Source: an uncultured Thermoleophilia bacterium | Lineage (GTDB): Bacteria > Actinomycetota > Thermoleophilia > UBA2241 | DNA length: 64,000 nucleotides | Direction: 5' to 3' | Assembly: GCA_963702475.1 (NCBI GenBank) | Contig: CAVPCT010000009.1 | Coordinates: forward strand, 160,001 to 224,000 | Shown here: one piece after another, positions 1 through 64,000 of the stretch | How the letters are laid out: every line of letters starts with the position of its first letter | Position numbering within the stretch: the first letter of the stretch is position 1 | Position numbers and translations under genes: made by a program | Notes under the pieces: generated by a model | The model's database searches: none | Told to the model about the DNA's origin: nothing | What the model saw: only the letters and a program-made list of their open reading frames with translations

Positions 1-59
1 CAGTCGGCCTCGTGCCTTGGGACGAGGTCAAGCGGCGGCTGACCGCCAGTCTCGAGTGA
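1..59 (+). CDS. 3' end of putative addiction-module antitoxin (partial)
   Basis: Frame from base 3 reads VGLVPWDEVKRRLTASLE*. The PWDEVKRRL tail is typical of addiction-module antitoxins, and the stop overlaps the toxin start (GTGA). Confidence 0.6.
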   Translation, partial: VGLVPWDEVKRRLTASLE

Positions 60-355
60 CCCGCGTCTGGTTCCTGCCGTCGGCGGTCGTCGACGTCAGG
101 ACCGCTTGGGCGTGGTACGAAGAGGAGAGGGCAGGGCTGGGGGACGAGTTTGTCGCGGCCGTCGAAGCAGCAGTCGACCGTCTCCTGGACTCGCCGCTGG
201 CGAGCCCGGTGGTGTTCCGCGACGCGCGCCGCTTCCTGCCGGAGCGCTTCCTGTACTGCCTGTTCTACCGCGTCGTCGGGGATGGCGTTGTCGTGATCGC
301 CCTGCTCCACGCCGCGCGTGATGCGGACGTGCCCGAAGGCCGGTTGCCGGCCTGA
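56..355 (+). CDS. RelE/ParE-family type II toxin
   Basis: GTG at 56; AWAWYEEERAGLGDEF...RRFLPERFLYCLFYRV...VIALLHAARD is a ParE-like signature. Confidence 0.8.
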   Translation: MTRVWFLPSAVVDVRTAWAWYEEERAGLGDEFVAAVEAAVDRLLDSPLASPVVFRDARRFLPERFLYCLFYRVVGDGVVVIALLHAARDADVPEGRLPA

Positions 356-402
356 CGAGCGCCAGCGTCGTTGCCGCGCGGATGGGGGACATCCGCCCGG
401 CG

Positions 403-723
403 TCACTCAGCGCCGAGCGCGCCATCCTCTCGCGCCGGCGTGATGCTCGCCTGCTGGGGCCGCAGTCCGACGTTCAGTTGCATCCCCAGGGCGAATGCCA
501 ACTTCGTCATCGTCTTGAGCGTGAAGTTGGCGTTGCCGCCGAGCACGCGGGTCACATAGGCCTGCGACGTGCCCAGCCTGCGGGCCAGCTCGGTCCTCGT
601 GATGCCCTGCTCCGCCATGGCGGCCGAGAGCGCCTCCGTGAAGGCGATGATCGCGCCCTCCTCCCAGTACTCGGGCATGCGGCGAGCGTCGTCGAAGAGC
701 TGACGGAACGACGGCTCAGTCAC
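403..723 (-). CDS. XRE/HigA-like HTH antitoxin
   Basis: GTG at 723; AMAEQGITRTELARRLGTSQAYVTRVLGGNANFTLKTMTKLAFAL is an HTH_XRE; start overlaps the stop of the upstream toxin. Confidence 0.8.
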   Translation of the reverse strand: MTEPSFRQLFDDARRMPEYWEEGAIIAFTEALSAAMAEQGITRTELARRLGTSQAYVTRVLGGNANFTLKTMTKLAFALGMQLNVGLRPQQASITPAREDGALGAE

Positions 724-1121
724 GTCTCCTCCAGAAGGCCGAGCTTGCCGGCGCGTTTGGCGTTGAGGTAGCGCCAGCGGGTCCGCGTCGTCTGCTCGAC
801 GGCGAGCGTGAGCCGGCGCGGCTTGGGTTTCGCCAGGGCCTCGCTGCAGACCACGACGCGGCTCTCGTCGAAGAAGCAGAGGACGCGAGTGCAACCGCGC
901 GTCTTCAACTCGTACACGTCCCGCGTCAGGCGGCGGAAGCGGGACGTGTCGTGCGGCGGCCTGGACTCAGCCACGAGGTCGAAGGCGCGCATGAGGCGCG
1001 CGAACTCAGGGGGGTCGTCACGGCGGAGGCGGACCGCAAGTTCGAGCACGGGGCATCGCTCCTCGTCGGTGCACGCGGCGAGCACGGTCCATCGTCCGCG
1101 CGCGATGATGCGGAGCTTCAG
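720..1121 (-). CDS. RelE/HigB (Gp49-like) toxin, start uncertain
   Basis: FRRLTRDVYELKTRGCTRVLCFFDESRVVVC resembles the HigB/Gp49 core; toxin-before-antitoxin gene order. Confidence 0.65.
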   Translation of the reverse strand: MKLRIIARGRWTVLAACTDEERCPVLELAVRLRRDDPPEFARLMRAFDLVAESRPPHDTSRFRRLTRDVYELKTRGCTRVLCFFDESRVVVCSEALAKPKPRRLTLAVEQTTRTRWRYLNAKRAGKLGLLEET

Positions 1122-1139
1122 CTTAACACAACAGTTAAG
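1122..1139. promoter_or_regulatory. Palindrome CTTAAC-N6-GTTAAG, candidate antitoxin operator
   Basis: Perfect 6-bp inverted repeat in an AT-rich patch directly at the 5' end of the higBA-like operon. Confidence 0.5.
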
Positions 1140-1275
1140 TCGTTTCCAAGGGGAAGCATGGGGACGCACGCAACCCGTCGTCGCCTGCCTGAGGCAGGGT
1201 GACGAGGGTGGACATTGGCGCGTGGGGCGGCGGTATCGAGTATTTCGTCCACTCACCGTGTACGCTACGAAGGCC

Positions 1276-1596
1276 ATGCAGACTGACGTCGCAGCCGAGA
1301 TCGAACGCTTGGTGAGCCTCATCGTGGCCGAGGCGCACCCGGTGCGCGTGATCCTGTTCGGGTCTGCCGCGCGCGGCGAGATGACGCCGGACAGCGACAT
1401 CGATCTGCTCGTGGTGATGCCCGACGGCACGCACCGGCTCCACACCATGCAACGGCTCTACGCGCGCATCCGCGGGGTGAGAGTGCCGTTCGACCTGCTC
1501 GTCGCGACGATTGCAGACCTCGAGGCGCACGGCGACGCACTCGGCCTTATCTATCGCGACGCTCTCCGTGAGGGCAGGGAGCTCTATGCGGCCTGA
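1276..1596 (+). CDS. Minimal nucleotidyltransferase (MNT) antitoxin
   Basis: ILFGSAARGEMTPDSDIDLLVV = GSx10DxD motif; overlaps the HEPN gene. Confidence 0.85.
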   Translation: MQTDVAAEIERLVSLIVAEAHPVRVILFGSAARGEMTPDSDIDLLVVMPDGTHRLHTMQRLYARIRGVRVPFDLLVATIADLEAHGDALGLIYRDALREGRELYAA

Positions 1597-1996
1597 CTCT
1601 GCCGATCCCCGCCGCTGGCTCGCGTACGCCCGCAGTGATCTCGCGCTGGCTCGCGAGGGACGCCAGAGCGCGGACGTCTTCCTTGAGTCGCTGTGCTATC
1701 ACTGCCAGCAGGCTGTTGAGAAGAGCCTCAAAGCCGTGCTGATTGCGCACAGGCTGGACTTCCCGCGCACGCACAACGTGGGCACGCTGGCGGATCTTCT
1801 GCCGGCTACTGCGGCGCTTTCGTCCGTGGTCTCCGACGACCTGCTCCGCGGACTGAGCGCCTACGCGATCCTCTCACGGTATCCCGGGGACCTGGAGGAC
1901 GTCTCGGAGGCCGACTACGCGCAGGCGCTGGATGTCGCATCACGGATAGTCGACTGGGCGGGCTTGCATGTGGACAGCGAGTTGTCCAGTCACTGA
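1586..1996 (+). CDS. HEPN-domain toxin
   Basis: WLAYARSDL...CYHCQQAVEKSLKAVL...FPRTHN...SRYPG are HEPN motifs. Confidence 0.85.
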   Translation: MRPDSADPRRWLAYARSDLALAREGRQSADVFLESLCYHCQQAVEKSLKAVLIAHRLDFPRTHNVGTLADLLPATAALSSVVSDDLLRGLSAYAILSRYPGDLEDVSEADYAQALDVASRIVDWAGLHVDSELSSH

Positions 1997-2049
1997 GGCG
2001 CTCTGAGCGCGCCTTGGCGAGGCGGGACTTCGGGACACAGTACGTCACG

Positions 2050-2081
2050 GCCCGCTCCCCGGAAGGGGAAGCGGGCTTGTT
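2050..2081 (+). terminator. Hairpin terminator between convergent genes
   Basis: GCCCGCTCCCC-GGAA-GGGGAAGCGGGC followed by TTGTT. Confidence 0.5.
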
Positions 2082-2126
2082 GCGTCAGGGGGTGAGCCTG
2101 GCGGGCGGGTAGGGAGGGACCCGGCC

Positions 2127-3425
2127 TCAGCACCCCGGCTCGAGCGCCGCGACGGCCTCCCGGCGGCGGCGCAGGAGCATGTGGACGGCGACCAGCACCA
2201 GCGCCGCCACGTTGATCACGGCGGCGATCACGAAGGCCTGCGAGAAGCTCCCGTCGCTGGCCTCGGCGACTTGGGCGGCGAGCCGCGGTCCGGCGTAGGC
2301 CGCCACGGCGATGGTCAGGAACATGATGCCGAAGTTCACGCCGAGGTGCCGCGCGCCGAAGGCGTCCGCAGTGACCGGTCCCATGAGCGAGAGGAACCCG
2401 CCGTAGCAGAGGCCGACGGTCGCGAGCGCGAGCACCACCATGAAGTAGGCCGTGGCCTGCGAGAGCACGACGAGGGCGAGGGCGGCGAGCACCAGCATGG
2501 AGGCGAACACGGGGTACCGCCCGATCCTGTCCGACAGGCTGCCCCACCCGACCTTGCCCAACACCATGCCGAGGGCCACGAAGCCGACGACCACGCCGGC
2601 CGCCTGCGGGGAGATGCCGAGGATCTCCTGGGCGATGGGGGACGCGTGCCCGAGCACCATCATGCCGGAGAACGTGCCGGCCACGAAGAGGGCGAAGAGC
2701 ACGTAGAAGTCGGGCGTGCGCAGCATGCCGCGCCAGTCGAGGTCGGCGTCCGTGTCGTCGCCGTCGATGGCCGGCACGTCGACCAGCGGCTCTTCGTGGG
2801 CGTCGATGTGGGGGGCGGTGTACACGAGCCGCGAGCTGAGTGCGATGGCGACGAAGAAGAACATGCCGAGGGCGACCAGCGTGACCGTGAGCCCGTACCT
2901 GTCGATGAGCAGGGCGGCGAGCGGGGCGCACACGACGCCGCCGACGCCGTAGCCGGCGGTGAGGATGCCCGAGGCCATGCCGCGGCGGTCGGGAAAGAAG
3001 CGGATGACGTTGGTCATGGTGCCGCCGGGGTACACGGCGCCCATGCCGAAGCCGGCGAGAAAGGAGAACCCGTACACGCCGGCCAGCGAGTGCACGAAGG
3101 CCAGGCACACGAGACCGAGGCCGATGAGCGCGCCGCCGACGATGATCACGGTGCGCGGTTTGACGTACTGCTGCGCCTTGCCGGCGACGATGCTGGCGAT
3201 GGCGCCGGCCCCCAGAAGGGCCGTGAACGACAAGGCGATGTCGGCCGTGGACCAGCCGGCGCCCTCCGCGAGCGGCCTCTGGAACACGCTCCAGGCGTAG
3301 CCGATGCCGGCGCAGAGGCTCGCCGCCACGCAGGCGGCGAGGGCGATCCAGCGGCGCCGGCCCGCGGTGACCGGCGCGGCGTCTGGGGCTGGGTCGGTGG
3401 TTGGGGCGGGGTCAGCGGCGCGCAT
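2127..3425 (-). CDS. MFS transporter, OFA (oxalate/formate antiporter-like) family
   Basis: About 12 hydrophobic segments; YAWSVF, FFPDRRGMASG, WGSLSDRIGR, FGARHLGVNFG motifs. Confidence 0.85.
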   Translation of the reverse strand: MRAADPAPTTDPAPDAAPVTAGRRRWIALAACVAASLCAGIGYAWSVFQRPLAEGAGWSTADIALSFTALLGAGAIASIVAGKAQQYVKPRTVIIVGGALIGLGLVCLAFVHSLAGVYGFSFLAGFGMGAVYPGGTMTNVIRFFPDRRGMASGILTAGYGVGGVVCAPLAALLIDRYGLTVTLVALGMFFFVAIALSSRLVYTAPHIDAHEEPLVDVPAIDGDDTDADLDWRGMLRTPDFYVLFALFVAGTFSGMMVLGHASPIAQEILGISPQAAGVVVGFVALGMVLGKVGWGSLSDRIGRYPVFASMLVLAALALVVLSQATAYFMVVLALATVGLCYGGFLSLMGPVTADAFGARHLGVNFGIMFLTIAVAAYAGPRLAAQVAEASDGSFSQAFVIAAVINVAALVLVAVHMLLRRRREAVAALEPGC

Positions 3426-4224
3426 ACGCCGCGATCTGGTCGTCGGTGAGGTAGCCGGGGTCGGCCTGGGCGCCGTAGCCGCCGCCGTCGATGACGACGA
3501 TCTGGCCGGTGATGTTGGCGGCCAGCGGGCTGGCGTAGTACACGGCCAGGGAGGCGACCTCCTCGGGCTGCGACAGGCGACCGAGCGGCACGAGCGCGGT
3601 CGCCGTGTCCATGCTGTCGCCGATGATGCCGAGCGTCATCTCGGTGAGCACACCGCCGGAGGCGATGGCGTTGACGGTGATGCCGTACTCGGCCCACTCC
3701 ATGGCGGCCTGGCGGCTGATCGCCGCCGCGGCGCCCTTGCTGGCGCTGTACATCGGCGAGCATAGTGGCTTGCGCATGCCGACGATGCCGGCGATCGAGG
3801 CGAAGTTCACGATGGCGCCCTTCTTGCGTCGCTTCATCGACTGGCCCACGACCTCACGCATCACGAAGAAGAGCGCTTTTGCGTTGATGGCGAAGACGTC
3901 GTCCCACTCCTGCTCGGTGACGTCCTCCGCGTAGCACTGCGGGCCGACGGCGGCCGGCTGGATGAGCACGTCGATCTCGCCCATCTCGGCGCGGATCTTC
4001 TCCACAAGCGGCTTGATCTCCGCGATCTTGCGCAGGTCCTGCGGGTACGCTTTGACCTCGCCCTTCTTCGCGAGCTCGGCCGCCGACGCGGCCAGCCTGT
4101 CCTCCATGATGTCCACCATGGCGACCTTGGCGCCGCTGCTGACGAGGATATCGGCGATGGCGTAGCCGATGCCGCGCGCCGAGCCGGTGACGACGGCGAC
4201 CTGGTTGTCGAAGCGGATCTCCAC
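3412..4224 (-). CDS. Short-chain dehydrogenase/reductase
   Basis: TGSARGIG, YSASK, VVIDGG. Confidence 0.9.
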   Translation of the reverse strand: MEIRFDNQVAVVTGSARGIGYAIADILVSSGAKVAMVDIMEDRLAASAAELAKKGEVKAYPQDLRKIAEIKPLVEKIRAEMGEIDVLIQPAAVGPQCYAEDVTEQEWDDVFAINAKALFFVMREVVGQSMKRRKKGAIVNFASIAGIVGMRKPLCSPMYSASKGAAAAISRQAAMEWAEYGITVNAIASGGVLTEMTLGIIGDSMDTATALVPLGRLSQPEEVASLAVYYASPLAANITGQIVVIDGGGYGAQADPGYLTDDQIAAYARR

Positions 4225-4286
4225 GGGGACTCCTTCTCGCGTGTACGCGTGCGCGCTGGCTTGTCGTCGTGCGCCTCCCGAGGTGC

Positions 4287-4335
4287 TTGACAGCGGGGAG
4301 GCCGGGGCCCAGTATATCGTAGAGCGAGCGCTCTA
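4287..4335 (+). promoter_or_regulatory. Promoter with palindromic operator TAGAGCG-AG-CGCTCTA
   Basis: TTGACA at 4287, CAGTAT 17 bp later, perfect 7-bp inverted repeat at 4320-4335 between divergent genes; TetR gene nearby. Confidence 0.55.
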
Positions 4336-4408
4336 TCTAGGGTCGTTCCGCGCCACTCAGCAAGATAGGCAGCAGACCACTGAGACCCAGTCGGGGAGGT
4401 CACACGCG

Positions 4409-5398
4409 ATGATCAGGGCCAACTACGAGTCCGACGCCGGCAAGCGCAGGGAGATCCCGCCGAGCGAGCTGGGCACGATCCCCTTCGTCCCGTTCGAAGA
4501 GTACCGCGAGATGTTCAAGCACTTCCTGCTCCTGAAGCGGGAGAACGGCATCCTCGAGGCCCGTCTGCACACCGACGGCGACAGCATGCAGTGGGGCGCC
4601 CCGGCGCACCAGGGCCTGCACGTGTTCTTCGACCTCGCCGGCCGCGACCTGGACAACGAGGTCATCATCCTGGGCGGCACCGGCCAGGACTTCATCAAGA
4701 GCATGGGCAAGGCGGACCTCAAGCAAGACGAGGAGACCAAGGAGTTCGAGTCGCAGGGCGACGACGCCTGGAAGCTCTACGAGTACCAGTACCTCGACGG
4801 CACCAAGAACATCGAGGGCCAGATCTTCGACATCCAGGTGCCCACCATCGGCATCTGGAACGGCGCCGCCTTCCACACCGACATCCCGCTGTTCTGCGAC
4901 CTCACCCTGTGCACCGAGGACGCCTGGACCACGGAGATGCACTTCCGCGTCAACATGGTGCCCGGCGACGGCATCCAGACGGTGTGGCGCGAGCTCATGG
5001 GCCGCAAGCGCTACGCCTATGCCGAGCTGACCGGCGAGGTCATCACCGCGCGCAAGGCGCTGGCGCTGGGCATGGTCAACGAGATCCTGCCGGACACCGA
5101 GGCTGCGTACGCGCGCGCCTGGGAGATCGCCGAGCTCATCATGCGCACCGGCTCGCGCGTGACGCGTCGCATCACCACCCAGCAGCTGCGCAAGCCCTGG
5201 AAAGAGGACATCGCCGACGAGCTCCGCAACGCCTTCTCGTCCGAGATGTACGTCACCGCGACCGAGCACTCCCCGCACGAGAACAAGTACTGGGAGTGGG
5301 CGCACGAAGAGGCCGGCCTGGTCCGCGCCGCCGAGGCCAAGGGCAAGGTCATCCGCCCGCGCGTCGACGGCGGCCACGAAGAGGACGAGATCAGGTAA
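4409..5398 (+). CDS. Crotonase-fold beta-diketone hydrolase (6-oxocamphor hydrolase CamK-like)
   Basis: LHTDGDSMQWGAPAH, DNEVIILGGTG, FHTDIP, HFRVNMVPGDG, RAWEIAE align with CamK as I recall it, including the catalytic His/Asp. Confidence 0.8.
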   Translation: MIRANYESDAGKRREIPPSELGTIPFVPFEEYREMFKHFLLLKRENGILEARLHTDGDSMQWGAPAHQGLHVFFDLAGRDLDNEVIILGGTGQDFIKSMGKADLKQDEETKEFESQGDDAWKLYEYQYLDGTKNIEGQIFDIQVPTIGIWNGAAFHTDIPLFCDLTLCTEDAWTTEMHFRVNMVPGDGIQTVWRELMGRKRYAYAELTGEVITARKALALGMVNEILPDTEAAYARAWEIAELIMRTGSRVTRRITTQQLRKPWKEDIADELRNAFSSEMYVTATEHSPHENKYWEWAHEEAGLVRAAEAKGKVIRPRVDGGHEEDEIR

Positions 5399-5438
5399 GA
5401 CGGCCGGGTACGGGCGACACGAGAGAGAAGGGGACGCC

Positions 5439-6179
5439 GTGAGCGAGCAGGCAGCCGTGAGCGCCATGAGCCAGGCCCTGACCGACATGCAGGAGCGCGT
5501 CGCCGGGCGTGAGCTGCCTGCGACCTCGCAGGACCGGGAGCTGACCGACATCCGCCGGCGGCAGATCGTCGACGGCGCCAGCGCGGTGCTCTTCGAGCAG
5601 GGCTTCCATGGCTGCTCGATTCGGGACATCGCACGCGCCTGCGAGATGTCGATGGGGCAGCTCTACCACTACATCTCCTCGAAGGACGACATCCTGTTCT
5701 TGATGCACGTCTACAGCCAGGAGATGTGGCACGAGCACCTGGCCGACGCGGGCTTCGACGCGATCGCCGACCCGGTGGACAAGCTCGAGCACGGCTTGCG
5801 GATCACGATGAAGTACCTCTCGGAGAACCGCGACCTGTACCAGTTCCTGTACACGGAGTCCAAGTACCTCGACCGCGAGCACCTTCGCGAAGTGCTGGAG
5901 CTGGACGACCAGAACGTGGTCGGCTTCTACCGGCACCTGCTGGCGCAGATCCCGGGCTTCGCCGACCGTGACCACGCCGACCTCGCCGCCAACCTGGTCG
6001 CGTTCGTCTGCGTGTTCCTCTCGCTGCGCGGCTGGAACCTGCACCTGGGTGGCGAGGCCGACGTGGACGCCGCCGTCGACTACCTCGTCGATTTCGTGTT
6101 CCGCGGCCTCGGCATCGAACGCGCCGTCAGGCAAGGCGACGGAGCGCAGACGACACACACTTCGGAGGAAAGCGCATGA
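5439..6179 (+). CDS. TetR-family transcriptional regulator
   Basis: [51 protein letters not shown]. Confidence 0.9.
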
Positions 6180-8498
6180 TGGTGATCCGCAAGGCGGCCG
6201 TGCTGGGCGCAGGCCTGATGGGCGCCACCGTGGCGGCCCAGCTGGCCAACGCCGGCATCCCGACGGTGGTGCTCGACCTGCCGCCGACCGAGACGGCCGA
6301 GAACGGCCTCGAAGGCGCTGGCCAAGGCGCGGCCGGCGCCGCTGGCCCACAAGGACCGCCAGGCGCTGCTCACCGCCGGCAACTTCGACAGACGACCTCG
6401 GACTGCTGGCCGACGTCGACTGGGTCGTCGAGGCGGTCGTCGAGAACCTCGAGGTCAAGACGGCGCTGTTCGCGCGCGTGGCCGAGCGCCTGAACGACCG
6501 CGCGATCGTCACGACCAACTCGTCCGGCCTCTCGGTGAACGCGATGGCCGAGGCCCTGCCGGAGGCGCTCAGGCCGAGGTTCTTCGGCGCTCACTTCTTC
6601 AACCCGCCGCGGTACATGTACCTGCTGGAGGTCATCCCGAGCGAGTACACCGACGCGGCGCTCGTGGATGCCTTCGCCGACTTCGCCTCCCTGCGCCTCG
6701 GCAAGGGCGTGGTGCGCTGCAACGACGCGCCCATGTTCGTGGCCAACCGCATCGGCATGTTCACCACCGTGCACGCGATGAACAAGATGGGCGAGTTCGG
6801 GCTGACGGTCGAAGAGGTGGACGCGGCCAGCGGGCCGGCCATCGGCCGCGCCGTGACGGCGACCTTCGGCACGGCGGACCTGGCCGGCTCGGACATCCTC
6901 GCGCACAACGTCGCCGCGCACGCGAGCACGGCGAGCGACGACGAGATGCTCGAGCTCTGGCAGGTGCCGGACTGGGTGCTGGCGCTCATCGACAGCGGCC
7001 GCACCGGCAACAAGTCCGGCAGCGGGTTCTTCAAGGACCGCCGGGCCCTGACCATCGACCCGGCGACGCTGGAGTACCGGCCGTTCCAGAAGCCGCGGCA
7101 GGCGAGCCTGCAGGCGGCGGCCGGCATCAAGGACCCGGTGGCGCGCGTCGCAGCCGTCATCTCCAAGGATGACGAGGCCGCGCGCTTCGCCTGGGAGATC
7201 CTCGCCGGCACGATGCTGTACGCGGCGCACCGCATCCCCGGCATCTGCGCCGACATCACCGCCGTCGACGACGCCATGCGCTGGGGCTACGCCTGGGACC
7301 TGGGACCGTTCGAGCTCTGGGACGCGCTCGGCGTGCCGGAGACGGTCGCGCGCATGCGCGAGGACGGCCGCCCGATCCCGGCGTGGGTCGAGGAGCTCGC
7401 CGCGTCCGAGACAGCCGTCGTTCTACCTGCGTGAGGACGGCCGCACGCTCATCTGGGGCCCGGGCCAGACGGAGCACAAGGCTCTGGCGCCGCGCGCGCG
7501 GAGCATCCAGCTCGCGCGGCTCAAGGCCACCGGCCACGTGCTGGCCGAGGACGAGCACGCCAGTCTCGTCGACCTCGGAGACCGCGTGGCCTGCATCGAG
7601 TTCCACACCAAGGCCAACATCGTCGGCGAGGGCGTGCTGGCCTTCATCGAGGCGACGCTCGCCGAGGCCGGGGGCGACTACGACGCGCTCGTCATCGGCA
7701 ATCAGGGCGCCCACTTCTCCGGCGGCGCCGACCTCAAGATGATGGTCGGCAAGATCGAGGCCGAGGACTGGGACGGCATCGACGCCACGCTGAGGAACGC
7801 GCAGCGCGCCAGCATGGCGCTCAAGTACGCGCCGGTCCCGGTCGTCGCCGCCCCGTTCGGGCGCGTCCTGGGCGGCGGTCTCGAGGTCTGTCTGCACTGC
7901 AGCCGCGTCCAGGCCCACACCGACGTCAGCATGGGCCTGGTCGAGACGGGCGTCGGCCTCGTGCCTGCGGCCGGCGGCATCAAAGAGACCGTGGTCCGCG
8001 CCATGGCGTTGCACAGCTGGCGAGGCCATCATGTTCCCGATCCTGCGCGAGCCCTGGGAGGCCATCACGATGGCCAAGACGTCACGCTCCGCGCTCGACG
8101 CCGCCGAGATGGGGTACCTGCGCGGCGGCGACGGCATCACCATGGACCGCGACAGCGTGATCTACGCCGCAAAGCAGGTCGCGCGCAGCATGGCCGACGC
8201 CGGCTACCAGCCGCCGGTGCCGCCGGCAATCACCGTGCAGGGCCGCGACGGCCTCGCCAACTTCCACAAGCTCCTGCACATCGTGCGCTGCGGCGACTTC
8301 ATCAGCGACCACGACCAGTTCCTCTCCGACCAGGTGGCGTGGGTGATGTGCGGCGGCGACGTGGACCCCGGCAGCGTGGTCGACGAGCAGTACCTGCTCG
8401 ACCTGGAGCGCCAGGCGTTCCTCACGGTGTGCCGCACCGAGAAGACGATGGAGCGGCTGCAGGCGATGCTGACCAGCGGCAAGCCGCTGCGCAATTGA
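6176..8498 (+). CDS. 3-hydroxyacyl-CoA dehydrogenase/enoyl-CoA hydratase (FadN-like), frameshifted near 6311, 6391, 7415 and 8015
   Basis: [58 protein letters not shown] and the C-terminal TSGKPLRN are spread over several frames. Confidence 0.85.
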
Positions 8499-8524
8499 CC
8501 GGCCGGGACCCAAGGAGACGAACG

Positions 8525-9705
8525 ATGAGAGAAGCTGTGATCGTGTCCTCGGTGCGCACGCCGGTCGGCAAGGCGCCCCGAGGGCTCGCTGAAGACGGTG
8601 CGGCCGGAGACGCTGGCCGTGACCGCCATCCGCGCCGCCATGGAGCGGGCGCCGGGGCTGGACCCGGCCGAGATCGACGACATCGTCTGGGGCTGCGCGT
8701 TCCCCGAGGCCGAGCAGGGGCTCAACCTGGCCCGCTACGTCGGCATCCTGGCCGGGCTGCCCGAGAACGTGCCCGGCGTCACCGTGAACCGGTTCTGCTC
8801 GTCGGGCCTGCAGGCCATCGCCTTCGGCGCCCAGGCGATCATGAGCGGCATGGCCGACGTGATCCTGGCCGGCGGCACCGAGTCGATGTCGTGCGTGCCC
8901 GGCGGCGGCAACAAGGAGATGCCGGACGACGCCGTGGCCGCCGTCGGCCGCCGACGCGTACACCAGCATGGGCATGACGGCCGAGAACGTGGCCGAGCGC
9001 TACAACGTGAGCCGCGAGGAGCAGGACGCCTTCGCGGCGCAGAGCCAGGCGCGGGCGCTGGCGGCACAGGCCGAGGGCCGCTTCGACGACGAACTCGTGC
9101 CGGTCCCGGTGGTGCACCGGCGGCCCGGCCCGGGCGGGACGATCGTCGAGTCGACGACGATGTTCACCGCCGACGAGGGGCCGCGCCCGGGCAGCACGCC
9201 CGAGGTGCTGGCGAAGCTGCGCACGATCTTCAAGCAGAACGGTACCGTGACCGCCGGCAACTCGTCGCAGACGAGCGACGCCGGCGCGGCCGCCGTACTG
9301 ATGAGCGGCGAGAAGGCCGAGGCCTTGGGCCTCGAACCGCTCGCCGTGTTCCGCTCCTTCGCCTGCTACGGCGTCGACCCCGGCGTGATGGGCATCGGGC
9401 CGGCGTTCGCCATCCCGAAAGCCCTCAAGATCGCCGGCATCGGCATCGACGACGTCGACCTGGTCGAGCTCAACGAGGCCTTTGCCAGCCAGGCCGTGTA
9501 CTGCGTCCGCGAGCTCGGCCTGGACCCCGAGATCGTCAACGTCAACGGCGGCGCCATCGCGCTCGGGCATCCGCTCGGCGCGACCGGCGCCAAGCTCACG
9601 GCCACGCTGCTGCACGAGCTCAAGCGCCGCAAGGGCCGCTACGGCGTCGTGAGCATGTGCATCGCCGGCGGCCAGGGCGCCGCCGCCGTGTTCGAGCGCG
9701 TCTGA
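8525..9705 (+). CDS. Acetyl-CoA acyltransferase (thiolase), frameshifted near 8585 and 8945
   Basis: [52 protein letters not shown]. Confidence 0.9.
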
Positions 9706-9736
9706 CCCGCCCGGCAACGAGAGCCAGGGAGACGAG

Positions 9737-11836
9737 ATGAAGTACACCAAGCTGCTGGAGCCGGGCTACATCGGCAAGGTGCGGACCCGCAACCGCATCT
9801 ACAAGACCGGCGCCGGCATGATGACCTTCCACGAGGACGAGCTCTCGATGAACGAGGATTCGCTCGGCTACTACGACGCCCTGGCCCGCGGCGGCGCGGG
9901 CGTCGTCACCGTCGAGGCGCCCACCATCGACTACCCGATGGGCGCGCGCTGGCGCGAGCGCTACCGCATGGACGACGACCGGTTCATCCCCGGGATGAAG
10001 GAGCTGGTGGACGTCATCCACAGCTACGGCGCCCCGGCGTTCATGCAGATGGAGCACGACGGGCCCTGGCAGTCGCCGCTCTTCGCCAACGCCCCGGCGA
10101 CCTTCGACGGACCGCCCATCGGCGCCTCAGCGATGAGCATCAACAGGATGGGCGACTTCCACCGCGACGTGATCCGCCCGCTCGCGGTGGCGGAGATCCA
10201 GGAGATCACGCGCAAGTACATCGACGGCGCGGAGCGCGCCCAGAAGGCCGGCTACGACGGCATCGACATCAACGCCGGCAGCAGCCACATCATCCACAAC
10301 TTCCTCTCGCCGTTCTGGAACAGGCGCACCGACGAGTACGGCGGCACGCAGCACAAGCGCGCCAAGCTGCTGCTCGACATCCTCACCGGCATCAAGGAGC
10401 GCTGCGGCTCCGACTTCCCGATCGTCGTCTGCCTCAACGGCTTCGAGGACGGCCACGCCATCGGCGCCGACCAGACGTTCACGCACGGCCAGGCCATCAT
10501 GACCATGCTGCTGGCCGAAGAGGCCGGCGCCGACGCCATCATGATCCGCAGCAGCTGGCTGGGCGTGCACGTGGCCGGGTTCCTGCCCGACTACCTGTTC
10601 TTCCCGGACGCGCAGGTGCCGCTCGACCAGATGCCGCCGCAGTACTACGCCAAGGAGCGCGGCCGCTCGGCCATGAAGCTGATGACCGACGAGGCCAGGA
10701 AGATCCTCTCCGTGCCGGTGATCCTGGTCGGCTACGTGACCCCGGACGACGGCGAGAAGCTGCTGGAGAAGGGCGCCGCCGACTTCATCGGCATGAACCG
10801 GCCGCTGATGTGCGATCCGAACCTGCCCAACAAGCTCGCCGCCGGTCACCCCGACGACGTCGCGCCCTGCACGCGCTGCGGCACCTGCCTCGACCAGAGC
10901 GAGCAGTTCCTGCGGCACTGCCGCCTGAACGCCGCACTCGGCTTCGGCTACCAGAACGTGCCGGCCCTCGAGGGGCCGCGCAAGAAGGTCGTCGTGGTGG
11001 GCGGCGGCCCGGCAGGCATGGAGGCCGCCCGCGTCGCGGCGCTGCGCGGCCACGACGTCACGCTCGTGGAGGCGGCGTCCCAGCTCGGCGGCCGCCTGCC
11101 GCTCGCCACGCTCATCAAGGGCAGCGACCTCGAGGACCTCCCCAACCTGATCCGCTACCTCAAGGGGCAGGTCAAGAAGAACGGCGTCAAGGTCATGCTC
11201 AACACCGAGGCGACGGCGGCGTCGATCAAGGCGATGGACGCCGACGTCGTGATCCTCGCGACCGGCGCCCAGCTCGCCGCGCCGGTCCTGCCGGGCACGC
11301 CGGGCGGCCAGAAGAAGGTCCTCACGACGCCCGAGCTCCACAAGCAGGTCAAGCCCTACCTGAAGACGCTCGGGCCCAAGGTGCTCGAGAAGGCGACGAA
11401 GTACCACCTGCCCATCGGCAAGAAGGTGGTCGTCGTCGGCGCCGGCCTGCACGGCATGGAGGTCGCCGAGTTCCTCGCCAAGCGCGGGCGCAAGGTGACC
11501 ATCGTCGAGCCGTCGGAGGTCATCGGCGAGGGCATGCTCGACTTCCGCCTCGGCCTGACCATGGACTGGCTGCCGTCAGTGGGCGTCGAGCTCGTGACCC
11601 GCGCAAGCGACCTCGAGGCCACCGACGCCGGCCTCGCCTACACCGACGCCGGCGGCGTGCGGCAGCTCATCCCCTGCGACACCATCCTGCCGACCGCGCC
11701 GCTCCAGCCCAACGACGAGCTGTACAAGGCGCTCGAGGGCGAGGTCCCCGAGCTGTTCCTCATCGGGGACGGCAAGGAGGCCGGCATGATCGTCCACGCG
11801 GTGCGCTCCGGCTACCAGACCGCCTGCGCGCTCTGA
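9737..11836 (+). CDS. NADH:flavin oxidoreductase (OYE barrel + 4Fe-4S + FAD; FadH/BaiCD/Fcr-type)
   Basis: [16 protein letters not shown]...CRLNA Fe-S motif, [12 protein letters not shown]. Confidence 0.9.
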
Positions 11837-11881
11837 GCATCCCGACCTGACGAGACTCCCGAGAGAAGAGGACTGAGAGCC

Positions 11882-12559
11882 ATGTGTGACTCGAACTACG
11901 ACGCGCTGCTCAAGCGACTCGAGAAGGCCGAGCGCGACGCTGAGATCGCCCGCGACTGGGTGGAGATCAGCAACCTGCACGGCCGCTACAACCACTACGT
12001 GCTCGGCCACCACTGGGAGCGCATCGTCGACGAGCTGTTCGCGCACAACACCCCCGGCGTGAAGATCGAGGTCGTCGAGAGCGGCGTGTTCTACGGCATC
12101 GAGGGCGTGCGCAAGCTCTTCGTCGACATGCTCGGCAAGCTCTATGACTACCCGGGCAACTGCGCCATCCACGAGATCACCACGCCGGTCATCCAGGTCC
12201 AGCCCGACATGAAGACGGCCAAGGGCATGTGGTACCACGTGGGCTTCAACACGTTCGAGGACCCGGAGAAGGGCGTCGTCCCGATCTGGCAGGTCATCAA
12301 GTACAACCACGTGTTCGTCAAGGAAGACGGCCAGTGGAAGTGGCTCGAGTACGGCGCCCACCTGCTCATCCGCACCACCTACGAGAAGGCGTGGGTGGAC
12401 GAGCCGGTGATCATGGCGAGCCAGATCCAGGGCGCCGAGCCGTCCGACGCGCCTGTGCCGGACGAGCCGACCTCGTTCCACGAGCCGTACGGCGGCAGGA
12501 CCGGCGTGCACAGTGGCCTGCCGCTGCCCCCCGAGTACATCGACCTCGATATCCACTGA
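11882..12559 (+). CDS. NTF2/SnoaL-like protein (BaiE/LinA-like fold)
   Basis: EISNLHGRY, HEITTPVIQV...TAKGMW, YNHVFVKEDGQWKW. Confidence 0.75.
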   Translation: MCDSNYDALLKRLEKAERDAEIARDWVEISNLHGRYNHYVLGHHWERIVDELFAHNTPGVKIEVVESGVFYGIEGVRKLFVDMLGKLYDYPGNCAIHEITTPVIQVQPDMKTAKGMWYHVGFNTFEDPEKGVVPIWQVIKYNHVFVKEDGQWKWLEYGAHLLIRTTYEKAWVDEPVIMASQIQGAEPSDAPVPDEPTSFHEPYGGRTGVHSGLPLPPEYIDLDIH

Positions 12560-12593
12560 CCGACGTAGTCGGGTCAAGGCTGAAAGGAAGACC

Positions 12594-14084
12594 GTGGCAC
12601 TGAAGACACCCCAGGAGTTCATCGAGAGCCTGCGCGACGGCAGGGTCGTGTACTACGACGGGGAGCTGATTCCCGATGTCACCCAGCACCCCGTGCTGAA
12701 GATCACCAACGACTGGGTGGCGACCGACTACGTGCTCAGCAACGACCCGCGCTACCAGGACCTGCTCACCGACCTCGACGAGGACGGCGAGCGCGTGAGT
12801 TTCGCGCTGCAGCCGCAGCGCACGCCGGAGGACCTCTTGCGCCTGCGCGAGATCGTCAAGCTGTGGGCGCGCGTCTCGTTCGGCAAGCCGACCGGGGCCA
12901 AGTTCGTGGCCAAGGACGGCCTCAACGCCGTGACGACGATCGCGCCGCGCGTGGACCGCAAGTACGGCACCACCTACGCGGCGAACGTCGAGGCCTACCG
13001 CAGGCACCTCCAGAAGAACGACCTCGCCTTCGCCATGGGCCTCACCGACATCAAGGGCGACCGCAGCCTGCGCCCCTCGCAGCAGGTGCAGCACAAGGAC
13101 TTCTACGTGCGCATCGTGGAGGAGCGTGAGGACGGCATCATCGTGAGCGGCGCCAAGACGCACATCAGCCAGGCGCCGGCCTGCAACGAGGTCCTCATCG
13201 CGCCCTGCCGCGCCATGCAAGAGGACGACGCCGCGTACGCCGTCGCCTTCGGCATCGAGCTCAACACGCCGGGCATCACCATGATCTGCGCCCAGCCCGA
13301 GATCCACGCCCCGGTCTCGCTCTTCGACAACCCCGTGTCCGGCGCCGTCTACATCAACGACGCCACGATCGTCTTCGACAACGTGTTCATCCCCAACGAG
13401 CGCATCTTCCTCAAGGGCGAGTGGGAGTTCGCCGGCCAGGTCGCCTACATGTTCGCCAACTTCCACCGCCTGAGCGCCGAGACCTACAAGGCCATGGAGC
13501 TGGAGCTCTTCACCGGTGCCGCCGCCCTCATGGCCGACTACAACGGCATCATCAAGAAGGCGCACGTGCGCGAGAAGCTCACCTGGCTGGTGATGTACAC
13601 CGAGGCCGTCGAGACGCTCGGCAAGGCTGCCGTCGAGCATTGCCAGGCCGAGGAGGGCTCGGACCTCGTGTATCCGGATCCGATGACCGCCAACATCTGC
13701 AAGTTCTACTTCGCCGACAACTGGCACCAGGCGACCAAGTACATCCAGGACATCGGCGGCGGCATCATCGTCACGGCGCCGAGCTCCAAGGACTTCTACA
13801 ACCCCGCCACGCACGACCTGATGGAGAAGTACTTCGCCGGCAGGGACGGCGTGCCGACCGAGCACCGTCTGCGCATGGCCAAGCTGATCCGCGACCTCAC
13901 GTCGGCCTACGAGGACGTGCTGACCATCCACGCGGAGGGTTCGCTGGAGGCGCAGAAGATGTCCATCGGGCAGATGGCGGACTGGGGCCGGTATACGGCG
14001 GCGGCGAAGCGCGCCGCCGGCATCCCCGGCGCGGACAAGCACCCCATCTTCGCGGAGCTGCCCGCCTACCCGCCGGACCTCTGA
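12594..14084 (+). CDS. 4-hydroxybutyryl-CoA dehydratase/HpaB-family flavoprotein (AbfD-like, Fe-S cysteines absent)
   Basis: TDIKGDRSLRPSQQ, VRIVEEREDGIIVSGAKTH, FDNVFIPNERIFLKGE, QDIGGG, IHAEGSLEAQK. Confidence 0.85.
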   Translation: MALKTPQEFIESLRDGRVVYYDGELIPDVTQHPVLKITNDWVATDYVLSNDPRYQDLLTDLDEDGERVSFALQPQRTPEDLLRLREIVKLWARVSFGKPTGAKFVAKDGLNAVTTIAPRVDRKYGTTYAANVEAYRRHLQKNDLAFAMGLTDIKGDRSLRPSQQVQHKDFYVRIVEEREDGIIVSGAKTHISQAPACNEVLIAPCRAMQEDDAAYAVAFGIELNTPGITMICAQPEIHAPVSLFDNPVSGAVYINDATIVFDNVFIPNERIFLKGEWEFAGQVAYMFANFHRLSAETYKAMELELFTGAAALMADYNGIIKKAHVREKLTWLVMYTEAVETLGKAAVEHCQAEEGSDLVYPDPMTANICKFYFADNWHQATKYIQDIGGGIIVTAPSSKDFYNPATHDLMEKYFAGRDGVPTEHRLRMAKLIRDLTSAYEDVLTIHAEGSLEAQKMSIGQMADWGRYTAAAKRAAGIPGADKHPIFAELPAYPPDL

Positions 14085-14205
14085 GCCGGAGCGGGGAAGA
14101 GGGGAGACGCACACATGAGCGGAGGCGGTTCCGCGACGTCGAAGACCGCGGTGGACTGAGTGGCCGCCGATCGAGACCAGGGCCCGGGAGGCCGGCCGCG
14201 AGCTG

Positions 14206-16328
14206 GTGAACGCAGCGCTCGCGGCCGGCCGTACGGCCCTCACCGAGTGGGAGTCCAAGCAGCTCCTCGCGGCCTACGGCGTGCCCGTGCCCGAGGGCGA
14301 GCTGGTGACGAGTGAAGCCGAGGCGGCGGCCGCTGCGGCCCGCCTCGGCGGCCGTCTCGCGATGAAGGCCGTCGGGCCGGAGATCCTGCACAAGACGGAG
14401 GCCGGTCTGGTCGTGCTCGGCGTGTCCGGCGCGGACGAGGCCGTGGAGACGTTCCGCGGCCTCAGCGAGCGCGCCGGCGACAAGCTCGAGGGTGTACTGG
14501 TCGAGCGCATGGCCGGCGGTGACCGGGAGTTCCTCGCCGGCCTCGAGCGCGACCCGTCGTACGGGCCCGTGCTCGCCTTCGGCCTCGGCGGCGTGCTCAC
14601 CGAGGCCATCGGCGACGTGGCCTTCGGCCTGGCGCCGCTCGACGAGCGCGAGGCGCGCGCGCTGCCGGAGCAGCTCCGCGCGCGCCGCCTGCTCGGCGCG
14701 TTCCGCGGCGCCCCGCCGGTCGACCGCGCCGCGCTCGCTCAGGTGCTCGAGGCGCTCTCGGCCATCGCCGCCGACCTGCCCGAGGTCGCCGAGGTCGACG
14801 TGAACCCGCTGCTCGTCGACGGCGGCTCTCCCGTCGCCGTCGACGCGCTCGTGCTGCTCACGGCGGGGCCTGCGGCGGCGCCGCAGGCCCGTGCCGCCGC
14901 ACCCGACCTGGACGCCGTGTTCGCGCCGAAGTCCGTGGCCATCGTCGGCGCCTCCGACGACCTCGCCAAGTGGGGCGGCTCAGCTCTGCGCAACATCCTG
15001 CGCGGTGGCTACGCCGGCCGCGTCTACCCGGTGAACCCGCGGGCCTCGGTGCTCTTCGGCCTCCCGGCCTACCCGAGCGTCGACGAGCTCCCGGAGGAGC
15101 CCGACCTCGTGCTCGTCGTCGTCGGCGGTCACCAGGTCGTCGGCGTGCTGGAGGCCTGCGCCCGCCGGCACGCCCGCGCCGTCGTGGTCATCACTGCGGG
15201 CTTCGCCGAGACCGGCAAGCAAGGCGCGGAGGTGGAGCGCGAGCTCGCGCGCATCGCCGCCGAAGCGCACATGACCCTCATCGGCCCGAACTGCGTCGGC
15301 CTGGTCTCCAACGAGCGCGACCTGTTCATCACCGGCTTCATCGTGATGAGCCCGCCGCTCGCGAACGTGAGCCTCATCTCCCAGTCGGGGAGCATGGGCC
15401 CCGTCGTCGTCGCGACGTGCGAGCAGCGCGGCATCGGCCTGGACAAGTTCCTCAGCGTGGGCAACGAGGCCGCGGTGAGCGCCGTGGACGTGCTCGACTA
15501 CCTGCGGGAGGACCCCGGCACCAAGTGCGCCATGATGTACCTGGAGGGCGTCACGCGACGGGCGGCACTTTTTCGACGTGGCGAAGCGCACGACGCGCGA
15601 GAAGCCCGTCGTCGTGCTCCGTGGCGGACGCACGGAGGCCGGCAGCCAGGCGGCGGCGTCGCACACGGCGGCTCTCGCCGGCTCGGGCGCCGTGTTCGAG
15701 GCGGCCGCCCGCCAGGCCGGCGTCGTCACGTGCACCACGCCGGACGAGCTCGTGGACGTCACCGCCTGCCTCGCGTACCTACCGCTGCCGAAGGGCCGCT
15801 GCGTCGCCGTGGTGACGAACGGCGGCGGCCCGGGCGTGCTGGCCGCCGACGAGGTCGCCCTCAACAACCTGACGCTTGCCGAGCTCCCGGACGGGCTCAT
15901 CGCCGAGCTCGACAAGCTGTTCCCGCCGTTCTGGAGCCGTCGCAACCCGCTCGACCTGGTGGCGGCCGGCTTCGGTGACGAGGGCCTGCGCTGCCTCGAG
16001 CTGCTCGCCGAGTGCGACGCCGTCGACGCCATCCTCGCCGTCACCTTCGTCGGCGTGCCCGCCCTGCGCGAGGAGAGCGAGGACAACCGCACGCACGGCC
16101 AGTATCACGGCTTCTCCGCGCGTGAGGAGCAGTACCTGGAGCGCGTCGTCGACCCTCATGGACCAGACCGGCAAGCCCATCGTCAATGTCCCCGATCACC
16201 CGGTCCGCGGCACGATCCTCGACTTCGGCGACACCTACGCCCCCGTCATCCTGAACTCACCGCAGGCCGCTGCCCGCGCCCTCGACAAGATGGCGTGCTA
16301 CGCGGAGTACCTGCGCGCGCAGGACTGA
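14206..16328 (+). CDS. ADP-forming acyl-CoA synthetase (ATP-grasp + CoA-binding fusion), frameshifted near 15553 and 16153
   Basis: LHKTEAGLV, EVDVNPL, VAIVGAS, IGPNCVG, SQSGS, ASHTAALAG, TNGGGPGVLAAD, NPLDL. Confidence 0.85.
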
Positions 16329-16363
16329 CGCACCCCGACCCGTCCCAGCAGGAGGGCCTCAAC

Positions 16364-17188
16364 GTGAACCCCATCATCACCGCAGCGCTGAACGGCCCCA
16401 TCGCCACGCGCGCGAACAACCCCAACCTGCCGGAGACGCCCGAGGACATCGCCACCAGCGCCAGGGGCGCCTACGAGGCCGGCGCCGCCGTCATCCACGT
16501 CCACCTGCGCGACGAGCAGGGCGGCTTCACCACCGACCTCGACGTGGCCAAGCGCACGGTCGAGCTGATCCGCGAGGCCTGCCCCGGCATCGTCCAGCTC
16601 TCCACCGGCGGGATGTTCGACTACGCCGACCGCATGCGCATCGTGGAGGCGAAGCCCGCCATGGCGACGCTGAACCCGTGCACCATGTCGTTCGCCGACG
16701 CCGAGTTCCGCAATCCGCCGAAGCAGATGCGGCAGATGGCGGCGCGCATGATCGAGTTGGGCGTGAAGCCCGAGGTGGAGCTCTACGATGTCGGCCACCT
16801 CGGCGTGATGCTCGACCTCGTGAACGAAGGCCTGCTGCTCGAGCCGTTGCAGGTGTCGTTCGTCATGGGCGTCAAAGGCGGCATGCCGGGCGACCCGCAA
16901 ATCCTCTCGTGGCTCGTGAAGAACCTGCCCGAGGGCACGAGCTGGCAGGTGATCGCCATCGCCAAGGCAAACCTGCCGATGACGTCTATCGGCCTCGCCA
17001 TGGGCGGCAACGCGCGCACGGGCATGGAGGATACGCTCATGGTGGCCTCGCACGTGCTCGCCGACTCCAACGCGCAGCTCGTGGAGCGCCTCATGAACAT
17101 CGCCCGCTCCATGCAGCGCGAGCCCGCCAAGGTCGACGAGGTCATCGAGCGGCTGAAGCTCAGCCCGGAGCTGATCGGACCGGGGTGA
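16364..17188 (+). CDS. Beta-keto acid cleavage enzyme (BKACE/Kce family)
   Basis: IITAALNG, NPNLPETPEDIA, AGAAVIHVHLRD, QLSTGG, GGNARTGMED, SNAQLVER. Confidence 0.9.
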   Translation: MNPIITAALNGPIATRANNPNLPETPEDIATSARGAYEAGAAVIHVHLRDEQGGFTTDLDVAKRTVELIREACPGIVQLSTGGMFDYADRMRIVEAKPAMATLNPCTMSFADAEFRNPPKQMRQMAARMIELGVKPEVELYDVGHLGVMLDLVNEGLLLEPLQVSFVMGVKGGMPGDPQILSWLVKNLPEGTSWQVIAIAKANLPMTSIGLAMGGNARTGMEDTLMVASHVLADSNAQLVERLMNIARSMQREPAKVDEVIERLKLSPELIGPG

Positions 17189-17433
17189 GGGCGCTGCAGC
17201 CGGCGCTCGACCCGCCGTCGGCGCCGAGAGCAGTGCCTTCCTCGGCCCTCTCACTTCGTTGTATTTTGCACCAAAGCGTGAGGACCGGAAAGGGAGATAG
17301 GTCCCGGCAGGGGATGACGTTGGCGACCGCAGCGGGTTGATGATGGATGGCGAGCGTGGTGACGGCCGTCGTGGAGACCGGCGTGGCGACAGACCTGACG
17401 CGCGGCACCAGCTCGCCGTGAGCCTCCTTCCCG

Positions 17434-20403
17434 ATGCCTGACGTCGTTCCCGCGCACCTCAAGCTGCGCGCCGTCCTGTACGGCCTCGGCACGCTGCTGC
17501 GCGTGCGCGCGGCGGCCGACGCCGGCTTCCGCGCGCTGCTGGCGCGCCGGGACGCCGTCTTCCAGATCCGCCTGGCGGACGGCTCGGAGGCGCGCTGGTT
17601 CGCCGTCCGCGGCGGGCAGGTGACGTCCAAGGGCGGCGTGCACTCACGTCCTGACGCCGCCCTCGTGTTCGGTACGCCGCACGCCGCCCTGACGATGCTC
17701 AGCCTCAAGCCCGACTACCTCGGGCGCATCGAGGCGGCCAAGAACTTCCAGCTCGCCATGGAGGGTGACGACGACGTTGTCGGCTGGATGCTTGAGGTGC
17801 TCGCGCGCGCCGCCGGGGGCGAGCCCGAGTACGGGCTCGACCTCGGCGGCGGCGTGCGCCGCTACACCAACAACACCAACGGCGGGCCCGTGCACGTGGA
17901 CGTCAAGCACGGGCGCATCCTGCGCGTCACGCCCATCGAGTTCAGCGACGAGGACGCGCCGTCCTGGTCGATCACTGCGCGCGGCCGGCGCTTCGCCCCG
18001 CCGCGCAAGACGAGCCTCGCACCTCACGCGCTCTCGGCGCGGTCGACCGTGTACTCGCCCGACCGCCTGCTGTACCCGCTGAGGCGCGTCGACTTCGACC
18101 CGCACGGCGACCGGCACCCGGAGACCCGCGGCGTGGCCGAGTACGAGCGCATCAGCTGGGACGAGGCACTCGACCTCGTGGCCGGCGAGCTGATGCGCGT
18201 GCGCCGCGAGCACGGCCCGGGCTCCGTCTTCACGGCGCACGGCTCGCATCACACCTGGGGCACGCTCGGCTATTTCCTGAGCGCTCACCGGCGGTTCTTC
18301 AACACCGTCGGCTCGACGCGGATGCTGCACAACCCGGACAGCTGGGAGGGCTGGGCCTGGGGCGCCGAGCACCACTGGGGCCACAGCATGCGCGCCGGCG
18401 GGGGAGAGTTCTACGGCACGGTGGAGGACCTGCTGCGCGAGTGCGAGCTGGTCGTGTTCTGGGCGAGCGACCCGGAGGCGACCACCGGCATCTACGCCGG
18501 CATGGAGGGCACCGCCCGCCGGCGCTGGCTGCAGGAGCTCGGGATTCCCTGCGTACACATCGACCCGTTCCTGAACCACACGGCCTCGTGGCTCGGCGGC
18601 ACGTGGCTGGCGCCGCGACCGACGACGAGCGTCGCGCTGGCGCACGCGATCGCCTGGGTGTGGCTGACGGAGGGCCTGTACGACGAGCAGTACGTCGCGG
18701 AGCGCACCACAGGCTTCGAGGCGTGGCGCGACTACCTGCTGGGCGCGGACGACGGCGTGCCCAAGACGCCGGAGTGGCAGGAGCCGGAGACCGGCGTCCC
18801 CGCGCGCAAGGTCCGCGCCCTGGCGCGCGAGTGGGCGACGAAGAAGACGTACCTGGCGGTCGGCGGCCCCGGCAACACGTTCGGCGGCGCCTGCCGCTCG
18901 GCCACGGGCATCGAGTGGGCGCGCTCGATGGTCTATCTCATGGCGATGCGCGGGCTCGGCAAGCCGGGCGTCAACTTCGGCAACCTGCAGTTCGGCGCGC
19001 CGCTCGACACCACGTTCTACTTCCCCGGCTACGGTGAGGGCGGCCTCTCCGGCGACCTCGAGGGCACCATGATGTCCGCGCACCTGTACCAGCGCGTGCC
19101 CCAGCTCCCGACGATGAACCCGGTGGGGCAGAGCATCCCGCGCCTGCGGATCCCGGAGGCCCTGCTGGACGGGCGGGCCGAGGGCTACGCCTTCAGCCCG
19201 CCCACGGTGCAGGGCCAGTTCCGCCGCACCGTGTACCCGGAGCCCGGCTACTCGCAGGTGCGGCTGTACTACAAGTACGGCGGCTCGTTCTTCGGAACGA
19301 TGACAGAGACGAACCGGTACGTGCGCGCCTACCGGGCTCCGGATCTGGAGTTCGTCGTCAACCAGTCGATCTGGTTCGAGGGCGAGGCCCGGTTCGCCGA
19401 CGTGGTCCTGCCGGCGTGCACGAACTACGAGCGCTGGGACATCAGCGAATGGGCCAACTCGAGCGGCATCCTCGTGAACGGCATGACGCAGTGCAACCAC
19501 CGCGTGATCGTGCTGCAGCACAAGTGCATCGAGCCGCTCGGTGAGTCACGCTCGGACTGGAGCATCTTCGCGGCGCTGGCGGCGCGGATGGGGCTGGCGG
19601 CGCCGTTTGCCGAGGGGAGCAACGAGCTGGAGTGGGTGCGTCGGACCTTCGAGGGCAGCGACCTGCCGAAGGCTGTCTCGTGGCGCGAGTTCCTCAAGAA
19701 GGGGTACTACGTGGTGCCGCCGCCGGCTGAAGGGACGCCGAAGCCGGTGGCCTACCGCTGGTTCGCCGAGGGCCGCCCGAAGGACACGCCCGACCTGCAG
19801 CCGCTGCCGGGCGACTACGCCGGGAAGTTCGGCGAGGGCCTGCAGACGCAGTCCGGCAAGATCGAGTTCGTCTCGTCCAGCCTGACCCGCTTCGACCCTC
19901 ACGACCTGGAGCGGCCTCCGCTGGGCCGGTATCATCCCTCCTGGGAGGGACCGGCCCAGACCGAGCTGGCTGCGAAGTACCCGCTCCAGTTGATCTCGCC
20001 GCACCCGCGCTTCAGTCATCACACGCTCGACGACGGCAAGGACAGCTTCGTCAACGACGTGGTTGACCACCGCGTGCTGGTCGACGGCCGTTACTACTGG
20101 ATCGCGCGGCTCAATCCGCAGGACGCCGCCGCGCGGGGTATCGCCGACGGCGACCTCGTCCGGCTCTTCAACGACCGCGGCGCCGTGGTGTGCGCCGCCC
20201 GGCTCACGGAGCGCGTGCGGCCGGGCGTCGTGCACTCCTACGAGTCGTCCGCGGTGTACGAACCGTCCGGCGAGCCCGGCGCGTCCGCCGACCTGGGCGG
20301 CTGCGTGAACATCCTGACGCCCAGCCGTCCCATCGCCGCCAAGACGCACAGCATGGCGCCGAACTCGTGCCTGATCGAGGTGGAGGCCTGGGACAAGGCG
20401 TAA
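17434..20403 (+). CDS. Molybdopterin oxidoreductase similar to the pyrogallol-phloroglucinol transhydroxylase large subunit, with ~140-aa N-terminal SCP2-like extension
   Basis: TNNTNGGPVHVDVKHGRILRVTP, SHHTWG, HNPDSWEGW (Ser Mo ligand), HPRFSHHT and a C-terminal Mo-bisPGD binding domain. Confidence 0.85.
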   Translation: MPDVVPAHLKLRAVLYGLGTLLRVRAAADAGFRALLARRDAVFQIRLADGSEARWFAVRGGQVTSKGGVHSRPDAALVFGTPHAALTMLSLKPDYLGRIEAAKNFQLAMEGDDDVVGWMLEVLARAAGGEPEYGLDLGGGVRRYTNNTNGGPVHVDVKHGRILRVTPIEFSDEDAPSWSITARGRRFAPPRKTSLAPHALSARSTVYSPDRLLYPLRRVDFDPHGDRHPETRGVAEYERISWDEALDLVAGELMRVRREHGPGSVFTAHGSHHTWGTLGYFLSAHRRFFNTVGSTRMLHNPDSWEGWAWGAEHHWGHSMRAGGGEFYGTVEDLLRECELVVFWASDPEATTGIYAGMEGTARRRWLQELGIPCVHIDPFLNHTASWLGGTWLAPRPTTSVALAHAIAWVWLTEGLYDEQYVAERTTGFEAWRDYLLGADDGVPKTPEWQEPETGVPARKVRALAREWATKKTYLAVGGPGNTFGGACRSATGIEWARSMVYLMAMRGLGKPGVNFGNLQFGAPLDTTFYFPGYGEGGLSGDLEGTMMSAHLYQRVPQLPTMNPVGQSIPRLRIPEALLDGRAEGYAFSPPTVQGQFRRTVYPEPGYSQVRLYYKYGGSFFGTMTETNRYVRAYRAPDLEFVVNQSIWFEGEARFADVVLPACTNYERWDISEWANSSGILVNGMTQCNHRVIVLQHKCIEPLGESRSDWSIFAALAARMGLAAPFAEGSNELEWVRRTFEGSDLPKAVSWREFLKKGYYVVPPPAEGTPKPVAYRWFAEGRPKDTPDLQPLPGDYAGKFGEGLQTQSGKIEFVSSSLTRFDPHDLERPPLGRYHPSWEGPAQTELAAKYPLQLISPHPRFSHHTLDDGKDSFVNDVVDHRVLVDGRYYWIARLNPQDAAARGIADGDLVRLFNDRGAVVCAARLTERVRPGVVHSYESSAVYEPSGEPGASADLGGCVNILTPSRPIAAKTHSMAPNSCLIEVEAWDKA

Positions 20404-20496
20404 CGGCGTCCCCATGGAACGCCGCTTCGGCCTGTGCTAGAACGGGGTGGGTTCGGTGGCGGGGACCGAACGGACCAGCGGGCCAGGAGGGGACCG

Positions 20497-20574
20497 ATGG
20501 ACTACCGGATCATCATTTTCATGCACCTGCAGCGCATCCTCAGCTTTCTCGGCGGGTACTTCCCCTACTACTGA
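20497..20574 (+). CDS. Putative 25-aa small protein MDYRIIIFMHLQRILSFLGGYFPYY
   Basis: Strong RBS (AGGAGG) shortly before the ATG; TG-n-TAGAAC extended -10-like element near 20435; fills an intergenic gap. Confidence 0.5.
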   Translation: MDYRIIIFMHLQRILSFLGGYFPYY

Positions 20575-20629
20575 GCCGCACCAGGGCGGCGGCCGGCGGC
20601 GGTGAGGCCGCGCTCACCCGCGCCGAGCC

Positions 20630-21391
20630 TCAGAGGCACATCCCCCGGTCGACCACCAGCACCTGCCCGGTGACGTACCGCGCAGCGTCGCTGGCCAGGA
20701 AGAGGATCGCCTCCGCCTGGTCGAGCACGTCGGACTCGCCGACGCTCATGTCGGTGTGCCGGGCGCAGATGGCCATGAACTCCCGGTCGAACTGCTCCAG
20801 CTTCTCCGGCAGGTTGAGCTCGGTGGGCGTCGGGCCGGGGCAGACGGCGTTGCAGCGGATCCCGGTGCCCGCGTACTGGATGGCGATGTTCTTCGTCAGG
20901 CCGATGACGCCGTACTTGGAGGCGGAGTACGCGGCGCCGCCGTTGCCGTAGACGCCGGCGATGGACGAGACGTTGACGATGCTGCCGGCCTGTCCCTCGT
21001 GGGCGCGCAGCAGGAACTCGCGGCAGAAGGAGAAGGTGCCGGTGAGGTTGACGGCGAGAACGGTGTCCCAGAGGTCGTCCGTCACGCGGATCGTCGGCGT
21101 GTGACGATCGACGATGCCCGCGTTGTTGACGAGGACGTCGATGCGTCCGAAGCGCTTGACGGTCTCGTCGCACACGTTGCGGCAGTCGTCGACGACGGTG
21201 ACGTCGGCGGGCAGGACGAAGGCCCTTCCGCCCGCCGCCTCGATGCGGTCGGCGACCTCTGCGAGCTTGTCGGCGCGGCGCGCGACCAGGACGACGGTCG
21301 CCCCCTCGCGCGCGAACAGTTCCGCTGTCGCCTCGCCGATGCCGGCGTTGGCTCCGGTGATGATGGCGATCTTGCCGACCAGCCTGTCCAA
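20630..21391 (-). CDS. Short-chain dehydrogenase/reductase
   Basis: TGANAGIG, NNAG, YSASK, NAVCPG. Confidence 0.9.
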   Translation of the reverse strand: MDRLVGKIAIITGANAGIGEATAELFAREGATVVLVARRADKLAEVADRIEAAGGRAFVLPADVTVVDDCRNVCDETVKRFGRIDVLVNNAGIVDRHTPTIRVTDDLWDTVLAVNLTGTFSFCREFLLRAHEGQAGSIVNVSSIAGVYGNGGAAYSASKYGVIGLTKNIAIQYAGTGIRCNAVCPGPTPTELNLPEKLEQFDREFMAICARHTDMSVGESDVLDQAEAILFLASDAARYVTGQVLVVDRGMCL

Positions 21392-21402
21392 GTCCGTCCT
21401 CC

Positions 21403-22161
21403 TCAGGTGCGCGTGGCGCCGCCGTCCACGGACAGCGCCTGGCCGGTGATGAACGCGGCCTCGTCGGAGGCCAGGTAGAGCACGGCGCTGGCGACCTCTT
21501 CCGGCGTGCCGACACGGTGCAGCGGCACGATGCTCACGATCTCTTCGGGCACCTGGTCGGCGAAGACGCGCGTCAGCCCCGGCGTGGCGACGGGCCCGGG
21601 GCAGACGCAGTTGACGGTGATGTCGTAGGCCGCGGCCTCCAGAGCCAGCGCCTTGGTGAAGGCGATCACGCCGCCCTTGACGGCCGAGTACACCGCCATG
21701 TTGGGGCCACCGATCTTGCCTGCGACGGCGCCGGTCGTGATGATCCTGCCGTATCCGCGCGCCATCATCCCGGGGAGCACGGCCCGGCAGGCGCGGAGCG
21801 TGCTCGTGAGGTTCATCGCGATCATGCGCGCCCAGAAGTCCTCGTTCTGTTCGACGAACGGCTTCTGCGGGGCGAGGTCGGGGTCGCCGCCGGCGTAGGT
21901 GAACAGGACGTCGGCCTTGCCGAACTCGGCCTCCGCCGTGTCAATCATGCGGGTGACGGTCTCCGGGTCGGTGATGTCACCGGGCGCGAGCGCGATCCTG
22001 CCGCCGCTTGCGCAGATCGCGGCGGCCAGGGTCTCGAGGCCCGCCGCGTCGATGTCGTTGACGACGACCGCGGCGCCCTCGGCGGCGAAGCCGAGCACGG
22101 CGGCTCTTCCCATCCCTGCTGCGCCGCCGGTCACGACGGCGACCTTCTCAGTGAAACGCAT
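21403..22161 (-). CDS. Short-chain dehydrogenase/reductase
   Basis: TGGAAGMG, YSAVK, NCVCPG, ITGQALSVDGG. Confidence 0.9.
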   Translation of the reverse strand: MRFTEKVAVVTGGAAGMGRAAVLGFAAEGAAVVVNDIDAAGLETLAAAICASGGRIALAPGDITDPETVTRMIDTAEAEFGKADVLFTYAGGDPDLAPQKPFVEQNEDFWARMIAMNLTSTLRACRAVLPGMMARGYGRIITTGAVAGKIGGPNMAVYSAVKGGVIAFTKALALEAAAYDITVNCVCPGPVATPGLTRVFADQVPEEIVSIVPLHRVGTPEEVASAVLYLASDEAAFITGQALSVDGGATRT

Positions 22162-22194
22162 GGGTCTCCTCAGCCTCTTCGGGTGACAGCGACA

Positions 22195-23151
22195 TCAGAG
22201 GGCCAGGCGGGCCGGCGCCTGTCGGTTCAGGTCCGCCGGCACCGGCGGCCCCTGTTCGATCAGCCGGTCGACGAGCTCACGATAGCCGTCGAGCCGCTCC
22301 GCGACGTCGTTGGTGCCCGTGTACGCCGCCTCCACGGCGAGGAACAGGAACACGTGCGTGAGCATGGTATCGCGCTGGTCGTAGTCGTTGTCCCAGGCGG
22401 CGCGCATCACGGCTTGCTCGTTGGCGCCGAAGAGGCTGTAGGCAACGAGTTCGTCCGGGACCGGCGGAGCGTCCGGGTTGCAGCGCAGGCCCGCGAGGTC
22501 CTCCGTGGGCCCGGAGGCGATGATGCGGAGCGCCTCTTGCACGGCCGCGCGGGTCTCCGAGTCCTCCTGCAGCGCCTCGGCGCGCGCGAGGCCGAGCAGG
22601 TCCGGGCTCAGCCGCTGCACGCCCCAGAACGCGTAGGTGCGCATGATGAGGCGTACGACCGGGTCGGGCTCGTCGGCGAGCGGCGGCTCGATGAGGCTGT
22701 TCATCCAGCGCACGAACACGCTGAAGGACTCGATGAACAGCTGCCGCTTGGTGCTGAAGTGCTGATAGAAGACGGGCAGGGTGATGCCGACCTCGGCGAT
22801 GATGTCGCCGATGCGCGCGCGCTTGTAGCCGTGGCGGGCGAAGTGGCGCGCCGCCGCCTGCAGGATCGCGGCGCGCGTCTCCGCCGTGCGGCGGGCGACG
22901 AGGTCGGGCTCGGCCGCCGCCTGCTGCTCGATGAGCGGCCGGATGCTCGCGCGGATCGAGTCGAGGTCGGCGCCGGCGGTCTTGAGGCGGCGGATCTCCG
23001 TGAGCAGCGCGACGTGCGTGTCGCTGTACAACGCACGGCTGGCCGCCGCCTTCTGTGCCTGCGGCAGCAGGCCCTCGCGCACGTAGAAGTAGATCGTGCT
23101 GCGCGGCGTGCTCGTCGCTGCTTCGAGCTCCGTGATCGTCAGCGCCCTCAC
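22195..23151 (-). CDS. MerR-HTH + TetR fusion regulator (copy 1)
   Basis: N-terminal LTITELEAATSTPRSTIYFYVREGLLP (MerR) followed by TRAAILQAAARHFARHGY...FYQHFSTK (TetR); GGAGG RBS. Confidence 0.85.
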   Translation of the reverse strand: MRALTITELEAATSTPRSTIYFYVREGLLPQAQKAAASRALYSDTHVALLTEIRRLKTAGADLDSIRASIRPLIEQQAAAEPDLVARRTAETRAAILQAAARHFARHGYKRARIGDIIAEVGITLPVFYQHFSTKRQLFIESFSVFVRWMNSLIEPPLADEPDPVVRLIMRTYAFWGVQRLSPDLLGLARAEALQEDSETRAAVQEALRIIASGPTEDLAGLRCNPDAPPVPDELVAYSLFGANEQAVMRAAWDNDYDQRDTMLTHVFLFLAVEAAYTGTNDVAERLDGYRELVDRLIEQGPPVPADLNRQAPARLAL

Positions 23152-23168
23152 GCGCCCTCCGTCTGCGA

Positions 23169-23198
23169 TTGACACGACCTTGCGCAGAACTCTAGCAT
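23169..23198 (+). promoter_or_regulatory. Sigma70-type promoter of the ferredoxin/flavoprotein/hydrolase operon
   Basis: TTGACA-18 bp-TAGCAT in an AT-richer divergent intergenic region. Confidence 0.5.
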
Positions 23199-23274
23199 GC
23201 ATAGCAACTATTCCAAGTCCTATAGCTCGCCGTCGCAGCCCGGCGGCGGAGATGCCAGGAGGTAGCGGGGAGAC

Positions 23275-23529
23275 ATGAACCAGGTCCTCATCGACTTCGA
23301 CGCGTGCACCGGCTGCAAGACCTGTTACCGGGCCTGTTTCGCCGACGTGATCCGCTGGGACGCGGAGGCGAAGCTGCCCCTCGTCGCGTACCCGGAAGAC
23401 TGCGTGCACTGCAACCTCTGCGAGATCAGCTGCAAGGACGAGGCCATCACCATCGTGGCCGACTGGGACGTGCCGTACCCGCCGGTCATCGAGCGCGGGT
23501 TCCCGTACAGAGTGGGAGGCCTGCGATGA
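23275..23529 (+). CDS. 2x[4Fe-4S] ferredoxin (AprB-like small subunit)
   Basis: CTGCKTCYRAC and CVHCNLCEISC; overlaps the next gene (ATGA). Confidence 0.9.
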   Translation: MNQVLIDFDACTGCKTCYRACFADVIRWDAEAKLPLVAYPEDCVHCNLCEISCKDEAITIVADWDVPYPPVIERGFPYRVGGLR

Positions 23530-25253
23530 CCGACCTCTCGCATCTCGGCCGGATCGAGACCGCAGACATCCTGGTGGTCGGCGGCGGCATCGGGGGTCTG
23601 GTCGCCGCCGTCGCGGCGAAGGAGAAGAACCCGGACGCCGACGTGCTCGTCGTCGAGCGCGCGACCTGCGGCTGGGCCGGCCAGGCCAACAAGGGGGCCG
23701 GCATCTGGTGGTACCTCGCCCCCGAGGACGACGCGGACGCGTTCGTGAAGTTCCACTGCGACCACATCGGCCACTACATCGAGGACCAGGAGCTGCTCGC
23801 CGAGTTCGGGCGCGAGAGCATGGACACGCTCGAGCGCATGGACGGCTGGACGCACAAGTTCCAGCGCCGTGAAGACGGGCAGTTCATCCACAAGCGCTTC
23901 AAGCCGTTCCTGCCCTGGAGCCTCACCGGCGCCGACCTCGACCTCATGCGCGTGCTCGCACGCCACGCGAAGAGGCTCGGCGTGCGCTTCATCGACAAGA
24001 CGTCGCTCACCGACCTGCTCACCGACGGCGGCCGCGTGGCCGGCGCCGTCGGCTTCGACCTGCTGGACGGCTCGCCCATCATCGTGCAGGCGCCGGCCGC
24101 CATCATCGCCACCGGCGGCCAGAGCTACCGCATCATGGGAATGTGGAGCTGCCAGCGCGGCGACGGCCTGGGTATGGCATGGCGCGCCGGAGCCGAGATG
24201 CGCAACGCCGAGTGGGGCCCGTTCGCCCAGCTCGCCGGCATCCGCGGCAAGGAGCCGCTCATCGGCGCGGAGGACGCCCTGTACAACGCGTGGCACGAGA
24301 AGCTCTCGCCGCGGTTCCGCGGCGAGTACGAGGCCGACGTGTGCGGCATGACCAGCGCCACCTGGTACAAGGAGATGGTGGCAGGCAACGGGCCGCTCGT
24401 GACGTTCCACCCGGAGAACTGGATGCTCGCCAACACCACCGAGGACGTTGAAGGCGGCACCGTGTGGGACCGCCCCGTCGCCGTGAAGTTCTGGACGACG
24501 CTCATCAGCCGCATCCGCGCCGCCGACGCGCCGGGCGCCTTTCTCGAGGTGTACCCGGCCGTACTCGGCGAGCTCTCGCCGATCAAGGTCGACCACCAGA
24601 TGGCGACGACGGTGCCGGGTCTCTACGCCTGCGGCAACGCCTGCTACAACGGCTCAGGCCTGCCCGGCGCCGTGCCCGCCTCGCCCGGGCGCATGCGCGG
24701 AGCCGGGCTCTACGGCGCCACCTTCATGGGCATCCGCGCCGGCGAGTCGGCGGCAGCCCAGGTGTCTCGCGCCGCGTCGCCCAAGCCCGACGCGGCGCAG
24801 GCCGAGGCGCTGGTCCACGAGGCACTCGCGCCGCTCGAGCGCGCTGATGGCACACCGGCCATGGACCTCGTCAAGGCCGTGCAGTACGCCGTGAACCCCG
24901 TCGGCTACTCGATCTACAAGAGCGAAGAGCGCATGAACGAGGCGCTCCAGCTCGTCCTGGACGTCAAGGAGCGCCTGCACCAGGCCAAGGCGGCCGACCC
25001 GCACTACCTGGTGGCCGCCCACGACGCGCGCAACATGGTCCTGAGCGCCGAGCTCTTCTACCGCACGGCGCTCGAGCGCAAGGAGTCGCGTGGCTGGTTC
25101 ATCCGCGAGGACTACCCCGAGCGCGACGACGCGCACTGGCTCAAGTGGATCAACGCCGCCGCCAGCGCGGGCGGCGGCGACATGCGCATCTGGACCGAGG
25201 ACGTGCCGCTGGAGCAGTACCCGTTCCGGCCGGCCGCAGCCGAGAGGAGCTGA
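23526..25253 (+). CDS. SDH/Frd/AprA-superfamily flavoprotein of unknown substrate
   Basis: ILVVGGGIGG, IIATGG, GDGLGMAWRAGAEMRN, GLYACG, RKESRG...REDYPERDD. Confidence 0.85.
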   Translation: MTDLSHLGRIETADILVVGGGIGGLVAAVAAKEKNPDADVLVVERATCGWAGQANKGAGIWWYLAPEDDADAFVKFHCDHIGHYIEDQELLAEFGRESMDTLERMDGWTHKFQRREDGQFIHKRFKPFLPWSLTGADLDLMRVLARHAKRLGVRFIDKTSLTDLLTDGGRVAGAVGFDLLDGSPIIVQAPAAIIATGGQSYRIMGMWSCQRGDGLGMAWRAGAEMRNAEWGPFAQLAGIRGKEPLIGAEDALYNAWHEKLSPRFRGEYEADVCGMTSATWYKEMVAGNGPLVTFHPENWMLANTTEDVEGGTVWDRPVAVKFWTTLISRIRAADAPGAFLEVYPAVLGELSPIKVDHQMATTVPGLYACGNACYNGSGLPGAVPASPGRMRGAGLYGATFMGIRAGESAAAQVSRAASPKPDAAQAEALVHEALAPLERADGTPAMDLVKAVQYAVNPVGYSIYKSEERMNEALQLVLDVKERLHQAKAADPHYLVAAHDARNMVLSAELFYRTALERKESRGWFIREDYPERDDAHWLKWINAAASAGGGDMRIWTEDVPLEQYPFRPAAAERS

Positions 25254-25257
25254 CCCG

Positions 25258-26112
25258 ATGGCGACCAGCAGGGAGTGCGCCGCGCGCGAACCCGCGCCGC
25301 TCACGGCGGAAGAGCAGGCCAGGCCGTACGCCAAGTACTACACGATGGACCTGGGCGGGGCCGACCCGGCAGCCCTGGAGCTCATGGCCCGCGACCGGCA
25401 GGTCCCGCAGGGCAAGATGCTCATGCCGGAGGACCTGGACAGGCTGCTCGACCCGGGCAACTTCGAGGTCGAGACCGGCTGGGGCATGATGGACAACGGC
25501 GCCGGTTACATCGCCATGCGCCACGAGATGCCGGGCGTCACCGTCGAGATGATCGACTGGTGGTTCGCCTGGCACCCCCTCGAGCCGCTGCGCTACCGCA
25601 TCTGGTACCCGCAGTACCACCTGGGCATCGGTCTCGACGAGTGGGTGCGTCCCCGCCTCAAGGACCCCGACGTCCCCGTGCGCGACAAGGTCGAGCAGGT
25701 CGTCCACCACGTGACCGAGGACACGGGCTGCGGCACCGAGCACATCGACATCCACTTCCTCACGCCGGAGCAGATGGGCTTCGACATGAACCGCTGGCAC
25801 GCGCCCAACGTGGGCACCTTCGTCGGCGGCTTCGGCTTCAGCCTCAACGAGCACCAGCCGGCGGATCTCCCCGCGGCGCCGGCCATCATGGTCCACTTCG
25901 TGCGCGAGATGGACGGCGGCGTGGAGTGGCGCACGCGCTTCTGGATGGGCTACACCATCATGGGCGGCCACCCGGTGTGCATGCTGCCGCCGGGCGTGCG
26001 CATCCCCGAAGAGGTGCCGCACGGCCTCGCCAACCACAACGTGCACGAGTACGGGCGCCTCAAGGCGCTGCTGCCGCTGATCTACGCCGAGCTCGGCGGC
26101 ACCTACGCATGA
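25258..26112 (+). CDS. Phloretin hydrolase/DAPG hydrolase (Phy/PhlG family) paralog 1
   Basis: PYAKYY, ETGW, MPGVTVEMIDWWFAWH, RYRIWYP, RTRFWMG; metal ligands H...E...HNVHE. Confidence 0.9.
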   Translation: MATSRECAAREPAPLTAEEQARPYAKYYTMDLGGADPAALELMARDRQVPQGKMLMPEDLDRLLDPGNFEVETGWGMMDNGAGYIAMRHEMPGVTVEMIDWWFAWHPLEPLRYRIWYPQYHLGIGLDEWVRPRLKDPDVPVRDKVEQVVHHVTEDTGCGTEHIDIHFLTPEQMGFDMNRWHAPNVGTFVGGFGFSLNEHQPADLPAAPAIMVHFVREMDGGVEWRTRFWMGYTIMGGHPVCMLPPGVRIPEEVPHGLANHNVHEYGRLKALLPLIYAELGGTYA

Positions 26113-27869
26113 GCGCTGACCCGGTCTACTACGACGCTCTGGTCAAGGACTACGACCTGCCGGTGACGATGCGCGACGGCGTCACCCTGCGCGTGGACGT
26201 GTACCGCCCCGACGCGCCCGGTCAGTTCCCCGTCCTCTACACGTGCGCCATGCACAACAAGGACCTGCAGCGGGTGGAGGTGGCCGAGAGCCTCAGGGTC
26301 GGGCAGCCCGCCTGGTCCACGCAGTGGTACGGGGTGATCGAGGGGGGAGACTCGAAGCGCTTCGTGGCCCACGGCTACGTGCACGTGATCGCGCAGGTGC
26401 GCGGCGGCCACAAGTCGGAGGGTGAGCTCCTCGTCGGCGACGAGTGGGACCACTACGACACCATCGAGTGGATCTGCTCCCAGCCGTGGTGCGACGGCAA
26501 CGTCGGCATGGTCGGCCTCTCGGCCTTCGCCGCCGAGCAGTGGAGGGCCGCCGCCCAGGGACACCCGGCGCTCAAGGCCATCTTCCCCCTGGACGCCGGC
26601 GGCTGCTACGGAGGGCTCGAGGGCTTCCGCGACCAGCACCCGGGCGGCGTGATCCAGACGATGCCGTACCATATCGGCCTCTACAACAGCCTGCACGGGA
26701 GCATCGGCACGCCGCCTGAGCTGCCGCCGCCCCTGGAAGAGGCGTGGGCGGCGGCCATGCGGGACCCCGACTACCTGATGTACGTGAACCTGTACAACAT
26801 CCTCACGCTGAAGGGGCAGCGTGACCCGGGGATGTTCTATCCGCTGCTGTTCCCGTTCGAGCGCCCCGGCACCGTCGCGCGCACCGAGGAGCTCTTCGCC
26901 AAGATCAGGATCCCCTTCGTCACCGGGGCCTTCGAGGGCGCCTACACCTACAAGATGCACTGGCAGGGGGCGCAGCACTTCTTCGCCGGCGTCGACGTGC
27001 CGCACAAGCACCTCTTCGTCACCCCGCCGGCGCACGCAGAGCGCCCGTTCCACGAGTGGCACGACGAGATCATCCGCTGGTACGACCACTGGCTGAAGGG
27101 CGTCGACAACGGAGTCGAGGACGACCCTGCAGTGCGGGCCTGGATCATGGGCGAGAACAGGTGGCGCGAGTTCGACGCGTGGCCCGTGCCCGAGACGCGG
27201 TGGACAGAGTACTACCTGCACTCCTGGGAGAAGCTCGACACCAGGGGTCACCTGCCGGCCACGCGCACCTTCGTCGACGAACCGCCGGACGCCTTCGTGC
27301 AGATGCCGCCGACGCAGACCAACACCATCCAGCGGCTCCGCTACCTGACGGAGCCGCTGGCCGACGACACCCTCGTCGTCGGTCCCATCTCGCTCACCTT
27401 CTGGGCGTCACTCGACGAGGACGACACGAACTGGATCGTCATCCTCAAGGACGTCGGCCCGGACGTCTCGGTGCAGACCGTGCGACCCGGCGAGCGCGAG
27501 CGCCCCGCCGTGCCGGAGCGGGAGCTCACGCGCGGCTGGCTGAGGGCCTCACGCCGCGCGCTCGACCCCGAACGCTCGACGCCCTGGAAGCCCTGGCACC
27601 ACCTCAGCCCGGAGACCATCAGCCCGGTCGTGCCCGGCGCCGTCGAGGAGTACCAGGTGGAGATCCTCTCCACCGCCAACCTCTTCAAGACGGGCCACCG
27701 CATCTGCCTCGAGATCACCAGCCTGGACCTGGCCGAAGGAGTGGCCGGCGAGACCTTCGCGGAGTACATCCCCAACCACGTGTGCTCGAGCAGGACGGTG
27801 CTGCACAAGGTGTTCCACAACGCCGAGTACCCGTCGCACCTGCTGCTGCCCGTCGTCCCCCTCGAGTAG
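26109..27869 (+). CDS. CocE/NonD-family alpha/beta hydrolase
   Basis: MRDGVTLRVDVYRP, QPWCDGNVGMVGLS, RWYDHWLKG, PepX-type C-terminal domain (LFKTGHRICLEI, YPSHLLLPV). Confidence 0.9.
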   Translation: MSADPVYYDALVKDYDLPVTMRDGVTLRVDVYRPDAPGQFPVLYTCAMHNKDLQRVEVAESLRVGQPAWSTQWYGVIEGGDSKRFVAHGYVHVIAQVRGGHKSEGELLVGDEWDHYDTIEWICSQPWCDGNVGMVGLSAFAAEQWRAAAQGHPALKAIFPLDAGGCYGGLEGFRDQHPGGVIQTMPYHIGLYNSLHGSIGTPPELPPPLEEAWAAAMRDPDYLMYVNLYNILTLKGQRDPGMFYPLLFPFERPGTVARTEELFAKIRIPFVTGAFEGAYTYKMHWQGAQHFFAGVDVPHKHLFVTPPAHAERPFHEWHDEIIRWYDHWLKGVDNGVEDDPAVRAWIMGENRWREFDAWPVPETRWTEYYLHSWEKLDTRGHLPATRTFVDEPPDAFVQMPPTQTNTIQRLRYLTEPLADDTLVVGPISLTFWASLDEDDTNWIVILKDVGPDVSVQTVRPGERERPAVPERELTRGWLRASRRALDPERSTPWKPWHHLSPETISPVVPGAVEEYQVEILSTANLFKTGHRICLEITSLDLAEGVAGETFAEYIPNHVCSSRTVLHKVFHNAEYPSHLLLPVVPLE

Positions 27870-27884
27870 AGCGAGAGGAGAGCA

Positions 27885-28667
27885 ATGCTCAAGAGCATCG
27901 TCATGATGGACCTGCCCATCGACGACATCGCCGAGATGGAGCGCTGGTATTACGAGGCGCACTCCTCGGAGATCTCGCGGCGGTACGGGCCCTGGCTGCA
28001 GCGCCACGAGAGCTACGTGGCGCTGGACGCGCCCGAGGACGCGCGCCAGTTCGGCTTCTACAACTGGCGCGTCACCGAGTGCTGCTGGCGCGAGATGCCG
28101 CAGGCGGGGCCGGCCGGCGCCTACTGCTTCACGCCGGCCCCCGTCTGGAACCCTATCGCCACCTGCGCCGTCAAGCCGCAGCCCGACGACGACTTCTTCG
28201 GCTGGGACGGCTTCTCCACGCAGGGCGCCAGCATCCGCTGGTTCATCCTCCTGCGGTATCCGTTGGGCGTGCGCCTCAAGGACGGCGAGGACTGGTTCCG
28301 CAACGTGCACGCCCCGGAGGTGTGCCGGCAGCCGGGGCTCACACGCTTCTTCAGCCACAAGTGCGAGCAGGCGGCGGTCCCGCTGCCCGGCGTGTGGCAC
28401 CCGGACGCCTCGCCGCCCCAGGACTACCTCATGGTCCAGTGGGACCGCGTCGTGGAGCTCTGGTACCCGAGCTTCAGCGCCTGGCGCAAGGCGGTCATCG
28501 AGGAGCCGCCGGTCTACACGCCGCCGGAGTGGGCGACCGACGACTTCTACAAGGACGGCTACGCCCGGTACCCGTTCTTCAAGCCCGGCGTGGACTTCGT
28601 CAGCACGTTCCTGCTCGAGCGCCCCGCCGACGAGTTCCTGCGCGACACGCGCTACTACCGGCCGTGA
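27885..28667 (+). CDS. Bacterial chalcone isomerase-like protein (tandem ferredoxin-like fold)
   Basis: ERWYYEAH, FGFYNWRVTECCW, YPLGV..KDGEDWF, DRVVELWY, PEWA...YPFFKP are collinear with Eubacterium ramulus CHI as I recall it. Confidence 0.75.
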   Translation: MLKSIVMMDLPIDDIAEMERWYYEAHSSEISRRYGPWLQRHESYVALDAPEDARQFGFYNWRVTECCWREMPQAGPAGAYCFTPAPVWNPIATCAVKPQPDDDFFGWDGFSTQGASIRWFILLRYPLGVRLKDGEDWFRNVHAPEVCRQPGLTRFFSHKCEQAAVPLPGVWHPDASPPQDYLMVQWDRVVELWYPSFSAWRKAVIEEPPVYTPPEWATDDFYKDGYARYPFFKPGVDFVSTFLLERPADEFLRDTRYYRP

Positions 28668-28683
28668 CGAGGAGGTCGAGACG

Positions 28684-29523
28684 ATGCCCGTGAGACAGCT
28701 CACGCCCGAAGAAGAGGCCAAGCCGTACGCGAAGTACTACCACCGTCCGGTGACGCCGCCGGACGCGGACCTGGTCGCGCTCATCCGGCCGGACGTGCAG
28801 ATCGACCCGGCCCTGGCGCTGCCGCCGGAGCGCATCAGCGACCTGCTCGACCCCGGCTACCACGAGGTCGAGACCGGCTGGTGCATCATGCCCGACGGCA
28901 GCGGCTACCTGGCCGTGCACAACCGCATGCCCGGCGTCACCGTGGAGATGCTCGACTGGTGGTTCTGGTGGCACTCCATGGCCAGCGTGCGCTACGGCCT
29001 GTGGTATCCGCCGGGGCACTACGGCATCTCCATAAGCCGGAGGTCGCGCGCCCGGCTCAGCGACCCGGACGTACCGGCCAAGGACAAGATCTACGGCCGC
29101 ACCGACCACGTGGTCGAGGACATCGGCACCGGCGCGGAGGACATCTACATCTGCTTCTGCGCGCCCGAGGAGATGGGCTTCGACATGAGCCGCTTCCATG
29201 CCCCGCACGTGGCGGCCGTGTACGGCGGCTACGGCTTCGACCAGCCGCAGGGCGCCAGGCCGAGCGACATCCGCGCGCCCGCCATCATGTGCCACTTCAT
29301 ACGCGAGCTCCCCGACGCCGAGGGCGTCGAGTTCCGCTCGCGCTTCTGGATGGGTTACAAGCTCATCGACGGCGAGCCCGTGCTGGCCATCCCGCCGGGC
29401 GAGTCGGTGCCGGCCGCGGTGCCCTACGGCCTCGCCGATCACAACGTCAAGGAGTACTGCAACCTCAAGTCGCTGCTGCCCGAGGTCTGGGCGGAGTTCA
29501 AGGACGAGGACCCGGCTCTGTGA
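28684..29523 (+). CDS. Phy/PhlG-family hydrolase paralog 2
   Basis: PYAKYY, MPGVTVEMLDWWFWWH, HVVED, RSRFWMG, HNVKE. Confidence 0.9.
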   Translation: MPVRQLTPEEEAKPYAKYYHRPVTPPDADLVALIRPDVQIDPALALPPERISDLLDPGYHEVETGWCIMPDGSGYLAVHNRMPGVTVEMLDWWFWWHSMASVRYGLWYPPGHYGISISRRSRARLSDPDVPAKDKIYGRTDHVVEDIGTGAEDIYICFCAPEEMGFDMSRFHAPHVAAVYGGYGFDQPQGARPSDIRAPAIMCHFIRELPDAEGVEFRSRFWMGYKLIDGEPVLAIPPGESVPAAVPYGLADHNVKEYCNLKSLLPEVWAEFKDEDPAL

Positions 29524-29542
29524 AGCCGCGCGGAGGAACCCC

Positions 29543-30337
29543 ATGCCAATGAAGCTGATGGCGGCGTCACGCCGCCGGCCTGGACTCACCAGGGCGGAGT
29601 ACTTCCGCTACATCGAGCACTACCACGGCACGGTGGCGCGCCTGGAGCGCTTCAAGATCGAGAAGTACATCCAGAACCACGTGATCGACGGCGCCTTCGG
29701 CGTGATCTCCGACGCCGGCGGCCACAAGAACAAGGTCGCCGACAGGGACGCCGTCGTCGAGCTCCACTTCGACAGCTTCCGCGACATGCTGGCCACCCTC
29801 GAGCCCGAGGGGGTGACCCAGTCGCGGGCCAACCAGGACGGCCGCTTCTTCGCCGACGAGCCGACCAACATCATCGTCATGGCCGAGGAGACCGAGCTTC
29901 CCGTGGCCAAGCCCCTGCCGGACTTCAATCCGGGACTGGGTGAGCCGGGGCACGGAGCTCTCAAGGTGATGCAGTTCGTCATGCGCCGCCCCGACGTCTT
30001 CCCCCAGGACTTCCACCGGCTCTGGTGCCGGGCTCACGACGAGGCCCTGGCGGCGAGCCCGTACGCGAACGACATGTTCCGCAGGATCGTCGTGAGCAAG
30101 CGCTCCCGGGTGAACGACAACGACGCGGCCGCCCGGGCGCACTTCAAGATGGTCGACCCGCCGGTGTACGACCTCGTGGTCTCGTTCATCCTCGACAGCG
30201 TGGAGCAGGCCGGCGCCTTCAGGCAGTACTTCGACGCCGTCACGAGCAGCCCGCTGGAGTTCGCCGACTGGTCGGAGTCGTTCTTCCTCTACGTGAGGCA
30301 GGTGCGGATCATCGACGACGCGCCGCCGAAGGAGTAG
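29543..30337 (+). CDS. Tandem EthD-domain protein
   Basis: [27 protein letters not shown]...YIQNH...DAVVELHFDS, with a second repeat LKVMQFVMRRPD...FHRLW. Confidence 0.75.
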   Translation: MPMKLMAASRRRPGLTRAEYFRYIEHYHGTVARLERFKIEKYIQNHVIDGAFGVISDAGGHKNKVADRDAVVELHFDSFRDMLATLEPEGVTQSRANQDGRFFADEPTNIIVMAEETELPVAKPLPDFNPGLGEPGHGALKVMQFVMRRPDVFPQDFHRLWCRAHDEALAASPYANDMFRRIVVSKRSRVNDNDAAARAHFKMVDPPVYDLVVSFILDSVEQAGAFRQYFDAVTSSPLEFADWSESFFLYVRQVRIIDDAPPKE

Positions 30338-30341
30338 TGCC

Positions 30342-31250
30342 ATGGCAGACATGACCAAGCCCGAGTGGGCCGCGCAGAAGACCTACGACCAGAATCTGGG
30401 CGACGCCAGGATCAAGGCCACGCGCCCGCCGCTCACGCCGGAGGAAGAGAAACGGCCGTTCGCCAAGTACTACTACGACGAGATCCCCGAGCCGGACCCG
30501 GCGCACTACGCGGACATGGACGTGCCGATGGACCCCTCCGACGCGTTCTACCCGGAGGAGATCGACCGCCTGCTCGACGTCCCGGCCCTCGAGGCGGGCG
30601 TGGAGGTCGGCTGGTGCAACCTGCCCAACGGCGCCGGCTACATCGCCAACCGGATCCACTATCCGGACTTCACCGCCGACATGGTCGACTGGTGGTTCGC
30701 CTGGCACCCGCTCGAGGACCTGAGGTACCGCATCTGGTACCCGCCGCAGCACGCCGGCATCATGCTGAGCCCCATCGACAGGGCCCGCATCCTCGACGAC
30801 TCCATCCCCAACCGGGAGAAGAACTGGGGCGTGGTCCACAACGTGACGGAGAACTGCAACTGCGGCTTCGAGAACGTCGACATCGCCTTCCGCTCGCCGG
30901 CCGACATGGGCTTCGACATGGAGAAGTTCGGCAGGGTGGCGGCCACGATGGCGGCGGGCCAGGGCTGGGCCGTGGCCGTCGAGAAGTGCGACGCGTCCAT
31001 CACCGCGCCGGCGATCATGTGCCACGTGCTGTACGACGCTCCGGAGGGCGGGCTGATCCACCGCACGCGTTTCTGGATGGGCTACCGCTTCAACGAGGCG
31101 GGCAAGCCGGAGCTGTGCCTGCCGCCGGGCGTGAGCGTGCCCGTGGAGGCCGTGCAGGGTCTGGCGCGCCACAACGTCAAGGAGTTCACGCGCTGGCGCG
31201 AGTTCCTGCCGCGGATCTACGCGGAGCTGGGGCCGGGGATGTACTGCTGA
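30342..31250 (+). CDS. Phy/PhlG-family hydrolase paralog 3
   Basis: PFAKYY, DMVDWWFAWHPLEDLRYRIWYP, RTRFWMG, HNVKE. Confidence 0.9.
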   Translation: MADMTKPEWAAQKTYDQNLGDARIKATRPPLTPEEEKRPFAKYYYDEIPEPDPAHYADMDVPMDPSDAFYPEEIDRLLDVPALEAGVEVGWCNLPNGAGYIANRIHYPDFTADMVDWWFAWHPLEDLRYRIWYPPQHAGIMLSPIDRARILDDSIPNREKNWGVVHNVTENCNCGFENVDIAFRSPADMGFDMEKFGRVAATMAAGQGWAVAVEKCDASITAPAIMCHVLYDAPEGGLIHRTRFWMGYRFNEAGKPELCLPPGVSVPVEAVQGLARHNVKEFTRWREFLPRIYAELGPGMYC

Positions 31251-31284
31251 CGGCGGGATCCGCCTGACGAGTCCGACCGACTTC

Positions 31285-31320
31285 CGGGCGCCGGGAGGAC
31301 CATCGTCCCCCCGGCGCCCG
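31285..31320 (+). terminator. GC-rich hairpin after the hydrolase operon
   Basis: CGGGCGCCGGG...CCCGGCGCCCG 11-bp stem. Confidence 0.5.
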
Positions 31321-31380
31321 CTCTGCGTTGAGCGCCAGCCGGTGGGGCGGGGCGTCCTCCTCGATGCAGCGGGAGAGGCC

Positions 31381-31411
31381 TTGACTCTCACCCGCGTCAG
31401 AGTTGCAGGGT
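31381..31411 (+). promoter_or_regulatory. MerR-type promoter/operator (copy A)
   Basis: TTGACT-19 bp-CAGGGT with dyad ACTCTCAC-CCGC-GTCAGAGT overlapping the -35 and spacer. Confidence 0.7.
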
Positions 31412-31497
31412 CCGCGTCATTCGGCTGATCAGGGCTGAAGAGTCGACGCTTCACGCAGACGTCCGCGCCCACGAGTCGGCGACCTCAGGGGGAGTCC

Positions 31498-33570
31498 ATG
31501 ACCGCGTCGTACCCGCAGCTGTTCTCGCCGACGAGCATCGGCAAGGTCCGGCTGAAGAACCGCATCGTCAAGACGGCCGCGCAGACGTACTTCTTCGAGT
31601 CGGGCGAGCGGCGCTTCGGCGGCATCGCCAAGGCCTTCTACGGAGCTGTGGCGCGTGGTGGTCCCGGCCTCGTCATCTGCGAGACGCCGGCCATGGAGGC
31701 GCCCTACAAGGAGACGGACGACCGCCGCTACCGCGTCGACGACGACCGCTTCCTGCCCGACATCGAGGCGCTCGCGGCCGAGGTCCACAAGTACGACTGC
31801 CCGCTCTTCCTGCAGTTCTACCACCGCGGCCCGTGGGGCGGCGTGTACGCGGTCGGCAGGCGGCGCATCTCCGCGTCGGGCGTGACCGTGGCGTCGCCCT
31901 TCGACGTCTACGGGGAGGAGCCGCCGCACGCCATGACCCTCGCCGACATCGAAGAGGTCATCGAGGCGTTCGTGGACGGCGCCGCGCGCGCGGCGCGCGG
32001 CGGCGTCGACGGTATCGAGATCAACGCCGCCGACGACCACCTGCTCCCGACCTTCCTCTCCCGCTTCTGGAACAGGCGCGACGACCGGTACGGTCCCCAG
32101 AGCATGGAGAACCGGGCACGCATCGTCGTCGAGATCGTGAGGGGCATCAAGGAGCGTGTCGGTGCGGACTTCCCCGTACAGGTGCGCATGAACGCCATCG
32201 AGATCGGCGGCGGCCCCGAGGGCCTGACGCTCGCCGAGGGCAAGGAGCTGGCCGTGCTGCTGGAGGCCGCCGGCGTCGATTCGCTCCACGTCAAGTCTCA
32301 CTGGATGGGCATGCATCAGGGCTCCTACAACCAGGAGGTGCTGTTCTACCCGGAACCACACATCCCGCTGAGCGAGTTCCCGCCCGAGCTGGACTGGAGC
32401 GGCAAGGGCGCCGGGGCGCAGGTCCCCTTGGCGGCCGGCATCAAAGAGGTGGTCTCGATCCCGGTGATGACCGTCGGCGTGCTCGATGCCGACCTCGGCG
32501 AGAAGGCTCTGGGAGAGGGCAAGGCCGACCTCATCGGCATCAACCGGCGGTTCTTCGCCGACCCCGACTACGCGCGCAAGGTCAAGGAGGGCAGGCTGGA
32601 CGACATCCAGCCGTGCACGCACTGCGGCACGTGCAACACCAACTACAACAAGCCGCGGTACTGCCGCATCAACGCCTGCTTCGGGCTGGACCAGAACGAG
32701 CCGGCGCCGCTGCGCACGAGGAAGAGGGTCCTCGTGGTCGGCGGCGGCCCGGCCGGCATGCAGGCCGCGCGCATCGCTGCCGAGCGCGGCCACGAGGTCC
32801 GACTCTGGGACAAGGGCCACTACCTCGGCGGCGCCACACCGCTCGCCAACATGGTGAAGGGCTTCGAGGTCGACGAGCTGGACCGGTTCATCGCATTCTT
32901 CCGGCGCCGGATCGGTAAGGTGGGCGTCACCGTGGAACTCGGGCGGGAGTTCGACCCGGAGGTGCTGGACCGCGTGCATCCCGACGCGGTCGTGCTCGCG
33001 CTGGGCGGGGTGCCGGTGCTGCCCGACGTCCCCGGCCTCGACGGCGGGAACGTCGTCAAGACGAGCGACCTCTACGGGAGGCTGCGGCTGGCACTTCGTG
33101 TGTTCGGGCCGCGCCGGCTGCGCGAGCTGACGAAGCTCTGGATGCCGGTCGGCGACGACGTGGTCATCATCGGCGGCGCGATCCAGGGGTGCCAGCTCGG
33201 CGAGTTCCTGACGAAGCGCGGCCGCAGGGTGACGATCGTGGAGACCGGCGACGAGCTGGGCGGCGGCCTGGTCCCCGAGCGCATGACACGCCTCTTCTAC
33301 TGGTTCGACAGGAAGGGCGTAGAACGGCTGACGGGCGTGACGCTCGTGGAGATCACTCCCGACAGCCTCTCGATCGTCACCCGCGAGGGCGATCAGCGGT
33401 TCCTGGCGGCCGACACCGTCATCCCGGTCCTGCCGTTCGTCGCGAACCGGGAGATGGAGGACGCCGTCCGCGCGAGGGTCGCCGAGGTCTACGCGATCGG
33501 CGACTGCGACAGCCCGGCGACCATCCCGGAGGCCATCGCGGCGGGCTGGCGGGTGGGGAACGCGCTGTAG
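31498..33570 (+). CDS. NADH:flavin oxidoreductase (OYE + 4Fe-4S + FAD), paralog of 9737
   Basis: FWNRRDDRYG, CTHCGTC...[17 protein letters not shown]. Confidence 0.9.
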   Translation: MTASYPQLFSPTSIGKVRLKNRIVKTAAQTYFFESGERRFGGIAKAFYGAVARGGPGLVICETPAMEAPYKETDDRRYRVDDDRFLPDIEALAAEVHKYDCPLFLQFYHRGPWGGVYAVGRRRISASGVTVASPFDVYGEEPPHAMTLADIEEVIEAFVDGAARAARGGVDGIEINAADDHLLPTFLSRFWNRRDDRYGPQSMENRARIVVEIVRGIKERVGADFPVQVRMNAIEIGGGPEGLTLAEGKELAVLLEAAGVDSLHVKSHWMGMHQGSYNQEVLFYPEPHIPLSEFPPELDWSGKGAGAQVPLAAGIKEVVSIPVMTVGVLDADLGEKALGEGKADLIGINRRFFADPDYARKVKEGRLDDIQPCTHCGTCNTNYNKPRYCRINACFGLDQNEPAPLRTRKRVLVVGGGPAGMQAARIAAERGHEVRLWDKGHYLGGATPLANMVKGFEVDELDRFIAFFRRRIGKVGVTVELGREFDPEVLDRVHPDAVVLALGGVPVLPDVPGLDGGNVVKTSDLYGRLRLALRVFGPRRLRELTKLWMPVGDDVVIIGGAIQGCQLGEFLTKRGRRVTIVETGDELGGGLVPERMTRLFYWFDRKGVERLTGVTLVEITPDSLSIVTREGDQRFLAADTVIPVLPFVANREMEDAVRARVAEVYAIGDCDSPATIPEAIAAGWRVGNAL

Positions 33571-33625
33571 GCGACTGCGGGCGCCGCGACGGAGGGACAC
33601 GCCGCCGCCCGATCGCGCCGGCTCA

Positions 33626-34561
33626 CTACGGCGTCAGCCAGTCGTGCGTGAGGTCGCGCGGCGCCTCGTCGGCGCGCCCCGGCGCGGGCTCGGCCACGGG
33701 CCAGATGAGCTCGGTGGCGAAGTCGGCCGGATCGGCGGTGTCGCGTTCGTCGCGCACGAAGCGCATGCGTATGGGGCCGCGCAGCACGAGGCCGCTGTCG
33801 GCCAGCCACTCCAGCTGGCGCGCGTAGGCGAAGCGGTAGCCGTCCTCGTACAGGCCGGTGAAGCTGCTGAGCGCGAAGCGGCCGCCGTCCAGGTCCACGA
33901 TGTCGTCGCCGGCGGCGTCCATCGCGCCGTCCACCGGCAGGCAGAGGCGGTAGCGGATCACCGTCTCGTCGCCGCCGGCGAGGCCGATGCGCGGCGCGTC
34001 CGGCAGCACCACGACTTCGCGGCCGCCCGGCGTGAGGCCGCGGGCGCGCGCCTGCGAGGCCAGCGCGTCCGCGAGGTCGATGTAGGACTCGTGGAACTCG
34101 GACCGGGCCATCGTCCCGCACCACAGCATGCAGCGCTCCGCGGGGAGGTCGACCAGCTCGACGGCCGGTGCGGCGCGGAACATGCCGTCGAGCTCGTCGA
34201 TCCGCCCGAGCAGCCGCAGGGCGGCGTCCAGGCGCGCCTGCTCCTGCTCGAGGCGCGCCCGCTGCTGGCGGATGGTCTCGGCCATGCGGTCCGCGGCGGC
34301 GGCGTCGATGTAGGCGCGCATCTCGTTCAAGGGCACGTCGAGGCGGCGCAGCAGGCGGATCATCTCCGCCGCCCGGATGGAGTGCACGTCGTAGGAGCGG
34401 TAGCCGGTCTCGGGGTCAACGTATGCGGGGGGGAGGAGGCCGCGGTCGGCGTAGAGGCGCAGGGCGCGATGGCTCAGCCCGGTGATGCGCGCGAAGATGC
34501 CGATGGGCATGAGGCGCCGGGCGGCCGCCGCCGGTGCCTCGTCCGAGTTCTCTACACTCAT
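33626..34561 (-). CDS. MerR-family regulator with GyrI-like effector domain (BmrR-like)
   Basis: MPIGIFARITGLSHRALRLYADRGLLPPAYVDPETGYRSY; C-terminal TELIWPV. Confidence 0.85.
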   Translation of the reverse strand: MSVENSDEAPAAAARRLMPIGIFARITGLSHRALRLYADRGLLPPAYVDPETGYRSYDVHSIRAAEMIRLLRRLDVPLNEMRAYIDAAAADRMAETIRQQRARLEQEQARLDAALRLLGRIDELDGMFRAAPAVELVDLPAERCMLWCGTMARSEFHESYIDLADALASQARARGLTPGGREVVVLPDAPRIGLAGGDETVIRYRLCLPVDGAMDAAGDDIVDLDGGRFALSSFTGLYEDGYRFAYARQLEWLADSGLVLRGPIRMRFVRDERDTADPADFATELIWPVAEPAPGRADEAPRDLTHDWLTP

Positions 34562-34676
34562 GTCCACCACTCTAGTGCGAGCCCGGGACGGGAGCCAGCG
34601 AGAGCCCCGGCGGCACGCCGTGGCCGACCGTCGCCCGGGCGGGCTCATCGCGTCCGGCAGCCCTGGATCCGCCGCG

Positions 34677-34707
34677 TTGACTCTGACCCGCGTCAGTGTT
34701 GGAAGGT
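34677..34707 (+). promoter_or_regulatory. MerR-type promoter/operator (copy B)
   Basis: TTGACTCTGACCCGCGTCAGTGTTG-GAAGGT; first 25 nt differ from copy A at only 2 positions; 19-bp spacer. Confidence 0.7.
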
Positions 34708-34785
34708 GCCGGGAGCGACGAGCGGCGCGGTCGCAGCGTCACGCCGCGCGCCGCCGCACACAGCACTCGAGGGAGGTCAGCACTC

Positions 34786-36279
34786 GTGAACGACATCATC
34801 GACGGGCTCGCTGCGCTCGTCGGCCGCGACAACGTCGCGGCCGATCCGGCGAGCCTGCAGGAGTACGCCGCGGACGAGAGCTTCGCGCCGCGGCTGGCGC
34901 CGTGGGCCATCGTGCGCCCCGGCTCGGCCGAAGAGGTGCAGAAGGTGGTCGCCTGGGCCAACGAGACGGCGACGCCGCTGGTGCCGGTCAGCTCCGGCGG
35001 GCCGCACTTCTATGGCGACACGGTGCCGAGCGTGCCGGGCGCCGTGATGCTCGACCTGCGCCGGATGGACCGCATCCTGCGGATCGACCGGCGCAACCGC
35101 ATGGCAGTCATCGAGCCTGGAGTCACGTACCCGCAGCTGCAGGCGGCGCTGGCCGATCACGGCATGCGGCTCGCGATGCCGCTCATGCCCCGCGCGGACA
35201 AGTCGGTCGTCGCGAGCCTGCTCGAGCGGCAGCCGACGCTGATCCCGCGCTACAACTTCCACCTGCCCGAGCCGCTGCGCAGCTGCGGCGTGGTGTGGGG
35301 CAACGGCGACGTGATGTTCACCGGCGAGGCCGGCGCCGGCCCGCTCTCCCTCGAGGCCCAGTGGCAGGGTGGCCTCGTGCAGGCCGACCCCAAGGGCCCC
35401 GGCCAGACCGACTTCTTCCGCCTGCTCACCGGTGCTCAGGGCACGTTCGGCGTGGTCACCTGGGCGGCCGTGCGCTGTGACCTCGTGCCGGCCGCGCACG
35501 AGGAGCTGTACGCCTGTGCCGACGAGCTCGACGAGCTGGTCGACTTCGTCTACAGGCTCGACCGGATCCGGCTCGGCGACGAGGTCTTCATCGTCAACGA
35601 CGCGGAGCTGGCGCGGCTGCTGGCCGCGCGGGGCGCCGCCGTGGACCGCGCCGCGCTCCCGGCCTGGACGCTCGTCCTCGGCCTCGGCGGCCGCGAGCAC
35701 TTCGCCGCCGAGCGCGTCGCCGTGCAGAAGAAGGACGCCGCGGCGCTGGCCGCCGCATTCGGGTTGACGTTGCAGACCGTGGTGCCAGGCACGTCCGCGA
35801 GCGACGTCGCCGACCTCGTCGGCGCCTGCTGCGCCGAGCCCTGGAAGCTCGACGCCACCGGCGCCTGCGCCGACGTCTTCTTCGTCACCACGCTGCAGGA
35901 GACGCCGGCATTCGTGGAGATCGCCCACATGGTCGCCGACGCGCACGACTACCCGGTCGACGAGATCGGCGTGTACGTCCAGCCACAGCACCAGGGCGTG
36001 ACGCACCACGTCGAGCTCTCGCTGCCCTACGACCCCGTCGACGCCGGAGCGATGCACGAGGTCGCCGACGAGCTGGTGAACAACCTCATCGGCACCGGCG
36101 CCTACTTCAGCCGTCCCTATGGGTCATGGGCCCGCCCCGTCTACAACCGCGACGCCGCCTCGCGCGACGCCCTGCGCAAGGTCAAGGCCATCTTCGACCC
36201 CAACGGCGTCATGAACCCCGGCAAGCTGTGCTTCGGTCCACCTGCCGTCGCGCCCGTGCCCGTCGGCAAGGAGGCCTGA
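34786..36279 (+). CDS. FAD-binding oxidoreductase (VAO/PCMH/GlcD-type)
   Basis: IVRPGSAEEVQKVV, LDLRRMDRIL, IEPGVTY, GAQGTFGVVT, KAIFDPNGVMNPGK. Confidence 0.85.
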   Translation: MNDIIDGLAALVGRDNVAADPASLQEYAADESFAPRLAPWAIVRPGSAEEVQKVVAWANETATPLVPVSSGGPHFYGDTVPSVPGAVMLDLRRMDRILRIDRRNRMAVIEPGVTYPQLQAALADHGMRLAMPLMPRADKSVVASLLERQPTLIPRYNFHLPEPLRSCGVVWGNGDVMFTGEAGAGPLSLEAQWQGGLVQADPKGPGQTDFFRLLTGAQGTFGVVTWAAVRCDLVPAAHEELYACADELDELVDFVYRLDRIRLGDEVFIVNDAELARLLAARGAAVDRAALPAWTLVLGLGGREHFAAERVAVQKKDAAALAAAFGLTLQTVVPGTSASDVADLVGACCAEPWKLDATGACADVFFVTTLQETPAFVEIAHMVADAHDYPVDEIGVYVQPQHQGVTHHVELSLPYDPVDAGAMHEVADELVNNLIGTGAYFSRPYGSWARPVYNRDAASRDALRKVKAIFDPNGVMNPGKLCFGPPAVAPVPVGKEA

Positions 36280-36280
36280 C

Positions 36281-37612
36281 ATGACACTCACCGACTTCCG
36301 CCCCGACGCCATGCGCTGCACGCGCTGCAGCTACTGCAAGTGGATCCCGTTCGACCTCATCAAGAGCGCGAGGTTCTCGGCCGGCTGCCCGTCCATCGAA
36401 GCCGGCGGCTTCCACGCCTACTCCGCGGGCGGCCGCCTGGTCACCGCGCTGAGCCTCATGGACGGCCGCTCCGACGTCACCGACAAGGTCGTCGACGTCG
36501 CCTTCACGTGCCAGCTCTGCGGCAACTGCGACGTGGCCTGCAAGCTGTGCCGCTACGACATGGAGCCGCTGGCGGCGTTGCGCGAGCTCCGCGCCCACCT
36601 CGTCGAGCAGGACCGCGTGCCCGATGCGTACCGCCCGATCACCGAGTGGACGCGGGCGGCGCTCGCCGGCAAGGGCCCCAAGACCCCGGCCGACCGCAAC
36701 CAGTGGGCCGAGGGCCTTGGCCTCGTCGACCCGGCGCAGGATGCCTGCGACGTCGTGTTCTACGCCGGCTGCAAGTACTCCGGCGAGGAGAGCCTGCGCC
36801 AGACGGTTCGCACGCAGGTGCGGCTGCTGCAGCTCGCCGGCCTCACCGTCGGCCTGTTCGAGAACGGCTGTTGCGGCGGCCTCGCCGACAAGATGGGCTA
36901 CCGCGCCGAGGCCGAGCAGGCCGGCAACCGCATGATGGCGCAGTGGCAGGACGCCGGGGTCAAGACGGTCGTGACGCCGTGCGCGGACTGCCGCCACATG
37001 TTCACCCGCGTCTATCCGGCTTACGAAGGCGCGTGGGACGGCATGCCCGAGGTCCTGCACACAGTCGAGTGCGTCGAGCGCCTGGTGCGCGAGGAGCGGC
37101 TCGAGCTCACCACACCCGTCGAGAAGACCGTGACGTACCACGACCCGTGCAACCTCGGCCGCCAGGGCGAGCCCCACGAGCCCTGGGCCGGCGTCGAGAA
37201 GAAGATCTACGGCCAGGCGGTGGTCTACGACCCGCCGCGCCCGCGCTACAACGGCACGAAGGGCGTCTACCAGCCGCCACGCGACCTGCTCGGCGCGATC
37301 CCCGGCCTCGAGCTGGTCGAGATGGAGCGCTCGCGGGAGGCCGCCTGGTGCTGCGGCGCCGGCGGCGCCTGCCGCGAGGCGTTCCCCGAGTACTCGGCGG
37401 CCACGGCGGCCGAGCGCCTCGAGGAGGCGGCCTCCACCGGCGCAGAGGCCCTCGTCACCGCCTGCTCACGCTGCGAGCTGAACTTCAACGAGGGCGTGAC
37501 GGCGGCGCGTGACGGCGCGCCCGGCGCCGCCGCCTCGGCCGCGGATCTCGAGGTCTGGGACGTGCTGGAGCTCGTCGCGCTCTCCGCCGGACTCGCGAAG
37601 GAGGCCTCATGA
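36281..37612 (+). CDS. Fe-S protein with CCG domains (GlcF/HdrD-like)
   Basis: CTRCSYC...GCP, CQLCGNCDVAC, GCCGG, TYHDPCNLGR, WCCGAGG. Confidence 0.9.
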   Translation: MTLTDFRPDAMRCTRCSYCKWIPFDLIKSARFSAGCPSIEAGGFHAYSAGGRLVTALSLMDGRSDVTDKVVDVAFTCQLCGNCDVACKLCRYDMEPLAALRELRAHLVEQDRVPDAYRPITEWTRAALAGKGPKTPADRNQWAEGLGLVDPAQDACDVVFYAGCKYSGEESLRQTVRTQVRLLQLAGLTVGLFENGCCGGLADKMGYRAEAEQAGNRMMAQWQDAGVKTVVTPCADCRHMFTRVYPAYEGAWDGMPEVLHTVECVERLVREERLELTTPVEKTVTYHDPCNLGRQGEPHEPWAGVEKKIYGQAVVYDPPRPRYNGTKGVYQPPRDLLGAIPGLELVEMERSREAAWCCGAGGACREAFPEYSAATAAERLEEAASTGAEALVTACSRCELNFNEGVTAARDGAPGAAASAADLEVWDVLELVALSAGLAKEAS

Positions 37613-39315
37613 GCCCCAGCTACGCCAAGCCCACGACGCCGGCCGAGACCGCCGCGTCCTCGCCGCAGATCGGTGACGACGCCTACCGCGCCCTCGAGGA
37701 CATCGTCGGCGCCGCCAACGTCTCGCGCGACGGCGCCGTGCTCGACACCTACGCCTTCCAGTGGCTCGCCGAGGTGGTGCGGCCGGACCAGAGCCACTAC
37801 ATGCCGCGTCCGGCCGCCGTCGTGCTACCGGGCTCGACGGAGGAGGTCCAGGCGATCGTGCGCCTGGCCAACAAGTACGGCCTCAAGGTGAAGCCGCACG
37901 GGACCGGCTGGTACCACTGGTCCGGTCCCATCAAGGACACGGACGCGACGCTGCAGCTCGACATGCGCCGTATGAACAGGATCGTCGAGATCGACGACCA
38001 GAACATGTACGCCGTCGTGGAGCCGTACGTCATCGCGGCCCAGCTCCAGGCGGAACTCCTCCCGCTGGGCCTCAACCTCAACATCCCCGGCGTCGGCTGC
38101 TCCAGCTCCATCGTGGCCAGCGCCTGCGCCTACCACGGCGCCGGCCCGGACACGTACTTCATGGGCGGCAACGCCGAGAACGTGCTCGGCATGGAGTGGG
38201 TCACGCCTGAGGGCGAGATCGTCCGCACCGGCTCGCTCGGCTCCGGCGACGGCTGGTTCTGCAGCGAGGGCCCGGGCCCGAGCGTGCGCGGCATCTGCCG
38301 GGGCACGCTCGGCAGCCGCGGCGGCCTCGGCGTGTACACCAGGTGCGCCGTCAAGCTCGCCCCGCACCTCGGCCAGACGGAGTGGAACGTCCACGGCACC
38401 GCGCCGGCGTACCGCCTGCCCGTCCACGAGAACATGCGCGTCTACACCCTCGCCGTCCCCGACTGGGACGCCTGGGCCGAGATCTACTACCGCATCTACG
38501 ACAACGAGATCGGCTACATCTTCCACCGCCAGTTCAACCTGGCCGGCGCCGACCTCGCGCCCGCCTTCTGGCTCATGTACAACGACCCGGAGAAGACGCT
38601 CTCGGACGTGCCGGACATCGTCGCCGACCCCGAGGTCGCCAAGCTCACGGAGGAGATGCGCATCAGTTTCCAGCTGATCCTCCAGGGGCGGTCCAAAGAG
38701 GACATCGAGCTCCAGGACAGGATCCTCGACGCGATCCTCGAGGAGACCGGCAGCTGGAAGGTCGAGCGATACTGCGAGCAGGACATGGCCGAGTTCACCA
38801 ACGTGTACCTGCAGCGGCTCGGCCACAAGCACATCAACTTCGTGTGGGCCGGCGGCTACATCGGCAGCTGGATGCAGTTCGGCACGCCGGACTGGGTGAA
38901 GGGGTACGTCCCGACGGCCATCGACGGCCTCGCCCGCGACGCCTCGGGCGGCAAGCTCGTCCAGTGCGGCGGCGACGCGATGATGGGCTCCGGCTCGGGC
39001 ATCCCGCTCGGCGGCGCCACCGGCCTCGAGCAGTTCGTGAGCTACGACCCCGACGACCACGAGTCCACGCTGGCCGGCATCAGGCACATGGAGGACGCCG
39101 TCAAGGACGCCCGCGGCATCGGGTACCCGCCCGGCAAGGAGTTCATCTACCTGCAGATCGGCTGGACCGACGAGCAGATCTGGGACGCCCTGGCGCACGC
39201 CGGGCAGCCCCAGGTCTACCGTTACCAGCGCAAGATCAAGGCGGCGTTCGACCCCAACGACGTCGGCGACCGCATGTACCCGACGCTGCCGCTGGACTAC
39301 GAGCCCGGCAGCTGA
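37609..39315 (+). CDS. FAD-binding oxidoreductase (VAO/PCMH-type)
   Basis: PAAVVLPGSTEEVQAIVRLAN, LDMRRMNRIVEID, MEWVTPEGEIVRTGS, KAAFDPN. Confidence 0.85.
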   Translation: MSPSYAKPTTPAETAASSPQIGDDAYRALEDIVGAANVSRDGAVLDTYAFQWLAEVVRPDQSHYMPRPAAVVLPGSTEEVQAIVRLANKYGLKVKPHGTGWYHWSGPIKDTDATLQLDMRRMNRIVEIDDQNMYAVVEPYVIAAQLQAELLPLGLNLNIPGVGCSSSIVASACAYHGAGPDTYFMGGNAENVLGMEWVTPEGEIVRTGSLGSGDGWFCSEGPGPSVRGICRGTLGSRGGLGVYTRCAVKLAPHLGQTEWNVHGTAPAYRLPVHENMRVYTLAVPDWDAWAEIYYRIYDNEIGYIFHRQFNLAGADLAPAFWLMYNDPEKTLSDVPDIVADPEVAKLTEEMRISFQLILQGRSKEDIELQDRILDAILEETGSWKVERYCEQDMAEFTNVYLQRLGHKHINFVWAGGYIGSWMQFGTPDWVKGYVPTAIDGLARDASGGKLVQCGGDAMMGSGSGIPLGGATGLEQFVSYDPDDHESTLAGIRHMEDAVKDARGIGYPPGKEFIYLQIGWTDEQIWDALAHAGQPQVYRYQRKIKAAFDPNDVGDRMYPTLPLDYEPGS

Positions 39316-39323
39316 TGGTCGGA

Positions 39324-39363
39324 GAGCGGGGCGGCCCCGGAGCGCCTCCGGGCCGCCCCGCTC
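39324..39363 (+). terminator. Long GC hairpin after the oxidoreductase operon
   Basis: GAGCGGGGCGGCC(C)CGGAG-CGC-CTCCGGGCCGCCCCGCTC. Confidence 0.55.
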
Positions 39364-39417
39364 CGCCCTTGCCGTCCGCAATCCGAGCGGTGTCTCAGGT
39401 GATCGCTGTGGAAACGA

Positions 39418-39452
39418 TTGACAATCGAGCTACATGCCCTTTAGATACGTGG
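39418..39452 (+). promoter_or_regulatory. Promoter of the ABC operon, same architecture as 58429
   Basis: TTGACAA-N5-CTA-N7-TTTAGA-T-ACGT-GG. Confidence 0.55.
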
Positions 39453-39521
39453 ACTTCTGTGAAGTCAACACGACTAATCCTCGTATAGAGTGATGGACGT
39501 GAACGACAGTTGGGGGGACGG

Positions 39522-40405
39522 ATGAGCGTCAGTCAGTGGCTGCAGCTTCTCATCTCCGGCATCGTGACCGGCGCGATCTACGCGCTCGTCGGACTCGGGT
39601 ACGTCACCATCTACCGCACCTCCCGCGTGGTGAACTTCGCGCAGGGGTCCTTCGTGATGCTCGGCGCGCTGATCACGTACTCGCTGCTCAAGGAGGCCGG
39701 GCTGCCGTTCTGGCTCTCCGGCATCATCGCGGTGGTGGCCGTTGTCGCCATCGCCATCGCCATGTACTTCCTCGTCATCGCGCCGATCATCAAGGTCTCG
39801 CTCGTCTCGATGATCCTCGTCACCATCGGCGTGAGCTTCCTGCTCGAGGGCCTCGCGTTGGTCAAGTGGGGCGGGTATGGGCTCGGCATCCCGAGCTTCC
39901 CCGGCAGCCGCACCCTGCACCTCTGGAAGCTGACCATGGAGGTGCAGAACATCTGGGTCATCGCGGTCGCAGCGCTGCTCTTCATCGGGCTGTGGGCACT
40001 GTCCAACCGCACGAGGGTGGGCAAGCAGATGACGGCCACCGCGAGTGACCCGCTCTCCGCGAGCCTCTCCGGCATCTCCACCACACGCATGGTCGTATTG
40101 GCGTTCGCGATCAGCGCCGCCATCGGCGCCATCGGGGGCATCTGCGTCGGATCCATCAGCCCCATGAGCTACGCCTCCGGCGGCATGCTCGGCCTGGCGG
40201 GGTTCATCGCCGCCATCGTCGGGGGCTGGGGTTCGAGCAGCGGCGCTATCGTCGGTGGCCTCACGGTCGGCATCGCCGAGTCGCTGGCGTCCGGGCTCCT
40301 TCCCGGCGGCTACCGCAGCGCCGTGGCCTACGTGCTGCTCATCATCATCCTGTACTTCCGGCCCTCCGGGATCCTCGGCAAAGGCGGCGCGGCGGAGGCT
40401 GGGCA

Positions 40406-40409
<4 letters not shown>
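39522..40409 (+). CDS. HAAT (Liv-type) ABC permease, LivH-like
   Basis: GAIYALVGLGYVTIYRTSRVVNFAQG; hydrophobic. Confidence 0.9.
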
Positions 40410-43175
<2,766 letters not shown>

Positions 43176-43223
43176 CCCTCAAGGACCTGCCGATCAGGCA
43201 ACAAAGCGAGACAAGGGGGAGAG

Positions 43224-44465
43224 ATGAGTAGACGGAAGTGGATGGCGGTGGCGCTCGTGGCGCTCCTCGTCATCGTCGCGGCGGCTGTCGCGCTGGGTGG
43301 CTGCGGCAGCGAGGAGACCACCACGGATACGTCGGCGTCCGCATCGGCGGCTCCGGCCGGCGGCACCATCAAGGTGGGGTTCGTCAACTCGGCGACCGGC
43401 GTCAGCGCCGCGCCGAACCAGGCCATCGTCGGCTCGACCATGGGCGCGATCGAGGAGACCAACGCCAAGGGCGGCATCGACGGCAAGTGGATCATCGAGC
43501 CCATCACCAAGGACGACGGCTCCGACGTCGCCAAGGCGTCCGCGGCCATCACGCAGCTCATCCAGCAGGACAAGGTCGACTTCATCCTGCAGCCGTGGGT
43601 GGACTTCATCGCCCCGGTGGCCCGTGGCATCGAGGAGAAGGCCGGCATGCCGGGCGTGCTCTCGTATCACCCCGCCAAGGGCGACACCGCGACGTACAAG
43701 TGGACCTTCAGCAACGCGCAGGGCGCGGAGGACAACGCCGACGCCCTGGTCAAGATCTTCGCGGCGCAGGGCTGGAAGACCGTCGTCGGCGTCGGTGACG
43801 TGCTCACCATCCAGCAGGAGACGCTGGACTTCTGCGCTGAGATGGCTCCGAGCCAGGGCATCACGTTCACCAAGATGAAGGACCAGTGGCCGCTCGACCA
43901 GACCGACTTCAGCGGCGTCGCCTCCAAGATCGTGGCGGCCTGTGACAGTGCCAAGGCCGACGCGCTGGCCCTCATGATCACCGCTCCGCAGGCCGACGCG
44001 ATGATGAAGGCCCTCAAGGGCGCCGGGCTCGACATCCCGGTCATCGGTGGTCCGCCGCTGGCGCAGGCCATCCCGCTGTTCGCCGCAGGCACCGAGAACG
44101 TCGACGGCATGTACCTCATCTCCACCGCCGTGACGGCCGGCCCGCAGCTGCCGGACAGCTATCCGCCGAAGCCGATGGTCGTGGGCTTCTACGATGCTGT
44201 CATGGCCGAGACCAACGCTCCGCCGGACAACTTCGGCGCCTGGGCGTTCGACGCCGTCATGCTGATGAACGAGGCCGTGACCAAGGCCGGCAGCATCGAC
44301 AAGCAAGCCGTGCGCGACGCTTTCGAATCGATCACCGGCTTCTACGGCGTCGCCGGTCAGTACAACTACTCCGCCGACGACCACATCGGTATCCACGGCG
44401 GCATGTGGCTGTACCAGATCGTGAAGGGCGAGTACAAGCTCATCGGGGACGCGGCCATCAACTGA
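43224..44465 (+). CDS. HAAT ABC substrate-binding lipoprotein (LivK-like)
   Basis: Lipobox-like LGGC; NAKGGIDG, DDGSD, DFSG, AFDAV. Confidence 0.85.
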   Translation: MSRRKWMAVALVALLVIVAAAVALGGCGSEETTTDTSASASAAPAGGTIKVGFVNSATGVSAAPNQAIVGSTMGAIEETNAKGGIDGKWIIEPITKDDGSDVAKASAAITQLIQQDKVDFILQPWVDFIAPVARGIEEKAGMPGVLSYHPAKGDTATYKWTFSNAQGAEDNADALVKIFAAQGWKTVVGVGDVLTIQQETLDFCAEMAPSQGITFTKMKDQWPLDQTDFSGVASKIVAACDSAKADALALMITAPQADAMMKALKGAGLDIPVIGGPPLAQAIPLFAAGTENVDGMYLISTAVTAGPQLPDSYPPKPMVVGFYDAVMAETNAPPDNFGAWAFDAVMLMNEAVTKAGSIDKQAVRDAFESITGFYGVAGQYNYSADDHIGIHGGMWLYQIVKGEYKLIGDAAIN

Positions 44466-44484
44466 CGCCGCGCCGTCTCTTCTC

Positions 44485-44520
44485 AAGCTCCGGGAGGGCG
44501 CACGGGCCCTCCCGGAGCTT
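44485..44520 (+). terminator. Perfect 15-bp-stem hairpin
   Basis: AAGCTCCGGGAGGGC-GCACGG-GCCCTCCCGGAGCTT. Confidence 0.65.
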
Positions 44521-44583
44521 ACCGAGACTCCTCCCGATCGAGGGAGCGTCGCGTGTGAGGCCAGTCCGTGCGGGAGGATCGAC

Positions 44584-45513
44584 GTGCGCGCATTGACCAT
44601 CGGGGAGCTGGAGAGCGAATCCGGTACACCTCGCCAGACCATCTACTACTACGTGCGCACCGGCCTGCTCCCGCCCGCCCAGAAGGCGAGCCGCAGCCGG
44701 GGGCTCTACACCGAGGAGCATCTCTCCCTGCTGAGCGAGATCGAGCAACTGCGCTCCAGAGGCCTGCGGCGTGCGGCAATCCAGACTCGGCTTGCCGGAC
44801 GCGTGCGTGAGGCCGGCAGCAACGGCGTCGACCTGGTGGCCAGGCGAGAAGAGGAGACACGGCAGGCCATCCTCGTCGCCGCCACCCGCAGCTTCGCAAC
44901 CAGGGGCTACAAAGGCACGCGGATGGCGGACCTCATCGAGGAACTGGGCATCACGCCGCAGGTCCTGTACGGGCACTTCGCCACCAAGCGCGACCTGTTC
45001 GTCTCCTGCTACAAGATCGCCGTCCAGTGCATGGACGCGTTTCTGCAGCCGCAGTTCGAGAAGGCTCGGGATTCCGCCGAGATGCAGGTCTGGTACATGT
45101 ACGCCGACTCCGGCATCAAGGCGTTCGCCCCGAACATGATGATGCTGGCCATCGAGGCGGCTCAGCACGACGAGGACGCGAGGCGCGACCTTCGCGAGGC
45201 CTACAGGGTGATCACCGGGGACGCGGTCGCCGATCTCAAGCGCATGCGTCGCGGCGAGGACGACCCTCCGTTCTCGGACGAGCTGATCATCCACGCGATC
45301 TTCGGCGGCTTCGAGCAGATGCTCGCGCGCGCGGGGCTGGACGATCAATACTCCTGGCAAGACTGCGTGCGCAACGGCCTGGGTCTCTTCCTGGCCGTCA
45401 GAGCTGTCTACCGCGGCGACCTGGACCTGAGCGAGCTGACTACCAGCTACGGCGCGCTGCTCGACGAGGTCGCCAAGCTCCCGCCGCCCGTCCCCGACGA
45501 ACTCAAGCCCTGA
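44584..45513 (+). CDS. MerR-HTH + TetR fusion regulator (copy 2)
   Basis: LTIGELESESGTPRQTIYYYVRTGLLP + TRQAILVAATRSFATRGY...LYGHFATK. Confidence 0.85.
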   Translation: MRALTIGELESESGTPRQTIYYYVRTGLLPPAQKASRSRGLYTEEHLSLLSEIEQLRSRGLRRAAIQTRLAGRVREAGSNGVDLVARREEETRQAILVAATRSFATRGYKGTRMADLIEELGITPQVLYGHFATKRDLFVSCYKIAVQCMDAFLQPQFEKARDSAEMQVWYMYADSGIKAFAPNMMMLAIEAAQHDEDARRDLREAYRVITGDAVADLKRMRRGEDDPPFSDELIIHAIFGGFEQMLARAGLDDQYSWQDCVRNGLGLFLAVRAVYRGDLDLSELTTSYGALLDEVAKLPPPVPDELKP

Positions 45514-45655
45514 GCCCTGAGTCCGGCCGAGTGACTGCTCCCGCCCGATCGCGTCCGGCACGACCAGCAAATGAAACGGCGTTACATCATGTGAACCCGC
45601 TCATCGCGTCGCGCGCGCTCAGGCGACGGATGCGGGGCCGACCGCAGGAGGCTGC

Positions 45656-46294
45656 ATGTCGACAACGCTCAGCAAGGCCATCCTCGCCATGGATGAGGAC
45701 GGCGCGCTCACCATCGTCAAGGACCGTCTCGAGGCGGGCGAGGCCCCGGAGGCGGTCCTGGAGGACGCCAAGGGCGCGATGACCGTGCTCGGCGAGATGT
45801 TCGCCCGCGAGGAGGTCTTCATCCCCGAGCTCATCATGGGCGGCGAGATCATGAAGGGCATCGCCGCCGAGCTCAAGCCTCGCATCACTGCTGACGCCGA
45901 GGCGGACAAGCGCGGCACTGTCGTCATCGGCACCGTCCACGGTGACATCCACGACATCGGCAAGGACGTCGTCTGCATGATGCTCGAGGTCTCCGGTTAC
46001 GAGGTCCACGACCTCGGCGTCGACGTGCCGGTCGCGGACTTCGTGGCCGCCATCGATGACAAGAAGCCCGAGGTCGTCGGCCTCTCGGGCCTGCTCACGC
46101 TCGCCTTCGACGCGATGAAGGACACCATCGACGGCATCGCCGCCGCCGGACTCCGCGACCACGTCAAAGTCATGATCGGCGGCTCGCCAGTTGACCAGCA
46201 GGTCTGCGTGTACGCCGGCGCCGACGGCTGGGGTCGCGATGCTGCAGCCGCGCTCAAGATGGCCGGCGAGTGGACCAGAGTCGCGGCCGGCTGA
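45656..46294 (+). CDS. Corrinoid (cobalamin-binding) methyltransferase protein
   Basis: GTVHGDIHDIGKD (DxHxxG), DLGVDV, VGLSGLLT, VMIGG. Confidence 0.92.
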   Translation: MSTTLSKAILAMDEDGALTIVKDRLEAGEAPEAVLEDAKGAMTVLGEMFAREEVFIPELIMGGEIMKGIAAELKPRITADAEADKRGTVVIGTVHGDIHDIGKDVVCMMLEVSGYEVHDLGVDVPVADFVAAIDDKKPEVVGLSGLLTLAFDAMKDTIDGIAAAGLRDHVKVMIGGSPVDQQVCVYAGADGWGRDAAAALKMAGEWTRVAAG

Positions 46295-46307
46295 GGGGAA
46301 GAGAGAG

Positions 46308-47567
46308 ATGACGACAAGCCTCGAAGGCGCCGAACTCGCCGCACAGCGGCTCAAGCTGTTCGAAGACGCCGTCGCCCTGCGCAAGCCGGACCGTGTTCCT
46401 CTGATGCCCCTGGCGCTCGAGTACTTCCACACGCGTATGGCGGGCGTCTCCGACAAGGAGGCCGGCTACGACGCCCAGGTGAACTTCCAGTGCCTGCGGG
46501 ACGCCACGGTCCGCTTCGGCTGGGACTGGGCTCCCGGCATGGCCGTCCCACCGTCCAGGTCACTGGAGGCGCTTGGGTCCAGGCAGATCCGCTGGCCGGG
46601 CGGCGACCTGCCGGACGACGTCCAGTTCCAGTGGGTCGAGGACGAGTACCTCAAGGCCGACGAGTACGATGCGTTCCTCGCCGACCCGACACGGTTCACC
46701 CTGCACACCCTGTGGCCTCGCCTCGCAAGCGCCTTCGGCGTGCTCGGCGAGCTCCCTCTGCCGCCCGTCTGGTGGATCAACACCATGTACTTCCCTCTGG
46801 CCTGGGGGGCGTTGCTGGGCGCGCCACCGATGACGGCTCTCTTCGAGGCGCTGGCCGAGATGAGCAAGGATGCGGGTGCCTTCATGGCCGCGTTCGGCGG
46901 CTTCGCGGGAGAGATGGCGGCCATGGGCTACCCGGTCGCCTTCGTGGGAGTGACGAAGGCCCCCTTCGACATGGTCTCCGACGACTACCGCGGCCTTCGC
47001 GGCAGCACTATCGACCTCTACCGGCAGCCCGAGAAGCTGCAGGCCCTGATGGACATGCTGACGCCCATGGCCATCGGACAGGCGGTCGGCGCCGCCAAGG
47101 GCAGCGGGAACCCGCGCGTGTTCATCCCGCTGCACCGCGGCGCCGCCGGCTTCCTCAACGACGAGCAGTTCGCCAAGTACTACTGGCCCGGGCTCAAGGC
47201 GGTCATCTTCGCCCTGCTCGAGGCGGGCATCACTCCCTGCCCCTTCTTCGAAGGCGACTACACGCCGCGGCTCAAGTACCTCGCGGAGCTGCCACCCGGC
47301 GTTATCGCCGCCCACTTCGACCGCACCGACCGCAAGAAGTTCAAGGAGATGTGCGGGCACAATCTCTGCTTCTGGGGCGACGTGCCGGGGTCGCTGATGG
47401 TCACAGGCACCCCCGGCGAGGTCAAGGACTACGTCAAGGGACTGATCGAGGACTTCGGCGACACCGGCGGGCTCATCGTCGACGGCGCCAACGCCATCAC
47501 GGGAGAGGCCAGGCCGGAGAACGTCATGGCGCTGCGCGAGGCTGTGGACGAGTACGGCGGGTACTGA
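46308..47567 (+). CDS. UroD-fold (MtaA/CmuA-like) corrinoid methyltransferase
   Basis: KPDRVP, APFD...RG, FAKYYWP, FWGDVP, EVKDYVKGLI, ARPENVMAL. Confidence 0.8.
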   Translation: MTTSLEGAELAAQRLKLFEDAVALRKPDRVPLMPLALEYFHTRMAGVSDKEAGYDAQVNFQCLRDATVRFGWDWAPGMAVPPSRSLEALGSRQIRWPGGDLPDDVQFQWVEDEYLKADEYDAFLADPTRFTLHTLWPRLASAFGVLGELPLPPVWWINTMYFPLAWGALLGAPPMTALFEALAEMSKDAGAFMAAFGGFAGEMAAMGYPVAFVGVTKAPFDMVSDDYRGLRGSTIDLYRQPEKLQALMDMLTPMAIGQAVGAAKGSGNPRVFIPLHRGAAGFLNDEQFAKYYWPGLKAVIFALLEAGITPCPFFEGDYTPRLKYLAELPPGVIAAHFDRTDRKKFKEMCGHNLCFWGDVPGSLMVTGTPGEVKDYVKGLIEDFGDTGGLIVDGANAITGEARPENVMALREAVDEYGGY

Positions 47568-47778
47568 CGGACGGGCGGCCTGCCCTCCACGGCAGAAGCA
47601 GGGAGCAGGGCGGCCAGGGGAGAAGTACCGTGGCCGCCCTGCCTCTCACTCCGCCACGGCCTCGCAGCGAGCCGCGAGGAGGCAGGGCAGCGTCAGACCC
47701 CTCTCGCGCGTCGATCCTCTCGATCCAGCTGAGGCCGATCAGACTCCACGCCGGGGCCGTCACGTAGATGTCCGCACG

Positions 47779-48035
47779 ATGGAGCACTGCGCCCGGGTCT
47801 TCATCGACTGCGCCGCAGACGCCGATCCGGTGTTCGCGGCCGGCGTCCCGTGCAAGGCGGGCACCGCCGCCTGGTCGCCAAGGGCCTGGCCGATCTCCCG
47901 ATGCCCGGCCGCGACGTCTCCGCGGTGTTCCACGCGCTCGGTACGATCCGCGTCATCGCCTCGCGCGAGACGGGCGGCGCGGTGATGCGCGTGGCCGGCA
48001 CACCCAGAGGGGCTGCGGCGCGGGCGACGGCATGA
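47779..48035 (+). pseudogene. Possible remnant of an FAD-dependent oxidoreductase
   Basis: Fragments RVFIDCAADAD..FAAGVPC and LVAKGLADLPMPGRDVSA..HALGTIRVIA resemble two motifs that are normally far apart in this family. Confidence 0.35.
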
Positions 48036-48086
48036 GCTACACTCGGCGGCGCACGGCAATCCAGGATCCGCGGAGGCAGCAGCGAG

Positions 48087-49337
48087 ATGGACCCGCTCAT
48101 CGACGGCCAGCACCCTCTTCTCGGTTCGGGACTGCCCGAACGGATGTCCCGCTCCCTGGACTTCCCGCTCTTCACGATGTCTGCAGGCCCCATCGAGGTG
48201 ACGGAGCGCGTGCTGCACGCCATCTCCGCGCAGACGCTCGACCAGTACGACCCGCTCTTCATCGACATCTACCACGAGACGACGGCCAAGATCGCCGCCG
48301 TCTTCCAGACGCGCAACGACGTCATCATCCAGCATGGCGAGGCGGTGCTCGCCCTGGAGTCGGCCGGGGCCAGCACCATCGAGCCCGGCGACAAGTGTCT
48401 CGTCCTGGTCAGCGGCCCCTTCGGCAAGGGCTACGGCAGGCACGTCGTGCGCCACGGCGGGGAGCTCATCGAGCTCGAGGTGCCGTTCAACGAGTCCATA
48501 CCGCCCGAGGCCGTCAGGGAGATGTTCGCGCGCCACCCCGGCATCAAGGTGATGTCCGTGGTGCACTGCGACACGCCCGCCGGCACGCTGAACCCGATCC
48601 AGGAGATCTGTCCGATCGCCAAGGAGTACGGGGCGCTCACCATCGTGGACGCCGTCTCGTCCCTCGGCGGCCACCAGCTGCTGCCCGACGAGTGGGGCGT
48701 CGACATCCTCATCGCCGGGCCGCAGAAGAGCCTGGGCGGGATCACGGGGGCGGGCCTCGTCGCGGTCAGTGGGACCGCGTGGCGCAAGATGCTCGCCAAG
48801 AGCACGCCTCTGCGCGGCTCTGTGCTGAGCATGCTCGACTGGAAGGAGCGCTGGCTGGAGGGCGGCCGCTTCCCGTACACGCCCATGGTGCACCAGGTCT
48901 ACGCCCTCAACGCCGCCATGACGCAGATCCTCGAGAAGGGCATCGACTACTCGATCGCCCGTCACCACGCCGCCGGCGTCGCCTGTCGCGCCGGCATCAC
49001 GGCGATGGGATTGAAGCTCTGGCCCGCATCCGAGGACATCGCCGCCGACTGCGTCACCGCCGTCACGGTGCCGGACGGCCTGACCGAGCAGCAGATCGTG
49101 GGGACGATGCGCAGGGACCAGCACGTGGCCATCTCCGGCGGCCTTGGCGATCTCATCGGCAAGGTCTTCCGCATCGGCCACATGGGGAAGATGGCCCAGG
49201 TGCTCGACGTGGTGGTCGCGCTTGCCGCGCTGGAGAAGACGCTCGTGAGCCTGGGCCGGGACGTGCCCCCCGGCGCCGGCGTCTCCGCCGCCCTGGCCAC
49301 CTGGGTGGGCGGCGATGCGCAGGTCTCCGGCGGGTAG
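48087..49337 (+). CDS. Class V PLP aminotransferase, pyridoxamine-pyruvate aminotransferase-like
   Basis: TMSAGP, YDPLF, HGEAVLALE, HCDTPAGTLNP, VDAVSS, GPQKSLG (PLP Lys), FPYTP, RIGHMG. Start may be 48143. Confidence 0.85.
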   Translation: MDPLIDGQHPLLGSGLPERMSRSLDFPLFTMSAGPIEVTERVLHAISAQTLDQYDPLFIDIYHETTAKIAAVFQTRNDVIIQHGEAVLALESAGASTIEPGDKCLVLVSGPFGKGYGRHVVRHGGELIELEVPFNESIPPEAVREMFARHPGIKVMSVVHCDTPAGTLNPIQEICPIAKEYGALTIVDAVSSLGGHQLLPDEWGVDILIAGPQKSLGGITGAGLVAVSGTAWRKMLAKSTPLRGSVLSMLDWKERWLEGGRFPYTPMVHQVYALNAAMTQILEKGIDYSIARHHAAGVACRAGITAMGLKLWPASEDIAADCVTAVTVPDGLTEQQIVGTMRRDQHVAISGGLGDLIGKVFRIGHMGKMAQVLDVVVALAALEKTLVSLGRDVPPGAGVSAALATWVGGDAQVSGG

Positions 49338-49377
49338 CCCTCGCGACGCGCCCGTGGGGGCGCGGCCGGCGGCCGGG

Positions 49378-50476
49378 TCACTCCACGTGGGCGAGGCACG
49401 CGCTGGCCGCGGCCGCGAGCACGTGCAGCACTTCGGCCTCGCCGCGCTTCACCGGGCGCGGCAGCGACACGGTGAGGCCCACGGCGTGGGCGCCGCCGCC
49501 TGCGCTCACGCGCAGGATCTCGGCGCCGGTCACCACGCCGGGGCCGGCTTCGCCTCCGCCCGGTACAGCGTCAGCGCGCGCGGCGGCATCGCTCGCGCAG
49601 CCGGCGCTCAGATCTCCGGCGACGGCGACGCAGCTGGAAGCCTCGAGCAGGTCGCAGGCAGCCGCGGCGCACGCCTGCAGCACCCCGGCCCGGCCGGTGG
49701 CCGCCCGTAGCCCGGCCACCGCCACCGCGAGCTGGTCCATCCGGTCGCGGAGGCCGTCGATCTCCCGGGCGGCGGCTCCGGCGTCGGCGAACAGCTGCGC
49801 ATTGTGCAGCGCCGCTGCGGCCTGCCCGGCGACGGCCGTGCAGATGCGCAGCTCCTGGGCGGAGTAGCGCCGCTCGCGGGTGTGGTCCATGAGTTCCACG
49901 AGCCCGATCGACCGGCCGCGGAATACGAGCGGGACCATGAGGAGGCTCTTGTCGCCGTCGCGTACCAGCTCGCGGAGCTCGTGAGGGTCGGCCGCCGGGT
50001 CGCTCACGTTGACGATGGCCGGTGACTGCTCCTCGAGGACCCGGCGCGTGAGCGGGTAGCGCGAGAGGGGGTACTCCTCGATGTCCGGGAGGCGCCGGCC
50101 GCTGTGGTCGAAGTCGGCCAGCATGCGCACCGACTGTGAAGCGGCGTCGTACGTCGAGATGCCGCAGAAGTCGCACGCCATGAGCCGCGTGAGCTGCTCT
50201 GGCGATCTCCTTGAGCAGGTCGGGCAGCTCGAGCTGACCCACGAGTGCGAGCGAGGTCTCGAGCAGCGTCTCGACCTCGCGCTCGCGCGCCCGCCTCGCG
50301 TCGAGGTGGGTACTGCCGCCGATCTGCTGGGCGAGCGCTTCGACGTCCTCCTGCCGGATGCGGCGGTGGCCTCCGGGGGTGCGCGTGCACGGCAGCAGCC
50401 CGCTCGCCGTCCACCGTCGCACCGTGTGCGGCGCGACCCCAAGCCGGAGCGCCGCTCGCTGAACGTTGAGGTACAT
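49378..50476 (-). CDS. Xis/BldC-like HTH + GAF regulator, frameshift near 50200
   Basis: AALRLGVAPHTVRRW...RTPGGHRR, then GAF motifs SLLMVPLVFRGRSIGLVEL and QAAAALHNAQLF. Confidence 0.75.
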
Positions 50477-50498
50477 CGCGGTGCCTGCCTTCCCGACG

Positions 50499-50546
50499 TG
50501 TCAAGTATGTTGAAGTTCGGGTCACCTGCGTTGTCAAGTCCGTTGA
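50499..50546. repeat. Two copies of TGTCAAGTnnGTTGA, 33 bp apart
   Basis: 50499-50513 and 50532-50546, in the divergent intergenic region. Confidence 0.6.
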
Positions 50547-50658
50547 TGAAAAAGTCCTGTAAAACATCTGAACACGTGACAGCATCGGTGAAGAATCGAC
50601 GCCGGTCCGTCGCAGGCTGGTCACAGCCGCGGGCACCGGCAGGGAGGGTGATCTCACC

Positions 50659-51864
50659 ATGCGTGTCCTTCAGCTCGGCGTAGGGTCCGTGGGGGAGGTG
50701 ACGGCCCGCACCGTGGCGGCCGTGCCTGAGGTGACGGGGGTGCTGCTCGCCGACATCGACGAGTCACGGCCGCGGGCGGTGGCCGGCAAGTTGCCGGCCG
50801 GCAAGGCCGAGGTGCTGCAGCTCGACGTCCACGACAAGGAGGCGCTGGTCAAGGCCCTCGCCGGCGTCGACCTCGTGATCAACGGCCTCATCCCTGAGGT
50901 CAACCTCGACGTGATGGCCGCCTGTCTGGAGGCCGGCACGCACTACCTGGACATGGCCGCGGCCGGCCCCCGTGACGTGGTCGGGACGGCCGACGTGGAC
51001 GAGGAGCTGGCGCTGCACGACGAGTTCCGCAAGGCTGGACTGACGGCGCTCGTCTTCTTCGGCATCGACCCTGGCGCCAGTGATGTGTTCGCGCGAGCGC
51101 TCTACGACCAGTTCGACACCGTCGAGCGCCTCATGGTACTCGACGGGGACAACTCGACCGCCGACGGCGTGGACTACGCGCCGAGCTTCTCGCCGACGAC
51201 GATGGTGGAGGAGTGCCTCATCCTGCCGCCCCATGCCTTCGAGGAAGGCAGGGTGATCCGCCGCAAGGCTCTGTCGAAGCACTTCGACTTCACGTTCCCG
51301 GAGCCCATCGGGAAGCTCACGGTGTGGAACGTGGACCACGAGGAATCGCAGCTGATGCCGCTGTTCCTCGGCGACAAGGGCCTGAGGAACGCCGACTTCT
51401 TCATCGCCCTGGACGAAGAGTGGGCGGACCTGCTCCTGGCGTGGCGCCGCCTCGGGTTCGACCACAACAAGGAGATCGAGTTCCAGGGCGCCCGCTTCCG
51501 CCCGCTCGACCTCCTGGTCTCGCGTCTGCCGAGATCGGTCGACCTCATCGGCAAGATGCATGGATGGGTATGCGTAGGCACCCTCGCCGAGGGCACCATC
51601 GCCGGCAAGCGCGTGCGACGCTTCATGTACCAGATCACCTCGCACGACGATGCCTACAGCAAGTACGGTGTGCAGGGGACGGGATGGCAGACCGGCGTGC
51701 CCGCCGCATGCGCCGGCATCATGCTCGCGCGGGGGCTGGTGCCGGGGAGCGGCGTGTACGCCCCCGAGCAGATCGACCCCGCGCCTTTCCTGGAGCTGAT
51801 GACTGGGAACGGCACCCCGTGGGGCGTCGTGGAGCTGCCGCCGGACGACGAGCTGCCGATCTGA
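50659..51864 (+). CDS. Saccharopine dehydrogenase/carboxynorspermidine synthase family
   Basis: LGVGSVG, VMAACLEAGTHYLDMA, GIDPGASD, DHEE, QTGVP, GVYAPEQ. Confidence 0.85.
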   Translation: MRVLQLGVGSVGEVTARTVAAVPEVTGVLLADIDESRPRAVAGKLPAGKAEVLQLDVHDKEALVKALAGVDLVINGLIPEVNLDVMAACLEAGTHYLDMAAAGPRDVVGTADVDEELALHDEFRKAGLTALVFFGIDPGASDVFARALYDQFDTVERLMVLDGDNSTADGVDYAPSFSPTTMVEECLILPPHAFEEGRVIRRKALSKHFDFTFPEPIGKLTVWNVDHEESQLMPLFLGDKGLRNADFFIALDEEWADLLLAWRRLGFDHNKEIEFQGARFRPLDLLVSRLPRSVDLIGKMHGWVCVGTLAEGTIAGKRVRRFMYQITSHDDAYSKYGVQGTGWQTGVPAACAGIMLARGLVPGSGVYAPEQIDPAPFLELMTGNGTPWGVVELPPDDELPI

Positions 51865-51919
51865 CGGAGTACCGGCGCAGTACGGGGCCGCCGGCAGGAT
51901 CACGTACGAAGGGGGGAAG

Positions 51920-53332
51920 ATGACCGACAAGCTGCGTAGGGTGAGGATCCCGCTTCTCACGGCCGTCGCCATGATCTTCATCTTCGTGTCGTCAGGCGCC
52001 TTCGGCATCGAAGACATGGTCGGCCCGGAGGGCTCCGGACCGGGCCTCACTCTTCTGCTCCTGCTCGTCCTCCCTGTGGTGTGGGCGCTGCCCATGGCCC
52101 TGGTGTGCTCGGAGCTCGGCTCGGCGCTTCCGGAGGAGGGCGGCTACTACGCCTGGACGCGGCGGGCACTCGGCGAGTTCTGGGGCTTCCAGTGCGGTTG
52201 GTGGGCCTGGACCTGCGGGTGGGTCGACTCGGCCGTGTACATCGCCCTCATCCAGGGCTACGTGGCCACCTGGTGGCCACAGCTGAACGGCTGGGAACTC
52301 TGGGGCATCGGTGCCGTGCTGATCGCCGTGTTCGCCTACACCAACATCCGCGGGCTCAACATCGTCGCCGTCAGCTCGGTGGTCTTCACGATCATCATCG
52401 TGGCGCCGTTCCTCGTGCTGATCGTGCTGGGGTTCGCGAACTGGCACGGCACGCCGTGGCAGCCGTTCCTGCCCCCGGGCCAGTCGGTGTGGAGCAGCCT
52501 CAACTACGGGCTCGCCATCGGTGTGTGGATGTACTCGGGCTACGACTCCATGTCGACCATCGCCGGCGAGATGGAGAACCCGCGCCGCATCATCCCGAAG
52601 GCGCTCATGCTAGCCATGCCGATCATCGTGGCGCTGTACTTTCTGCCGACGCTGGCCGGGCTTGCCGGCGTGGGGGACTGGGCGGACTGGACGACGAGCG
52701 GCGGCACCTCCTTCGTCGAGATGGCGGAGGCGCTGGGAGGCCCCGTGCTCGGCTACGTCATGCTCGGGGCGGCCGTCATCAGCAACATGGCGCTGTACCA
52801 GGACTACGTCACGAGCGGCTCTCGCCCGGCCTACGCCATGGCCGAGGACCGGCTGCTGCCGAAGGTGCTCACCAAGGCGCACCCCAAGTACGGCACGCCG
52901 TACGTCTCCATCCTGTTCCTCGCCGCCCTGAACCTGGTGCTCATCGTCGGCACGTTCGCCAACCTCGTCGTGATCGACGTGATGCTCAACATGTTCTACT
53001 ACCTGCTCGTCTTCGTCGCTGCCATCAGGCTGCGGCAGAAGGAGCCGGGCCTGGAGCGTCCGTTCCGCATCCGCGGCAACACCGCGGTGCTCATCGCGAT
53101 CTGCGCGCCGGCCATCTTCATCGCCGTCGTGACCATCGTCACCAACGCCCTGGACACCAGCACGGAGGCGCTGGGGCGTGCCAGCTTCGGCCTGGGCTCG
53201 CTCACCATCGGCTGGTACGGCATCGGCGGCCTCATCGGCCTGCTCGCCGGGCCGGTCGCCTATCTGATCATGAAAAGGACGCTGGGCGGGCGGGGCGGGC
53301 CGCGCCGGGAGTCCACGACGACGGAGGGGTAG
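51920..53332 (+). CDS. APC-family amino acid/polyamine permease
   Basis: SGAFGIED, ELGSALPEEGGYYAW, GEMENPRR, HPKYGTP, ERPFRI. Confidence 0.9.
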   Translation: MTDKLRRVRIPLLTAVAMIFIFVSSGAFGIEDMVGPEGSGPGLTLLLLLVLPVVWALPMALVCSELGSALPEEGGYYAWTRRALGEFWGFQCGWWAWTCGWVDSAVYIALIQGYVATWWPQLNGWELWGIGAVLIAVFAYTNIRGLNIVAVSSVVFTIIIVAPFLVLIVLGFANWHGTPWQPFLPPGQSVWSSLNYGLAIGVWMYSGYDSMSTIAGEMENPRRIIPKALMLAMPIIVALYFLPTLAGLAGVGDWADWTTSGGTSFVEMAEALGGPVLGYVMLGAAVISNMALYQDYVTSGSRPAYAMAEDRLLPKVLTKAHPKYGTPYVSILFLAALNLVLIVGTFANLVVIDVMLNMFYYLLVFVAAIRLRQKEPGLERPFRIRGNTAVLIAICAPAIFIAVVTIVTNALDTSTEALGRASFGLGSLTIGWYGIGGLIGLLAGPVAYLIMKRTLGGRGGPRRESTTTEG

Positions 53333-53338
53333 AGAGTC

Positions 53339-55412
53339 ATGACATCGACCAACACGAAGAGGAGCACGGCGCGGCGCCTCGTCCTTGCGTGCGTGCTGAG
53401 CGTGCTGGCGGCATTCTGGCCTGCGGCGGCCGGCGCGGCTGCTCCGTCATACGACGAGGCCGTGAAGCAGCTCGTCAGCCTCGGGTACCCGCAGTCTGTC
53501 GAGACGTACTTGAGCTCCCTGGGCGCCAACCCGCTCGGCTTCCGTCTCGCCGGCACCGAGGCCGAGCACGCCGCGAGCGAGTACGTCGCGGCGGAGCTCA
53601 GGGACATCGGCCTGAAGAACGTGCGTCTGGAACCGGTGCCGGTCGACGCCTACGAGCTGCTCGGGGCAAGCGTCACGGTCGGCACGCGGAGCATGACCGC
53701 TTCGCAGTTCCCCGGCATCCCCGGCACGCCGCCCGAGGGCATCACCGGCGGCGTCGTGTACGTCCACGACGGCACCGCTGCCGACTTCGATGCCGCCGGC
53801 GATGTGCACGGCAAGATCGTCCTGGTGGACTCGGCCCTGGAGTACTTCTGGCTGAACTCACCCGGCGCCGAGGCAACGGTGCGCGGCGCCACAGCGGTGG
53901 TCTACACCTACGGTCCGCACAGCTACCCCTGGTACGCCATCGCCCCAGATGCGCTGGGCACCAACGACGGCGAGTACATGGACTCGTGGGTGCCGCTTGT
54001 CTATCTCTCCCGGCAGGACGGCGACTGGCTCAAGGGGCAGCTCGAGGATGGGCCCACTACGGCGACCGTCACCAGCTCGGTGAAGGTCACGCCGCACGAC
54101 TTCGACCACCCGGAGGCCGGCGGCGTGGGCTACAACGTGGTGGCCGAGCTGCCGGGCACCTCGGACGACGACTCCTTCGTGCTGGTCACGTCGCACCTGG
54201 ACGCGCACTTCCGCTGCGGGCTCGACGACACCGGCGCCCTGGTGTCGGAGCTGACCATGGCCAAGGCCATGGTCATGAGCGGAGCGAAGCCCAGGCACAC
54301 GGTCGTCTTCCTCTTCACGTGCGGCGAGGAGTACGGCTACGGCAACGCCTACTTCGACTACCTGGCCGGAGCCTGGTGGGCCATCTCCCACACCCATCCC
54401 GACTGGGCCGGGGAGGCCGTCGCCATGCTCAACCTGGAGTGCTTCGCCCGCCCCGGCGTGGCGACGGCGGACACGACGCCCGACCTCGCGCGCTGGCTGC
54501 GTGCCGTGGCCAAGCAGAGGCCGGGATTGGTGCCGTGGGGCCTCGAGGTGTCACCCGTCAAGAGCAGCTGGGACGACGGCTGGCCCTTGCTGGCCGCGGG
54601 CGTCCCCTCCGTGACGCTGGCCGCGACGGGCGACGACTTCTGGGAGCGCTACCACTCCACCTGGGAGACCAAGGAGACCGTCGACTGGCAGTACCTCGGC
54701 AAGCTCACCCGCTTCGTCGGGGCGCTGCAGCGCAGCCTGGACACGGGCCTGCTGCCGTACGACCTGCAGGCACGGGCTCGGGGTATCAAGGCCTCCGTGC
54801 CGGCCGATGAGCTGCGCCTGGCCGGCGTGCCTGCGGCCGAAGTGAGACGCGTCACGCAGGCGGCCAAGGGCTTCACGGCGGCGGTCGACCGGTTCACCGC
54901 TCGCAAGAGCGCCATCCCGGCGTCGCGCGTGCCGGACGTCAACGAGGGCCTGCTCTCCGTGATCGACGACGTCTGCTCGAACCTCACGGGGCTCAGCGCC
55001 TGGGAAGACACCGTGTACCCGCACCAGCAGGTGCTGTGGGACGTCCTCAGTCTCAACGCCACGCTGGCCGAGCTCGACCGCGCGACCCCGCGTCCGCAGA
55101 AGGCGCTCAAGGCGCTCACGAACGTCGGCAAGACAGCATACGGCCTGGCGTTCAGTCCCGAGGTGTACGCGCAGGACCTCGAGCGTCTCGAGCCCGACTA
55201 CCCGGTGCTCACGTGGGGCGCGCTCGGCCACCTCGCGCCCCAGCTCAACGTTCTTGAGCAGTACCGCATGATCGAAGCGGGGCAGTACGCGTCCGCAGTC
55301 GGCGGAGCTCAAACCGATGCGGGATGCCGACCGCACCGAGCTCGTGGCGCGGGTCAGGAGCCTGGACTCGCTGCTGCGGAGTCTCACCAGGCAGGTGAAC
55401 GCCCTGCGCTGA
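53339..55412 (+). CDS. Secreted M28-family peptidase with PA domain, frameshift near 55300
   Basis: Signal peptide; YNVVAEL, SHLD, DDTG, GEEYG, NLE, YHSTWET; the probable true tail ...RQVNALR* is in another frame. Confidence 0.8.
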
Positions 55413-55447
55413 TGGGCGGTGCCACCGGCGTCCGCGCCGGCACGGGT

Positions 55448-55496
55448 CCGGAGACACGAGAGAGGCGCCCGCGAGGGCGCCCCTCCCGTGCTCCGG
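55448..55496. terminator. Hairpin between convergent genes
   Basis: GGCGCCC-GCGA-GGGCGCC core with extended flanking pairing. Confidence 0.45.
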
Positions 55497-55518
55497 CTCT
55501 GTCTCGCCTGCCGGTGGA

Positions 55519-56638
55519 CTACTTGCCCTGCACCGAATCGACCATCGCCTTCACGTTCTCGAACTTGGCGTTGGGCGGGATGGCGCAGCCCATCGCCATG
55601 ATGAACCCGTCCGGGCCGACCTCGGTCGAGCAGCCGGTCGCAGTAGGCCTTGACCTCGTCCACCGTGCCGAGCGTCAGCATCGCCGGTGGCACGTCGCCC
55701 ATCAGGCACATGTGGCCGCCGAGGACCTTCTTGGCGCGGAAGAGGTCGGTCTGCCCGTCGGTCGCCAGCACGCACGTCCGCGCCGGCAGCTCCAGCAGAC
55801 GCTCGATCTCGCGGTCCCAGTCGGCGTCGTAGTGCAGCATCGGGATGCCGCCCTCCTCGGCCACGATCTCCACGAGCTCCTTCATGTACGGCCAGACGAA
55901 GCGGTCCCAGAGTTTGGGGGAGAGGAACTGCGGCGCGGTGCGCCAGCTCCCGACCCAGTAGCCGAACGGCCCGATGGCGCGGATCATCTGGCGCGTCTGC
56001 TCGCGCTTCTCGGCCATGATGGCCTGCATCACCGCCTCGACCTTGTCCGGACGCGTGAACAGGTCCATGGTGAATTCCTGGATGGTGCGGCCGCCGCAGA
56101 GGTGCTCGTACGGGTGGTCGACGGTCGAGGCGCTGAACACGACGTAGCCGCGCCCCATGAACTCGCCGACCCAGCGCGGCCCCTTCTGCTGAAGCTGCGC
56201 GCCGGCCGCGGCGGCCTCGCCCAGGTACGTGCCGATGTACTGCCCGAACCACGGACCCCAGCCCATCTCCAGGATGCGGTCGTAGTCCTGCGGCTGGATG
56301 CGGACCTGCTCGTCGAGCTGCCAGAGGGCGTCGTCGGGCAGGTCGCGGCCGGGGAGCTTCATCGGGGCCAGCCAGAGCATCCCGAGGATCGCGGGGGCAT
56401 AGCTGGCCCACTGCACGGAGTCGACGTCGCCGAGCTTCTCCGTGGCGGCGAGCATCGTCTGGCCGGCCACGTCGAGGTCGGCGCAGAACTCCGAGTACTT
56501 CACGCCCATCGTGTTGCAGGCAAAGGTGTCCAGGACCAGGGAGAGCGGCACGCGGTCGGGCGTGCCGCAGTGGATCGCGGTCTGGATGCGGCCCATGCGC
56601 TCGAGGAAGAGCGGGTTGGGGGGCGGTGTCTCGGCCAT
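55519..56638 (-). CDS. UroD-fold corrinoid methyltransferase, frameshift near 55626
   Basis: TPDRVP, DRFVWPYMKELV, LHYDADW, CLMGDVP, then GFIMAMGCAIPPNAKFENVKAM in the shifted frame. Confidence 0.8.
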
Positions 56639-56639
56639 G

Positions 56640-57272
56640 TCAGCTCACCCCCAGCACGCTCTTGGCGACGGTCACGCCGTCCTGCGCTGTCTTGCAGTAG
56701 TGGTCGGCGCTCACGTAGCGGGCGGCCTCCTCGGTCATCGGGCCGCCCCCCACAAGGATCGTGACCTTGTCCCTGAGGCCGGCGCGCTCGATGGTGGCGA
56801 CGGCCTCCTTCATGCCGTCGAAGACGGTGGTGAGCAGGGCGGACATGCCGACCAGCGTCGCGTGGCTCTCCTGGATCGCGTCGACCCAGTCCTGGTGGTC
56901 GACGTCAACGCCCAGGTCGACGACCTTGATGCCGTTGGACGACAGCACCGTGCCGGCGATGTTCTTGCCGAACTCGTGGATGTCACCCTTCACGGTGCCG
57001 AGCACCATGGTGCCGACGGCGTTCCCGGATGCGTCGGCGAGCGCGTCCTGCAGAGGAGCGCTGGCCTGCTTGAAGATCTCGCCCGCGTAGATGAGCTCCG
57101 ACAGATAGTACTCGCCGGCCTCGAACCGGTCGCCGACGACGGTCATGCCCTCCTGGAGCTCCCCCAGGATGGCCATGGGCGCCTCTCCCGCGGCCAGCTT
57201 CTCCCGGACGAGGCCCGTCGCCTCGTCCGGCTGCAGGTCGCCCATCGCCTGGGCGAGTGGGGAGCGTGTCAT
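56640..57272 (-). CDS. Corrinoid methyltransferase protein
   Basis: GTVKGDIHEFGKN, DLGVDV, VGMSALLT, LVGGG. Confidence 0.92.
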   Translation of the reverse strand: MTRSPLAQAMGDLQPDEATGLVREKLAAGEAPMAILGELQEGMTVVGDRFEAGEYYLSELIYAGEIFKQASAPLQDALADASGNAVGTMVLGTVKGDIHEFGKNIAGTVLSSNGIKVVDLGVDVDHQDWVDAIQESHATLVGMSALLTTVFDGMKEAVATIERAGLRDKVTILVGGGPMTEEAARYVSADHYCKTAQDGVTVAKSVLGVS

Positions 57273-57415
57273 GAAACCCCCTTCATCTGTGGTCCCGGTC
57301 GCGTATGGTACAACTGGAAACGTTGACTAGAATGCTACCATGTACACTACGCTGCGGTGTGGGTCAAGGACCCCATCGGCGCTGGAGCAGGCCGGGACGG
57401 AGCTGGGGGAGGGGC

Positions 57416-58345
57416 GTGCGAGCGCTGACGATAGGCGAGCTCGAGCGGGAGAGCGGCGTACGCCGCCGCACGATCTACTACTACGTGCACCATGGGCTGC
57501 TGCCCGAGGCGCAGAAGTCCAGCCCGAGCCGCGCTCTCTACACCGAGGCCCACCTCGCGCTCCTGCGCGACATCGAGGAGTTGCGCACGCAGGGGCTGCG
57601 TCTCGCCCGGATCCGGGAGAGGCTGGCCGGCCGTGTGCGGGCGGCGGGAGAGAACGGGGTGGACCTGGTCGCCCTCCGCGACCAGGAGACCCGGGAGGCA
57701 ATCCTTGCCGCCGCGACCCACAGCTTCGCGCACAAGAGCTACAAGGGCACGCGCATGGCCGACCTCGTGGCCGAGCTCGGCATCACCCCGCAGCTGCTGT
57801 ACTCGCACTTCGCCACCAAGCGCGAGCTCTTCGTGGCCTGCTACAAGGTGGCCGTCCGGTACATGGCCGGCGTGGTGGTGCCTTTGGCCGGCCAGAGCGA
57901 CGACCCCGCGGTGCACCTGGTCTGGTACATGTACGCCGACAAGGGCATCAAGGCGTTCGCGCCGGACATGTTCATGCTGGCGGTAGAGGCCGCCCGGCAC
58001 GACGAGGCGGCGCGGCGCGACCTCCTCGAGGCCTACGAGACGATCTTCCGGGACCTCCTCACCGATCTGCGGCGTCTGCGCGGCGCCGACGACCGGCCGC
58101 CGTTCTCTGACGAGCTCATCAGCCACGGTCTCTTCGGCGCGTTCGAGCAGATGCTCGCACGCGCCGCGCTCGACGATGAGTACTCGTGGCGCGAGGTCGT
58201 GCGGACGACCCTCGGCATCTTCCTCGCCGTCGCCGCCGGGTACGGCGGTGACCTCGACCTGGGCGCCTTGGTCGCGCGCTACGACACCCTGCTCGACGAG
58301 GTCGCCGAGCTCCCGCCGCCGGTGCCGCTCGAGCTGCAGACGTAG
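57416..58345 (+). CDS. MerR-HTH + TetR fusion regulator (copy 3)
   Basis: LTIGELERESGVRRRTIYYYVHHGLLP + TREAILAAATHSF...LYSHFATK. Confidence 0.85.
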   Translation: MRALTIGELERESGVRRRTIYYYVHHGLLPEAQKSSPSRALYTEAHLALLRDIEELRTQGLRLARIRERLAGRVRAAGENGVDLVALRDQETREAILAAATHSFAHKSYKGTRMADLVAELGITPQLLYSHFATKRELFVACYKVAVRYMAGVVVPLAGQSDDPAVHLVWYMYADKGIKAFAPDMFMLAVEAARHDEAARRDLLEAYETIFRDLLTDLRRLRGADDRPPFSDELISHGLFGAFEQMLARAALDDEYSWREVVRTTLGIFLAVAAGYGGDLDLGALVARYDTLLDEVAELPPPVPLELQT

Positions 58346-58428
58346 ACCGGCGGTCGCTCGGCGACCGCCGCCACTTCATGCCTGCCGTCGCCGCCTATCG
58401 CGGCGCGAGACCCTCGTCACCTGCTCTC

Positions 58429-58463
58429 TTGACAACATCTCTAGTCCTCGTTTAGAAACGTTG
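58429..58463 (+). promoter_or_regulatory. Promoter of the second ferredoxin/flavoprotein pair, same architecture as 39418
   Basis: TTGACAA-N5-CTA-N7-TTTAGA-A-ACGT-TG. Confidence 0.55.
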
Positions 58464-58533
58464 CACTCGACCGCGACAAGCCTGCTCGCGCTCGTCCGTC
58501 CACATCGACACCACGTGCGAACGGAGGGGTTCC

Positions 58534-58755
58534 TTGAACGCCATCGCCATCGACCGTGACGCCTGTACCAGCTGCCAGACCTGCTACGAGGTCTGCTTCA
58601 TGGACGTCTTCCGCTGGGACGACGCCGAAGACCAGCCCGTCGTGGCCTACGCGGAGGATTGCGTCGGCTGCAACAAGTGCGAGCTCGAGTGTCCTGCCGA
58701 GTGCATCGCGGTGATCATCGACTTTGCCGGCATCTACTGGCCGGAGGTGGTGTGA
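58534..58755 (+). CDS. 2x[4Fe-4S] ferredoxin (AprB-like)
   Basis: CTSCQTCYEVC and CVGCNKCELECP; paralog of 23275. Confidence 0.9.
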   Translation: MNAIAIDRDACTSCQTCYEVCFMDVFRWDDAEDQPVVAYAEDCVGCNKCELECPAECIAVIIDFAGIYWPEVV

Positions 58756-58756
58756 G

Positions 58757-60469
58757 GTGGCGACCCTGGACTCTCTCGGCACCGTGTTCAGCGCCGACCT
58801 GCTGGTCGTCGGCGGGGGCATCGCCGGCCTCTCGCTCGCGATCCGCGCGAAGGAACTCGACCCCGAGGTCGACGTGCTCGTGCTCGACAAGGTCGTCAGC
58901 GGCTGGGGCGGCAAGGCCAACAAGGGCGGCGGCAACATCGTGTTCATGGACGCGGCCGCCGACAAGGTCCTCGACTTCCACGTGAACAACGTCGGCGAGT
59001 ACCTCGAGGACCAGGACCTGCTCCAGAAGTTCGCCGAGGAGTCGCGGCCGGACCTGGAGCGCCTCGAGAGCTGGGGCGTGCACATCTATCGCGACGACGC
59101 CGGCGAGCCCAGGTACGTGCGCTGGCTGCCGGAGCACCCCTGGTGCCTCGCCGTCCTGGACCAGGACCTCACGCTGAACCTCGCCAAGCACGCGCGCAAG
59201 CTCGGCGTGCGCTTCCGCGACCGCGTCGAGATCGTCGACCTGCTCAAGGACGGCGAGCGCGTGTGCGGGGCGATCGGCTTCGGCATGGTCGAGGGCGAGT
59301 GCGTCATCGTCCGCGCCGGCGCGGTCGTCCTCGCCAACGGCAACCAGTGCTTCAAGCTCATGCCGCGCTGGTCGAGTGCCGGCGGCGAGGGCATCGCCGC
59401 GGCCTGGCGCGCCGGCGCCGTCATGCGCAACGCCGAGTTCGGCAACTTCATCAACTGGGTCTTCGCCGACACCAAAGAGGTCTGCCAGGGTGCCGAGGAC
59501 TGCCTCTACAACGCCAAGGGCGAGAACATCTCCAAGCGCGTGCGGCCCACGCTCGAGTCGGACGTGCACTCCAAGGAGGTCGTGGAGTGGTGGAAGGAGA
59601 TGAAGGCCGGCAACGGTCCCATCGTCGCCAACATGATCGAGAACTACGTGAACAACGAGATCGTGCCGGCCTTCCACGAGGACAAGCTCGCGGTCAGGCC
59701 GGTCTCGATGAAGTTCTGGGGCCTCACCATCGGCAAGGCCATGGCGGCCGCCACGGTCAAGGGCCCCATGCAGCCGGTCATGCCCGGCCTCAACGCCGAG
59801 CTCTCGCCGGTCAAGGTCGACCACCTCATGGCGACGACGGTCTCCGGCCTCTTCGCTATCGGCGACACCGGGTACGGCGGCTCGTGCATCGCCGGCGCGG
59901 TGCCGGCGCCGCCCGGCCGCATGCGTGGCTCGGGCCTGGGCTTCGCCGTGTTCAGCGCCGTGCAGTGCGCGCCGGCGGCCGTGGCCGCGGCCAGGGCCGG
60001 CGCGGGCGCGCCTGACGCCGGCCAGGCCGAGGCGCTCAAGGCGCGCATCGTGGCGCCGCTCGGGCGCAGCGGCATGCAGCCTGTCGAGATGGTCCACGCC
60101 GTGCAGGACGCCATGGTCCCGGTCGGCTACAGCATCTACAAGAGCGCCGACCGCATGAGCGAGGCCCTCGACAAGGTCCTCGCGCTCAAGGAGCAGGTGC
60201 CGCAGCTCTCGGCCGGCGACCCGCACCACCTGGCCGCGTGTCACGTCGCTGAGGCCATGGTGCTCGGGGCGGAACTGTTCTACAGGGCGTCGCTGGCCCG
60301 TGAGGAGACGCGCGGCTGGCACCTCCGCGAGGACTTCCCCGAGCGCGACGACGCCCACTTCCTCAAGTGGATCGAGATCCGCGATGTCGCCGGGGAGATG
60401 GCGCTCTCGCTCGAGGACGTGCCGGTCAGCACCTATCCGCTGCAGCCGGGCGCGGCTGACGCCGTCTGA
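58757..60469 (+). CDS. SDH/Frd/AprA-superfamily flavoprotein, paralog of 23526
   Basis: LLVVGGGIAG, GWGGKANKG, AWRAGAVMRNAE, PGRMRG, REETRGWHLREDFPERDD. Confidence 0.85.
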   Translation: MATLDSLGTVFSADLLVVGGGIAGLSLAIRAKELDPEVDVLVLDKVVSGWGGKANKGGGNIVFMDAAADKVLDFHVNNVGEYLEDQDLLQKFAEESRPDLERLESWGVHIYRDDAGEPRYVRWLPEHPWCLAVLDQDLTLNLAKHARKLGVRFRDRVEIVDLLKDGERVCGAIGFGMVEGECVIVRAGAVVLANGNQCFKLMPRWSSAGGEGIAAAWRAGAVMRNAEFGNFINWVFADTKEVCQGAEDCLYNAKGENISKRVRPTLESDVHSKEVVEWWKEMKAGNGPIVANMIENYVNNEIVPAFHEDKLAVRPVSMKFWGLTIGKAMAAATVKGPMQPVMPGLNAELSPVKVDHLMATTVSGLFAIGDTGYGGSCIAGAVPAPPGRMRGSGLGFAVFSAVQCAPAAVAAARAGAGAPDAGQAEALKARIVAPLGRSGMQPVEMVHAVQDAMVPVGYSIYKSADRMSEALDKVLALKEQVPQLSAGDPHHLAACHVAEAMVLGAELFYRASLAREETRGWHLREDFPERDDAHFLKWIEIRDVAGEMALSLEDVPVSTYPLQPGAADAV

Positions 60470-60544
60470 TGGAGAAGACGCTCATCGCCGGGGGCGACCC
60501 GCACGGCCCGGCGGCGCCGGGGAAGCCCTGAACGGGGACGCGCG

Positions 60545-61474
60545 ATGCGCGTTCTCAGCATAGGCGAGCTGGAGGCCGCCAGCGGCGTCTCCAGGCAGGC
60601 CATCTACTCCTACGTGCGCGCCGGCATGCTGCCGGCCGCCCAGAAGGCGAGCCCCAGCCGGGCGCTGTACACCGATGACCACCTCGCTCTGCTCGAGGAG
60701 ATCGAGGAGCTCAGACGGCAGGGGCTGCGCCGGTCGGTCATCAAGGCCAGGCTCGAGGGGCGGGTCCGCGAGGCCGGCAGCAACGACGTCGACCTCGTCG
60801 CCCGCCGCGATCAGGAGACCCGCGATGCCATACTGGCCGCCGCCACTCGCAGCTTCGCGACCAGGGGGTACAAAGGGACGCGCATGGCCGACCTCATCGA
60901 GGAGCTCGGCATCACGCCACAGATCCTGTACGGCTCCTTCGCCACCAAGCAGGAGCTGTTCGTCGCTTGTTACAGGGTCGCCGTCCGGTCCATGAACCGC
61001 ATTCTCAAGCAGCGGTTCGAGGCCGTGGACGACGAGGCTGAGATACAGATCTGGGGCATGTACGCGGACACCGGCATCAGGGCGTTCGCACCTAATCTGA
61101 TGATGCTGGCGCAGGAGGCGGCCCAGCACGACGAAGAAGCGCGGCGCGACCTGCGCGAGGCGTTCGCGACCATCACCGAGCAGACGGTGCAGTACTTCCG
61201 CGGCTTGCGCCGCTCAGCGGACGACCCACCCTTCTCAGACGAGCTCGTCACGCACGCGCTCGTCGGCGCGTTCCAGCAGATGTACGCGCGCGCCGCCCTG
61301 GACGACGAGTACTCCTTGCGCGACGTGATGCGCAACAACCTCGGCCTCTTCCTGGCCGTCAGGGCTGCGTACCGGGGGGAGCTCGATCTCGGCGAGCTGA
61401 CCACCCGGTACGGAGCCCTGATCGACGAGGTGTCGCACCTGCCGCCGCCGGCTCCCGAGGAGTTCACGCCGTGA
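60545..61474 (+). CDS. MerR-HTH + TetR fusion regulator (copy 4)
   Basis: LSIGELEAASGVSRQAIYSYVRAGMLP + TRDAILAAATRSFATRGY; closely resembles copy 2. Confidence 0.85.
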   Translation: MRVLSIGELEAASGVSRQAIYSYVRAGMLPAAQKASPSRALYTDDHLALLEEIEELRRQGLRRSVIKARLEGRVREAGSNDVDLVARRDQETRDAILAAATRSFATRGYKGTRMADLIEELGITPQILYGSFATKQELFVACYRVAVRSMNRILKQRFEAVDDEAEIQIWGMYADTGIRAFAPNLMMLAQEAAQHDEEARRDLREAFATITEQTVQYFRGLRRSADDPPFSDELVTHALVGAFQQMYARAALDDEYSLRDVMRNNLGLFLAVRAAYRGELDLGELTTRYGALIDEVSHLPPPAPEEFTP

Positions 61475-61583
61475 GTCGGGGAGCCGCGCGCACCGTCGCG
61501 CCGGGCCGGGTGGCGGGCAGGGCTCGAAGGAGACATCGCTCCATGAGATGAACGTGCGGACCGGCCGACCGCAAGGAGGCTGC

Positions 61584-62058
61584 ATGTCATCAGGACTCAC
61601 CGACGCGATCCTCGCCATGGACGAGGCCGAAGCCCTTCGCCTGGTCACGGAGATGCTCGACAGCGGCGCCGATCCCGACGCTGTGCTCGACGAGGCCTAG
61701 AGAGCCATGACCGAGCTCGGCGACCGCTTCGCGCGCGAGGAGGCTTTCATCCCCGAGCTCATCATGGGCGGCGAGATCATGAAGGGCATCGCCGCCCTCC
61801 TCAAGCCGCACCTCGGGGCCACGGCCGAGACGCAGAAGCGCGGCACGATCGTCCTCGGCACCGTGCACGGCGACATCCACGACATCGGCAAGGACGTCGT
61901 CGTGATGCTTCTGGGGCGACGTCCCAGGCTCGCCGATGGTCACTGGCGCGCCCGCTGAGGTCAGGGACTATGCCAAGGTGGTCATCGACGACTTCGGCGA
62001 GACCGGCGGGCTCACCATCGACGGCGCCAACTCCATCACCGATGAGGCCCGGCCGGGC
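61584..62058 (+). pseudogene. Decayed corrinoid protein gene fused by deletion to the 3' end of a UroD-fold methyltransferase gene
   Basis: In-frame TAG at 61698; after GDIHDIGKDVVVML the DNA switches near 61906 to a FWGDVPGS...IDDFGETGGL.IDGANSIT tail homologous to 47368-47520. Confidence 0.85.
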
Positions 62059-62059
62059 C

Positions 62060-62266
62060 TCAGCGCATCAGCAGGAAGAAGTAGGCAAGAAACCCGACGA
62101 CGCCGGTGACGACTACAGCCGTCATCACCCCGACCCAGAGGAGCAAGAGCACGCGACGCCAGCGGTGCCCGTGCACGGCACCGGCGTCGTCGATCTCGCC
62201 GCAGACGCCCTCGCGGCTCTCCGCGCGAGCCTGTGACCCCTCAGCCTGTGCATCCCCCTGGTCCAC
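62060..62266 (-). CDS. Small hypothetical membrane protein
   Basis: C-terminal hydrophobic helix VLLLLWVGVMTAVVVTGVVGFLAYFFLL. Confidence 0.45.
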   Translation of the reverse strand: MDQGDAQAEGSQARAESREGVCGEIDDAGAVHGHRWRRVLLLLWVGVMTAVVVTGVVGFLAYFFLLMR

Positions 62267-62349
62267 TTCGCCTCAGTATGCCGCCACGGAGAGGGCCGGC
62301 CGGCCGACCGGCACTGCCGCCGTCCGTTCGGGTCTTCTCACCCCTCACA

Positions 62350-62376
62350 CGAAGAAGCCCCGCCGAAGGCGGGGCT
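62350..62376 (-). terminator. Intrinsic terminator of rpmB
   Basis: AGCCCCGCC-TTC-GGCGGGGCT followed by TCTTC on the minus strand. Confidence 0.65.
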
Positions 62377-62415
62377 ACCCTGCCGCGCGGCGGCGGCGTG
62401 ACGTATCCGTGAGGC

Positions 62416-62607
62416 TCAGAGAGCCTTGGTCACCCTGCCCGATTTGAGGCAGCGGGTGCAGACGTAGGCGTTCTTTGGACGGCCGTCAACGAGAATGCGG
62501 ACACGCTGCAGATTGGGCTCGAAGCGGCGCTTCGTGACGCGGTGCGAGTGGCTCACGTTGTGGCCGACCACAGGCGCCTTGCCGCAGGTCGTGCAGACTT
62601 TGGACAT
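62416..62607 (-). CDS. rpmB: 50S ribosomal protein L28 (Zn-ribbon form)
   Basis: MSKVCTTCGK...GHNVSHSHRVTKRRFEPNLQ...VCTRCLKSG. Confidence 0.97.
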   Translation of the reverse strand: MSKVCTTCGKAPVVGHNVSHSHRVTKRRFEPNLQRVRILVDGRPKNAYVCTRCLKSGRVTKAL

Positions 62608-62718
62608 GGGTGGTTCCTCGCTTGATAGGGCGACAGCTGCGCTAGTATGCTGCACCACGTCGGGCAACGCAAACGCGGGGCCCTCGTCTTGCGCCGGCAT
62701 CACAGACCAGCGAGGCCC

Positions 62719-62925
62719 ATGGCAGCGTTCAGCAAAGAGATGTCCATCTTCGAAGCGCTCGCCGCCGACTCCCGCGCGCGCGGCATCTTCGAGAGCCACG
62801 GCATGGCCTGCTGCCTGTGCATCGGCGCCCAGTCGGAGAGCATCGAGGCCGGCGCCATCCTCCACCAGGTCGACCCCGACCTCGTTGTGCGCGAATTGAA
62901 CAGCCTGGCGCCGGACGGGTGCTGA
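62719..62925 (+). CDS. DUF1858-like small Cys-containing protein
   Basis: MSIFEAL...IFESHGMACCLC..AQSESIEAGA..H.VDPD.VVRELN. Confidence 0.75.
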   Translation: MAAFSKEMSIFEALAADSRARGIFESHGMACCLCIGAQSESIEAGAILHQVDPDLVVRELNSLAPDGC

Positions 62926-62935
62926 GGCCGGGTCA

Positions 62936-63301
62936 GTGTCTGCCGTCGACCTGCACATCCCTTTTTCGTCCCCGGGCCTCGCCGGCGGCATCACCATAGC
63001 GCACCAGGTCATCGCCAAGCTCGCCGGCAAGGCGGCCCGCGCCACGTACGGCGTGGTCGCCATGCAGGAGAAGCCCATGCGTCGCCTCAGCCACTTCCTG
63101 CGCAGCTCCTTCCTCGACGGCGTCGAGGTCGCCGTCCAGGACGGCCGGGCCAACATCGCCCTGCACGTCGTCATGGAGCGCGGACTCAACCTCGCCCAGG
63201 TCACGGCGAACCTGCGTGAGCAGGTCAGGTACCAGGTCGGCGAGGTGTGCGGCGTCCCGCTCGGCGAAGTCAGCGTGCGGGTCGAGGACCTCCAGGATTG
63301 A
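62936..63301 (+). CDS. Asp23/Gls24 family protein (YloU-like)
   Basis: ITIAHQVIAKLAG...YGVVAM...GVEV...GLNLAQV; conserved rpmB-yloU-yloV synteny. Confidence 0.85.
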   Translation: MSAVDLHIPFSSPGLAGGITIAHQVIAKLAGKAARATYGVVAMQEKPMRRLSHFLRSSFLDGVEVAVQDGRANIALHVVMERGLNLAQVTANLREQVRYQVGEVCGVPLGEVSVRVEDLQD

Positions 63302-64000
63302 ACGTCCGGCTCACCGCCGTCGCCGTCATCGACGCCGCCCTCGCCGCCATCGAGGCCGAGCGCGGCGTCATCAACGACCTCAACGTCTATCCCGTCCCGG
63401 ACGGTGACACCGGCACCAATCTCGCCCTCACCGTCCGCGCGGTGCTGGACGAGCTCCAGCAGAGCGACGCCGAGACTGTCCCCGCGGTGGCCGCCGCGGT
63501 CACCAAGGGCTCGCTCATGGGGGCGCGCGGCAATTCTGGGGTCATCCTCTCGCAGATCGTGCGCGGCCTGTGCGAGGTGTGGGGCCGTTCCGAGAACCTG
63601 AGCACCGCCGGGTTCAAGGCCGCGCTCGCCGAGGGCACCTCGTGCGCATACCGCGCCGTCAAGGAGCCCGTGGAGGGCACCATGCTCACCGTGATCCGCG
63701 AGATGGCGGCGGCCGCCCAGAGCATCCCCGACGAGTGGGGTCTGGGCAAGCTGCTCGTGGCGGTCGAGGAGGCGGGGCGGGTGGCCGTGGAGAGGACCAC
63801 CGACCAGCTTCCGGCCCTCAAGAAGGCGGGCGTCGTCGACGCCGGCGGGTATGGGCTGCTCGTGCTCTTCCGCGGCCTCGCCGCCGGTATCGTGCGGCTC
63901 ATGCAGGGTGAGGTCCCGGCCGTCGCCCCGGCGCGTGTCGCGCTGCGCAGCGGCGAGACGCGCGCCCCCGCAGCCGCCGTCTCGGGGCCGTCCGAGCTCT
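63298..64000 (+). CDS. fakA: DAK2-domain fatty acid kinase subunit (YloV/FakA), partial
   Basis: INDLNVYPVPDGDTGTNL, GARGNSGVILSQ, AVKEPVEGTMLTV, GVVDAGG; runs off the window. Confidence 0.85.
   Translation, partial: MNVRLTAVAVIDAALAAIEAERGVINDLNVYPVPDGDTGTNLALTVRAVLDELQQSDAETVPAVAAAVTKGSLMGARGNSGVILSQIVRGLCEVWGRSENLSTAGFKAALAEGTSCAYRAVKEPVEGTMLTVIREMAAAAQSIPDEWGLGKLLVAVEEAGRVAVERTTDQLPALKKAGVVDAGGYGLLVLFRGLAAGIVRLMQGEVPAVAPARVALRSGETRAPAAAVSGPSEL

Follow-up and report, generated by a model that had tools for sequence, protein, structure and literature searches.

The chalcone isomerase (CHI) of Eubacterium ramulus is described as using His33 as its catalytic base (PMC8361940, PMC9694015), and 'branch B' proteins of the same family were reported as inactive on chalcones, with data not shown there (PMC8361940). 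Fcr, according to PMC8398226, is able to cleave flavanones by itself, without CHI, and the flavonoid EnoR is placed in the enoate-reductase class (PMC7862272). For phloroglucinol, the published pathway is given as PGR-DPGC-TfD-TAL (PMC10470551), where PGR denotes phloroglucinol reductase and DPGC the ring-opening cyclohydrolase, while CdmB is described as a methyltransferase I of the clade that includes the O-demethylases (PMC13222342).

Here we analyse a window of 64,000 nucleotides from an uncultured Thermoleophilia soil bacterium (Actinomycetota), in which some 45 genes like those for oxygen-independent plant-phenolic breakdown occupy a single chromosomal stretch, resembling genes for flavonoids, tannin-derived trihydroxybenzenes and methoxylated aromatics. 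Judged by their sequences, they appear to be mostly variants of known enzymes.

Results

Gene classes were assigned by Pfam, NCBIfam and PDB sequence searches of the window's open reading frames (Table 1). All classes that a first-pass annotation had listed as co-located were recovered at or near the places it gave, but it had missed two ferredoxin plus FrdA/AprA-like pairs, the EthD and CocE/NonD proteins, the GlcDEF-like trio and the regulators. Chance does not explain this clustering, because all three DAPG-hydrolase/Phy genes, the sole CHI-like gene and the sole EthD gene of its type in the 4.3-Mb genome sit within 6 kb; the window further contains both FrdA-like/ferredoxin pairs of the genome, two of its three Fe-S OYE genes and four of its five MerR-TetR fusion regulators. 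The stretch had been called an island. G+C is uniform (0.65-0.74), however, and no tRNA or Rfam match was found within the window; it is therefore a gene cluster, lacking the hallmarks of a transferred island. Its portrayal as a single coherent region is likewise weakened by at least eight regulators, which divide it into units under separate control. Genome-wide, AthL-like proteins are matched 14 times and corrinoid proteins 25 times, and CdhC is encoded as well. Since COX1 and cytochrome bd oxidases are also encoded, obligate anaerobe status is not established, and the earlier picture of an anaerobic organism loses force. The genes at 48-55 kb, with no evident tie to phenolics, are apparently unrelated.

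Table 1. Features of the window (positions count from its first nucleotide).
Feature	Position	Strand	Basis
MFS transporter, oxalate/formate-lactate type; start codon uncertain	2127-3425	-	Pfam MFS_1 1e-42
SDR oxidoreductase, divergent from crotonase-type hydrolase gene	3412-4224	-	adh_short_C2 6e-54
Crotonase-fold beta-diketone hydrolase-like protein, 329 aa	4409-5398	+	PDB matches
TetR regulator	5439-6179	+	TetR_N 1e-10; 69% identity to G030 counterpart
FadB-like 3-hydroxyacyl-CoA dehydrogenase/crotonase	6176-8498	+	NCBIfam Staph_FadB pieces
Thiolase	8537-9705	+	Thiolase_N/C spread over two ORFs
Fe-S flavoenzyme, enoate-reductase/2,4-dienoyl-CoA-reductase type (OYE1)	9737-11836	+	Oxidored_FMN 4e-41, Pyr_redox_2 2e-26
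SnoaL_4 (NTF2-like) protein	11882-12559	+	Pfam 3e-12; 80% identity to G030
HpaB/AbfD-family protein	12594-14084	+	PDB 1u8v 1e-68, 6vjr 4e-63; 87% identity to G030
ADP-forming acyl-CoA synthetase (ACD), fused form	14206-16322 (end approximate)	+	ATP-grasp_5, CoA_binding_2, Succ_CoA_lig across two ORFs
BKACE (beta-keto acid cleavage enzyme), candidate triacetate acetoacetate-lyase; start approximate	16373-17188	+	Pfam BKACE 2e-86
AthL-type molybdopterin hydroxytransferase large subunit	17434-20403	+	PDB 4v4c E 4e-301, residues 139-987 vs 2-868
Two tandem SDR genes	20630-21391, 21403-22161	-	adh_short_C2 1e-61, 8e-63
MerR-TetR fusion regulator, divergent from core operon	22195-23151	-	MerR_1, TetR_N
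Small 2x[4Fe-4S] ferredoxin	23275-23529	+	Fer4
FrdA/AprA-like FAD flavoprotein	23526-25253	+	FAD_binding_2, Succ_DH_flav_C
Phy/PhlG-type C-C hydrolase 1 (Phy1)	25258-26112	+	DAPG_hydrolase 1e-68
CocE/NonD-family alpha/beta hydrolase	26109-27869	+	TIGR00976 243 bits
Lid-less bacterial CHI-like protein, 260 aa, catalytic His26	27885-28667	+	Sequence, profile, AF2, Foldseek
Phy/PhlG-type C-C hydrolase 2 (Phy2)	28684-29523	+	DAPG_hydrolase 4e-71
EthD-domain protein	29549-30337	+	EthD 1e-13
Phy/PhlG-type C-C hydrolase 3 (Phy3)	30351-31250	+	DAPG_hydrolase 4e-63
Putative MerR-type promoter/operator copy 1, before OYE2	31381-31405	+	25-bp palindromic motif
Fe-S flavoenzyme, enoate-reductase type (OYE2)	31498-33570	+	Oxidored_FMN 1e-47, Pyr_redox_2 1e-25
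MerR + GyrI-like (ligand-binding) regulator	33626-34570	-	Pfam
Putative MerR-type promoter/operator copy 2, before GlcDEF-like genes (FADox1)	34677-34701	+	25-bp palindromic motif
GlcD/GlcF/GlcE-like trio: FAD_binding_4, CCG/Fe-S, FAD_binding_4 proteins	34786-39315	+	Pfam
Liv-type ABC importer (permease; fused permease + two ATPases; binding protein)	39522-44465	+	Pfam/NCBIfam
MerR-TetR regulator, start of 44593-47567 set	from 44593	+	Pfam
Corrinoid protein, first pair	45656-46294	+	B12-binding
UroD-type methyltransferase I, first pair	46404-47567	+	URO-D
Aminotransferase, GAF regulator, saccharopine-dehydrogenase-like gene, amino-acid permease, M28 peptidase	48144-55200		
UroD-type methyltransferase, second pair	55560-56638	-	Pfam; weak NCBIfam MtaA/CmuA
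Corrinoid protein, second pair	56640-57245	-	Pfam
MerR-TetR regulator	57416-58345	+	Pfam
Second ferredoxin + FrdA-like flavoprotein pair	58534-60469	+	Pfam
Fourth MerR-TetR regulator	60545-61474	+	Pfam

The conserved unit of the region is the tight operon at 23275-31250, with intergenic gaps of -4 to 25 nt and the gene order ferredoxin, FrdA/AprA-like flavoprotein, Phy1, CocE/NonD hydrolase, CHI-like, Phy2, EthD, Phy3. Among 80 related CHI-family loci, an EthD-Phy3-CHI-Phy2 cassette is contiguous in 20; in the closest relatives, Fer4/FrdA-like-Phy1 lies immediately upstream of it, and the minimal EthD-Phy-CHI-Phy cassette of many relatives has no reductase inside. The MerR-TetR regulator adjoins CHI in 25 of these loci, the GlcDEF-like genes adjoin the CHI cluster in 10-14, and the Liv-type importer borders it in 9-14. 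CocE/NonD homologues occur in three (none at 40% identity or above), and this gene appears to be an insertion peculiar to the genome studied. AthL-ACD-CHI-paralogue triplets were seen at three loci (L042, L043, L053), AthL, CHI and OYE together in a deltaproteobacterial MAG (L081), and CHI plus the right-hand genes, in a different order, in G420. Among 53 genus relatives, 13 have the CHI-like gene, 17 FADox2 and 19 the FrdA-like gene; all 13 CHI-positive ones, kin that are not independent, also carry the FrdA-like flavoprotein and GlcDEF-like genes (FADox2). The expected co-occurrence of sub-clusters in relatives was borne out. The left module (2-17 kb) was not found beside CHI in the CHI-family loci, and its best match belongs to another family.

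As had been proposed, the protein encoded at 27885 is a genuine, distant relative of E. ramulus CHI, matching it with an E value of 5e-9 as a single sequence and 7.7e-32, over almost its full length, with a family profile. Its AF2 model (pLDDT 89.8) retrieves 4c9s in Foldseek (E 6e-19, TM 0.77), and His26, the equivalent of His33, is invariant across 43 family members. In contrast to the E. ramulus enzyme, however, it has no segment equivalent to the lid (residues ~86-131), the part to which Gln101 and Arg125 map, and it carries His41, Arg62 and Cys66 in place of Tyr48, Gln69 and His73; several residues that bind substrate are absent. The missing lid and the changes at Tyr48 (to His) and Gln69 (to Arg) are features of branch B, the group reported inactive in PMC8361940, so that the proposed role as a chalcone isomerase is weakened.

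The neighbouring Phy2 matches Mycobacterium abscessus phloretin hydrolase (5xey, E 7e-37) and PhlG (3hwp, 4e-26) in the PDB; with the NCBIfam PhlG equivalog (cut-off 600), all three Phy paralogues reach 89-98 bits. For the EthD protein, with homologues at 63-94% identity in several phyla, the AF2 model (pLDDT 78) predicts a tandem ferredoxin-like fold, which Foldseek relates to coproheme decarboxylase/chlorite dismutase (E 5e-6) and to E. ramulus CHI (TM 0.51-0.55). The FrdA/AprA-like flavoprotein matches SdhA/FrdA (1e-28) and PAPS-reductase alpha (7e-21) in the PDB, and its second copy is 48% identical to it. OYE1 (65% identity to G030) and OYE2 combine an FMN domain, a CxxCxxC...C cluster (Cys378/381/384/395 and Cys373/376/379/389, respectively) and a FAD/NAD domain, the architecture of the enoate-reductase class. 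The first-pass annotation had listed Fe-S OYE reductases; OYE2 homologues lie near CHI in seven of the 80 loci, just one at 60% identity or above, and the reductase kept with CHI and Phy in relatives is instead the FrdA-like flavoprotein. The palindrome shared by the two operator copies found a match in 0 of 100 shuffles, and the MerR + GyrI-like regulator gene sits between them. Given this common MerR/GyrI-type operator, OYE2 and the GlcDEF-like dehydrogenase, whose genes have weak NCBIfam glcD/TfrB matches, appear to be one regulon. Further right, the first UroD-type methyltransferase is nearest to CdmB in the PDB (E 6e-36), which agrees with the O-demethylation genes proposed earlier.

In the left module, the MFS transporter scores 340 bits against NCBIfam SfMCT (cut-off 320). 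The crotonase-fold protein matches 6-oxocamphor hydrolase (8e-33) and Anabaena beta-diketone hydrolase (4e-29) best in the PDB. Homologues that cover its whole length, with 68-95% identity, occur in many phyla, and it belongs to a subgroup that is found at 68-80% identity in Pantoea, Streptomyces, Rhodopseudomonas and Aggregatibacter and for which no AthL link is known. The predicted beta-oxidation and ACD genes are present, but three of them are broken by a total of eight +1 frame changes. Tblastn with the intact 792-aa G030 protein and a three-frame read placed FadB in three frames with four breaks (~6305-6315, ~6385, ~7411, 8005-8034); the thiolase has two (8571-8587, 8921-8953), the 388-aa G030 protein aligning in frames 2, 3 and 1, and so has ACD (15552-15557, 16147-16149), the 712-aa protein aligning in frames 1, 2 and 3. 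The HpaB/AbfD protein is nearest to 4-hydroxybutyryl-CoA dehydratase/vinylacetyl-CoA isomerase, but lacks Cys at the expected cluster positions, its cysteines being confined to 197, 205, 232, 350 and 369. The BKACE reaches the cut-off of no NCBIfam BKACE equivalog.

AthL, one of 14 paralogues in the genome, is a candidate ortholog of the P. acidigallici enzyme. Aligned with 4v4c, it retains the equivalents of His144, Asp174, Ser175 and Tyr404, but has Phe in place of the expected Arg153 equivalent; its N-terminal extension of ~138 aa is conserved at 36-42% in relatives, and no BthL-like beta-subunit gene was found within 1.5 kb. SDRs had also been named among the pathway genes. The best PDB matches of the SDR at 3412-4224 are generic FabG-type enzymes, with no phloroglucinol reductase among the 24 matches listed, those of the tandem pair are generic too, and PDB searches and comparison with a canonical cluster linked none of the three to PGR. 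The genome carries this canonical SDR-3HCDH-cyclase-BKACE phloroglucinol cluster at another place (C3:573-583 kb), complete with an AthL copy of its own, and the cluster's SDRs are at most 38% identical to those of the window. The left module may therefore act on a substrate other than phloroglucinol, and the claim of different enzyme families at several steps survives only in part.

Discussion

We favour, at a probability of roughly 0.6, the reading that the stretch brings together several sets of genes for plant-phenolic catabolism without oxygen, each under its own control. We infer all substrates and reactions of the following scheme from what the sequences show: protein families and folds, conserved residues, gene order and co-occurrence, and the common operator. 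His26 of the CHI-like protein would open an oxygen heterocycle that adjoins a ring of the phloroglucinol type; the FrdA-like flavoprotein, coupled to ferredoxin, would reduce the enone, as OYE2, under separate control, might also do in the genome studied; and the Phy-type Zn hydrolases would cut the acyl-phloroglucinol C-C bond, so that a phenyl-C3 acid is split from a ring of the phloroglucinol type. The range of substrates is probably broadened by the presence of three Phy paralogues and of EthD, a second protein with a two-domain ferredoxin fold, and import is likely the task of the Liv-type ABC system. The two methyltransferase-I and corrinoid pairs would strip methyl groups off methoxylated aromatics, with the genome's acetyl-CoA synthase as a possible methyl sink. 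AthL would isomerise trihydroxybenzenes to phloroglucinol, an SDR would reduce it, and the crotonase-type beta-diketone hydrolase would open the reduced ring, from which 3-hydroxyacyl dehydrogenase, BKACE and thiolase would lead to acetyl-CoA and the ADP-forming synthetase to ATP.

The supercluster would thus seem a useful candidate lead on plant-phenolic breakdown. New leads are the AthL copies without a beta-subunit gene and the crotonase-type hydrolases where DPGC is expected. A module of ECH-like-3HCDH-SDR-cupin-(AthL)-BKACE-ACD, without a cyclase gene, recurs in six of 12 fetched regions and in the genome itself (C2:354-362 kb); the window's BKACE is 65-73% identical to those of such modules, its crotonase-fold protein just 32-36% to their copies. 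As set against the pathway of PMC10470551, this recurrent module parallels PGR-DPGC-TfD-TAL, with a crotonase-type protein at the place of DPGC.

Gene content and genomic setting

Because G+C is high throughout the window (0.65-0.74), a plain list of its 186 ORFs of at least 120 aa is swamped by spurious frames; genes were called by third-position G+C (GC3) and checked against Pfam (54 ORFs) and NCBIfam (48 ORFs). At one place, very long ORFs overlap on both strands, and GC3 together with Pfam gave an M28 peptidase and a UroD methyltransferase as the real genes there (Table). The genome (4.3 Mb in 9 contigs) is 93.8% complete with 6.5% contamination, and the nearest named public records with the chalcone isomerase (CHI)-like gene are uncultured Thermoleophilia MAGs at 84-90% identity.

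Every gene class named in the first-pass annotation, which had read the region as a flavonoid/polyphenol catabolic island, was recovered in the window by Pfam, NCBIfam and PDB searches. All three DAPG_hydrolase genes of the genome, its sole CHI-like gene, its sole EthD gene of this type, both ferredoxin/flavoprotein pairs and two of the three Fe-S OYE genes lie here, a clustering far beyond chance. In the sense of a horizontally acquired block, the word island had to be dropped: G+C is even, tRNA and Rfam scans of the window gave no match and hence no border tRNA, and neither integrase nor transposase occurred among the 54 ORFs scanned with Pfam. The distribution is nonetheless patchy, the CHI-like gene being present in 14 of 54 genomes of the genus including this one, in 5 of the 21 high-quality ones, and in 2 of 401 genomes of a phylum-wide sample. 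Just outside the cluster, on its left, three ORFs are typical of toxin-antitoxin pairs.

Table. Genes and sequence elements of the window in their order of appearance
Feature	Position	Strand	Remark
HTH_3/HTH_26 protein; Gp49-like (HigB-type) ORF; nucleotidyltransferase-domain ORF	403-1596		just outside the cluster
MFS transporter			left part
SDR			left part
Crotonase-fold protein	4409-5398		left part
TetR			left part
Span of frame changes	6176-16325		FadB, thiolase and ACD
FadB-like			left part; frame-broken
Thiolase			left part; frame-broken
OYE1			left part; Fe-S OYE-type flavoenzyme
SnoaL_4			left part
HpaB/AbfD-family protein	12594-14084		left part
ACD			left part; ADP-forming acyl-CoA synthetase; frame-broken
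BKACE			left part
AthL homologue	17434-20403		left part; N-terminal extension 17434-17847
Two further SDRs			left part
MerR-TetR regulator	22195-23151	-	middle
Core operon	23275-31250		middle; the eight genes that follow
Ferredoxin
FrdA/AprA-like flavoprotein
Phy1
CocE/NonD hydrolase
CHI-like	27885-28667
Phy2
EthD protein	29549-30337
Phy3
25-bp operator, first copy	31381-31405
OYE2			middle; second Fe-S OYE
MerR-GyrI regulator			middle
25-bp operator, second copy	34677-34701
FADox1/CCG/FADox2			middle; GlcD/GlcF/GlcE-like trio
16-mer, first copy	39474-39489		Liv promoter
Liv-type ABC importer			middle
MerR-TetR regulator	44593-45513		right
Two corrinoid-protein/UroD-methyltransferase pairs			right
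UroD-type protein	46404-47567		right
Aminotransferase, GAF regulator, saccharopine-dehydrogenase-like gene, amino-acid permease, M28 peptidase	48-55 kb		right
Very long ORF	53339-56764	+	overlaps the next
Very long ORF	54551-56638	-
M28 peptidase	to ~55200	+	real gene
UroD methyltransferase	55560-56638	-	real gene
MerR-TetR regulator	57416-58345		right
16-mer, second copy	58441-58456		promoter of second ferredoxin/flavoprotein pair
Second ferredoxin/flavoprotein pair			right
MerR-TetR regulator	60545-61474		right
Truncated corrinoid-protein gene	61584-61958		after last MerR-TetR regulator

The core operon

The eight genes of the core operon are spaced by -4 to 25 nt. Among them is the CHI-like gene, on whose similarity to bacterial CHI the first-pass annotation had made its reading depend. 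Such similarity was found in sequence, profile and structure: the single sequence matches E. ramulus CHI with E 5e-9, a profile of 43 family members matches the PDB CHI with E 7.7e-32 over 238 of 253 profile positions, and the AF2 model (pLDDT 89.8) retrieves 4c9s in Foldseek (TM 0.77, E 6e-19). The counterpart of the catalytic base His33 is His26, a residue invariant across the 43 sequences. About 45 residues of CHIera including the lid have no counterpart, the second domain carries extra residues, and Tyr48, Gln69 and His73 are replaced by His41, Arg62 and Cys, so that of the binding residues only Thr71 (Thr64) and Trp75 (Trp68) are kept. The sections of PMC8361940 and PMC9694015 available to us place the CHIera lid at residues 106-130 and name Tyr48, Gln69, Thr71, Gln101 and Arg125 as A-ring/carbonyl-binding. 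To judge by sequence, the protein resembles the inactive 'branch B' of PMC8361940, whose members are described in the accessible text as having a restructured alpha3-5 region, an additional alpha6-beta6 loop and no CHI activity, with the data not shown there. We assign it to the bacterial-CHI fold family, of which it retains the catalytic His, and regard it as no more than a putative chalcone isomerase.

Phy1, Phy2 and Phy3 score 231, 239 and 213 bits against Pfam DAPG_hydrolase (PF18089, cut-off 22.7). They are not PhlG orthologues, since their scores against the NCBIfam PhlG equivalog (98, 95 and 89 bits) lie far under its 600-bit cut-off. Phy2 matches the solved phloretin hydrolase 5xey with E 7e-37 (130 bits) and PhlG 3hwp with E 4e-26 (95 bits). 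The motifs WWFxWH, V(T/V)E(D/N) and HNV(H/K)E are present in all three paralogues, aligned with those of solved Phy, and we take their His and Glu residues to be the Zn ligands.

The neighbouring EthD protein is unusually conserved, with a sequence identity of 63-94% across phyla. Its AF2 model (pLDDT 78) consists of two ferredoxin-like domains, a general architecture that Foldseek also finds in chlorite dismutase, coproheme decarboxylase and bacterial CHI. Kinship with the CHI family was considered and rejected: the two profiles showed no relation when compared (probability 0.45%, E 0.13), and only the tandem ferredoxin-like fold is common to the two. A 406-aa database protein (P0117), with 92% identity to the window EthD protein, unites EthD and DAPG_hydrolase domains; it may represent a natural fusion or else two adjacent genes read through as one.

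The solved relatives of the FrdA/AprA-like flavoprotein are SdhA/FrdA and AprA-like PAPS reductase. Its C-terminal domain is of the SdhA type and its partner is a ferredoxin; by analogy with fumarate-type C=C reduction, it might serve as a ferredoxin-coupled enone reductase. Selenocysteine was discarded for this protein: the '1 TGA' flag seen in many relatives reflects a natural stop that was read through, and direct alignment of 8 loci with the second paralogue revealed no internal stop.

These proteins can also be read differently. The core cassette and the flavoprotein would then break down or detoxify non-flavonoid acylphloroglucinols, such as microbial 2,4-diacetylphloroglucinol or plant acyl- and formyl-phloroglucinols; the Phy paralogues would take off one acyl group after another, and the polyketone ring would be tautomerised or isomerised by the two ferredoxin-fold proteins. 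In keeping with this, the DAPG_hydrolase family includes the diacetylphloroglucinol-hydrolysing PhlG, which is the only named NCBIfam match, three Phy paralogues share one operon, the minimal cassette is without a reductase, and the CHI-like protein is devoid of the lid and of the flavanone-binding residues as described in the available text of PMC8361940. We nevertheless consider it unlikely, as Phy2 is nearer to phloretin hydrolase than to PhlG, the catalytic His of CHI is invariant, and in several lineages the cassette is accompanied by AthL/OYE genes as well as by the C=C-reductase-type flavoprotein.

Distribution of the core cassette

Window proteins were mapped by tblastn onto 80 CHI-family loci with flanks of up to 10 kb, some of them cut by contig ends. 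Phy2-like genes accompany CHI in 28 of these loci, Phy3-like genes in 26, fused MerR-TetR regulators in 25, EthD in 21 and the flavoprotein in 15; FADox1, CCG and FADox2 were met in 14, 12 and 10, Liv genes in 9-14 and the corrinoid protein in 8. The cassette is arranged as ...Phy1-CHI-Phy2-EthD-Phy3 in the closest relatives or as EthD-Phy3-CHI-Phy2 in other Actinomycetota, and in a Desulfobacteraceae MAG EthD-Phy3-CHI stands where a contig ends. OYE2-like genes were met in 7 of the 80 loci, a single one at 60% identity or more, and since OYE2 is thus mostly absent, it is the flavoprotein that is the reductase travelling with CHI and Phy. Both the CocE/NonD gene and OYE2 have been added in this genome. 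Further associations include recurrent AthL-ACD-CHI-paralogue triplets, a locus with AthL, CHI and OYE together (L081), and one where OYE2 adjoins a CHI paralogue (L053).

Within the genus, all 13 CHI-positive relatives also possess FADox2 (17 of 53 genomes) and the flavoprotein (19 of 53), which the 40 CHI-negative genomes hold in 4 and 6 cases, respectively, counts that speak of linkage and not of statistics because kin are not independent. In 9 of the 13 relatives, the three genes lie within ~20 kb on one contig. One relative (G420) combines its CHI cluster with Liv genes, both methyltransferase pairs, the second flavoprotein and the genes found here at 49.7-55.4 kb, in a different order. 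The expectation of the first-pass annotation that the sub-clusters co-occur in relatives is therefore borne out for the EthD-Phy3-CHI-Phy2 cassette, contiguous in 20 of 80 loci, and for flavoprotein and FADox2; it fails for the left module (~2-17 kb plus AthL), which none of the 24 same-genus genomes searched contained as a block.

Predicted regulation

Two copies of a 25-bp palindromic MerR-type promoter/operator flank the MerR-GyrI regulator gene, one lying 93 nt upstream of OYE2 and the other 85 nt upstream of FADox1; 0 of 100 shuffles give a match. As the predicted operator is common to both, OYE2 and the GlcDEF-like genes would constitute one predicted regulon, apparently separate from the core operon, which has a divergent MerR-TetR regulator. 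The latter is one of five paralogous regulators in which an N-terminal MerR HTH is fused to a complete TetR (HTH and ligand domain). Four are encoded in the window, each adjoining a catabolic unit, and the fifth at 130.7 kb of the same contig (C9). Two AT-richer promoters, one before the Liv importer and one before the second ferredoxin/flavoprotein pair, contain a similar 16-mer; this motif is weak, its 2 matches being reached by 1 of 100 shuffles.

The left module and the phloroglucinol pathway

The anaerobic phloroglucinol pathway, as outlined in the available part of PMC10470551, proceeds through PGR (an SDR), DPGC (cyclase family, Mn), TfD (3-hydroxyacyl-CoA dehydrogenase family, 3HCDH), TAL (BKACE) and thiolase. 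Pfam identified SDRs, a 3HCDH domain, BKACE and thiolase in the window, and no cyclase-family DPGC (PF04199); three cyclase-family genes reside elsewhere in the genome, at C3:580 kb and C9:91-92 kb. The 3HCDH domain lies within a frame-broken FadB, BKACE stays under all NCBIfam equivalog cut-offs, and the three window SDRs share at most 38% identity with those of a cluster on contig C3. Among the listed PDB matches of the two SDRs searched there were generic reductases only and no phloroglucinol reductase.

That cluster (C3:573-583 kb) holds the full canonical set: an AthL paralogue (66%), two SDRs, 3HCDH, cyclase, cupin and BKACE. At C2:354-362 kb, the order is 3HCDH-SDR-cupin-AthL (60%)-BKACE-two crotonase-type genes-ACD, without cyclase. 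We fetched 12 regions around crotonase-type matches in the class, and the same module of one or two crotonase-type genes, 3HCDH, SDR, cupin, BKACE and ACD appeared in 6 of the 12, a count that describes the neighbours of the crotonase-type gene and not a frequency, because the regions were chosen for holding it. AthL was present in 4 of these 6 modules and a cyclase homologue in none. This recurrent cyclase-less module is our best evidence, drawn from gene content, that crotonase-type hydrolases may stand in for DPGC. A further cluster at C9:89-94 kb (L101) comprises an SDR, a thiolase, two cyclase-family genes, a family-III CoA transferase, ChsH2-like and thiolase-like genes and a crotonase, with IclR regulators and an aldehyde:ferredoxin oxidoreductase on its flanks.

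The window crotonase-fold protein matches 6-oxocamphor hydrolase (E 8e-33) and an Anabaena beta-diketone hydrolase (E 4e-29) in the PDB, both of which cleave beta-diketones in a retro-Claisen reaction that needs no CoA. The window protein falls in a different subgroup from the module copies (32-36% identity), one that recurs at 68-80% identity in Pantoea, Acerihabitans, Streptomyces, Rhodoplanes, Rhodopseudomonas and Aggregatibacter; within the class, its orthologues (genomes G539 and G505, 77-78% aa) are without the module, and a plasmid collection gave no match. FadB-thiolase-OYE1-SnoaL4-HpaB-like-ACD is collinear with a genome of another family (G030, 72-84% nt). The HpaB/AbfD-family protein has 1u8v as its best PDB match (E 1e-68). 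Its only Cys residues are 197, 205, 232, 350 and 369; the [4Fe-4S] Cys/His ligands of AbfD (4-hydroxybutyryl-CoA dehydratase) presumably lie near residues 99-103 and 292-299, and the AbfD identity was not retained, since Cys is absent from the expected ligand positions.

The whole region might be seen as independent catabolic operons accumulated in an accessory chromosomal region, of which the 23-39 kb block alone would be functionally coherent; the left module would then act on resorcinol, other cyclic 1,3-diones or CoA-esters, and the 48-55 kb genes in amino-acid or polyamine metabolism. At least 8 regulators and several gaps of more than 200 nt fit such an arrangement, as do the closest matches of the left module in another family (G030, G539/G505), its absence as a block from the same-genus genomes searched, the OYE1-SnoaL4-HpaB-like genes without assigned role, the canonical phloroglucinol cluster elsewhere in the genome, the altered gene order in G420 and the wide occurrence of the window crotonase-type protein in unrelated aerobes. 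Against it stand the AthL-ACD-CHI-paralogue triplets, the associations in L081 and L053, the 49.7-55.4 kb genes adjoining the CHI cluster in G420 and the co-occurrence in all 13 relatives. We regard it as a possible account, if one more probably wrong than right.

OYE1 and OYE2 both combine an OYE-type FMN domain, a [4Fe-4S] Cys motif and an FAD/NAD(P) domain, the layout of the oxygen-sensitive enoate reductase class (EnoR), which counts the flavonoid Fcr/EnoR among its members. We take the daidzein-to-equol enzymes of Coriobacteriia to belong to the Fe-S OYE, SDR and FAD_binding_2 families. With this assignment, the same three classes as in the window appear in the enzyme list found in PMC8398226, and the proteins here could be imagined to carry out reductive (iso)flavonoid modification, i.e. 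equol-type reduction or dehydroxylation, rather than to split rings as a source of carbon and energy. Full breakdown is indicated instead by their close association with three C-C hydrolases, BKACE, thiolase and an ATP-forming synthetase, and the flavoprotein ends in an SdhA-type C-terminal domain and is partnered by a ferredoxin, making this option highly improbable.

Frame breaks in three genes

Compared with the intact proteins of G030, FadB passes through frames 2>3>1>2>3, thiolase through 2>3>1 and ACD through 1>2>3, amounting to eight +1 frame changes that are confined to these three genes. None falls at a homopolymer, and none in the 4.3 kb of OYE1-SnoaL4-HpaB-like between the broken genes. 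All five ACD domains are present, spread over three frames, and both ACD breaks follow near-identical 16-base stretches encoding YLE(G/R)V. Gene decay is one explanation: FadB, thiolase and ACD would be pseudogenes, redundant with the paralogous modules on C2 and C3, and the left module would no longer conserve energy. The pattern of the eight changes agrees with decay, as do intact paralogues (thiolase at C9:90 kb, ACD at C9:123 kb and C5:463 kb). GC3, however, stays at coding level (0.8-0.99) through the broken genes, and split genes in other regions of the genome (AFOR, 3HCDH, Mo enzymes) fit assembly errors, so that decay seems to us doubtful. After the last MerR-TetR regulator, the truncated corrinoid-protein gene, 68% identical over its first part to 45656-46294, retains only the B12-binding_2 end within its ORF and may be another broken gene.

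AthL-like molybdoenzymes and methyl transfer

The window AthL aligns with PDB 4v4c over residues 139-987 (E 4e-301), with the equivalents of Ser175, His144, Asp174 and Tyr404 kept and Arg153 replaced by Phe; the roles of these residues, including Ser175 as Mo ligand, are taken here as assumed. AthL-like molybdoenzymes are greatly expanded in this genome: the AthL-specific N-terminal Pfam domain is matched 16 times and the window AthL 14 times by tblastn, on contigs C2, C3, C4 and C9; half of the domain matches (8 of 16) lie on C9. The AthL group is classed as Ser-coordinating in the available text of PMC10100899. MobA/MobB molybdenum-cofactor and molybdate ABC genes are interspersed among the C3 copies. 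No BthL-like gene was found within 1.5 kb of the window AthL or of its three closest paralogues (66, 60 and 57%), 7 of the 10 more distant paralogues have such a neighbour within that distance, and Pfam detected no Fer4_11 protein in the window. An N-terminal extension of ~130-138 aa is shared by the window AthL, a C3 copy (where the extension spans C3:572601-572996) and the homologue loci L081 and L110-L117; it is 36-42% conserved in relatives and a deltaproteobacterial MAG and finds no Pfam match even at E 5. SCP2 is not claimed for this extension: an Atlas SCP2 cluster scored 0.79, under the lead threshold, and all other matches were AthL fragments.

The closest match of the UroD-type protein at 46 kb is CdmB (E 6e-36), a methyltransferase I that PMC13222342, in the part available, relates to the O-demethylases MtvB, OdmB, VdmB and MtoB and describes as itself haloalkane-specific. 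MTI-type and corrinoid-protein (CP) genes are each present twice in the window, and Pfam found neither MTII nor activating enzyme domains among window proteins. As the genome also contains 25 corrinoid-protein matches and an acetyl-CoA synthase gene, it is plausible that O-demethylation would feed the Wood-Ljungdahl pathway. Since COX1 and cytochrome bd are encoded as well, 'anaerobic' describes the enzyme chemistry and not necessarily the organism.

Discussion

We read the window as a phenolic catabolic supercluster centred on phloroglucinol-type rings and give this general reading a probability of about 60%; any single substrate assignment is far less certain. The cassette of CHI-like protein, EthD protein and two Phy hydrolases, found across phyla, may be an undescribed way of splitting phloroglucinol-type polyphenols, in which the heterocycle would be opened and a C-C bond then hydrolysed directly, the ferredoxin-coupled FrdA/AprA-like flavoprotein replacing the OYE-type Fcr where reduction is needed. 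Crotonase-superfamily beta-diketone hydrolases, in turn, may be the missing dihydrophloroglucinol ring-opener where PGR-, TfD- and TAL-type genes occur without a cyclase-family DPGC, and they would work together with AthL hydroxytransferases that have no beta-subunit and are N-terminally extended. That both proposals hold jointly is a tentative idea to which we give fairly low odds.

The concept as such is already known, since CHI, FCR and PHY sets of anoxic-soil MAGs are in print, as the accessible text of PMC8084988 documents. Two CHI-family loci (L066, L077) carry 'CTSoil' labels like those of MAGs named there, a likeness of label only. New are the variants: the Thermoleophilia host, the EthD-Phy-CHI-Phy cassette, the flavoprotein partner, AthL variants lacking a beta-subunit gene and the crotonase-for-cyclase pattern. 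Our literature search, judged by title or abstract, found no paper tying Thermoleophilia to phloroglucinol catabolism, and none was found that ties beta-diketone hydrolases to phloroglucinol. Known anoxic polyphenol enzymes come almost wholly from gut Firmicutes, and the region offers clonable candidates from an abundant, uncultured soil actinobacterial class, namely the CHI-like/EthD/Phy cassette, a reductase candidate and AthL variants. Crotonase-type hydrolases could account for genomes with PGR and without DPGC, a combination noted for SAR116 in the available part of a preprint (10.64898/2026.07.17.739263). If confirmed, these assignments would yield better marker sets for polyphenol turnover in metagenomes; whether soil and sediment polyphenols are degraded anoxically matters for the 'enzyme latch' view of how carbon is stored, as parts of PMC10470551 and PMC8084988 set out.

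Compared with known systems, several defining features failed here: CHI lid and binding residues, PhlG equivalog score, BthL neighbour, cyclase DPGC and an intact ACD. The CHI-Fcr/enoate reductase-Phy route of E. ramulus and Flavonifractor plautii, leading from flavanone to phloroglucinol and phenylpropionate, shares with the window a CHI fold with catalytic His, Phy-type hydrolases and Fe-S flavoenzymes of the enoate reductase class, and co-transcription of reductase and Phy, mentioned for C. butyricum in the text available from PMC11868195, is a further likeness. Unlike the gut route, the window has a lid-less CHI-like protein with altered A-ring-binding residues, three Phy paralogues, a two-domain EthD protein and, as its conserved reductase, a ferredoxin-coupled FrdA/AprA-like flavoprotein, all in a high-G+C actinomycetotal host.

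The phloroglucinol cluster of Clostridium scatologenes, as presented in the available part of PMC10470551, likewise groups an SDR, a 3-hydroxyacyl-CoA-dehydrogenase-family protein, BKACE, thiolase and an MFS transporter. The window differs in having a crotonase-type hydrolase and no cyclase-family DPGC, a 3HCDH domain within a FadB-like fusion and an ADP-forming synthetase as presumed source of ATP in place of phosphate acetyltransferase and acetate kinase (PMC10470551 Fig. 8). The crotonase-type protein, at 329 aa, is ~70 residues longer than its best solved relatives, the 6-oxocamphor and Anabaena enzymes (257-263 aa).

AthL/BthL from Pelobacter acidigallici (4v4c), a pyrogallol-phloroglucinol transhydroxylase, is matched in full-length alignment and in the Ser, His144, Asp174 and Tyr404 equivalents; unlike it, the window AthL has an extra N-terminal domain, no adjacent gene for the Fe-S beta-subunit and Phe at Arg153, and is one of 14 paralogues. 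The O-demethylase/Cdm systems of acetogens (MTI, CP, MTII, AE), as far as described in the accessible text of PMC13222342, have a UroD-superfamily MTI beside a B12-binding corrinoid protein, as here, and the 25 corrinoid-protein matches of this genome compare with 26 systems in A. dehalogenans; unlike them, the window is without MTII and activating enzyme. The region works like a merger of the gut-Firmicute CHI/Fcr/Phy route, phloroglucinol fermentation, the Pelobacter transhydroxylase and the acetogen O-demethylases.

Follow-up and report, generated by a model that had tools for sequence, protein, structure and literature searches.

The gene at positions 4409-5398 of the window, that is, of the whole 64,000-nucleotide stretch of DNA analysed here, encodes a protein which, judged by its sequence, is a carbon-carbon hydrolase of the 6-oxocamphor hydrolase (OCH) branch of the crotonase superfamily, an assignment that follows from family membership and conserved residues. 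It belongs to a tight, widely transferred and uncharacterised family of proteins of about 330 amino acids, hereafter OCHL-A, annotated merely as 'enoyl-CoA hydratase'; in many phyla this family is functionally tied to BKACE, thiolase and acetoacetate handling, by synteny as well as by phyletic coupling. The reaction that I favour, as a tentative proposal whose chances I put short of even, is the direct, cofactor-free hydrolysis of the triketo tautomer of phloroglucinol to 3,5-dioxohexanoate (triacetate). It is preferred to a hydrolysis of dihydrophloroglucinol because eight genomes have the hydrolase-BKACE operon with neither the partner SDR nor the canonical hydrolase.

The gene and its product

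4320..4339, no strand: imperfect palindrome TAGAGCGAGCGCTCTATCTA, in the intergenic region between the divergent SDR gene 3412 and the hydrolase gene
4409..5398, plus strand: OCHL-A, a 329-amino-acid OCH-like beta-diketone (retro-Claisen) hydrolase; proposed catalytic residues W62, H156, H178, D187 and E279

The open frame, on the plus strand, has 329 codons and a stop. The start is placed at 4409 because homologues of the product begin at the same methionine (alignment A1), for which reason an ATG upstream, at 4169, was rejected; a ribosome-binding site can be read from the sequence at 4393-4399 (GGGGAGG, plus strand), with the ATG nine nucleotides further on. The palindrome may be an operator.

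In a phmmer search of all PDB chains, the top match of the product is OCH itself (1o8u, E 8.3e-33, 117.6 bits), followed by the OCH H122A mutant (1szo) and by an Anabaena protein (2j5g, 4e-29, 105.5 bits), the best ordinary enoyl-CoA hydratase being 7mcm (4.7e-15, about 59 bits, precisely 59.2). A profile made from 30 family members gives 166 bits to OCH (1.3e-47), 160 bits to the Anabaena hydrolase (1.3e-45) and 88 bits to the best hydratase. The original prediction, which had placed the protein among CamK-like, OCH-type retro-Claisen hydrolases, is thereby borne out as to class; the enzyme is presumably CoA-independent and cofactor-free. Substrate, product and CoA independence are, throughout this text, predictions from the sequence.

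The Trp/His/His/His/Asp pattern on which that prediction was built is indeed present, in the motifs MQWGAPAH (residues 60-67), FHTD (155-158) and HF...PGDG (178-188), and in both the PDB-search and the profile alignments W62, H156, H178 and D187 pair with W40, H122, H145 and D154 of OCH, 1szo showing alanine in the H122 column. I take H145 and D154 of OCH to be its catalytic His/Asp dyad, acting with H122 and W40, and E244 to be its C-terminal catalytic glutamate. The profile alignment stops at OCH residue 242, opposite S277 of the query, and an ungapped extension by two residues sets E244 on E279. All 30 aligned relatives, B-type paralogues among them, keep W62, H156, H178, D187, E279 and H290 without exception.

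The PDB matches cover residues 27-269, a crotonase-fold domain. Pfam places ECH_1 on residues 134-264 (41.2 bits, cut-off 27), with part of the profile only, and no other Pfam family at E values up to 1, PF04199 being absent. The 25 listed NCBIfam hydratase models all score short of their cut-offs, the top score being 75.8 bits against a required 354. The source names are all 'enoyl-CoA hydratase/isomerase family', and an Atlas search with the homologue P0027 returned solely 'enoyl-CoA hydratase' clusters.

A polyphenol island around the gene

2127..3425, minus strand: MFS transporter, overlapping the end of SDR gene 3412
3412..4224, minus strand: SDR, divergent from the hydrolase, 29% identical to SDR 20630
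5439..6179, plus strand: TetR regulator, 69% identical to the TetR heading an intact fadB-thiolase module in a relative (genome G020)
6176..8495, plus strand: FadB-like 3-hydroxyacyl-CoA dehydrogenase/enoyl-CoA hydratase fusion, in four frame segments (intact in G020, 792 amino acids)
8525..9702, plus strand: thiolase, in three frame segments (intact in G020, 392 amino acids)
9737..11836, plus strand: ene-reductase (OYE plus pyridine-nucleotide-disulphide oxidoreductase), with orthologues 51-71% identical near OCHL-A at loci L026 and L045
12513..14084, plus strand: HpaB-family protein, with orthologues 69-77% identical near OCHL-A at L026 and L045
14206..16300 (end approximate), plus strand: ADP-forming acyl-CoA synthetase, its reading frame changing near 15580-15980
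16373..17188 (start approximate), plus strand: BKACE, the nearest to OCHL-A, 11 kb off
17434..20403, plus strand: molybdoenzyme resembling the pyrogallol hydroxytransferase large subunit, with paralogues 60-66% identical in clusters on contigs C3 and C2
20630..21391, minus strand: SDR 20630, from the lineage found with OCHL-A in other genomes, with orthologues 50-59% identical
25090..31250, plus strand: putative phloroglucinol-releasing part of the island (PhlG-like, CHI-N-like and EthD-domain genes)
25090-26112, 28684-29523 and 30342-31250, plus strand: three PhlG/phloretin-hydrolase-like genes
27885-28667, plus strand: chalcone-isomerase-N-like gene

The MFS transporter and SDR 3412 probably form one operon; an MFS gene stands near the hydrolase in other OCHL-A loci as well. 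TetR 5439 was rejected as regulator of the hydrolase, since it travels with the fadB-thiolase module; because a TetR 69% identical to it heads that module in G020, it probably regulates the module. In G020 the TetR-fadB-thiolase module occurs without OCHL-A, and in the present assembly both the FadB-like gene and the thiolase read as frameshifted; the place that the original prediction gave this downstream thiolase in the pathway is not supported.

These genes matter also for the annotation. The ECH_1 match, the source names and the FadB-like and thiolase genes downstream would all agree with an ordinary enoyl-CoA hydratase/isomerase that acts on CoA thioesters in beta-oxidation and belongs with its neighbours, and yet this is very improbable given that OCH outscores the best true hydratase by 117.6 to 59 bits, that the listed NCBIfam hydratase models stay far under their cut-offs, that the OCH catalytic residues are invariant, that G020 keeps the module without the hydrolase, and that the conserved neighbours of OCHL-A are BKACE and transporters, not beta-oxidation genes.

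Further downstream, the C-terminal part of the acyl-CoA synthetase is in frame with BKACE 16373, with no intervening stop. This BKACE is 73% identical to that of a canonical cluster on contig C3 and 71% to one on contig C2 that stands beside two OCH-like paralogues, and just 33-37% identical to the OCHL-A-linked BKACEs of other genomes; the OCHL-A-type BKACE is absent from the source genome, where the best match is 40% identical. With its three PhlG-like hydrolases, chalcone-isomerase-like gene, ene-reductases and pyrogallol-transhydroxylase-like Mo enzyme, the island would make phloroglucinol from polyphenols. The OCHL-A copy is an accessory one, probably acquired, inside this flavonoid/polyphenol island; a search of 60 other genomes from the source organism's family turned up no OCHL-A, and its role in the source genome could be marginal.

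A canonical phloroglucinol cluster in the same genome

The known dihydrophloroglucinol cyclohydrolase (DPGC), as described in PMC10470551, is a Mn-dependent enzyme of the 'cyclase' family (PF04199) that yields 3-hydroxy-5-oxohexanoate, and the phloroglucinol cluster of C. scatologenes also carries thiolase and CoA-transferase genes. By that account the canonical enzyme is not of the cupin type that the original prediction had looked for. The source genome has three PF04199 genes, at 580 kb on C3 and at 91-93 kb on C9, and the window has none. The original prediction named a canonical cluster elsewhere in the genome beforehand as a finding that would refute it, and such a cluster exists, complete, at 576-583 kb on C3: two SDRs, a 3HCDH, a PF04199 cyclase, a cupin and a BKACE. 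Read from its likely start, this cyclase has the Trp20 and Tyr22 that are reported for CsDPGC, and it is 67-87% identical to the cyclases of canonical clusters elsewhere, which makes it a DPGC orthologue. OCHL-A would work alongside this complete cluster.

On contig C2, a pair of OCH-like paralogues (34-36% identity to OCHL-A) holds the place of the C3 cyclase in a cluster that is otherwise like that of C3. Its other genes encode a BKACE 69% identical to the one on C3, an SDR that resembles PGR and is 48% identical to the SDR of C3, a small cupin, a 3HCDH and an AhtL-like Mo enzyme. Taken as a whole, the analysis suggests that OCH-like enzymes and BKACEs are a recurrent two-step unit which cleaves polyketone rings. 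PGR, DPGC and TAL have no specific model in NCBIfam, which on the SDRs and BKACEs gives generic or Kce-like models only, below cut-off. In the PDB, the three SDRs match generic FabG and gluconate-dehydrogenase entries, none of them named phloroglucinol reductase, and for this reason no SDR could be typed.

OCHL-A across genomes

Neighbourhoods were counted at 45 OCHL-A loci, 32 of them well flanked (8 kb or more to either side), and co-occurrence in 41 genomes with OCHL-A. A BKACE lies within 10 kb of OCHL-A at 24 of the 45 loci, within 3 kb at 17, and near it at 20 of the 32 well-flanked ones; at 11 of the 32 there is neither a BKACE nor a 20630-type SDR. The BKACE type linked to OCHL-A (at least 60% identity) occurs in 30 of the 41 genomes, and gene order varies among Enterobacterales, Tolumonas, Telmatospirillum, Hyphomicrobiales, spirochaetes and actinomycetes. 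In the BKACE tree the OCHL-A-linked enzymes form one clade (support 100/99), adjoining the BKACEs of canonical SDR-3HCDH-cyclase clusters, and their genes are usually followed by thiolase and acetoacetate CoA-transferase; operons with a TAL-like BKACE, thiolase and CoA-transferase were read at L016, L017, L039, L044, L047 and L052. A phloroglucinol-type neighbourhood (TAL-like BKACE, thiolase, acetoacetate CoA-transferase) is thus found for the family, into which the present window fits only loosely, since its BKACE lies 11 kb off and comes from a different lineage.

Of 81 genomes sampled in the family that includes Brenneria, two have OCHL-A, and the same two have the BKACE full-length (at least 80% identity); a partial BKACE copy remains in a genome with a decayed OCHL-A. 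Among 150 genomes drawn from the order, OCHL-A occurs in the query genome only, too sparsely for a phyletic profile.

As for reductases, a 20630-type SDR lies within 10 kb of OCHL-A at 10 of the 45 loci, within 3 kb at 8, and is present in 21 of the 41 genomes. SDR 3412, first proposed as the partner, has short fragment matches only at the 45 loci. Of the ring-opening route earlier drawn from SDR, BKACE and thiolase, then, the link to BKACE, thiolase and acetoacetate is seen in many phyla, and the parts given to SDR 3412 and to the frameshifted thiolase of this window are not supported. A 3HCDH occurs near OCHL-A at 1 of 45 loci, as does a cyclase; 32 of the 41 genomes lack a DPGC orthologue, and in 9, as in the source genome, a complete canonical cluster accompanies OCHL-A. 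The eight genomes mentioned at the outset have the hydrolase-BKACE operon without 20630-type SDR and without DPGC; in five of them the best matches to a canonical reductase-like SDR of Brenneria are at most 40% identical, and those to its 3HCDH at most 36% or absent. In Tolumonas, Telmatospirillum and R. palustris BisB18 operon and SDR are both present, with no PF04199 protein at all.

Several other genes were seen beside OCHL-A. PhlG-like and CHI-like genes stand near it at L015 and L045, as in this window, HpaB-family genes flank it in spirochaetes, and a B-type paralogue adjoins it at 6 of 45 loci. The Brenneria operon has a pirin gene next to it, locus L038 contains a UbiD decarboxylase gene, and proteobacterial operons carry a gene for an outer-membrane 'phenol degradation' channel. 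In anaerobes, OCHL-A is set among ene-reductase, HpaB-family, SnoaL, CHI-like and PhlG-like genes.

Which ring is opened

In the mechanism proposed, the His178/Asp187 pair would activate water, Trp62, His156 and probably Glu279 would polarise the carbonyls and stabilise the enolate, and a retro-Claisen reaction would cut the bond between two ring carbonyls. By opening a phloroglucinol-type ring, OCHL-A would supply a triacetate-acetoacetate-lyase-like BKACE, after which thiolase and acetoacetate CoA-transferase would bring the carbon to acetyl-CoA; OCHL-A alone would then replace the trio of phloroglucinol reductase, dihydrophloroglucinol cyclohydrolase and 3-hydroxy-5-oxohexanoate dehydrogenase. 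On chemical grounds, a single hydrolytic step leads to a beta-keto acid from a 1,3,5-triketone only. The direct reaction draws support from the operons of Enterobacterales and Tolumonas, which encode no oxidoreductase, from the near absence of 3HCDH and cyclase at the 45 loci, and from the 32 genomes without DPGC orthologue. That the downstream chemistry is phloroglucinol-like is suggested by the OCHL-A-linked BKACE clade, since it adjoins the canonical ones and comes with thiolase and CoA-transferase. The PhlG-like and CHI-like genes, the Brenneria pirin, the L038 UbiD gene and the outer-membrane channel speak for a polyphenol setting, and so for the proposed role.

Several observations weigh against it. 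Phloroglucinol is aromatic, whereas the characterised OCH-type enzymes act on non-aromatic, non-enolisable bicyclic diketones; the 20630-type SDR is left unexplained, and in this window a different SDR, with an MFS gene, is divergently adjacent. The source genome lacks the OCHL-A-type BKACE, and the 11 well-flanked loci with neither BKACE nor SDR do not fit either.

The SDR would find its place if it reduced phloroglucinol to dihydrophloroglucinol (or resorcinol to 1,3-cyclohexanedione), OCHL-A opened the dione as a non-orthologous replacement of the cyclase-type DPGC, and a dehydrogenase made the beta-keto acid for BKACE. This is possible, if rather unlikely. It agrees with the SDR that adjoins the gene here and the 20630 type elsewhere, with the C2 paralogues that stand where C3 has its cyclase among otherwise the same parts, with the known OCH substrates, which are non-aromatic diketones, and with the three organisms that have operon and SDR and no PF04199 protein. 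However, 3-hydroxy-5-oxohexanoate, the product in the account of PMC10470551, is no BKACE substrate; the original prediction had led from dihydrophloroglucinol straight to BKACE, a path on which the 3-hydroxy acid first needs a dehydrogenase that many operons do not encode, a TfD-type 3HCDH being near OCHL-A at a single locus. The cyclohexanedione version would give 5-oxohexanoate, which is no beta-keto acid. SDR 3412, moreover, is not conserved with the family, and the eight genomes have the operon with neither the SDR nor a DPGC cluster, five of them without a close relative of the canonical reductase or of TfD.

Since OCHL-A and complete canonical clusters coexist in the 9 genomes and in the source genome, the two systems may take different substrates. 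An enzyme of the same class could act on another natural beta-di- or triketone ending in acetyl units, thereby complementing the canonical cluster and not duplicating it; phloroglucinol carboxylate is one candidate (with 3,5-dioxopimelate as the product), others being monoacetylphloroglucinol, a tetrahydroxy or C-methylated ring and a diketone derived from a flavonoid. I regard this as unlikely, more so than the hydrolysis of dihydrophloroglucinol. Pirins have quercetinase activity, and the Brenneria pirin and the L038 UbiD decarboxylase point to carboxylated rings; the adjoining B-type paralogues, the polyphenol-type genes around OCHL-A in anaerobes and the separateness of its BKACE clade from the canonical BKACEs also speak for such a substrate. 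Against it, the nearest neighbour of that clade is the canonical-cluster BKACEs, the remaining operon genes fit exactly the needs of triacetate, and a merely complementary role is not required in the 32 of 41 carriers that lack a DPGC orthologue.

Significance

Phloroglucinol is a funnel for the mineralisation of flavonoids and tannins without oxygenases, and its degradation has been surveyed in gut, rumen and peat metagenomes by the marker genes PGR, DPGC, TfD and TAL. If OCHL-A were a second, unrelated ring-opening family, such surveys would miss its carriers (32 of 41 genomes being without DPGC orthologue), and it may represent an unrecognised ring-opening step of plant polyphenol degradation. 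Direct hydrolysis, if true, would be a rare hydrolytic dearomatisation without redox cofactors, and would open a redox-neutral route of four enzymes from phloroglucinol to acetyl-CoA (hydrolase, BKACE, thiolase and CoA-transferase), encoded by a compact four-gene module that bypasses reductase, Mn cyclohydrolase and dehydrogenase. This module would have spread by gene transfer over tree-associated Enterobacterales, Proteobacteria of peat and sediment, spirochaetes, actinomycetes and Dehalococcoidia. A family annotated everywhere as 'enoyl-CoA hydratase' is thereby assigned a testable function.

Comparison with known systems

In the literature, no paper was found on the OCHL-A family, and none that connects OCH-like enzymes with phloroglucinol. 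The curcumin beta-diketone hydrolase CurH was considered as an OCH-like relative and rejected, being a thiolase homologue in the description given in PMC11407993.

OCH of Rhodococcus sp. NCIMB 9784 (1o8u, 1szo) has the crotonase fold in common with OCHL-A, and the aligned regions are, by eye and not by count, about one-third identical. It is shorter (257 against 329 amino acids). The N- and C-terminal extensions claimed for OCHL-A are confirmed: query residue 27 is the first to match, opposite OCH residue 6, which leaves about 21 extra N-terminal residues, and about 50 residues lie beyond its end. There is also an insertion of about 20 residues (approximately 100-121). Residues from about 290 to 329 are a conserved C-terminal extension of about 40 residues, specific to the family; the last 105 residues, searched alone against the PDB, gave chance-level matches only. 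That OCH is the closest solved relative might suggest a terpenoid enzyme, cleaving a bicyclic diketone in the catabolism of camphor-type monoterpenes. Considering the modest identity, the extra segments and the insertion, this is the least probable of the readings, and highly improbable: no monoterpene catabolic genes were seen among the neighbours scanned, which indicate polyphenol and acetate-unit catabolism for OCHL-A, as opposed to the terpenes of OCH.

The second-best solved relative, Alr4455 of Anabaena sp. PCC 7120 (2j5g), has the catalytic motif region in common with OCHL-A and is likewise shorter (263 against 329 amino acids). Neither a natural substrate nor a link to a BKACE is known for it.

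The PhlG/phloretin hydrolase family (PF18089) also comprises cofactor-light carbon-carbon hydrolases that act on beta-triketone tautomers of the phloroglucinol type. Its fold is unrelated, and it cuts the exocyclic bond between acyl group and ring, so that phloroglucinol is freed and the ring stays closed.

The closest functional counterpart is the DPGC of Clostridium scatologenes, which performs the kind of step here proposed for OCHL-A, a retro-Claisen ring opening ahead of TAL (a BKACE), thiolase and CoA-transferase, and which, as described in PMC10470551, needs a prior reduction by PGR and a later oxidation by TfD. The two enzymes are unrelated, OCHL-A having a crotonase fold, a class for which no metal motif is known.

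A probable beta-diketone hydrolase of the 6-oxocamphor hydrolase type

The gene under study, whose family of proteins of about 330 residues is here called OCHL-A, reads as follows.

4409-5398, +, OCHL-A gene, open frame of 329 codons

GGGGAGG stands 9 bases upstream of the ATG, the start Met is the same in the aligned homologues, and G+C at third positions of the frame is 93% (window, 69.5%), as in real genes of the window. The motifs on which the original prediction based a likeness to 6-oxocamphor hydrolase (OCH) are found in the translated frame, and the likeness itself holds in a phmmer search of all PDB chains: the top match is 1o8u (E 8.3e-33), followed by the OCH H122A mutant 1szo and the Anabaena beta-diketone hydrolase 2j5g (4e-29), with the best ordinary enoyl-CoA hydratase below them at 4.7e-15. 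The phmmer alignments pair W62, H156, H178 and D187 with OCH W40, H122, H145 and D154, residues to which OCH structure work assigns roles. The terminal extensions also noticed beforehand amount, relative to OCH, to some 21 extra N-terminal residues and a C-terminal tail, which alone had no match of its own in the PDB; a further difference from OCH is an insertion at about residues 100-121. Pfam gives a partial ECH_1 match only (41 bits), and none of the 25 NCBIfam hydratase models listed came near its cut-off. The protein is very probably an OCH-type beta-diketone hydrolase; an ordinary CoA hydratase fits poorly and is highly improbable, and a terpene enzyme, likewise a poor fit, is more improbable still.

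A word-indexed protein search with the window protein returned 195 proteins at E <=1e-10; among the 120 listed, identity is 55-95%, full-length members mostly have about 330 residues, and the only name, where one is given, is 'enoyl-CoA hydratase/isomerase family protein'. The wider OCH-like superfamily comprises 63 clusters at E <=1e-30 and 407 at E <=1e-10 in a 50%-identity library. Over 30 aligned sequences, including two paralogues from contig C2 of the same assembly (34-36% identical to the window protein), W62, H156, H178, D187, E279 and H290 are invariant, and the tail past residue 290 is kept in the close family, OCHL-A, only. Alignment of the 30-sequence profile to OCH reaches residue 242, and E244 meets E279 by ungapped extension.

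Gene neighbourhoods and the phloroglucinol route

In Clostridium scatologenes (PMC10470551), phloroglucinol is reduced by PGR, the ring of dihydrophloroglucinol is opened by the Mn 'cyclase' DPGC to yield 3-hydroxy-5-oxohexanoate, the 3HCDH-type TfD converts this by oxidation into triacetate, the BKACE TAL yields acetoacetate and acetoacetyl-CoA, and thiolase and CoA-transferase complete the route.

Related loci (45, from 41 genomes) occur in Brenneria (6 species), Pantoea, Klebsiella indica, Phytobacter, Tolumonas, Telmatospirillum, R. palustris BisB18, Rhodoplanes, Cohaesibacter, Consotaella, Breoghania, Propionicimonas, Actinotalea, Demequina, Cellulomonas, spirochaetes, Dehalococcoidia, deltaproteobacterial MAGs, a Eubacterium MAG and others. 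Neighbours were counted by tblastn with proteins of the source genome against all 45.

Table. Genes near OCHL-A (loci within 10 kb; within 3 kb)
BKACE: 24/45; 17
Thiolase: 22/45; 15
SDR at least 45% identical to the window SDR at 20630-21391 (-): 10/45; 8
B-type OCH-like paralogue: 6/45; 6
PF04199-type cyclase: 1/45; 0
3HCDH: 1/45; 0

The sole cyclase lies 5.3 kb off and is 34% identical to a non-DPGC paralogue. Thirty-two loci have 8 kb or more of sequence on each flank; BKACE lies within 10 kb in 20 of these, and neither BKACE nor a 20630-type SDR was found in 11.

The gene orders below were read from Pfam scans of selected loci.

Brenneria and Tolumonas: LysR, OCHL-A, BKACE, thiolase, CoA-transferase A and B, MFS, outer-membrane 'phenol degradation' channel, thiolase
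Spirochaete: ene-reductase, BKACE, thiolase, CoA-transferase, MFS, SDR, OCHL-A, HpaB-family protein, acyl-CoA dehydrogenase, ETF
Actinomycetes: SDR, OCHL-A, LysR, then BKACE with a phosphotriesterase-family gene

In the same scans no oxidoreductase was found in the Brenneria and Tolumonas operons, which, since BKACE, thiolase and CoA-transferase are present, hold the entire lower half of the canonical route. The order is similar in Telmatospirillum, and in R. palustris and Cohaesibacter the parts are present but scattered. In two actinomycete loci (L035:13150-16226, L036:12566-15560) the OCHL-A-linked BKACE sits between weakly acetate/butyrate-kinase-like and phosphotriesterase-family (lactonase-like) genes, in place of thiolase and CoA-transferase; by BKACE position the same holds for L041 and L053. 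Hints of polyphenol metabolism are a pirin gene adjoining the Brenneria operon, a UbiD decarboxylase in the Rhodoplanes locus, and CHI-like and PhlG-like genes next to OCHL-A in Dehalococcoidia.

In a maximum-likelihood phylogeny of 33 BKACEs, all 22 OCHL-A-linked sequences form a single clade (support 100/99), adjoining (supports 97/94 and 99/94) the BKACEs of canonical clusters from Brenneria izbisi, a spirochaete and an actinomycete MAG. Each of these clusters holds SDR, 3HCDH, cyclase and BKACE, those of B. izbisi and the spirochaete also a small cupin, and that of Brenneria also a thiolase.

Whole-genome co-occurrence

Whole-genome searches covered the 41 genomes that carry the loci; because related genomes are not independent, co-occurrence is given as counts, not tests. 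The OCHL-A-linked BKACE type (at least 60% identity) is present in 30, plus one partial copy, a 20630-type SDR (E <=1e-65) in 21, and an orthologue of the cyclase on contig C3 of the source genome (67-87% identical) in nine. The last figure, together with the source genome itself, where a full canonical cluster likewise co-exists with OCHL-A, speaks for action on a related substituted ring, which is nonetheless rather improbable.

Eight genomes have the BKACE and lack both the 20630-type SDR and the cyclase: Brenneria sp. L3-3Z, B. rubrifaciens, B. salicis, K. indica, Pantoea sp. B65, Phytobacter sp. V69, Consotaella and one Propionicimonas MAG. In five of them the reductase-like SDR of the B. 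izbisi canonical cluster is matched at 40% identity at best, and its 3HCDH at 36% or less or without a match at E 1e-30. No PF04199 protein was found in the Tolumonas, Telmatospirillum and R. palustris BisB18 genomes.

Across 81 genomes sampled from Brenneria's family, OCHL-A occurs in two, the same two that hold a full-length BKACE (at least 80% identity); a partial BKACE occurs in a genome with a decayed OCHL-A, and four others have only 53-55% BKACE matches. Genomes lose the OCHL-A module no less readily than they gain it. At L057 (Enterobacter sp. EA-1) a broken-up OCHL-A lies next to a partial BKACE.

Three parallel modules in the source genome

The source assembly (4.3 Mb, 9 contigs, 94% complete), in which the window is C9:160001-224000, holds three modules. 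Each pairs a BKACE with an AhtL-like Mo enzyme, the BKACEs being 69-73% identical among themselves.

C3: Mo enzyme, IclR, two SDRs, 3HCDH, IclR, PF04199 cyclase, cupin, BKACE
C2:354481-363400 (L012:4481-13400): 3HCDH (split), SDR, cupin, AhtL-like Mo enzyme, BKACE, two tandem B-type OCH-like genes, ADP-forming acyl-CoA synthetase (split)
Window: acyl-CoA synthetase, BKACE, Mo enzyme, two SDRs

Counted from its likely start, the C3 cyclase has Trp20 and Tyr22, as named for CsDPGC. The C2 module, whose SDR is 48% identical to that of C3 and whose OCH-like pair holds the place of the C3 cyclase, is a third phloroglucinol-like cluster. In the window, OCHL-A lies 11 kb upstream of the BKACE, adjoining the divergent SDR 3412 and an MFS gene, and the downstream side holds three PhlG-like genes, a CHI-like gene and ene-reductases. 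The pyrogallol-hydroxytransferase-like molybdoenzymes (window 17434-20403; C3:572601-575539; C2:356643-359207), each by a BKACE and 60-66% identical, suggest that different hydroxybenzenes enter by three routes in parallel. A small cupin of about 110-116 residues, 40-65% identical between copies, is constant in canonical and B-type OCH-like clusters (source genome C3:581527-581877 and C2:356257-356598; L042:8479-8814; L078:7386-7697; L079:6531-6872); the available part of the C. scatologenes account (PMC10470551) does not mention it.

The OCHL-A-type BKACE is absent from the source genome (best match 40% identical), OCHL-A was not found at E <=1e-60 in 60 other genomes of the organism's family, and a congener (G016) keeps only a 53-residue C-terminal remnant, 81% identical (L071:9583-9741); these results mark OCHL-A as an accessory gene in this genome, probably an acquired one. 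The TetR, FadB-like and thiolase module directly downstream is intact, without OCHL-A, in the relative G020 (L066); at window 6176-9702 the FadB-like gene falls into four frame segments and the thiolase into three. At 14206-16300 the acyl-CoA synthetase shifts frame, its C-terminal part entering the BKACE frame without a stop. Since this gene and genes of the C2 cluster are also split, assembly indels are as likely as decay.

Other features are as follows.

22195-23409 (-); 44584-45513; 57305-58345; 60545-61474: four regulators, MerR-type HTH fused to a TetR N-terminal domain, spread over the polyphenol island
45656-47567 and 54551-57272 (-): two pairs of corrinoid (B12-binding) protein and URO-D-like methyltransferase
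17-355 and 808-1996: ParE-like toxin ORF and nucleotidyltransferase/HEPN pair, at the island's left edge
C9:89171-96594 (L010:5171-12594), on the window's contig: SDR, thiolase, two tandem PF04199 cyclases, family III CoA-transferase, ChsH2-like OB-fold protein, thiolase-like protein, crotonase

The corrinoid pairs resemble those of anaerobic O-demethylase systems, which would fit methoxylated aromatic substrates. The tandem cyclases are without the Trp-x-Tyr of DPGC, and their cluster may encode a pathway that opens the ring of some other cyclic ketone.

Proposed role

Taken together, the OCHL-A family likely opens a phloroglucinol-type ring upstream of a TAL-like BKACE. Hydrolysis of the triketo tautomer of phloroglucinol would give 3,5-dioxohexanoate, which the BKACE could use at once; such direct hydrolysis is tentatively favoured, as it agrees with the operons in which no oxidoreductase was found and with the eight genomes that have the BKACE without the 20630-type SDR or the cyclase. 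The original prediction had reduction come first, with OCHL-A hydrolysing dihydrophloroglucinol; an SDR is indeed a frequent partner, one adjoins the gene in the window, and the arrangement of the C2 cluster fits, but the product would be a 3-hydroxy acid, for which a dehydrogenase is still required, and that order of steps seems somewhat less likely.

Within the full texts searched, no OCH-like enzyme is tied to phloroglucinol or BKACE, and a 2025 paper gives the gene for 1,3-cyclohexanedione hydrolase as still unidentified. Compared with the canonical route, the operon holds one new enzyme, OCHL-A, where three are expected. On this reading a non-orthologous enzyme would open the ring within a known pathway, and the chemistry may be new.

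What the first reader, a model, noticed from the sequence alone, without database searches (positions are those of the whole stretch)
23275..25253. AprBA-like ferredoxin + flavoprotein pair leading the flavonoid-hydrolase operon: candidate new reductase
Seen: a translationally coupled ferredoxin and SDH/AprA-fold flavoprotein directly upstream of phy-cocE-chi-phy-ethD-phy. The covalent-FAD His motif of SDH is replaced (GWAGQANKG), and there are no membrane anchors or sulfate-reduction genes. A paralogous pair at 58534-60469 shares ANKG, AWRAGAxMRNAE, ELSPxKVDH and PGRMRG. Inference: a soluble ferredoxin-linked ene- or ring-cleaving reductase (for example chalcone to dihydrochalcone) unrelated to the known OYE-type enzymes.
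Basis: partly seen in the sequence, partly recalled or inferred. Interest (0 to 1): 0.72.

Follow-up and report, generated by a model that had tools for sequence, protein, structure and literature searches.

The report
Ferredoxin-flavoprotein partner of phloretin hydrolase
A small iron-sulfur protein and an unusual flavoprotein are encoded next to, and in many gut and rumen bacteria fused to, an enzyme that splits plant polyphenols, which points to an undescribed redox step in the anaerobic breakdown of flavonoids.

Summary
An 84-aa 2x[4Fe-4S] ferredoxin (23275-23529) overlaps by ATGA a 575-aa SdhA/AprA-fold flavoprotein (23526-25253). A phloretin-hydrolase-family gene (phy1, 25258-26112) follows after 4 nt. 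A 48%-identical ferredoxin/flavoprotein pair lies at 58534-60469.

The flavoprotein passes no curated AprA, SdhA/FrdA or NadB model. It lacks the covalent-FAD His and two fumarate-site His that the genome's own SdhA keeps.

New here:
- The ferredoxin-flavoprotein-Phy trio is the conserved core. It is present in 9 of 9 same-genus genomes that carry flav1.
- The trio recurs in Lachnospiraceae, Oscillospiraceae, Sporobacter (beside a complete phloroglucinol pathway), Dehalococcoidia-type, Bathyarchaeota and deltaproteobacterial contigs.
- In rumen and gut Oscillospiraceae the flavoprotein and Phy are one polypeptide (74 of the 120 best database clusters listed).
- A complex model supports Phy1 docking on the flavoprotein (score 0.89, best control 0.01).

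Best reading (about 0.45): a soluble ferredoxin-fed reductase that makes the saturated acylphloroglucinol (dihydrochalcone) that Phy then cleaves, so a non-OYE analogue of Fcr. The substrate is inferred, not shown. I found no description of it in seven literature searches.

The parts
22195..23151 (-). MerR+TetR fused regulator, divergent from the operon (start approximate)
   Evidence: Pfam MerR_1 and TetR_N in one ORF. An ortholog with 68-83% identity sits beside the transporter or fdx1 in relatives.
23169..23198 (+). Promoter-like TTGACA-18 nt-TAGCAT upstream of fdx1
   Evidence: Read from the sequence. The same layout, TTGACA-18 nt-TAGAAA, lies at 58429-58458 upstream of fdx2. Not tested further.
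23275..23529 (+). fdx1: 84-aa 2x[4Fe-4S] ferredoxin subunit
   Evidence: Pfam Fer4 families. Eight invariant Cys and invariant Trp28 in 13 homologs. The stop overlaps the flav1 start.
23526..25253 (+). flav1: 575-aa SdhA/AprA-fold FAD protein of a distinct, Phy-linked clade
   Evidence: Pfam; NCBIfam all below cut-off; model pLDDT 82.5, pTM 0.89; Foldseek top hits 8a8o_A, FrdA and AprA at about 20% identity; tree.
25258..26112 (+). phy1: DAPG/phloretin-hydrolase-family C-C hydrolase, the constant partner of flav1
   Evidence: NCBIfam PhlG-like 97 bits. Start ATG 25258, 4 nt after the flav1 stop. Adjacent in 9 of 9 flav1-bearing genus genomes. Complex model.
26142..27869 (+). CocE/NonD-family hydrolase (start approximate); accessory, seen only in this genome among those compared
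   Evidence: Pfam Peptidase_S15 and PepX_C. No counterpart in G003, G006, G013 or G021 loci.
27885..28667 (+). Bacterial chalcone isomerase homolog
   Evidence: Pfam Chalcone_N. Present in G013, G021 and L072; absent from the G003 and G006 clusters.
28684..29523 (+). phy2, second Phy paralog
   Evidence: Pfam DAPG_hydrolase 4e-71.
29576..30337 (+). EthD-domain protein (start approximate)
   Evidence: Pfam EthD.
30342..31250 (+). phy3, third Phy paralog
   Evidence: Pfam DAPG_hydrolase 4e-63.
31498..33570 (+). OYE + Pyr_redox_2 Fe-S flavoenzyme (enoate-reductase/Fcr-type architecture)
   Evidence: Pfam Oxidored_FMN and Pyr_redox_2. NCBIfam BaiCD/bilirubin-reductase-like, below cut-offs. Not found at this place in the four relatives' clusters.
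57305..58345 (+). MerR+TetR regulator upstream of the second pair
   Evidence: NCBIfam MerR-type and TetR-type hits in one ORF.
58534..58755 (+). fdx2: 73-aa 2x[4Fe-4S] ferredoxin, paralog of fdx1
   Evidence: Pfam Fer4 families. 51% identical to fdx1.
58757..60469 (+). flav2: paralogous flavoprotein without a Phy partner
   Evidence: 48% identity to flav1. Nested in the Phy-linked clade as sister of flav1. No Phy-like domain nearby. In relative G021 it is followed by an EthD-domain ORF.
60545..61474 (+). TetR-type regulator downstream of flav2
   Evidence: NCBIfam TetR-type hits. 58-73% identical to the MerR+TetR regulators of relatives.

Best explanation
fdx1 and flav1 form a soluble two-subunit iron-sulfur flavoenzyme. 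Electrons would enter through the two [4Fe-4S] clusters of the small subunit and reach a non-covalently bound FAD.

The enzyme works as a unit with the C-C hydrolase Phy1. The two are physically associated here and fused into one polypeptide in many Oscillospiraceae.

The most likely job is the reductive step that prepares the hydrolase's substrate. A chalcone or flavanone-type (alpha,beta-unsaturated or ring-closed) acylphloroglucinol is reduced to the saturated dihydrochalcone. Phy1 then splits that into phloroglucinol and a phenylpropionate. Phloroglucinol goes on through the SDR/cyclase/BKACE pathway.

Functionally this would be a ferredoxin-fed, non-OYE analogue of the flavanone-cleaving reductase Fcr.

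Shown: gene structure, family placement, conserved linkage, fusions, modelled contact.
Inferred: cofactor content, direction of electron flow, substrate.

My odds:
- About 0.85 that it is a redox enzyme acting on the same molecule as Phy in acylphloroglucinol/flavonoid catabolism.
- About 0.45 that the reaction is chalcone/flavanone to dihydrochalcone.
For: (1) Tight coupling: fdx1/flav1 overlap by ATGA, and phy1 starts 4 nt after flav1.

(2) Same-genus genomes: flav1 orthologs occur in 9 of 24. Phy matches (E<=1e-30) occur in exactly those 9, each with phy1 directly downstream. None of the other 15 has a Phy match. Kin are not independent.
- CHI, phy2, EthD and phy3 are missing from the G003 and G006 clusters.
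- cocE and the OYE gene were not found in the clusters of any of the four relatives examined.
- So the trio is the core.

(3) Other phyla:
- phy-fdx-flav or fdx-flav-phy in Lachnospiraceae L034, Oscillospiraceae L037 and L039, Ruminococcaceae L038, Sporobacter L043 and metagenome L077.
- Short Phy-like genes beside fdx-flav in L055, L078 and L036.
- With a Phy HMM, 16 of the 27 rows of the clade have a Phy-like domain within 1 kb, against 1 of 54 rows outside it. The tree needs 4 changes of state.

(4) Fusions:
- L037 (819 aa), L038 (915 aa) and L039 (859 aa) carry FAD_binding_2 + Succ_DH_flav_C + DAPG_hydrolase in one ORF behind a ferredoxin gene.
- 74 of the 120 best listed clusters have that architecture.
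- 25 of 201 sampled genomes of that GTDB family match, some fused and some split.
- L035 has a second kind of fusion.

(5) Sporobacter locus: LysR-phy-fdx-flav-SDR-3HCDH-cyclase-BKACE-MFS. The trio feeds the four-enzyme phloroglucinol pathway described in PMC10470551 (passages read). No CHI or OYE gene is in the locus.

(6) Complex model with Phy1 as the partner:
- Score 0.89, best of 3 controls 0.01. That mark was reached by 58 of 80 solved complexes and 2 of 110 mismatched pairs.
- The runs agree in at least 95% of contacts, and the partner's pLDDT is at least 90.
- The counts hold only roughly, because my own alignments and three chains were used.
- Contacts lie on flav1 253-259, 284-294 and 335-339, and on the fdx1 tail 76-78.

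(7) The superfamily's usual chemistry is hydride transfer from FAD N5 to a C=C conjugated with a carbonyl (established knowledge, recalled).

(8) Fcr plus Phy suffice for flavanone breakdown without CHI (PMC11868195, passages). CHI was found with the window's query in only 1 of the 5 Firmicutes genomes.

(9) The genome has 12 POR_N matches, so sources of reduced ferredoxin exist.
Against: - No assay, no expression data and no cofactor data.
- In this window an OYE/Fe-S enoate-reductase homolog (31498-33570) already offers a candidate for the chalcone/flavanone step, so flav1 is not needed by elimination here. The five Firmicutes genomes hold 3 to 22 such paralogs each.
- The residues that would bind and protonate the substrate are not identified.
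- The model's loops next to the flavin (47-55, 203-207, 380-387) have pLDDT below 50.
- The two sequence alignments disagree on which residue replaces the covalent His.
- flav2 and L075 lack a Phy partner, so the family is not bound to Phy in every case.
- The electron donor is unknown, and a di-cluster subunit says nothing about direction.
- Fusion proves coupling, not the order of the two steps.
Confidence: 0.45

Rival explanations
1. The flavoprotein reduces a different flavonoid bond upstream of Phy. One option is the C2=C3 bond of flavones/flavonols, making it an FLR analogue. Another is the reductive opening of auronols such as alphitonin or maesopsin, whose cleaving enzyme is still called unknown.
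For: - CHI, which makes alphitonin from taxifolin, lies in the same operon here and in G013, G021 and L072.
- Three Phy paralogs suggest several acylphloroglucinol substrates.
- PMC12203004 (passages) says alphitonin is expected to be cleaved 'by an unknown enzyme'.
- Enone reduction fits the superfamily (recalled).
Against: - The trio occurs without CHI in G003, G006 and the Sporobacter locus. CHI was not found with the window's query in 4 of the 5 Firmicutes genomes.
- A flavone reductase would not give a Phy substrate directly, which fits poorly with a fusion to Phy.
Confidence: 0.2
2. The flavoprotein acts after Phy, on one of its products. It could be a 2-enoate (hydroxycinnamate) reductase used as an electron sink. 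Or it could be a dearomatising ring reductase for a resorcinol- or phloroglucinol-type ring released by the hydrolase. The gene of the ferredoxin-dependent resorcinol reductase is, to my knowledge, unassigned.
For: - Many soluble members of the superfamily reduce alpha,beta-unsaturated carboxylates (recalled).
- PMC10470551 (passages) names a ferredoxin-dependent resorcinol reductase and explains why the keto tautomer is easy to reduce.
- A search for 'resorcinol reductase' found only that paper.
- Fusion does not fix the order of steps.
Against: - Two of the His residues that hold the dicarboxylate in FrdA/SdhA are replaced (Ala234 and Leu).
- In Sporobacter and L078 an SDR and a cyclase of the phloroglucinol pathway are encoded beside the trio, so the ring already has its reductase.
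- Phy is not known to accept unsaturated chalcones (recalled, not checked).
Confidence: 0.15
3. The enzyme runs oxidatively. It would be a dehydrogenase that desaturates a C-C bond next to a carbonyl (as succinate dehydrogenase or ketosteroid dehydrogenases do) and passes electrons out through the ferredoxin subunit, perhaps to the neighbouring FAD_binding_4/CCG complex.
For: - The genome has a haem-copper oxidase.
- A GlcD/GlcF-like FAD_binding_4/CCG/FAD_binding_4 set follows the trio in all four relatives' clusters. It also sits beside the distant homolog in G027.
Against: - The same trio and the fusions are abundant in rumen and gut Oscillospiraceae, presumably anaerobes (recalled, not checked here), where no such acceptor complex lies in the four Firmicutes loci whose flanks were scanned (L039 flanks partly scanned).
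- Desaturating a dihydrochalcone would make a worse, not a better, Phy substrate (inference).
Confidence: 0.07
4. It is an ordinary APS reductase, succinate dehydrogenase/fumarate reductase or L-aspartate oxidase that merely lies near flavonoid genes.
For: Pfam families FAD_binding_2 and Succ_DH_flav_C. Automatic names in public sources read 'succinate dehydrogenase/fumarate reductase flavoprotein subunit'.
Against: - Curated models: aprA 67 bits against a cut-off of 642; sdhA_frdA 145 against 567; nadB 102 against 453; the best model, NF006131, 179 against 587.
- The genome's own SdhA keeps GRSH, QIHPT, HYSMGG and NRLGGNS, whereas flav1 and flav2 lack the three His.
- It forms a separate clade with strong support.
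- No membrane anchor was found. No match to the aprA model reaches its cut-off in the genome.
Confidence: 0.01

Closest known systems
Dissimilatory APS reductase AprBA and the AprA-like archaeal PAPS reductase (PDB 8a8o, 1jnr)
   Same: - A small di-[4Fe-4S] subunit gene lies directly upstream of, and is translationally coupled to, an SdhA-fold flavoprotein.
- There is no covalent-FAD His and no membrane anchor.
- 8a8o_A is the best Foldseek hit (E 2e-33, TM 0.76) and the only full-length PDB sequence hit of that kind.
   Different: - About 20% identity.
- The aprA and aprB models score far below their cut-offs (67 against 642 bits; 19 against 136 bits).
- By sequence the ferredoxin is nearest to polyferredoxin, FwdF and PsaC-type domains. 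AprB is not among the best 60 PDB matches.
- No sulfate-reduction genes were seen in the window. The constant partner is a C-C hydrolase.
SdhA/FrdA flavoprotein subunits and L-aspartate oxidase NadB
   Same: Same fold (TM 0.76-0.80 to E. coli FrdA). Same FAD-binding and C-terminal domains. The Arg aligned with FrdA Arg390 is kept as Arg389, which is invariant in 22 family members.
   Different: - The covalent His is absent.
- The positions of FrdA His232 and His355 (literature numbering, recalled) are Ala and Leu.
- A clade-specific insertion GAVPA(S/P)PGR(M/N)RGSG is present.
- There is no SdhB/C/D. The partner is a free-standing 84-aa ferredoxin.
Fcr / EnoR, the OYE-type Fe-S flavoenzyme that cleaves flavanones and flavanonols to dihydrochalcones (Eubacterium ramulus, Flavonifractor plautii)
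   Same: Proposed to do the same job directly before Phy. In Clostridium butyricum the candidate FLR, Fcr and Phy genes are also consecutive (PMC11868195, passages).
   Different: Unrelated fold (TIM-barrel FMN plus NADH/FAD domain against SdhA fold). Fcr is NADH-dependent, whereas this enzyme would take electrons through a ferredoxin subunit. Only this family is found fused to Phy.
Phloretin hydrolase Phy / 2,4-diacetylphloroglucinol hydrolase PhlG
   Same: The partner gene and the fused C-terminal domain belong to this family (Pfam DAPG_hydrolase, 195-243 bits in the fusions).
   Different: The characterised Phy and PhlG enzymes cited in the papers read here (PMC8398226 and PMC11868195, passages) are described without a fused redox domain, and none of the seven searches found a redox partner described for them. 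The window's phy1-3 score 89-97 bits against the PhlG equivalog cut-off of 600, so they are family members, not PhlG orthologs.
Soluble FAD_binding_2 reductases with non-fumarate substrates (urocanate reductase, cardiac glycoside reductase Cgr2, ketosteroid dehydrogenases, tetrahydrodaidzein reductase)
   Same: They set a precedent for this superfamily acting on C=C bonds conjugated with carbonyls in plant or host small molecules (recalled, not tested here).
   Different: None of them was retrieved as a close relative in any search here. None is known to me with this ferredoxin subunit or a Phy partner.

Membership tests
AprA (adenylylsulfate reductase alpha, TIGR02061 / NF005331) | Score above the curated equivalog cut-off | tested here: not met
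   TIGR02061 67.3 bits against 641.75; NF005331 118.3 against 557. The whole-genome search with TIGR02061 found 0 matches over the cut-off.
AprA | Genomic company of sat, aprB, qmo and dsr genes | tested here: not met
   None seen among the window's annotated genes. The rest of the genome was searched only for aprA; sat and dsr were not searched.
AprB (TIGR02060) | Score above the cut-off; AprB-specific C-terminal part | tested here: not met
   19.4 bits against 135.65. AprB is not among the best 60 PDB sequence matches of the ferredoxin profile.
SdhA/FrdA (TIGR01812, NF006131 and others) | Score above the curated cut-offs | tested here: not met
   Best is NF006131, 179.1 against 587. TIGR01812 gives 144.7 against 567.3.
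SdhA/FrdA | Covalent-FAD His (R-S-H motif) and the two substrate His | tested here: not met
   There is no His in GWAGQANKGAG. The FrdA His232 and His355 positions are Ala and Leu. The genome's own SdhA keeps GRSH, QIHPT and HYSMGG in the same alignment. Residue numbers are recalled from the literature.
SdhA/FrdA | SdhB-type three-cluster subunit and membrane anchor | tested here: not met
   The neighbour is an 84-aa two-cluster ferredoxin. No hydrophobic segments were found outside the Rossmann motif.
NadB (L-aspartate oxidase, TIGR00551) | Score above the cut-off | tested here: not met
   101.6 bits against 452.75. A separate NadB-like gene exists on contig 3.
SdhA/AprA structural superfamily | Three-domain fold (FAD, capping, C-terminal helical) | tested here: met
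   Model pTM 0.89. Foldseek probability 1.00, TM 0.74-0.80 to 8a8o, FrdA, AprA and SdhA.
Phy-linked ferredoxin-flavoprotein clade (proposed here) | Ferredoxin gene within 200 bp upstream; motifs G(W/Y)xG(Q/K)A(N/D)(K/R)G and GAVPAxPGRxRGSG; Phy-family gene adjacent or fused | tested here: met
   flav1 meets all three. All 27 clade rows have the ferredoxin, and 16 have a Phy-like domain within 1 kb. flav2 meets the first two but has no Phy.
Fcr/EnoR (OYE-type flavanone-cleaving reductase) | Oxidored_FMN TIM barrel plus Pyr_redox_2 domain | tested here: not met
   flav1 has neither as its main fold. The architecture is present instead in the separate genes 31498-33570 and 9737-11836.
Fcr-like activity (works like) | Reduces flavanones or chalcones to dihydrochalcones | not testable with these tools
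   Needs an anoxic enzyme assay.

The most novel reading that the evidence does not exclude
This is a previously unrecognised enzyme class of anaerobic polyphenol catabolism. It would be a ferredoxin-driven SdhA/AprA-fold reductase that forms a channelling complex, or a single fused polypeptide, with a retro-Claisen C-C hydrolase. One machine would then open and cut flavonoid-type acylphloroglucinols, possibly including the auronols whose cleaving enzyme is unknown. It is spread from soil Thermoleophilia, Dehalococcoidia and Bathyarchaeota to rumen and gut Oscillospiraceae. It would run alongside, or replace, the NADH-dependent Fcr route on which current surveys of flavonoid degraders rely.
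Probability: 0.35. Interest if true: 0.85.

Novelty: new variant of a known kind. Interest (0 to 1): 0.7.

Why it matters
Current maps of anaerobic flavonoid breakdown list four enzymes: FLR, CHI, Fcr and Phy. This is according to the 2021 in-silico survey PMC8398226, the 2025 ISME J paper PMC12203004 and the August 2026 review PMC13515148 (passages read in each). Several steps are marked 'unknown enzyme'.

Gut, rumen and peat surveys count degraders by those four genes. A ferredoxin-dependent reductase that is genetically welded to Phy would add a missed route:
- It occurs in about one in eight sampled genomes of an Oscillospiraceae-type family (25 of 201).
- It occurs in several soil and sediment phyla.
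- It would change which organisms are scored as polyphenol degraders.
- It would link polyphenol breakdown to the low-potential ferredoxin pool, which is relevant to hydrogen and methane budgets.

It also offers biocatalysis a compact reductase-hydrolase pair. The fusion proteins give a ready experimental handle.

Tried and rejected
- **Selenocysteine.** One search flagged '1 TGA' inside many flav2 orthologs. My extraction shows no in-frame stop within any of them. The flag comes from the ferredoxin stop just upstream. L011 has a frameshift instead.
- **Thermoleophilia 'fusions' P0047 and P0086**. They lack part of the flavoprotein and may be truncated or mis-called. I do not count them. The clean fusions are the Firmicutes ones and L035.
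- **Complementary distribution with OYE-type reductases.** Uninformative, because the five Firmicutes genomes hold 3 to 22 paralogs each.
- **Expression.** No RNA holder was listed for window 23100-27900.
- **AprB likeness of the ferredoxin.** Not supported by sequence. The invariant Trp28 recalls the Trp between cluster and FAD in AprB, but that is recalled, not tested.
- **Model of the 819-aa fusion** (pLDDT 80, pTM 0.73). Both modules fold, but the tool returns no inter-domain geometry, so it adds little.
- **Tree references.** The tree holds no bona fide AprA or NadB, because no named sequences could be fetched. The own-genome NadB-like hit was too short to pass my length filter. Only the genome's own SdhA serves as reference. 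Five rows were dropped as duplicate or partial pieces (L038_11057, L039_3184, L048_2298, L048_1611, L106_6493). Four rows were trimmed to the flavoprotein part.
- **First tree run** with the mixture model timed out. The tree used is LG+G4, quick search.
- **Literature.** Seven searches found no paper describing this pair, the trio or the fusion. Subscription-only papers and supplements were not seen.
Full report
**What is in the window**

The window has 69.5% G+C. It is contig 9, 160001-224000, of a 4.3-Mb genome in nine contigs. Public names of the nearest proteins point to Thermoleophilia-type Actinomycetota.

At the given coordinates there is an 84-aa ORF (ATG 23275, AGGAGG upstream). It has two CxxCxxCxxxC motifs and Pfam Fer4 hits. 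Its TGA overlaps the ATG (23526) of a 575-aa protein with FAD_binding_2 and Succ_DH_flav_C domains. Four nucleotides after that gene's stop, phy1 starts at ATG 25258. It is a 284-aa member of the DAPG/phloretin-hydrolase family.

The row continues with:
- a CocE/NonD hydrolase
- a bacterial chalcone isomerase
- phy2
- an EthD-domain protein
- phy3
- after a 247-bp gap, an OYE plus Pyr_redox_2 Fe-S flavoenzyme.

A MerR+TetR fused regulator is divergent upstream.

**The wider window**

The whole window reads as a polyphenol island:
- a pyrogallol-transhydroxylase-like molybdoenzyme
- three SDRs (3412-4224, 20630-21391, 21403-22161)
- a BKACE enzyme
- beta-oxidation-type genes
- an ADP-forming acyl-CoA synthetase
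- two corrinoid/URO-D O-demethylase sets
- a Liv-type ABC transporter
- a FAD_binding_4/CCG/FAD_binding_4 set.

**Family placement**

- No curated NCBIfam model is passed. The best is NF006131 at 179 bits against a cut-off of 587. aprA gives 67 against 642, sdhA_frdA 145 against 567, and nadB 102 against 453.
- Against PDB sequences the best hits are mycobacterial SdhA (1e-28) and E. coli FrdA. An AprA-like archaeal PAPS reductase (8a8o) is the full-length hit.
- The AlphaFold model (pLDDT 82.5, pTM 0.89) matches 8a8o_A, FrdA and AprA about equally well (TM 0.76-0.80, about 20% identity).
- The covalent-FAD His is absent. The positions of FrdA His232 and His355 are Ala and Leu, while the Arg390 position is kept (numbering recalled).
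- In one alignment the genome's own SdhA shows GRSH, QIHPT, HYSMGG and NRLGGNS. flav1 and flav2 instead have GW(A/G)G(Q/K)ANKG, a deletion, GEL-SP(I/V)KVD, and an insertion GAVPA(S/P)PGRMRG(A/S)G.
- By sequence the ferredoxin is a generic two-cluster ferredoxin. AprB is not among its best 60 PDB matches.

So the pair resembles AprBA in arrangement and fold, but it is not a member of the AprA, SdhA/FrdA or NadB families.

**The conserved unit is ferredoxin-flavoprotein-Phy**

In 24 genomes of the same genus:
- flav1 orthologs (81-87% identity) occur in 9.
- Phy matches occur in exactly those 9, each with the phy1 ortholog immediately downstream.
- None of the other 15 has a Phy match at E<=1e-30. 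Kin are not independent.

Four relatives were read in detail:
- G003 and G006 have only fdx1-flav1-phy1.
- G013 and G021 add CHI-phy2-EthD-phy3.
- cocE and the OYE gene are found only in the window's genome.

In all four, a MerR+TetR regulator and the Liv transporter lie upstream, and the FAD_binding_4/CCG/FAD_binding_4 set follows. The flav2 pair lies about 9 kb upstream between regulators.

**Other phyla**

A scan of one genome per species found 33 loci. A metagenome scan found 44. The trio appears in:
- a Lachnospiraceae MAG (phy-fdx-flav)
- two Oscillospiraceae MAGs and one Ruminococcaceae MAG (fdx-flav-phy)
- a Sporobacter genome
- metagenome contig L077.

In Sporobacter the order is LysR-phy-fdx-flav-SDR-3HCDH-cyclase-BKACE-MFS. 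That places the trio directly in front of the four enzymes of the phloroglucinol pathway described for Clostridium scatologenes (PMC10470551, passages read).

Relatives at 36-42% identity first looked Phy-less. On Pfam scanning they turned out otherwise:
- Short Phy-like genes lie directly upstream in L055 and L078. L078 also has an SDR and a cyclase.
- A Phy-like gene lies 430 bp away in a Bathyarchaeota contig (L036).
- A Phy-like domain forms the C-terminus of the flavoprotein in a deltaproteobacterial MAG (L035).

In a tree of 82 rows (LG+G4, quick search, own SdhA as outgroup), flav1, flav2 and all these relatives form one clade of 27 rows (SH-aLRT 99). All 27 have a ferredoxin gene within 200 bp upstream.

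With a Phy HMM, the 27 clade rows divide as follows:
- 16 have a Phy-like domain within 1 kb.
- 9 are the flav2 lineage.
- 1 (L075) has none.
- 1 (L073) has no room left on its contig.

Outside the clade 1 of 54 rows has one (L047). The tree needs four changes of state. flav2 is nested as sister of flav1 (support 87), so it looks like a lineage-specific duplicate that lost the Phy link.

**Fusions**

- In L037, L038 and L039 the flavoprotein and Phy are one ORF of 819, 915 and at least 859 aa. Each carries FAD_binding_2, Succ_DH_flav_C and DAPG_hydrolase domains and sits behind a ferredoxin gene.
- Searching the 5.8-billion-protein collection with the L037 protein gave 716 proteins at E<=1e-30 among 7996 scored candidates. 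Of the 120 listed, 74 (P0126-P0199, 713-889 aa) have that fused architecture. Their only names are 'FAD-dependent oxidoreductase' or 'FAD-binding protein' from Oscillospiraceae and Ruminococcaceae MAGs.
- In 201 sampled genomes of that GTDB family, 25 match at E<=1e-80. Some are full-length fusions, twice as tandem pairs. Others are split adjacent genes.

Fused and split forms within one family are the classical sign that two proteins act together.

**Modelled contact**

A three-chain model (flav1, fdx1, phy1, each with its alignment; Phy1 as the scored partner) gave a score of 0.89 against a best control of 0.01.
- That mark was reached by 58 of 80 solved complexes and 2 of 110 mismatched pairs.
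- The runs agree in at least 95% of contacts, and the partner's pLDDT is at least 90.
- The calibration holds only roughly, because my own alignments and three chains were used.
- Contacts are on flav1 253-259, 284-294 and 335-339, which I read as the capping domain. That domain closes over the substrate in this superfamily (recalled). Contacts also fall on the C-terminal tail of fdx1 (76-78).

I know of no solved complex of these two families, so memory is an unlikely source (recalled). The model supports binding; it does not show it.

**How it most likely works**

Shown:
- a translationally coupled two-cluster ferredoxin and an SdhA-fold flavoprotein
- the absence of the dicarboxylate and covalent-FAD residues
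- a constant, sometimes covalent, association with a Phy-family hydrolase
- placement upstream of the phloroglucinol pathway.

Inferred:
- Electrons from the ferredoxin pool pass through the two clusters to FAD. The genome has 12 POR_N matches.
- The reduced flavin delivers a hydride to a C=C conjugated with the aryl ketone of a chalcone or flavanone-type compound.
- The saturated acylphloroglucinol passes to Phy, which releases phloroglucinol.

Fcr plus Phy are known to suffice for flavanone breakdown without CHI (PMC11868195, passages). The trio would be the ferredoxin-dependent counterpart. I give 0.85 to 'redox partner of Phy on the same substrate' and 0.45 to this particular reaction.

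Against it:
- There is no assay.
- An OYE-type candidate lies in the same row here.
- The active-site loops are modelled with low confidence.
- flav2 and L075 lack Phy.
- The order of the two steps and the direction of electron flow are open.

Rivals are reduction of another flavonoid bond or of auronols (0.20), action on a Phy product, either a cinnamate or a resorcinol-type ring (0.15), an oxidative role (0.07), and an ordinary AprA/SdhA/NadB (0.01).

**Novelty**

Seven full-text searches found nothing on this pair, the trio or the fusion. The same holds for passages of the Catenibacillus genomics paper (PMC11170127), the in-silico gut survey (PMC8398226), the C. butyricum paper (PMC11868195), the peat catechin study (PMC12203004) and an August 2026 review (PMC13515148).

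Those texts list FLR, CHI, Fcr and Phy as the known enzymes. They call the enzyme that cleaves alphitonin unknown. Subscription journals and supplements were not seen.

I rate the finding as a new variant of a known kind: a known superfamily, with a new clade, a new partner and probably a new reaction.

Noticed in passing
window 22195-23151(-), 44584-45513, 57305-58345, 60545-61474; also L025-L032: At least three paralogous regulators in the window carry a MerR-type N-terminal HTH and a TetR HTH in one ORF (Pfam or NCBIfam hits to both). A fourth gene, 60545-61474, shows only TetR-type hits but is 58-73% identical to them. One flanks each catabolic module, and the same holds in relatives. This domain combination is unusual.
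   Followed up: partly
window 23169-23198 and 58429-58458: Both ferredoxin genes are preceded by TTGACA-18 nt-TAG(C/A)A(T/A), with a shared CTCTAG...AGTCCT in or after the spacer. This may be a common operator for the MerR+TetR regulators.
   Followed up: no
window 34696-39315; L025, L028, L030, L031, L033: A FAD_binding_4 / Fer4_8+CCG / FAD_binding_4 set (GlcD/GlcF-like) follows the trio in all four relatives' clusters. In G027 it also lies directly behind a 31-33% identical flavoprotein homolog. It may be a redox partner.
   Followed up: partly
window 17434-20403: A 989-aa molybdopterin enzyme with the AhtL-like (pyrogallol hydroxytransferase large subunit) first domain. Relatives carry 50%-identical copies near the same island.
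   Followed up: no
window 45656-47567 and 54551-57272(-): Two corrinoid-protein plus URO-D-type methyltransferase sets, which look like O-demethylase components. One sits directly upstream of the regulator of the fdx2-flav2 pair.
   Followed up: no
L027:4605-5555 (G021): In this relative flav2 is followed by an EthD-domain ORF (Pfam 30.6 bits). In the window a TetR gene stands there instead. An EthD-domain gene also sits between phy2 and phy3.
   Followed up: partly
L047:8219-8815: An Acidobacteriota MAG has a Phy-like domain 1.2 kb from a flavoprotein only 25% identical to flav1. This is the single Phy link outside the clade.
   Followed up: no
G134:C24:54262-59680 and G234:C8:16310-21697: Two flavoprotein-Phy fusion genes in tandem (about 60% and 67% identical to the L037 protein), suggesting diversified substrate ranges.
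   Followed up: no
window 505-545 of flav1 (alignment): In the alignment of 23 selected rows, a signature position separates the groups. The nine rows with a full-length Phy partner have ESRGWF(I/L/V)RED and the flav2 rows have RGWHLRED. The other clade rows, including those with short Phy-like genes, have RG(S/W/F)H(F/Y)RED. SdhA has RGAHAR. The His-to-Phe change may lie near the active site.
   Followed up: partly
window 26142-27869 and 31498-33570: The CocE/NonD hydrolase and the OYE-type reductase are additions to the operon. Among the five genus genomes compared they are seen only in this one.
   Followed up: partly
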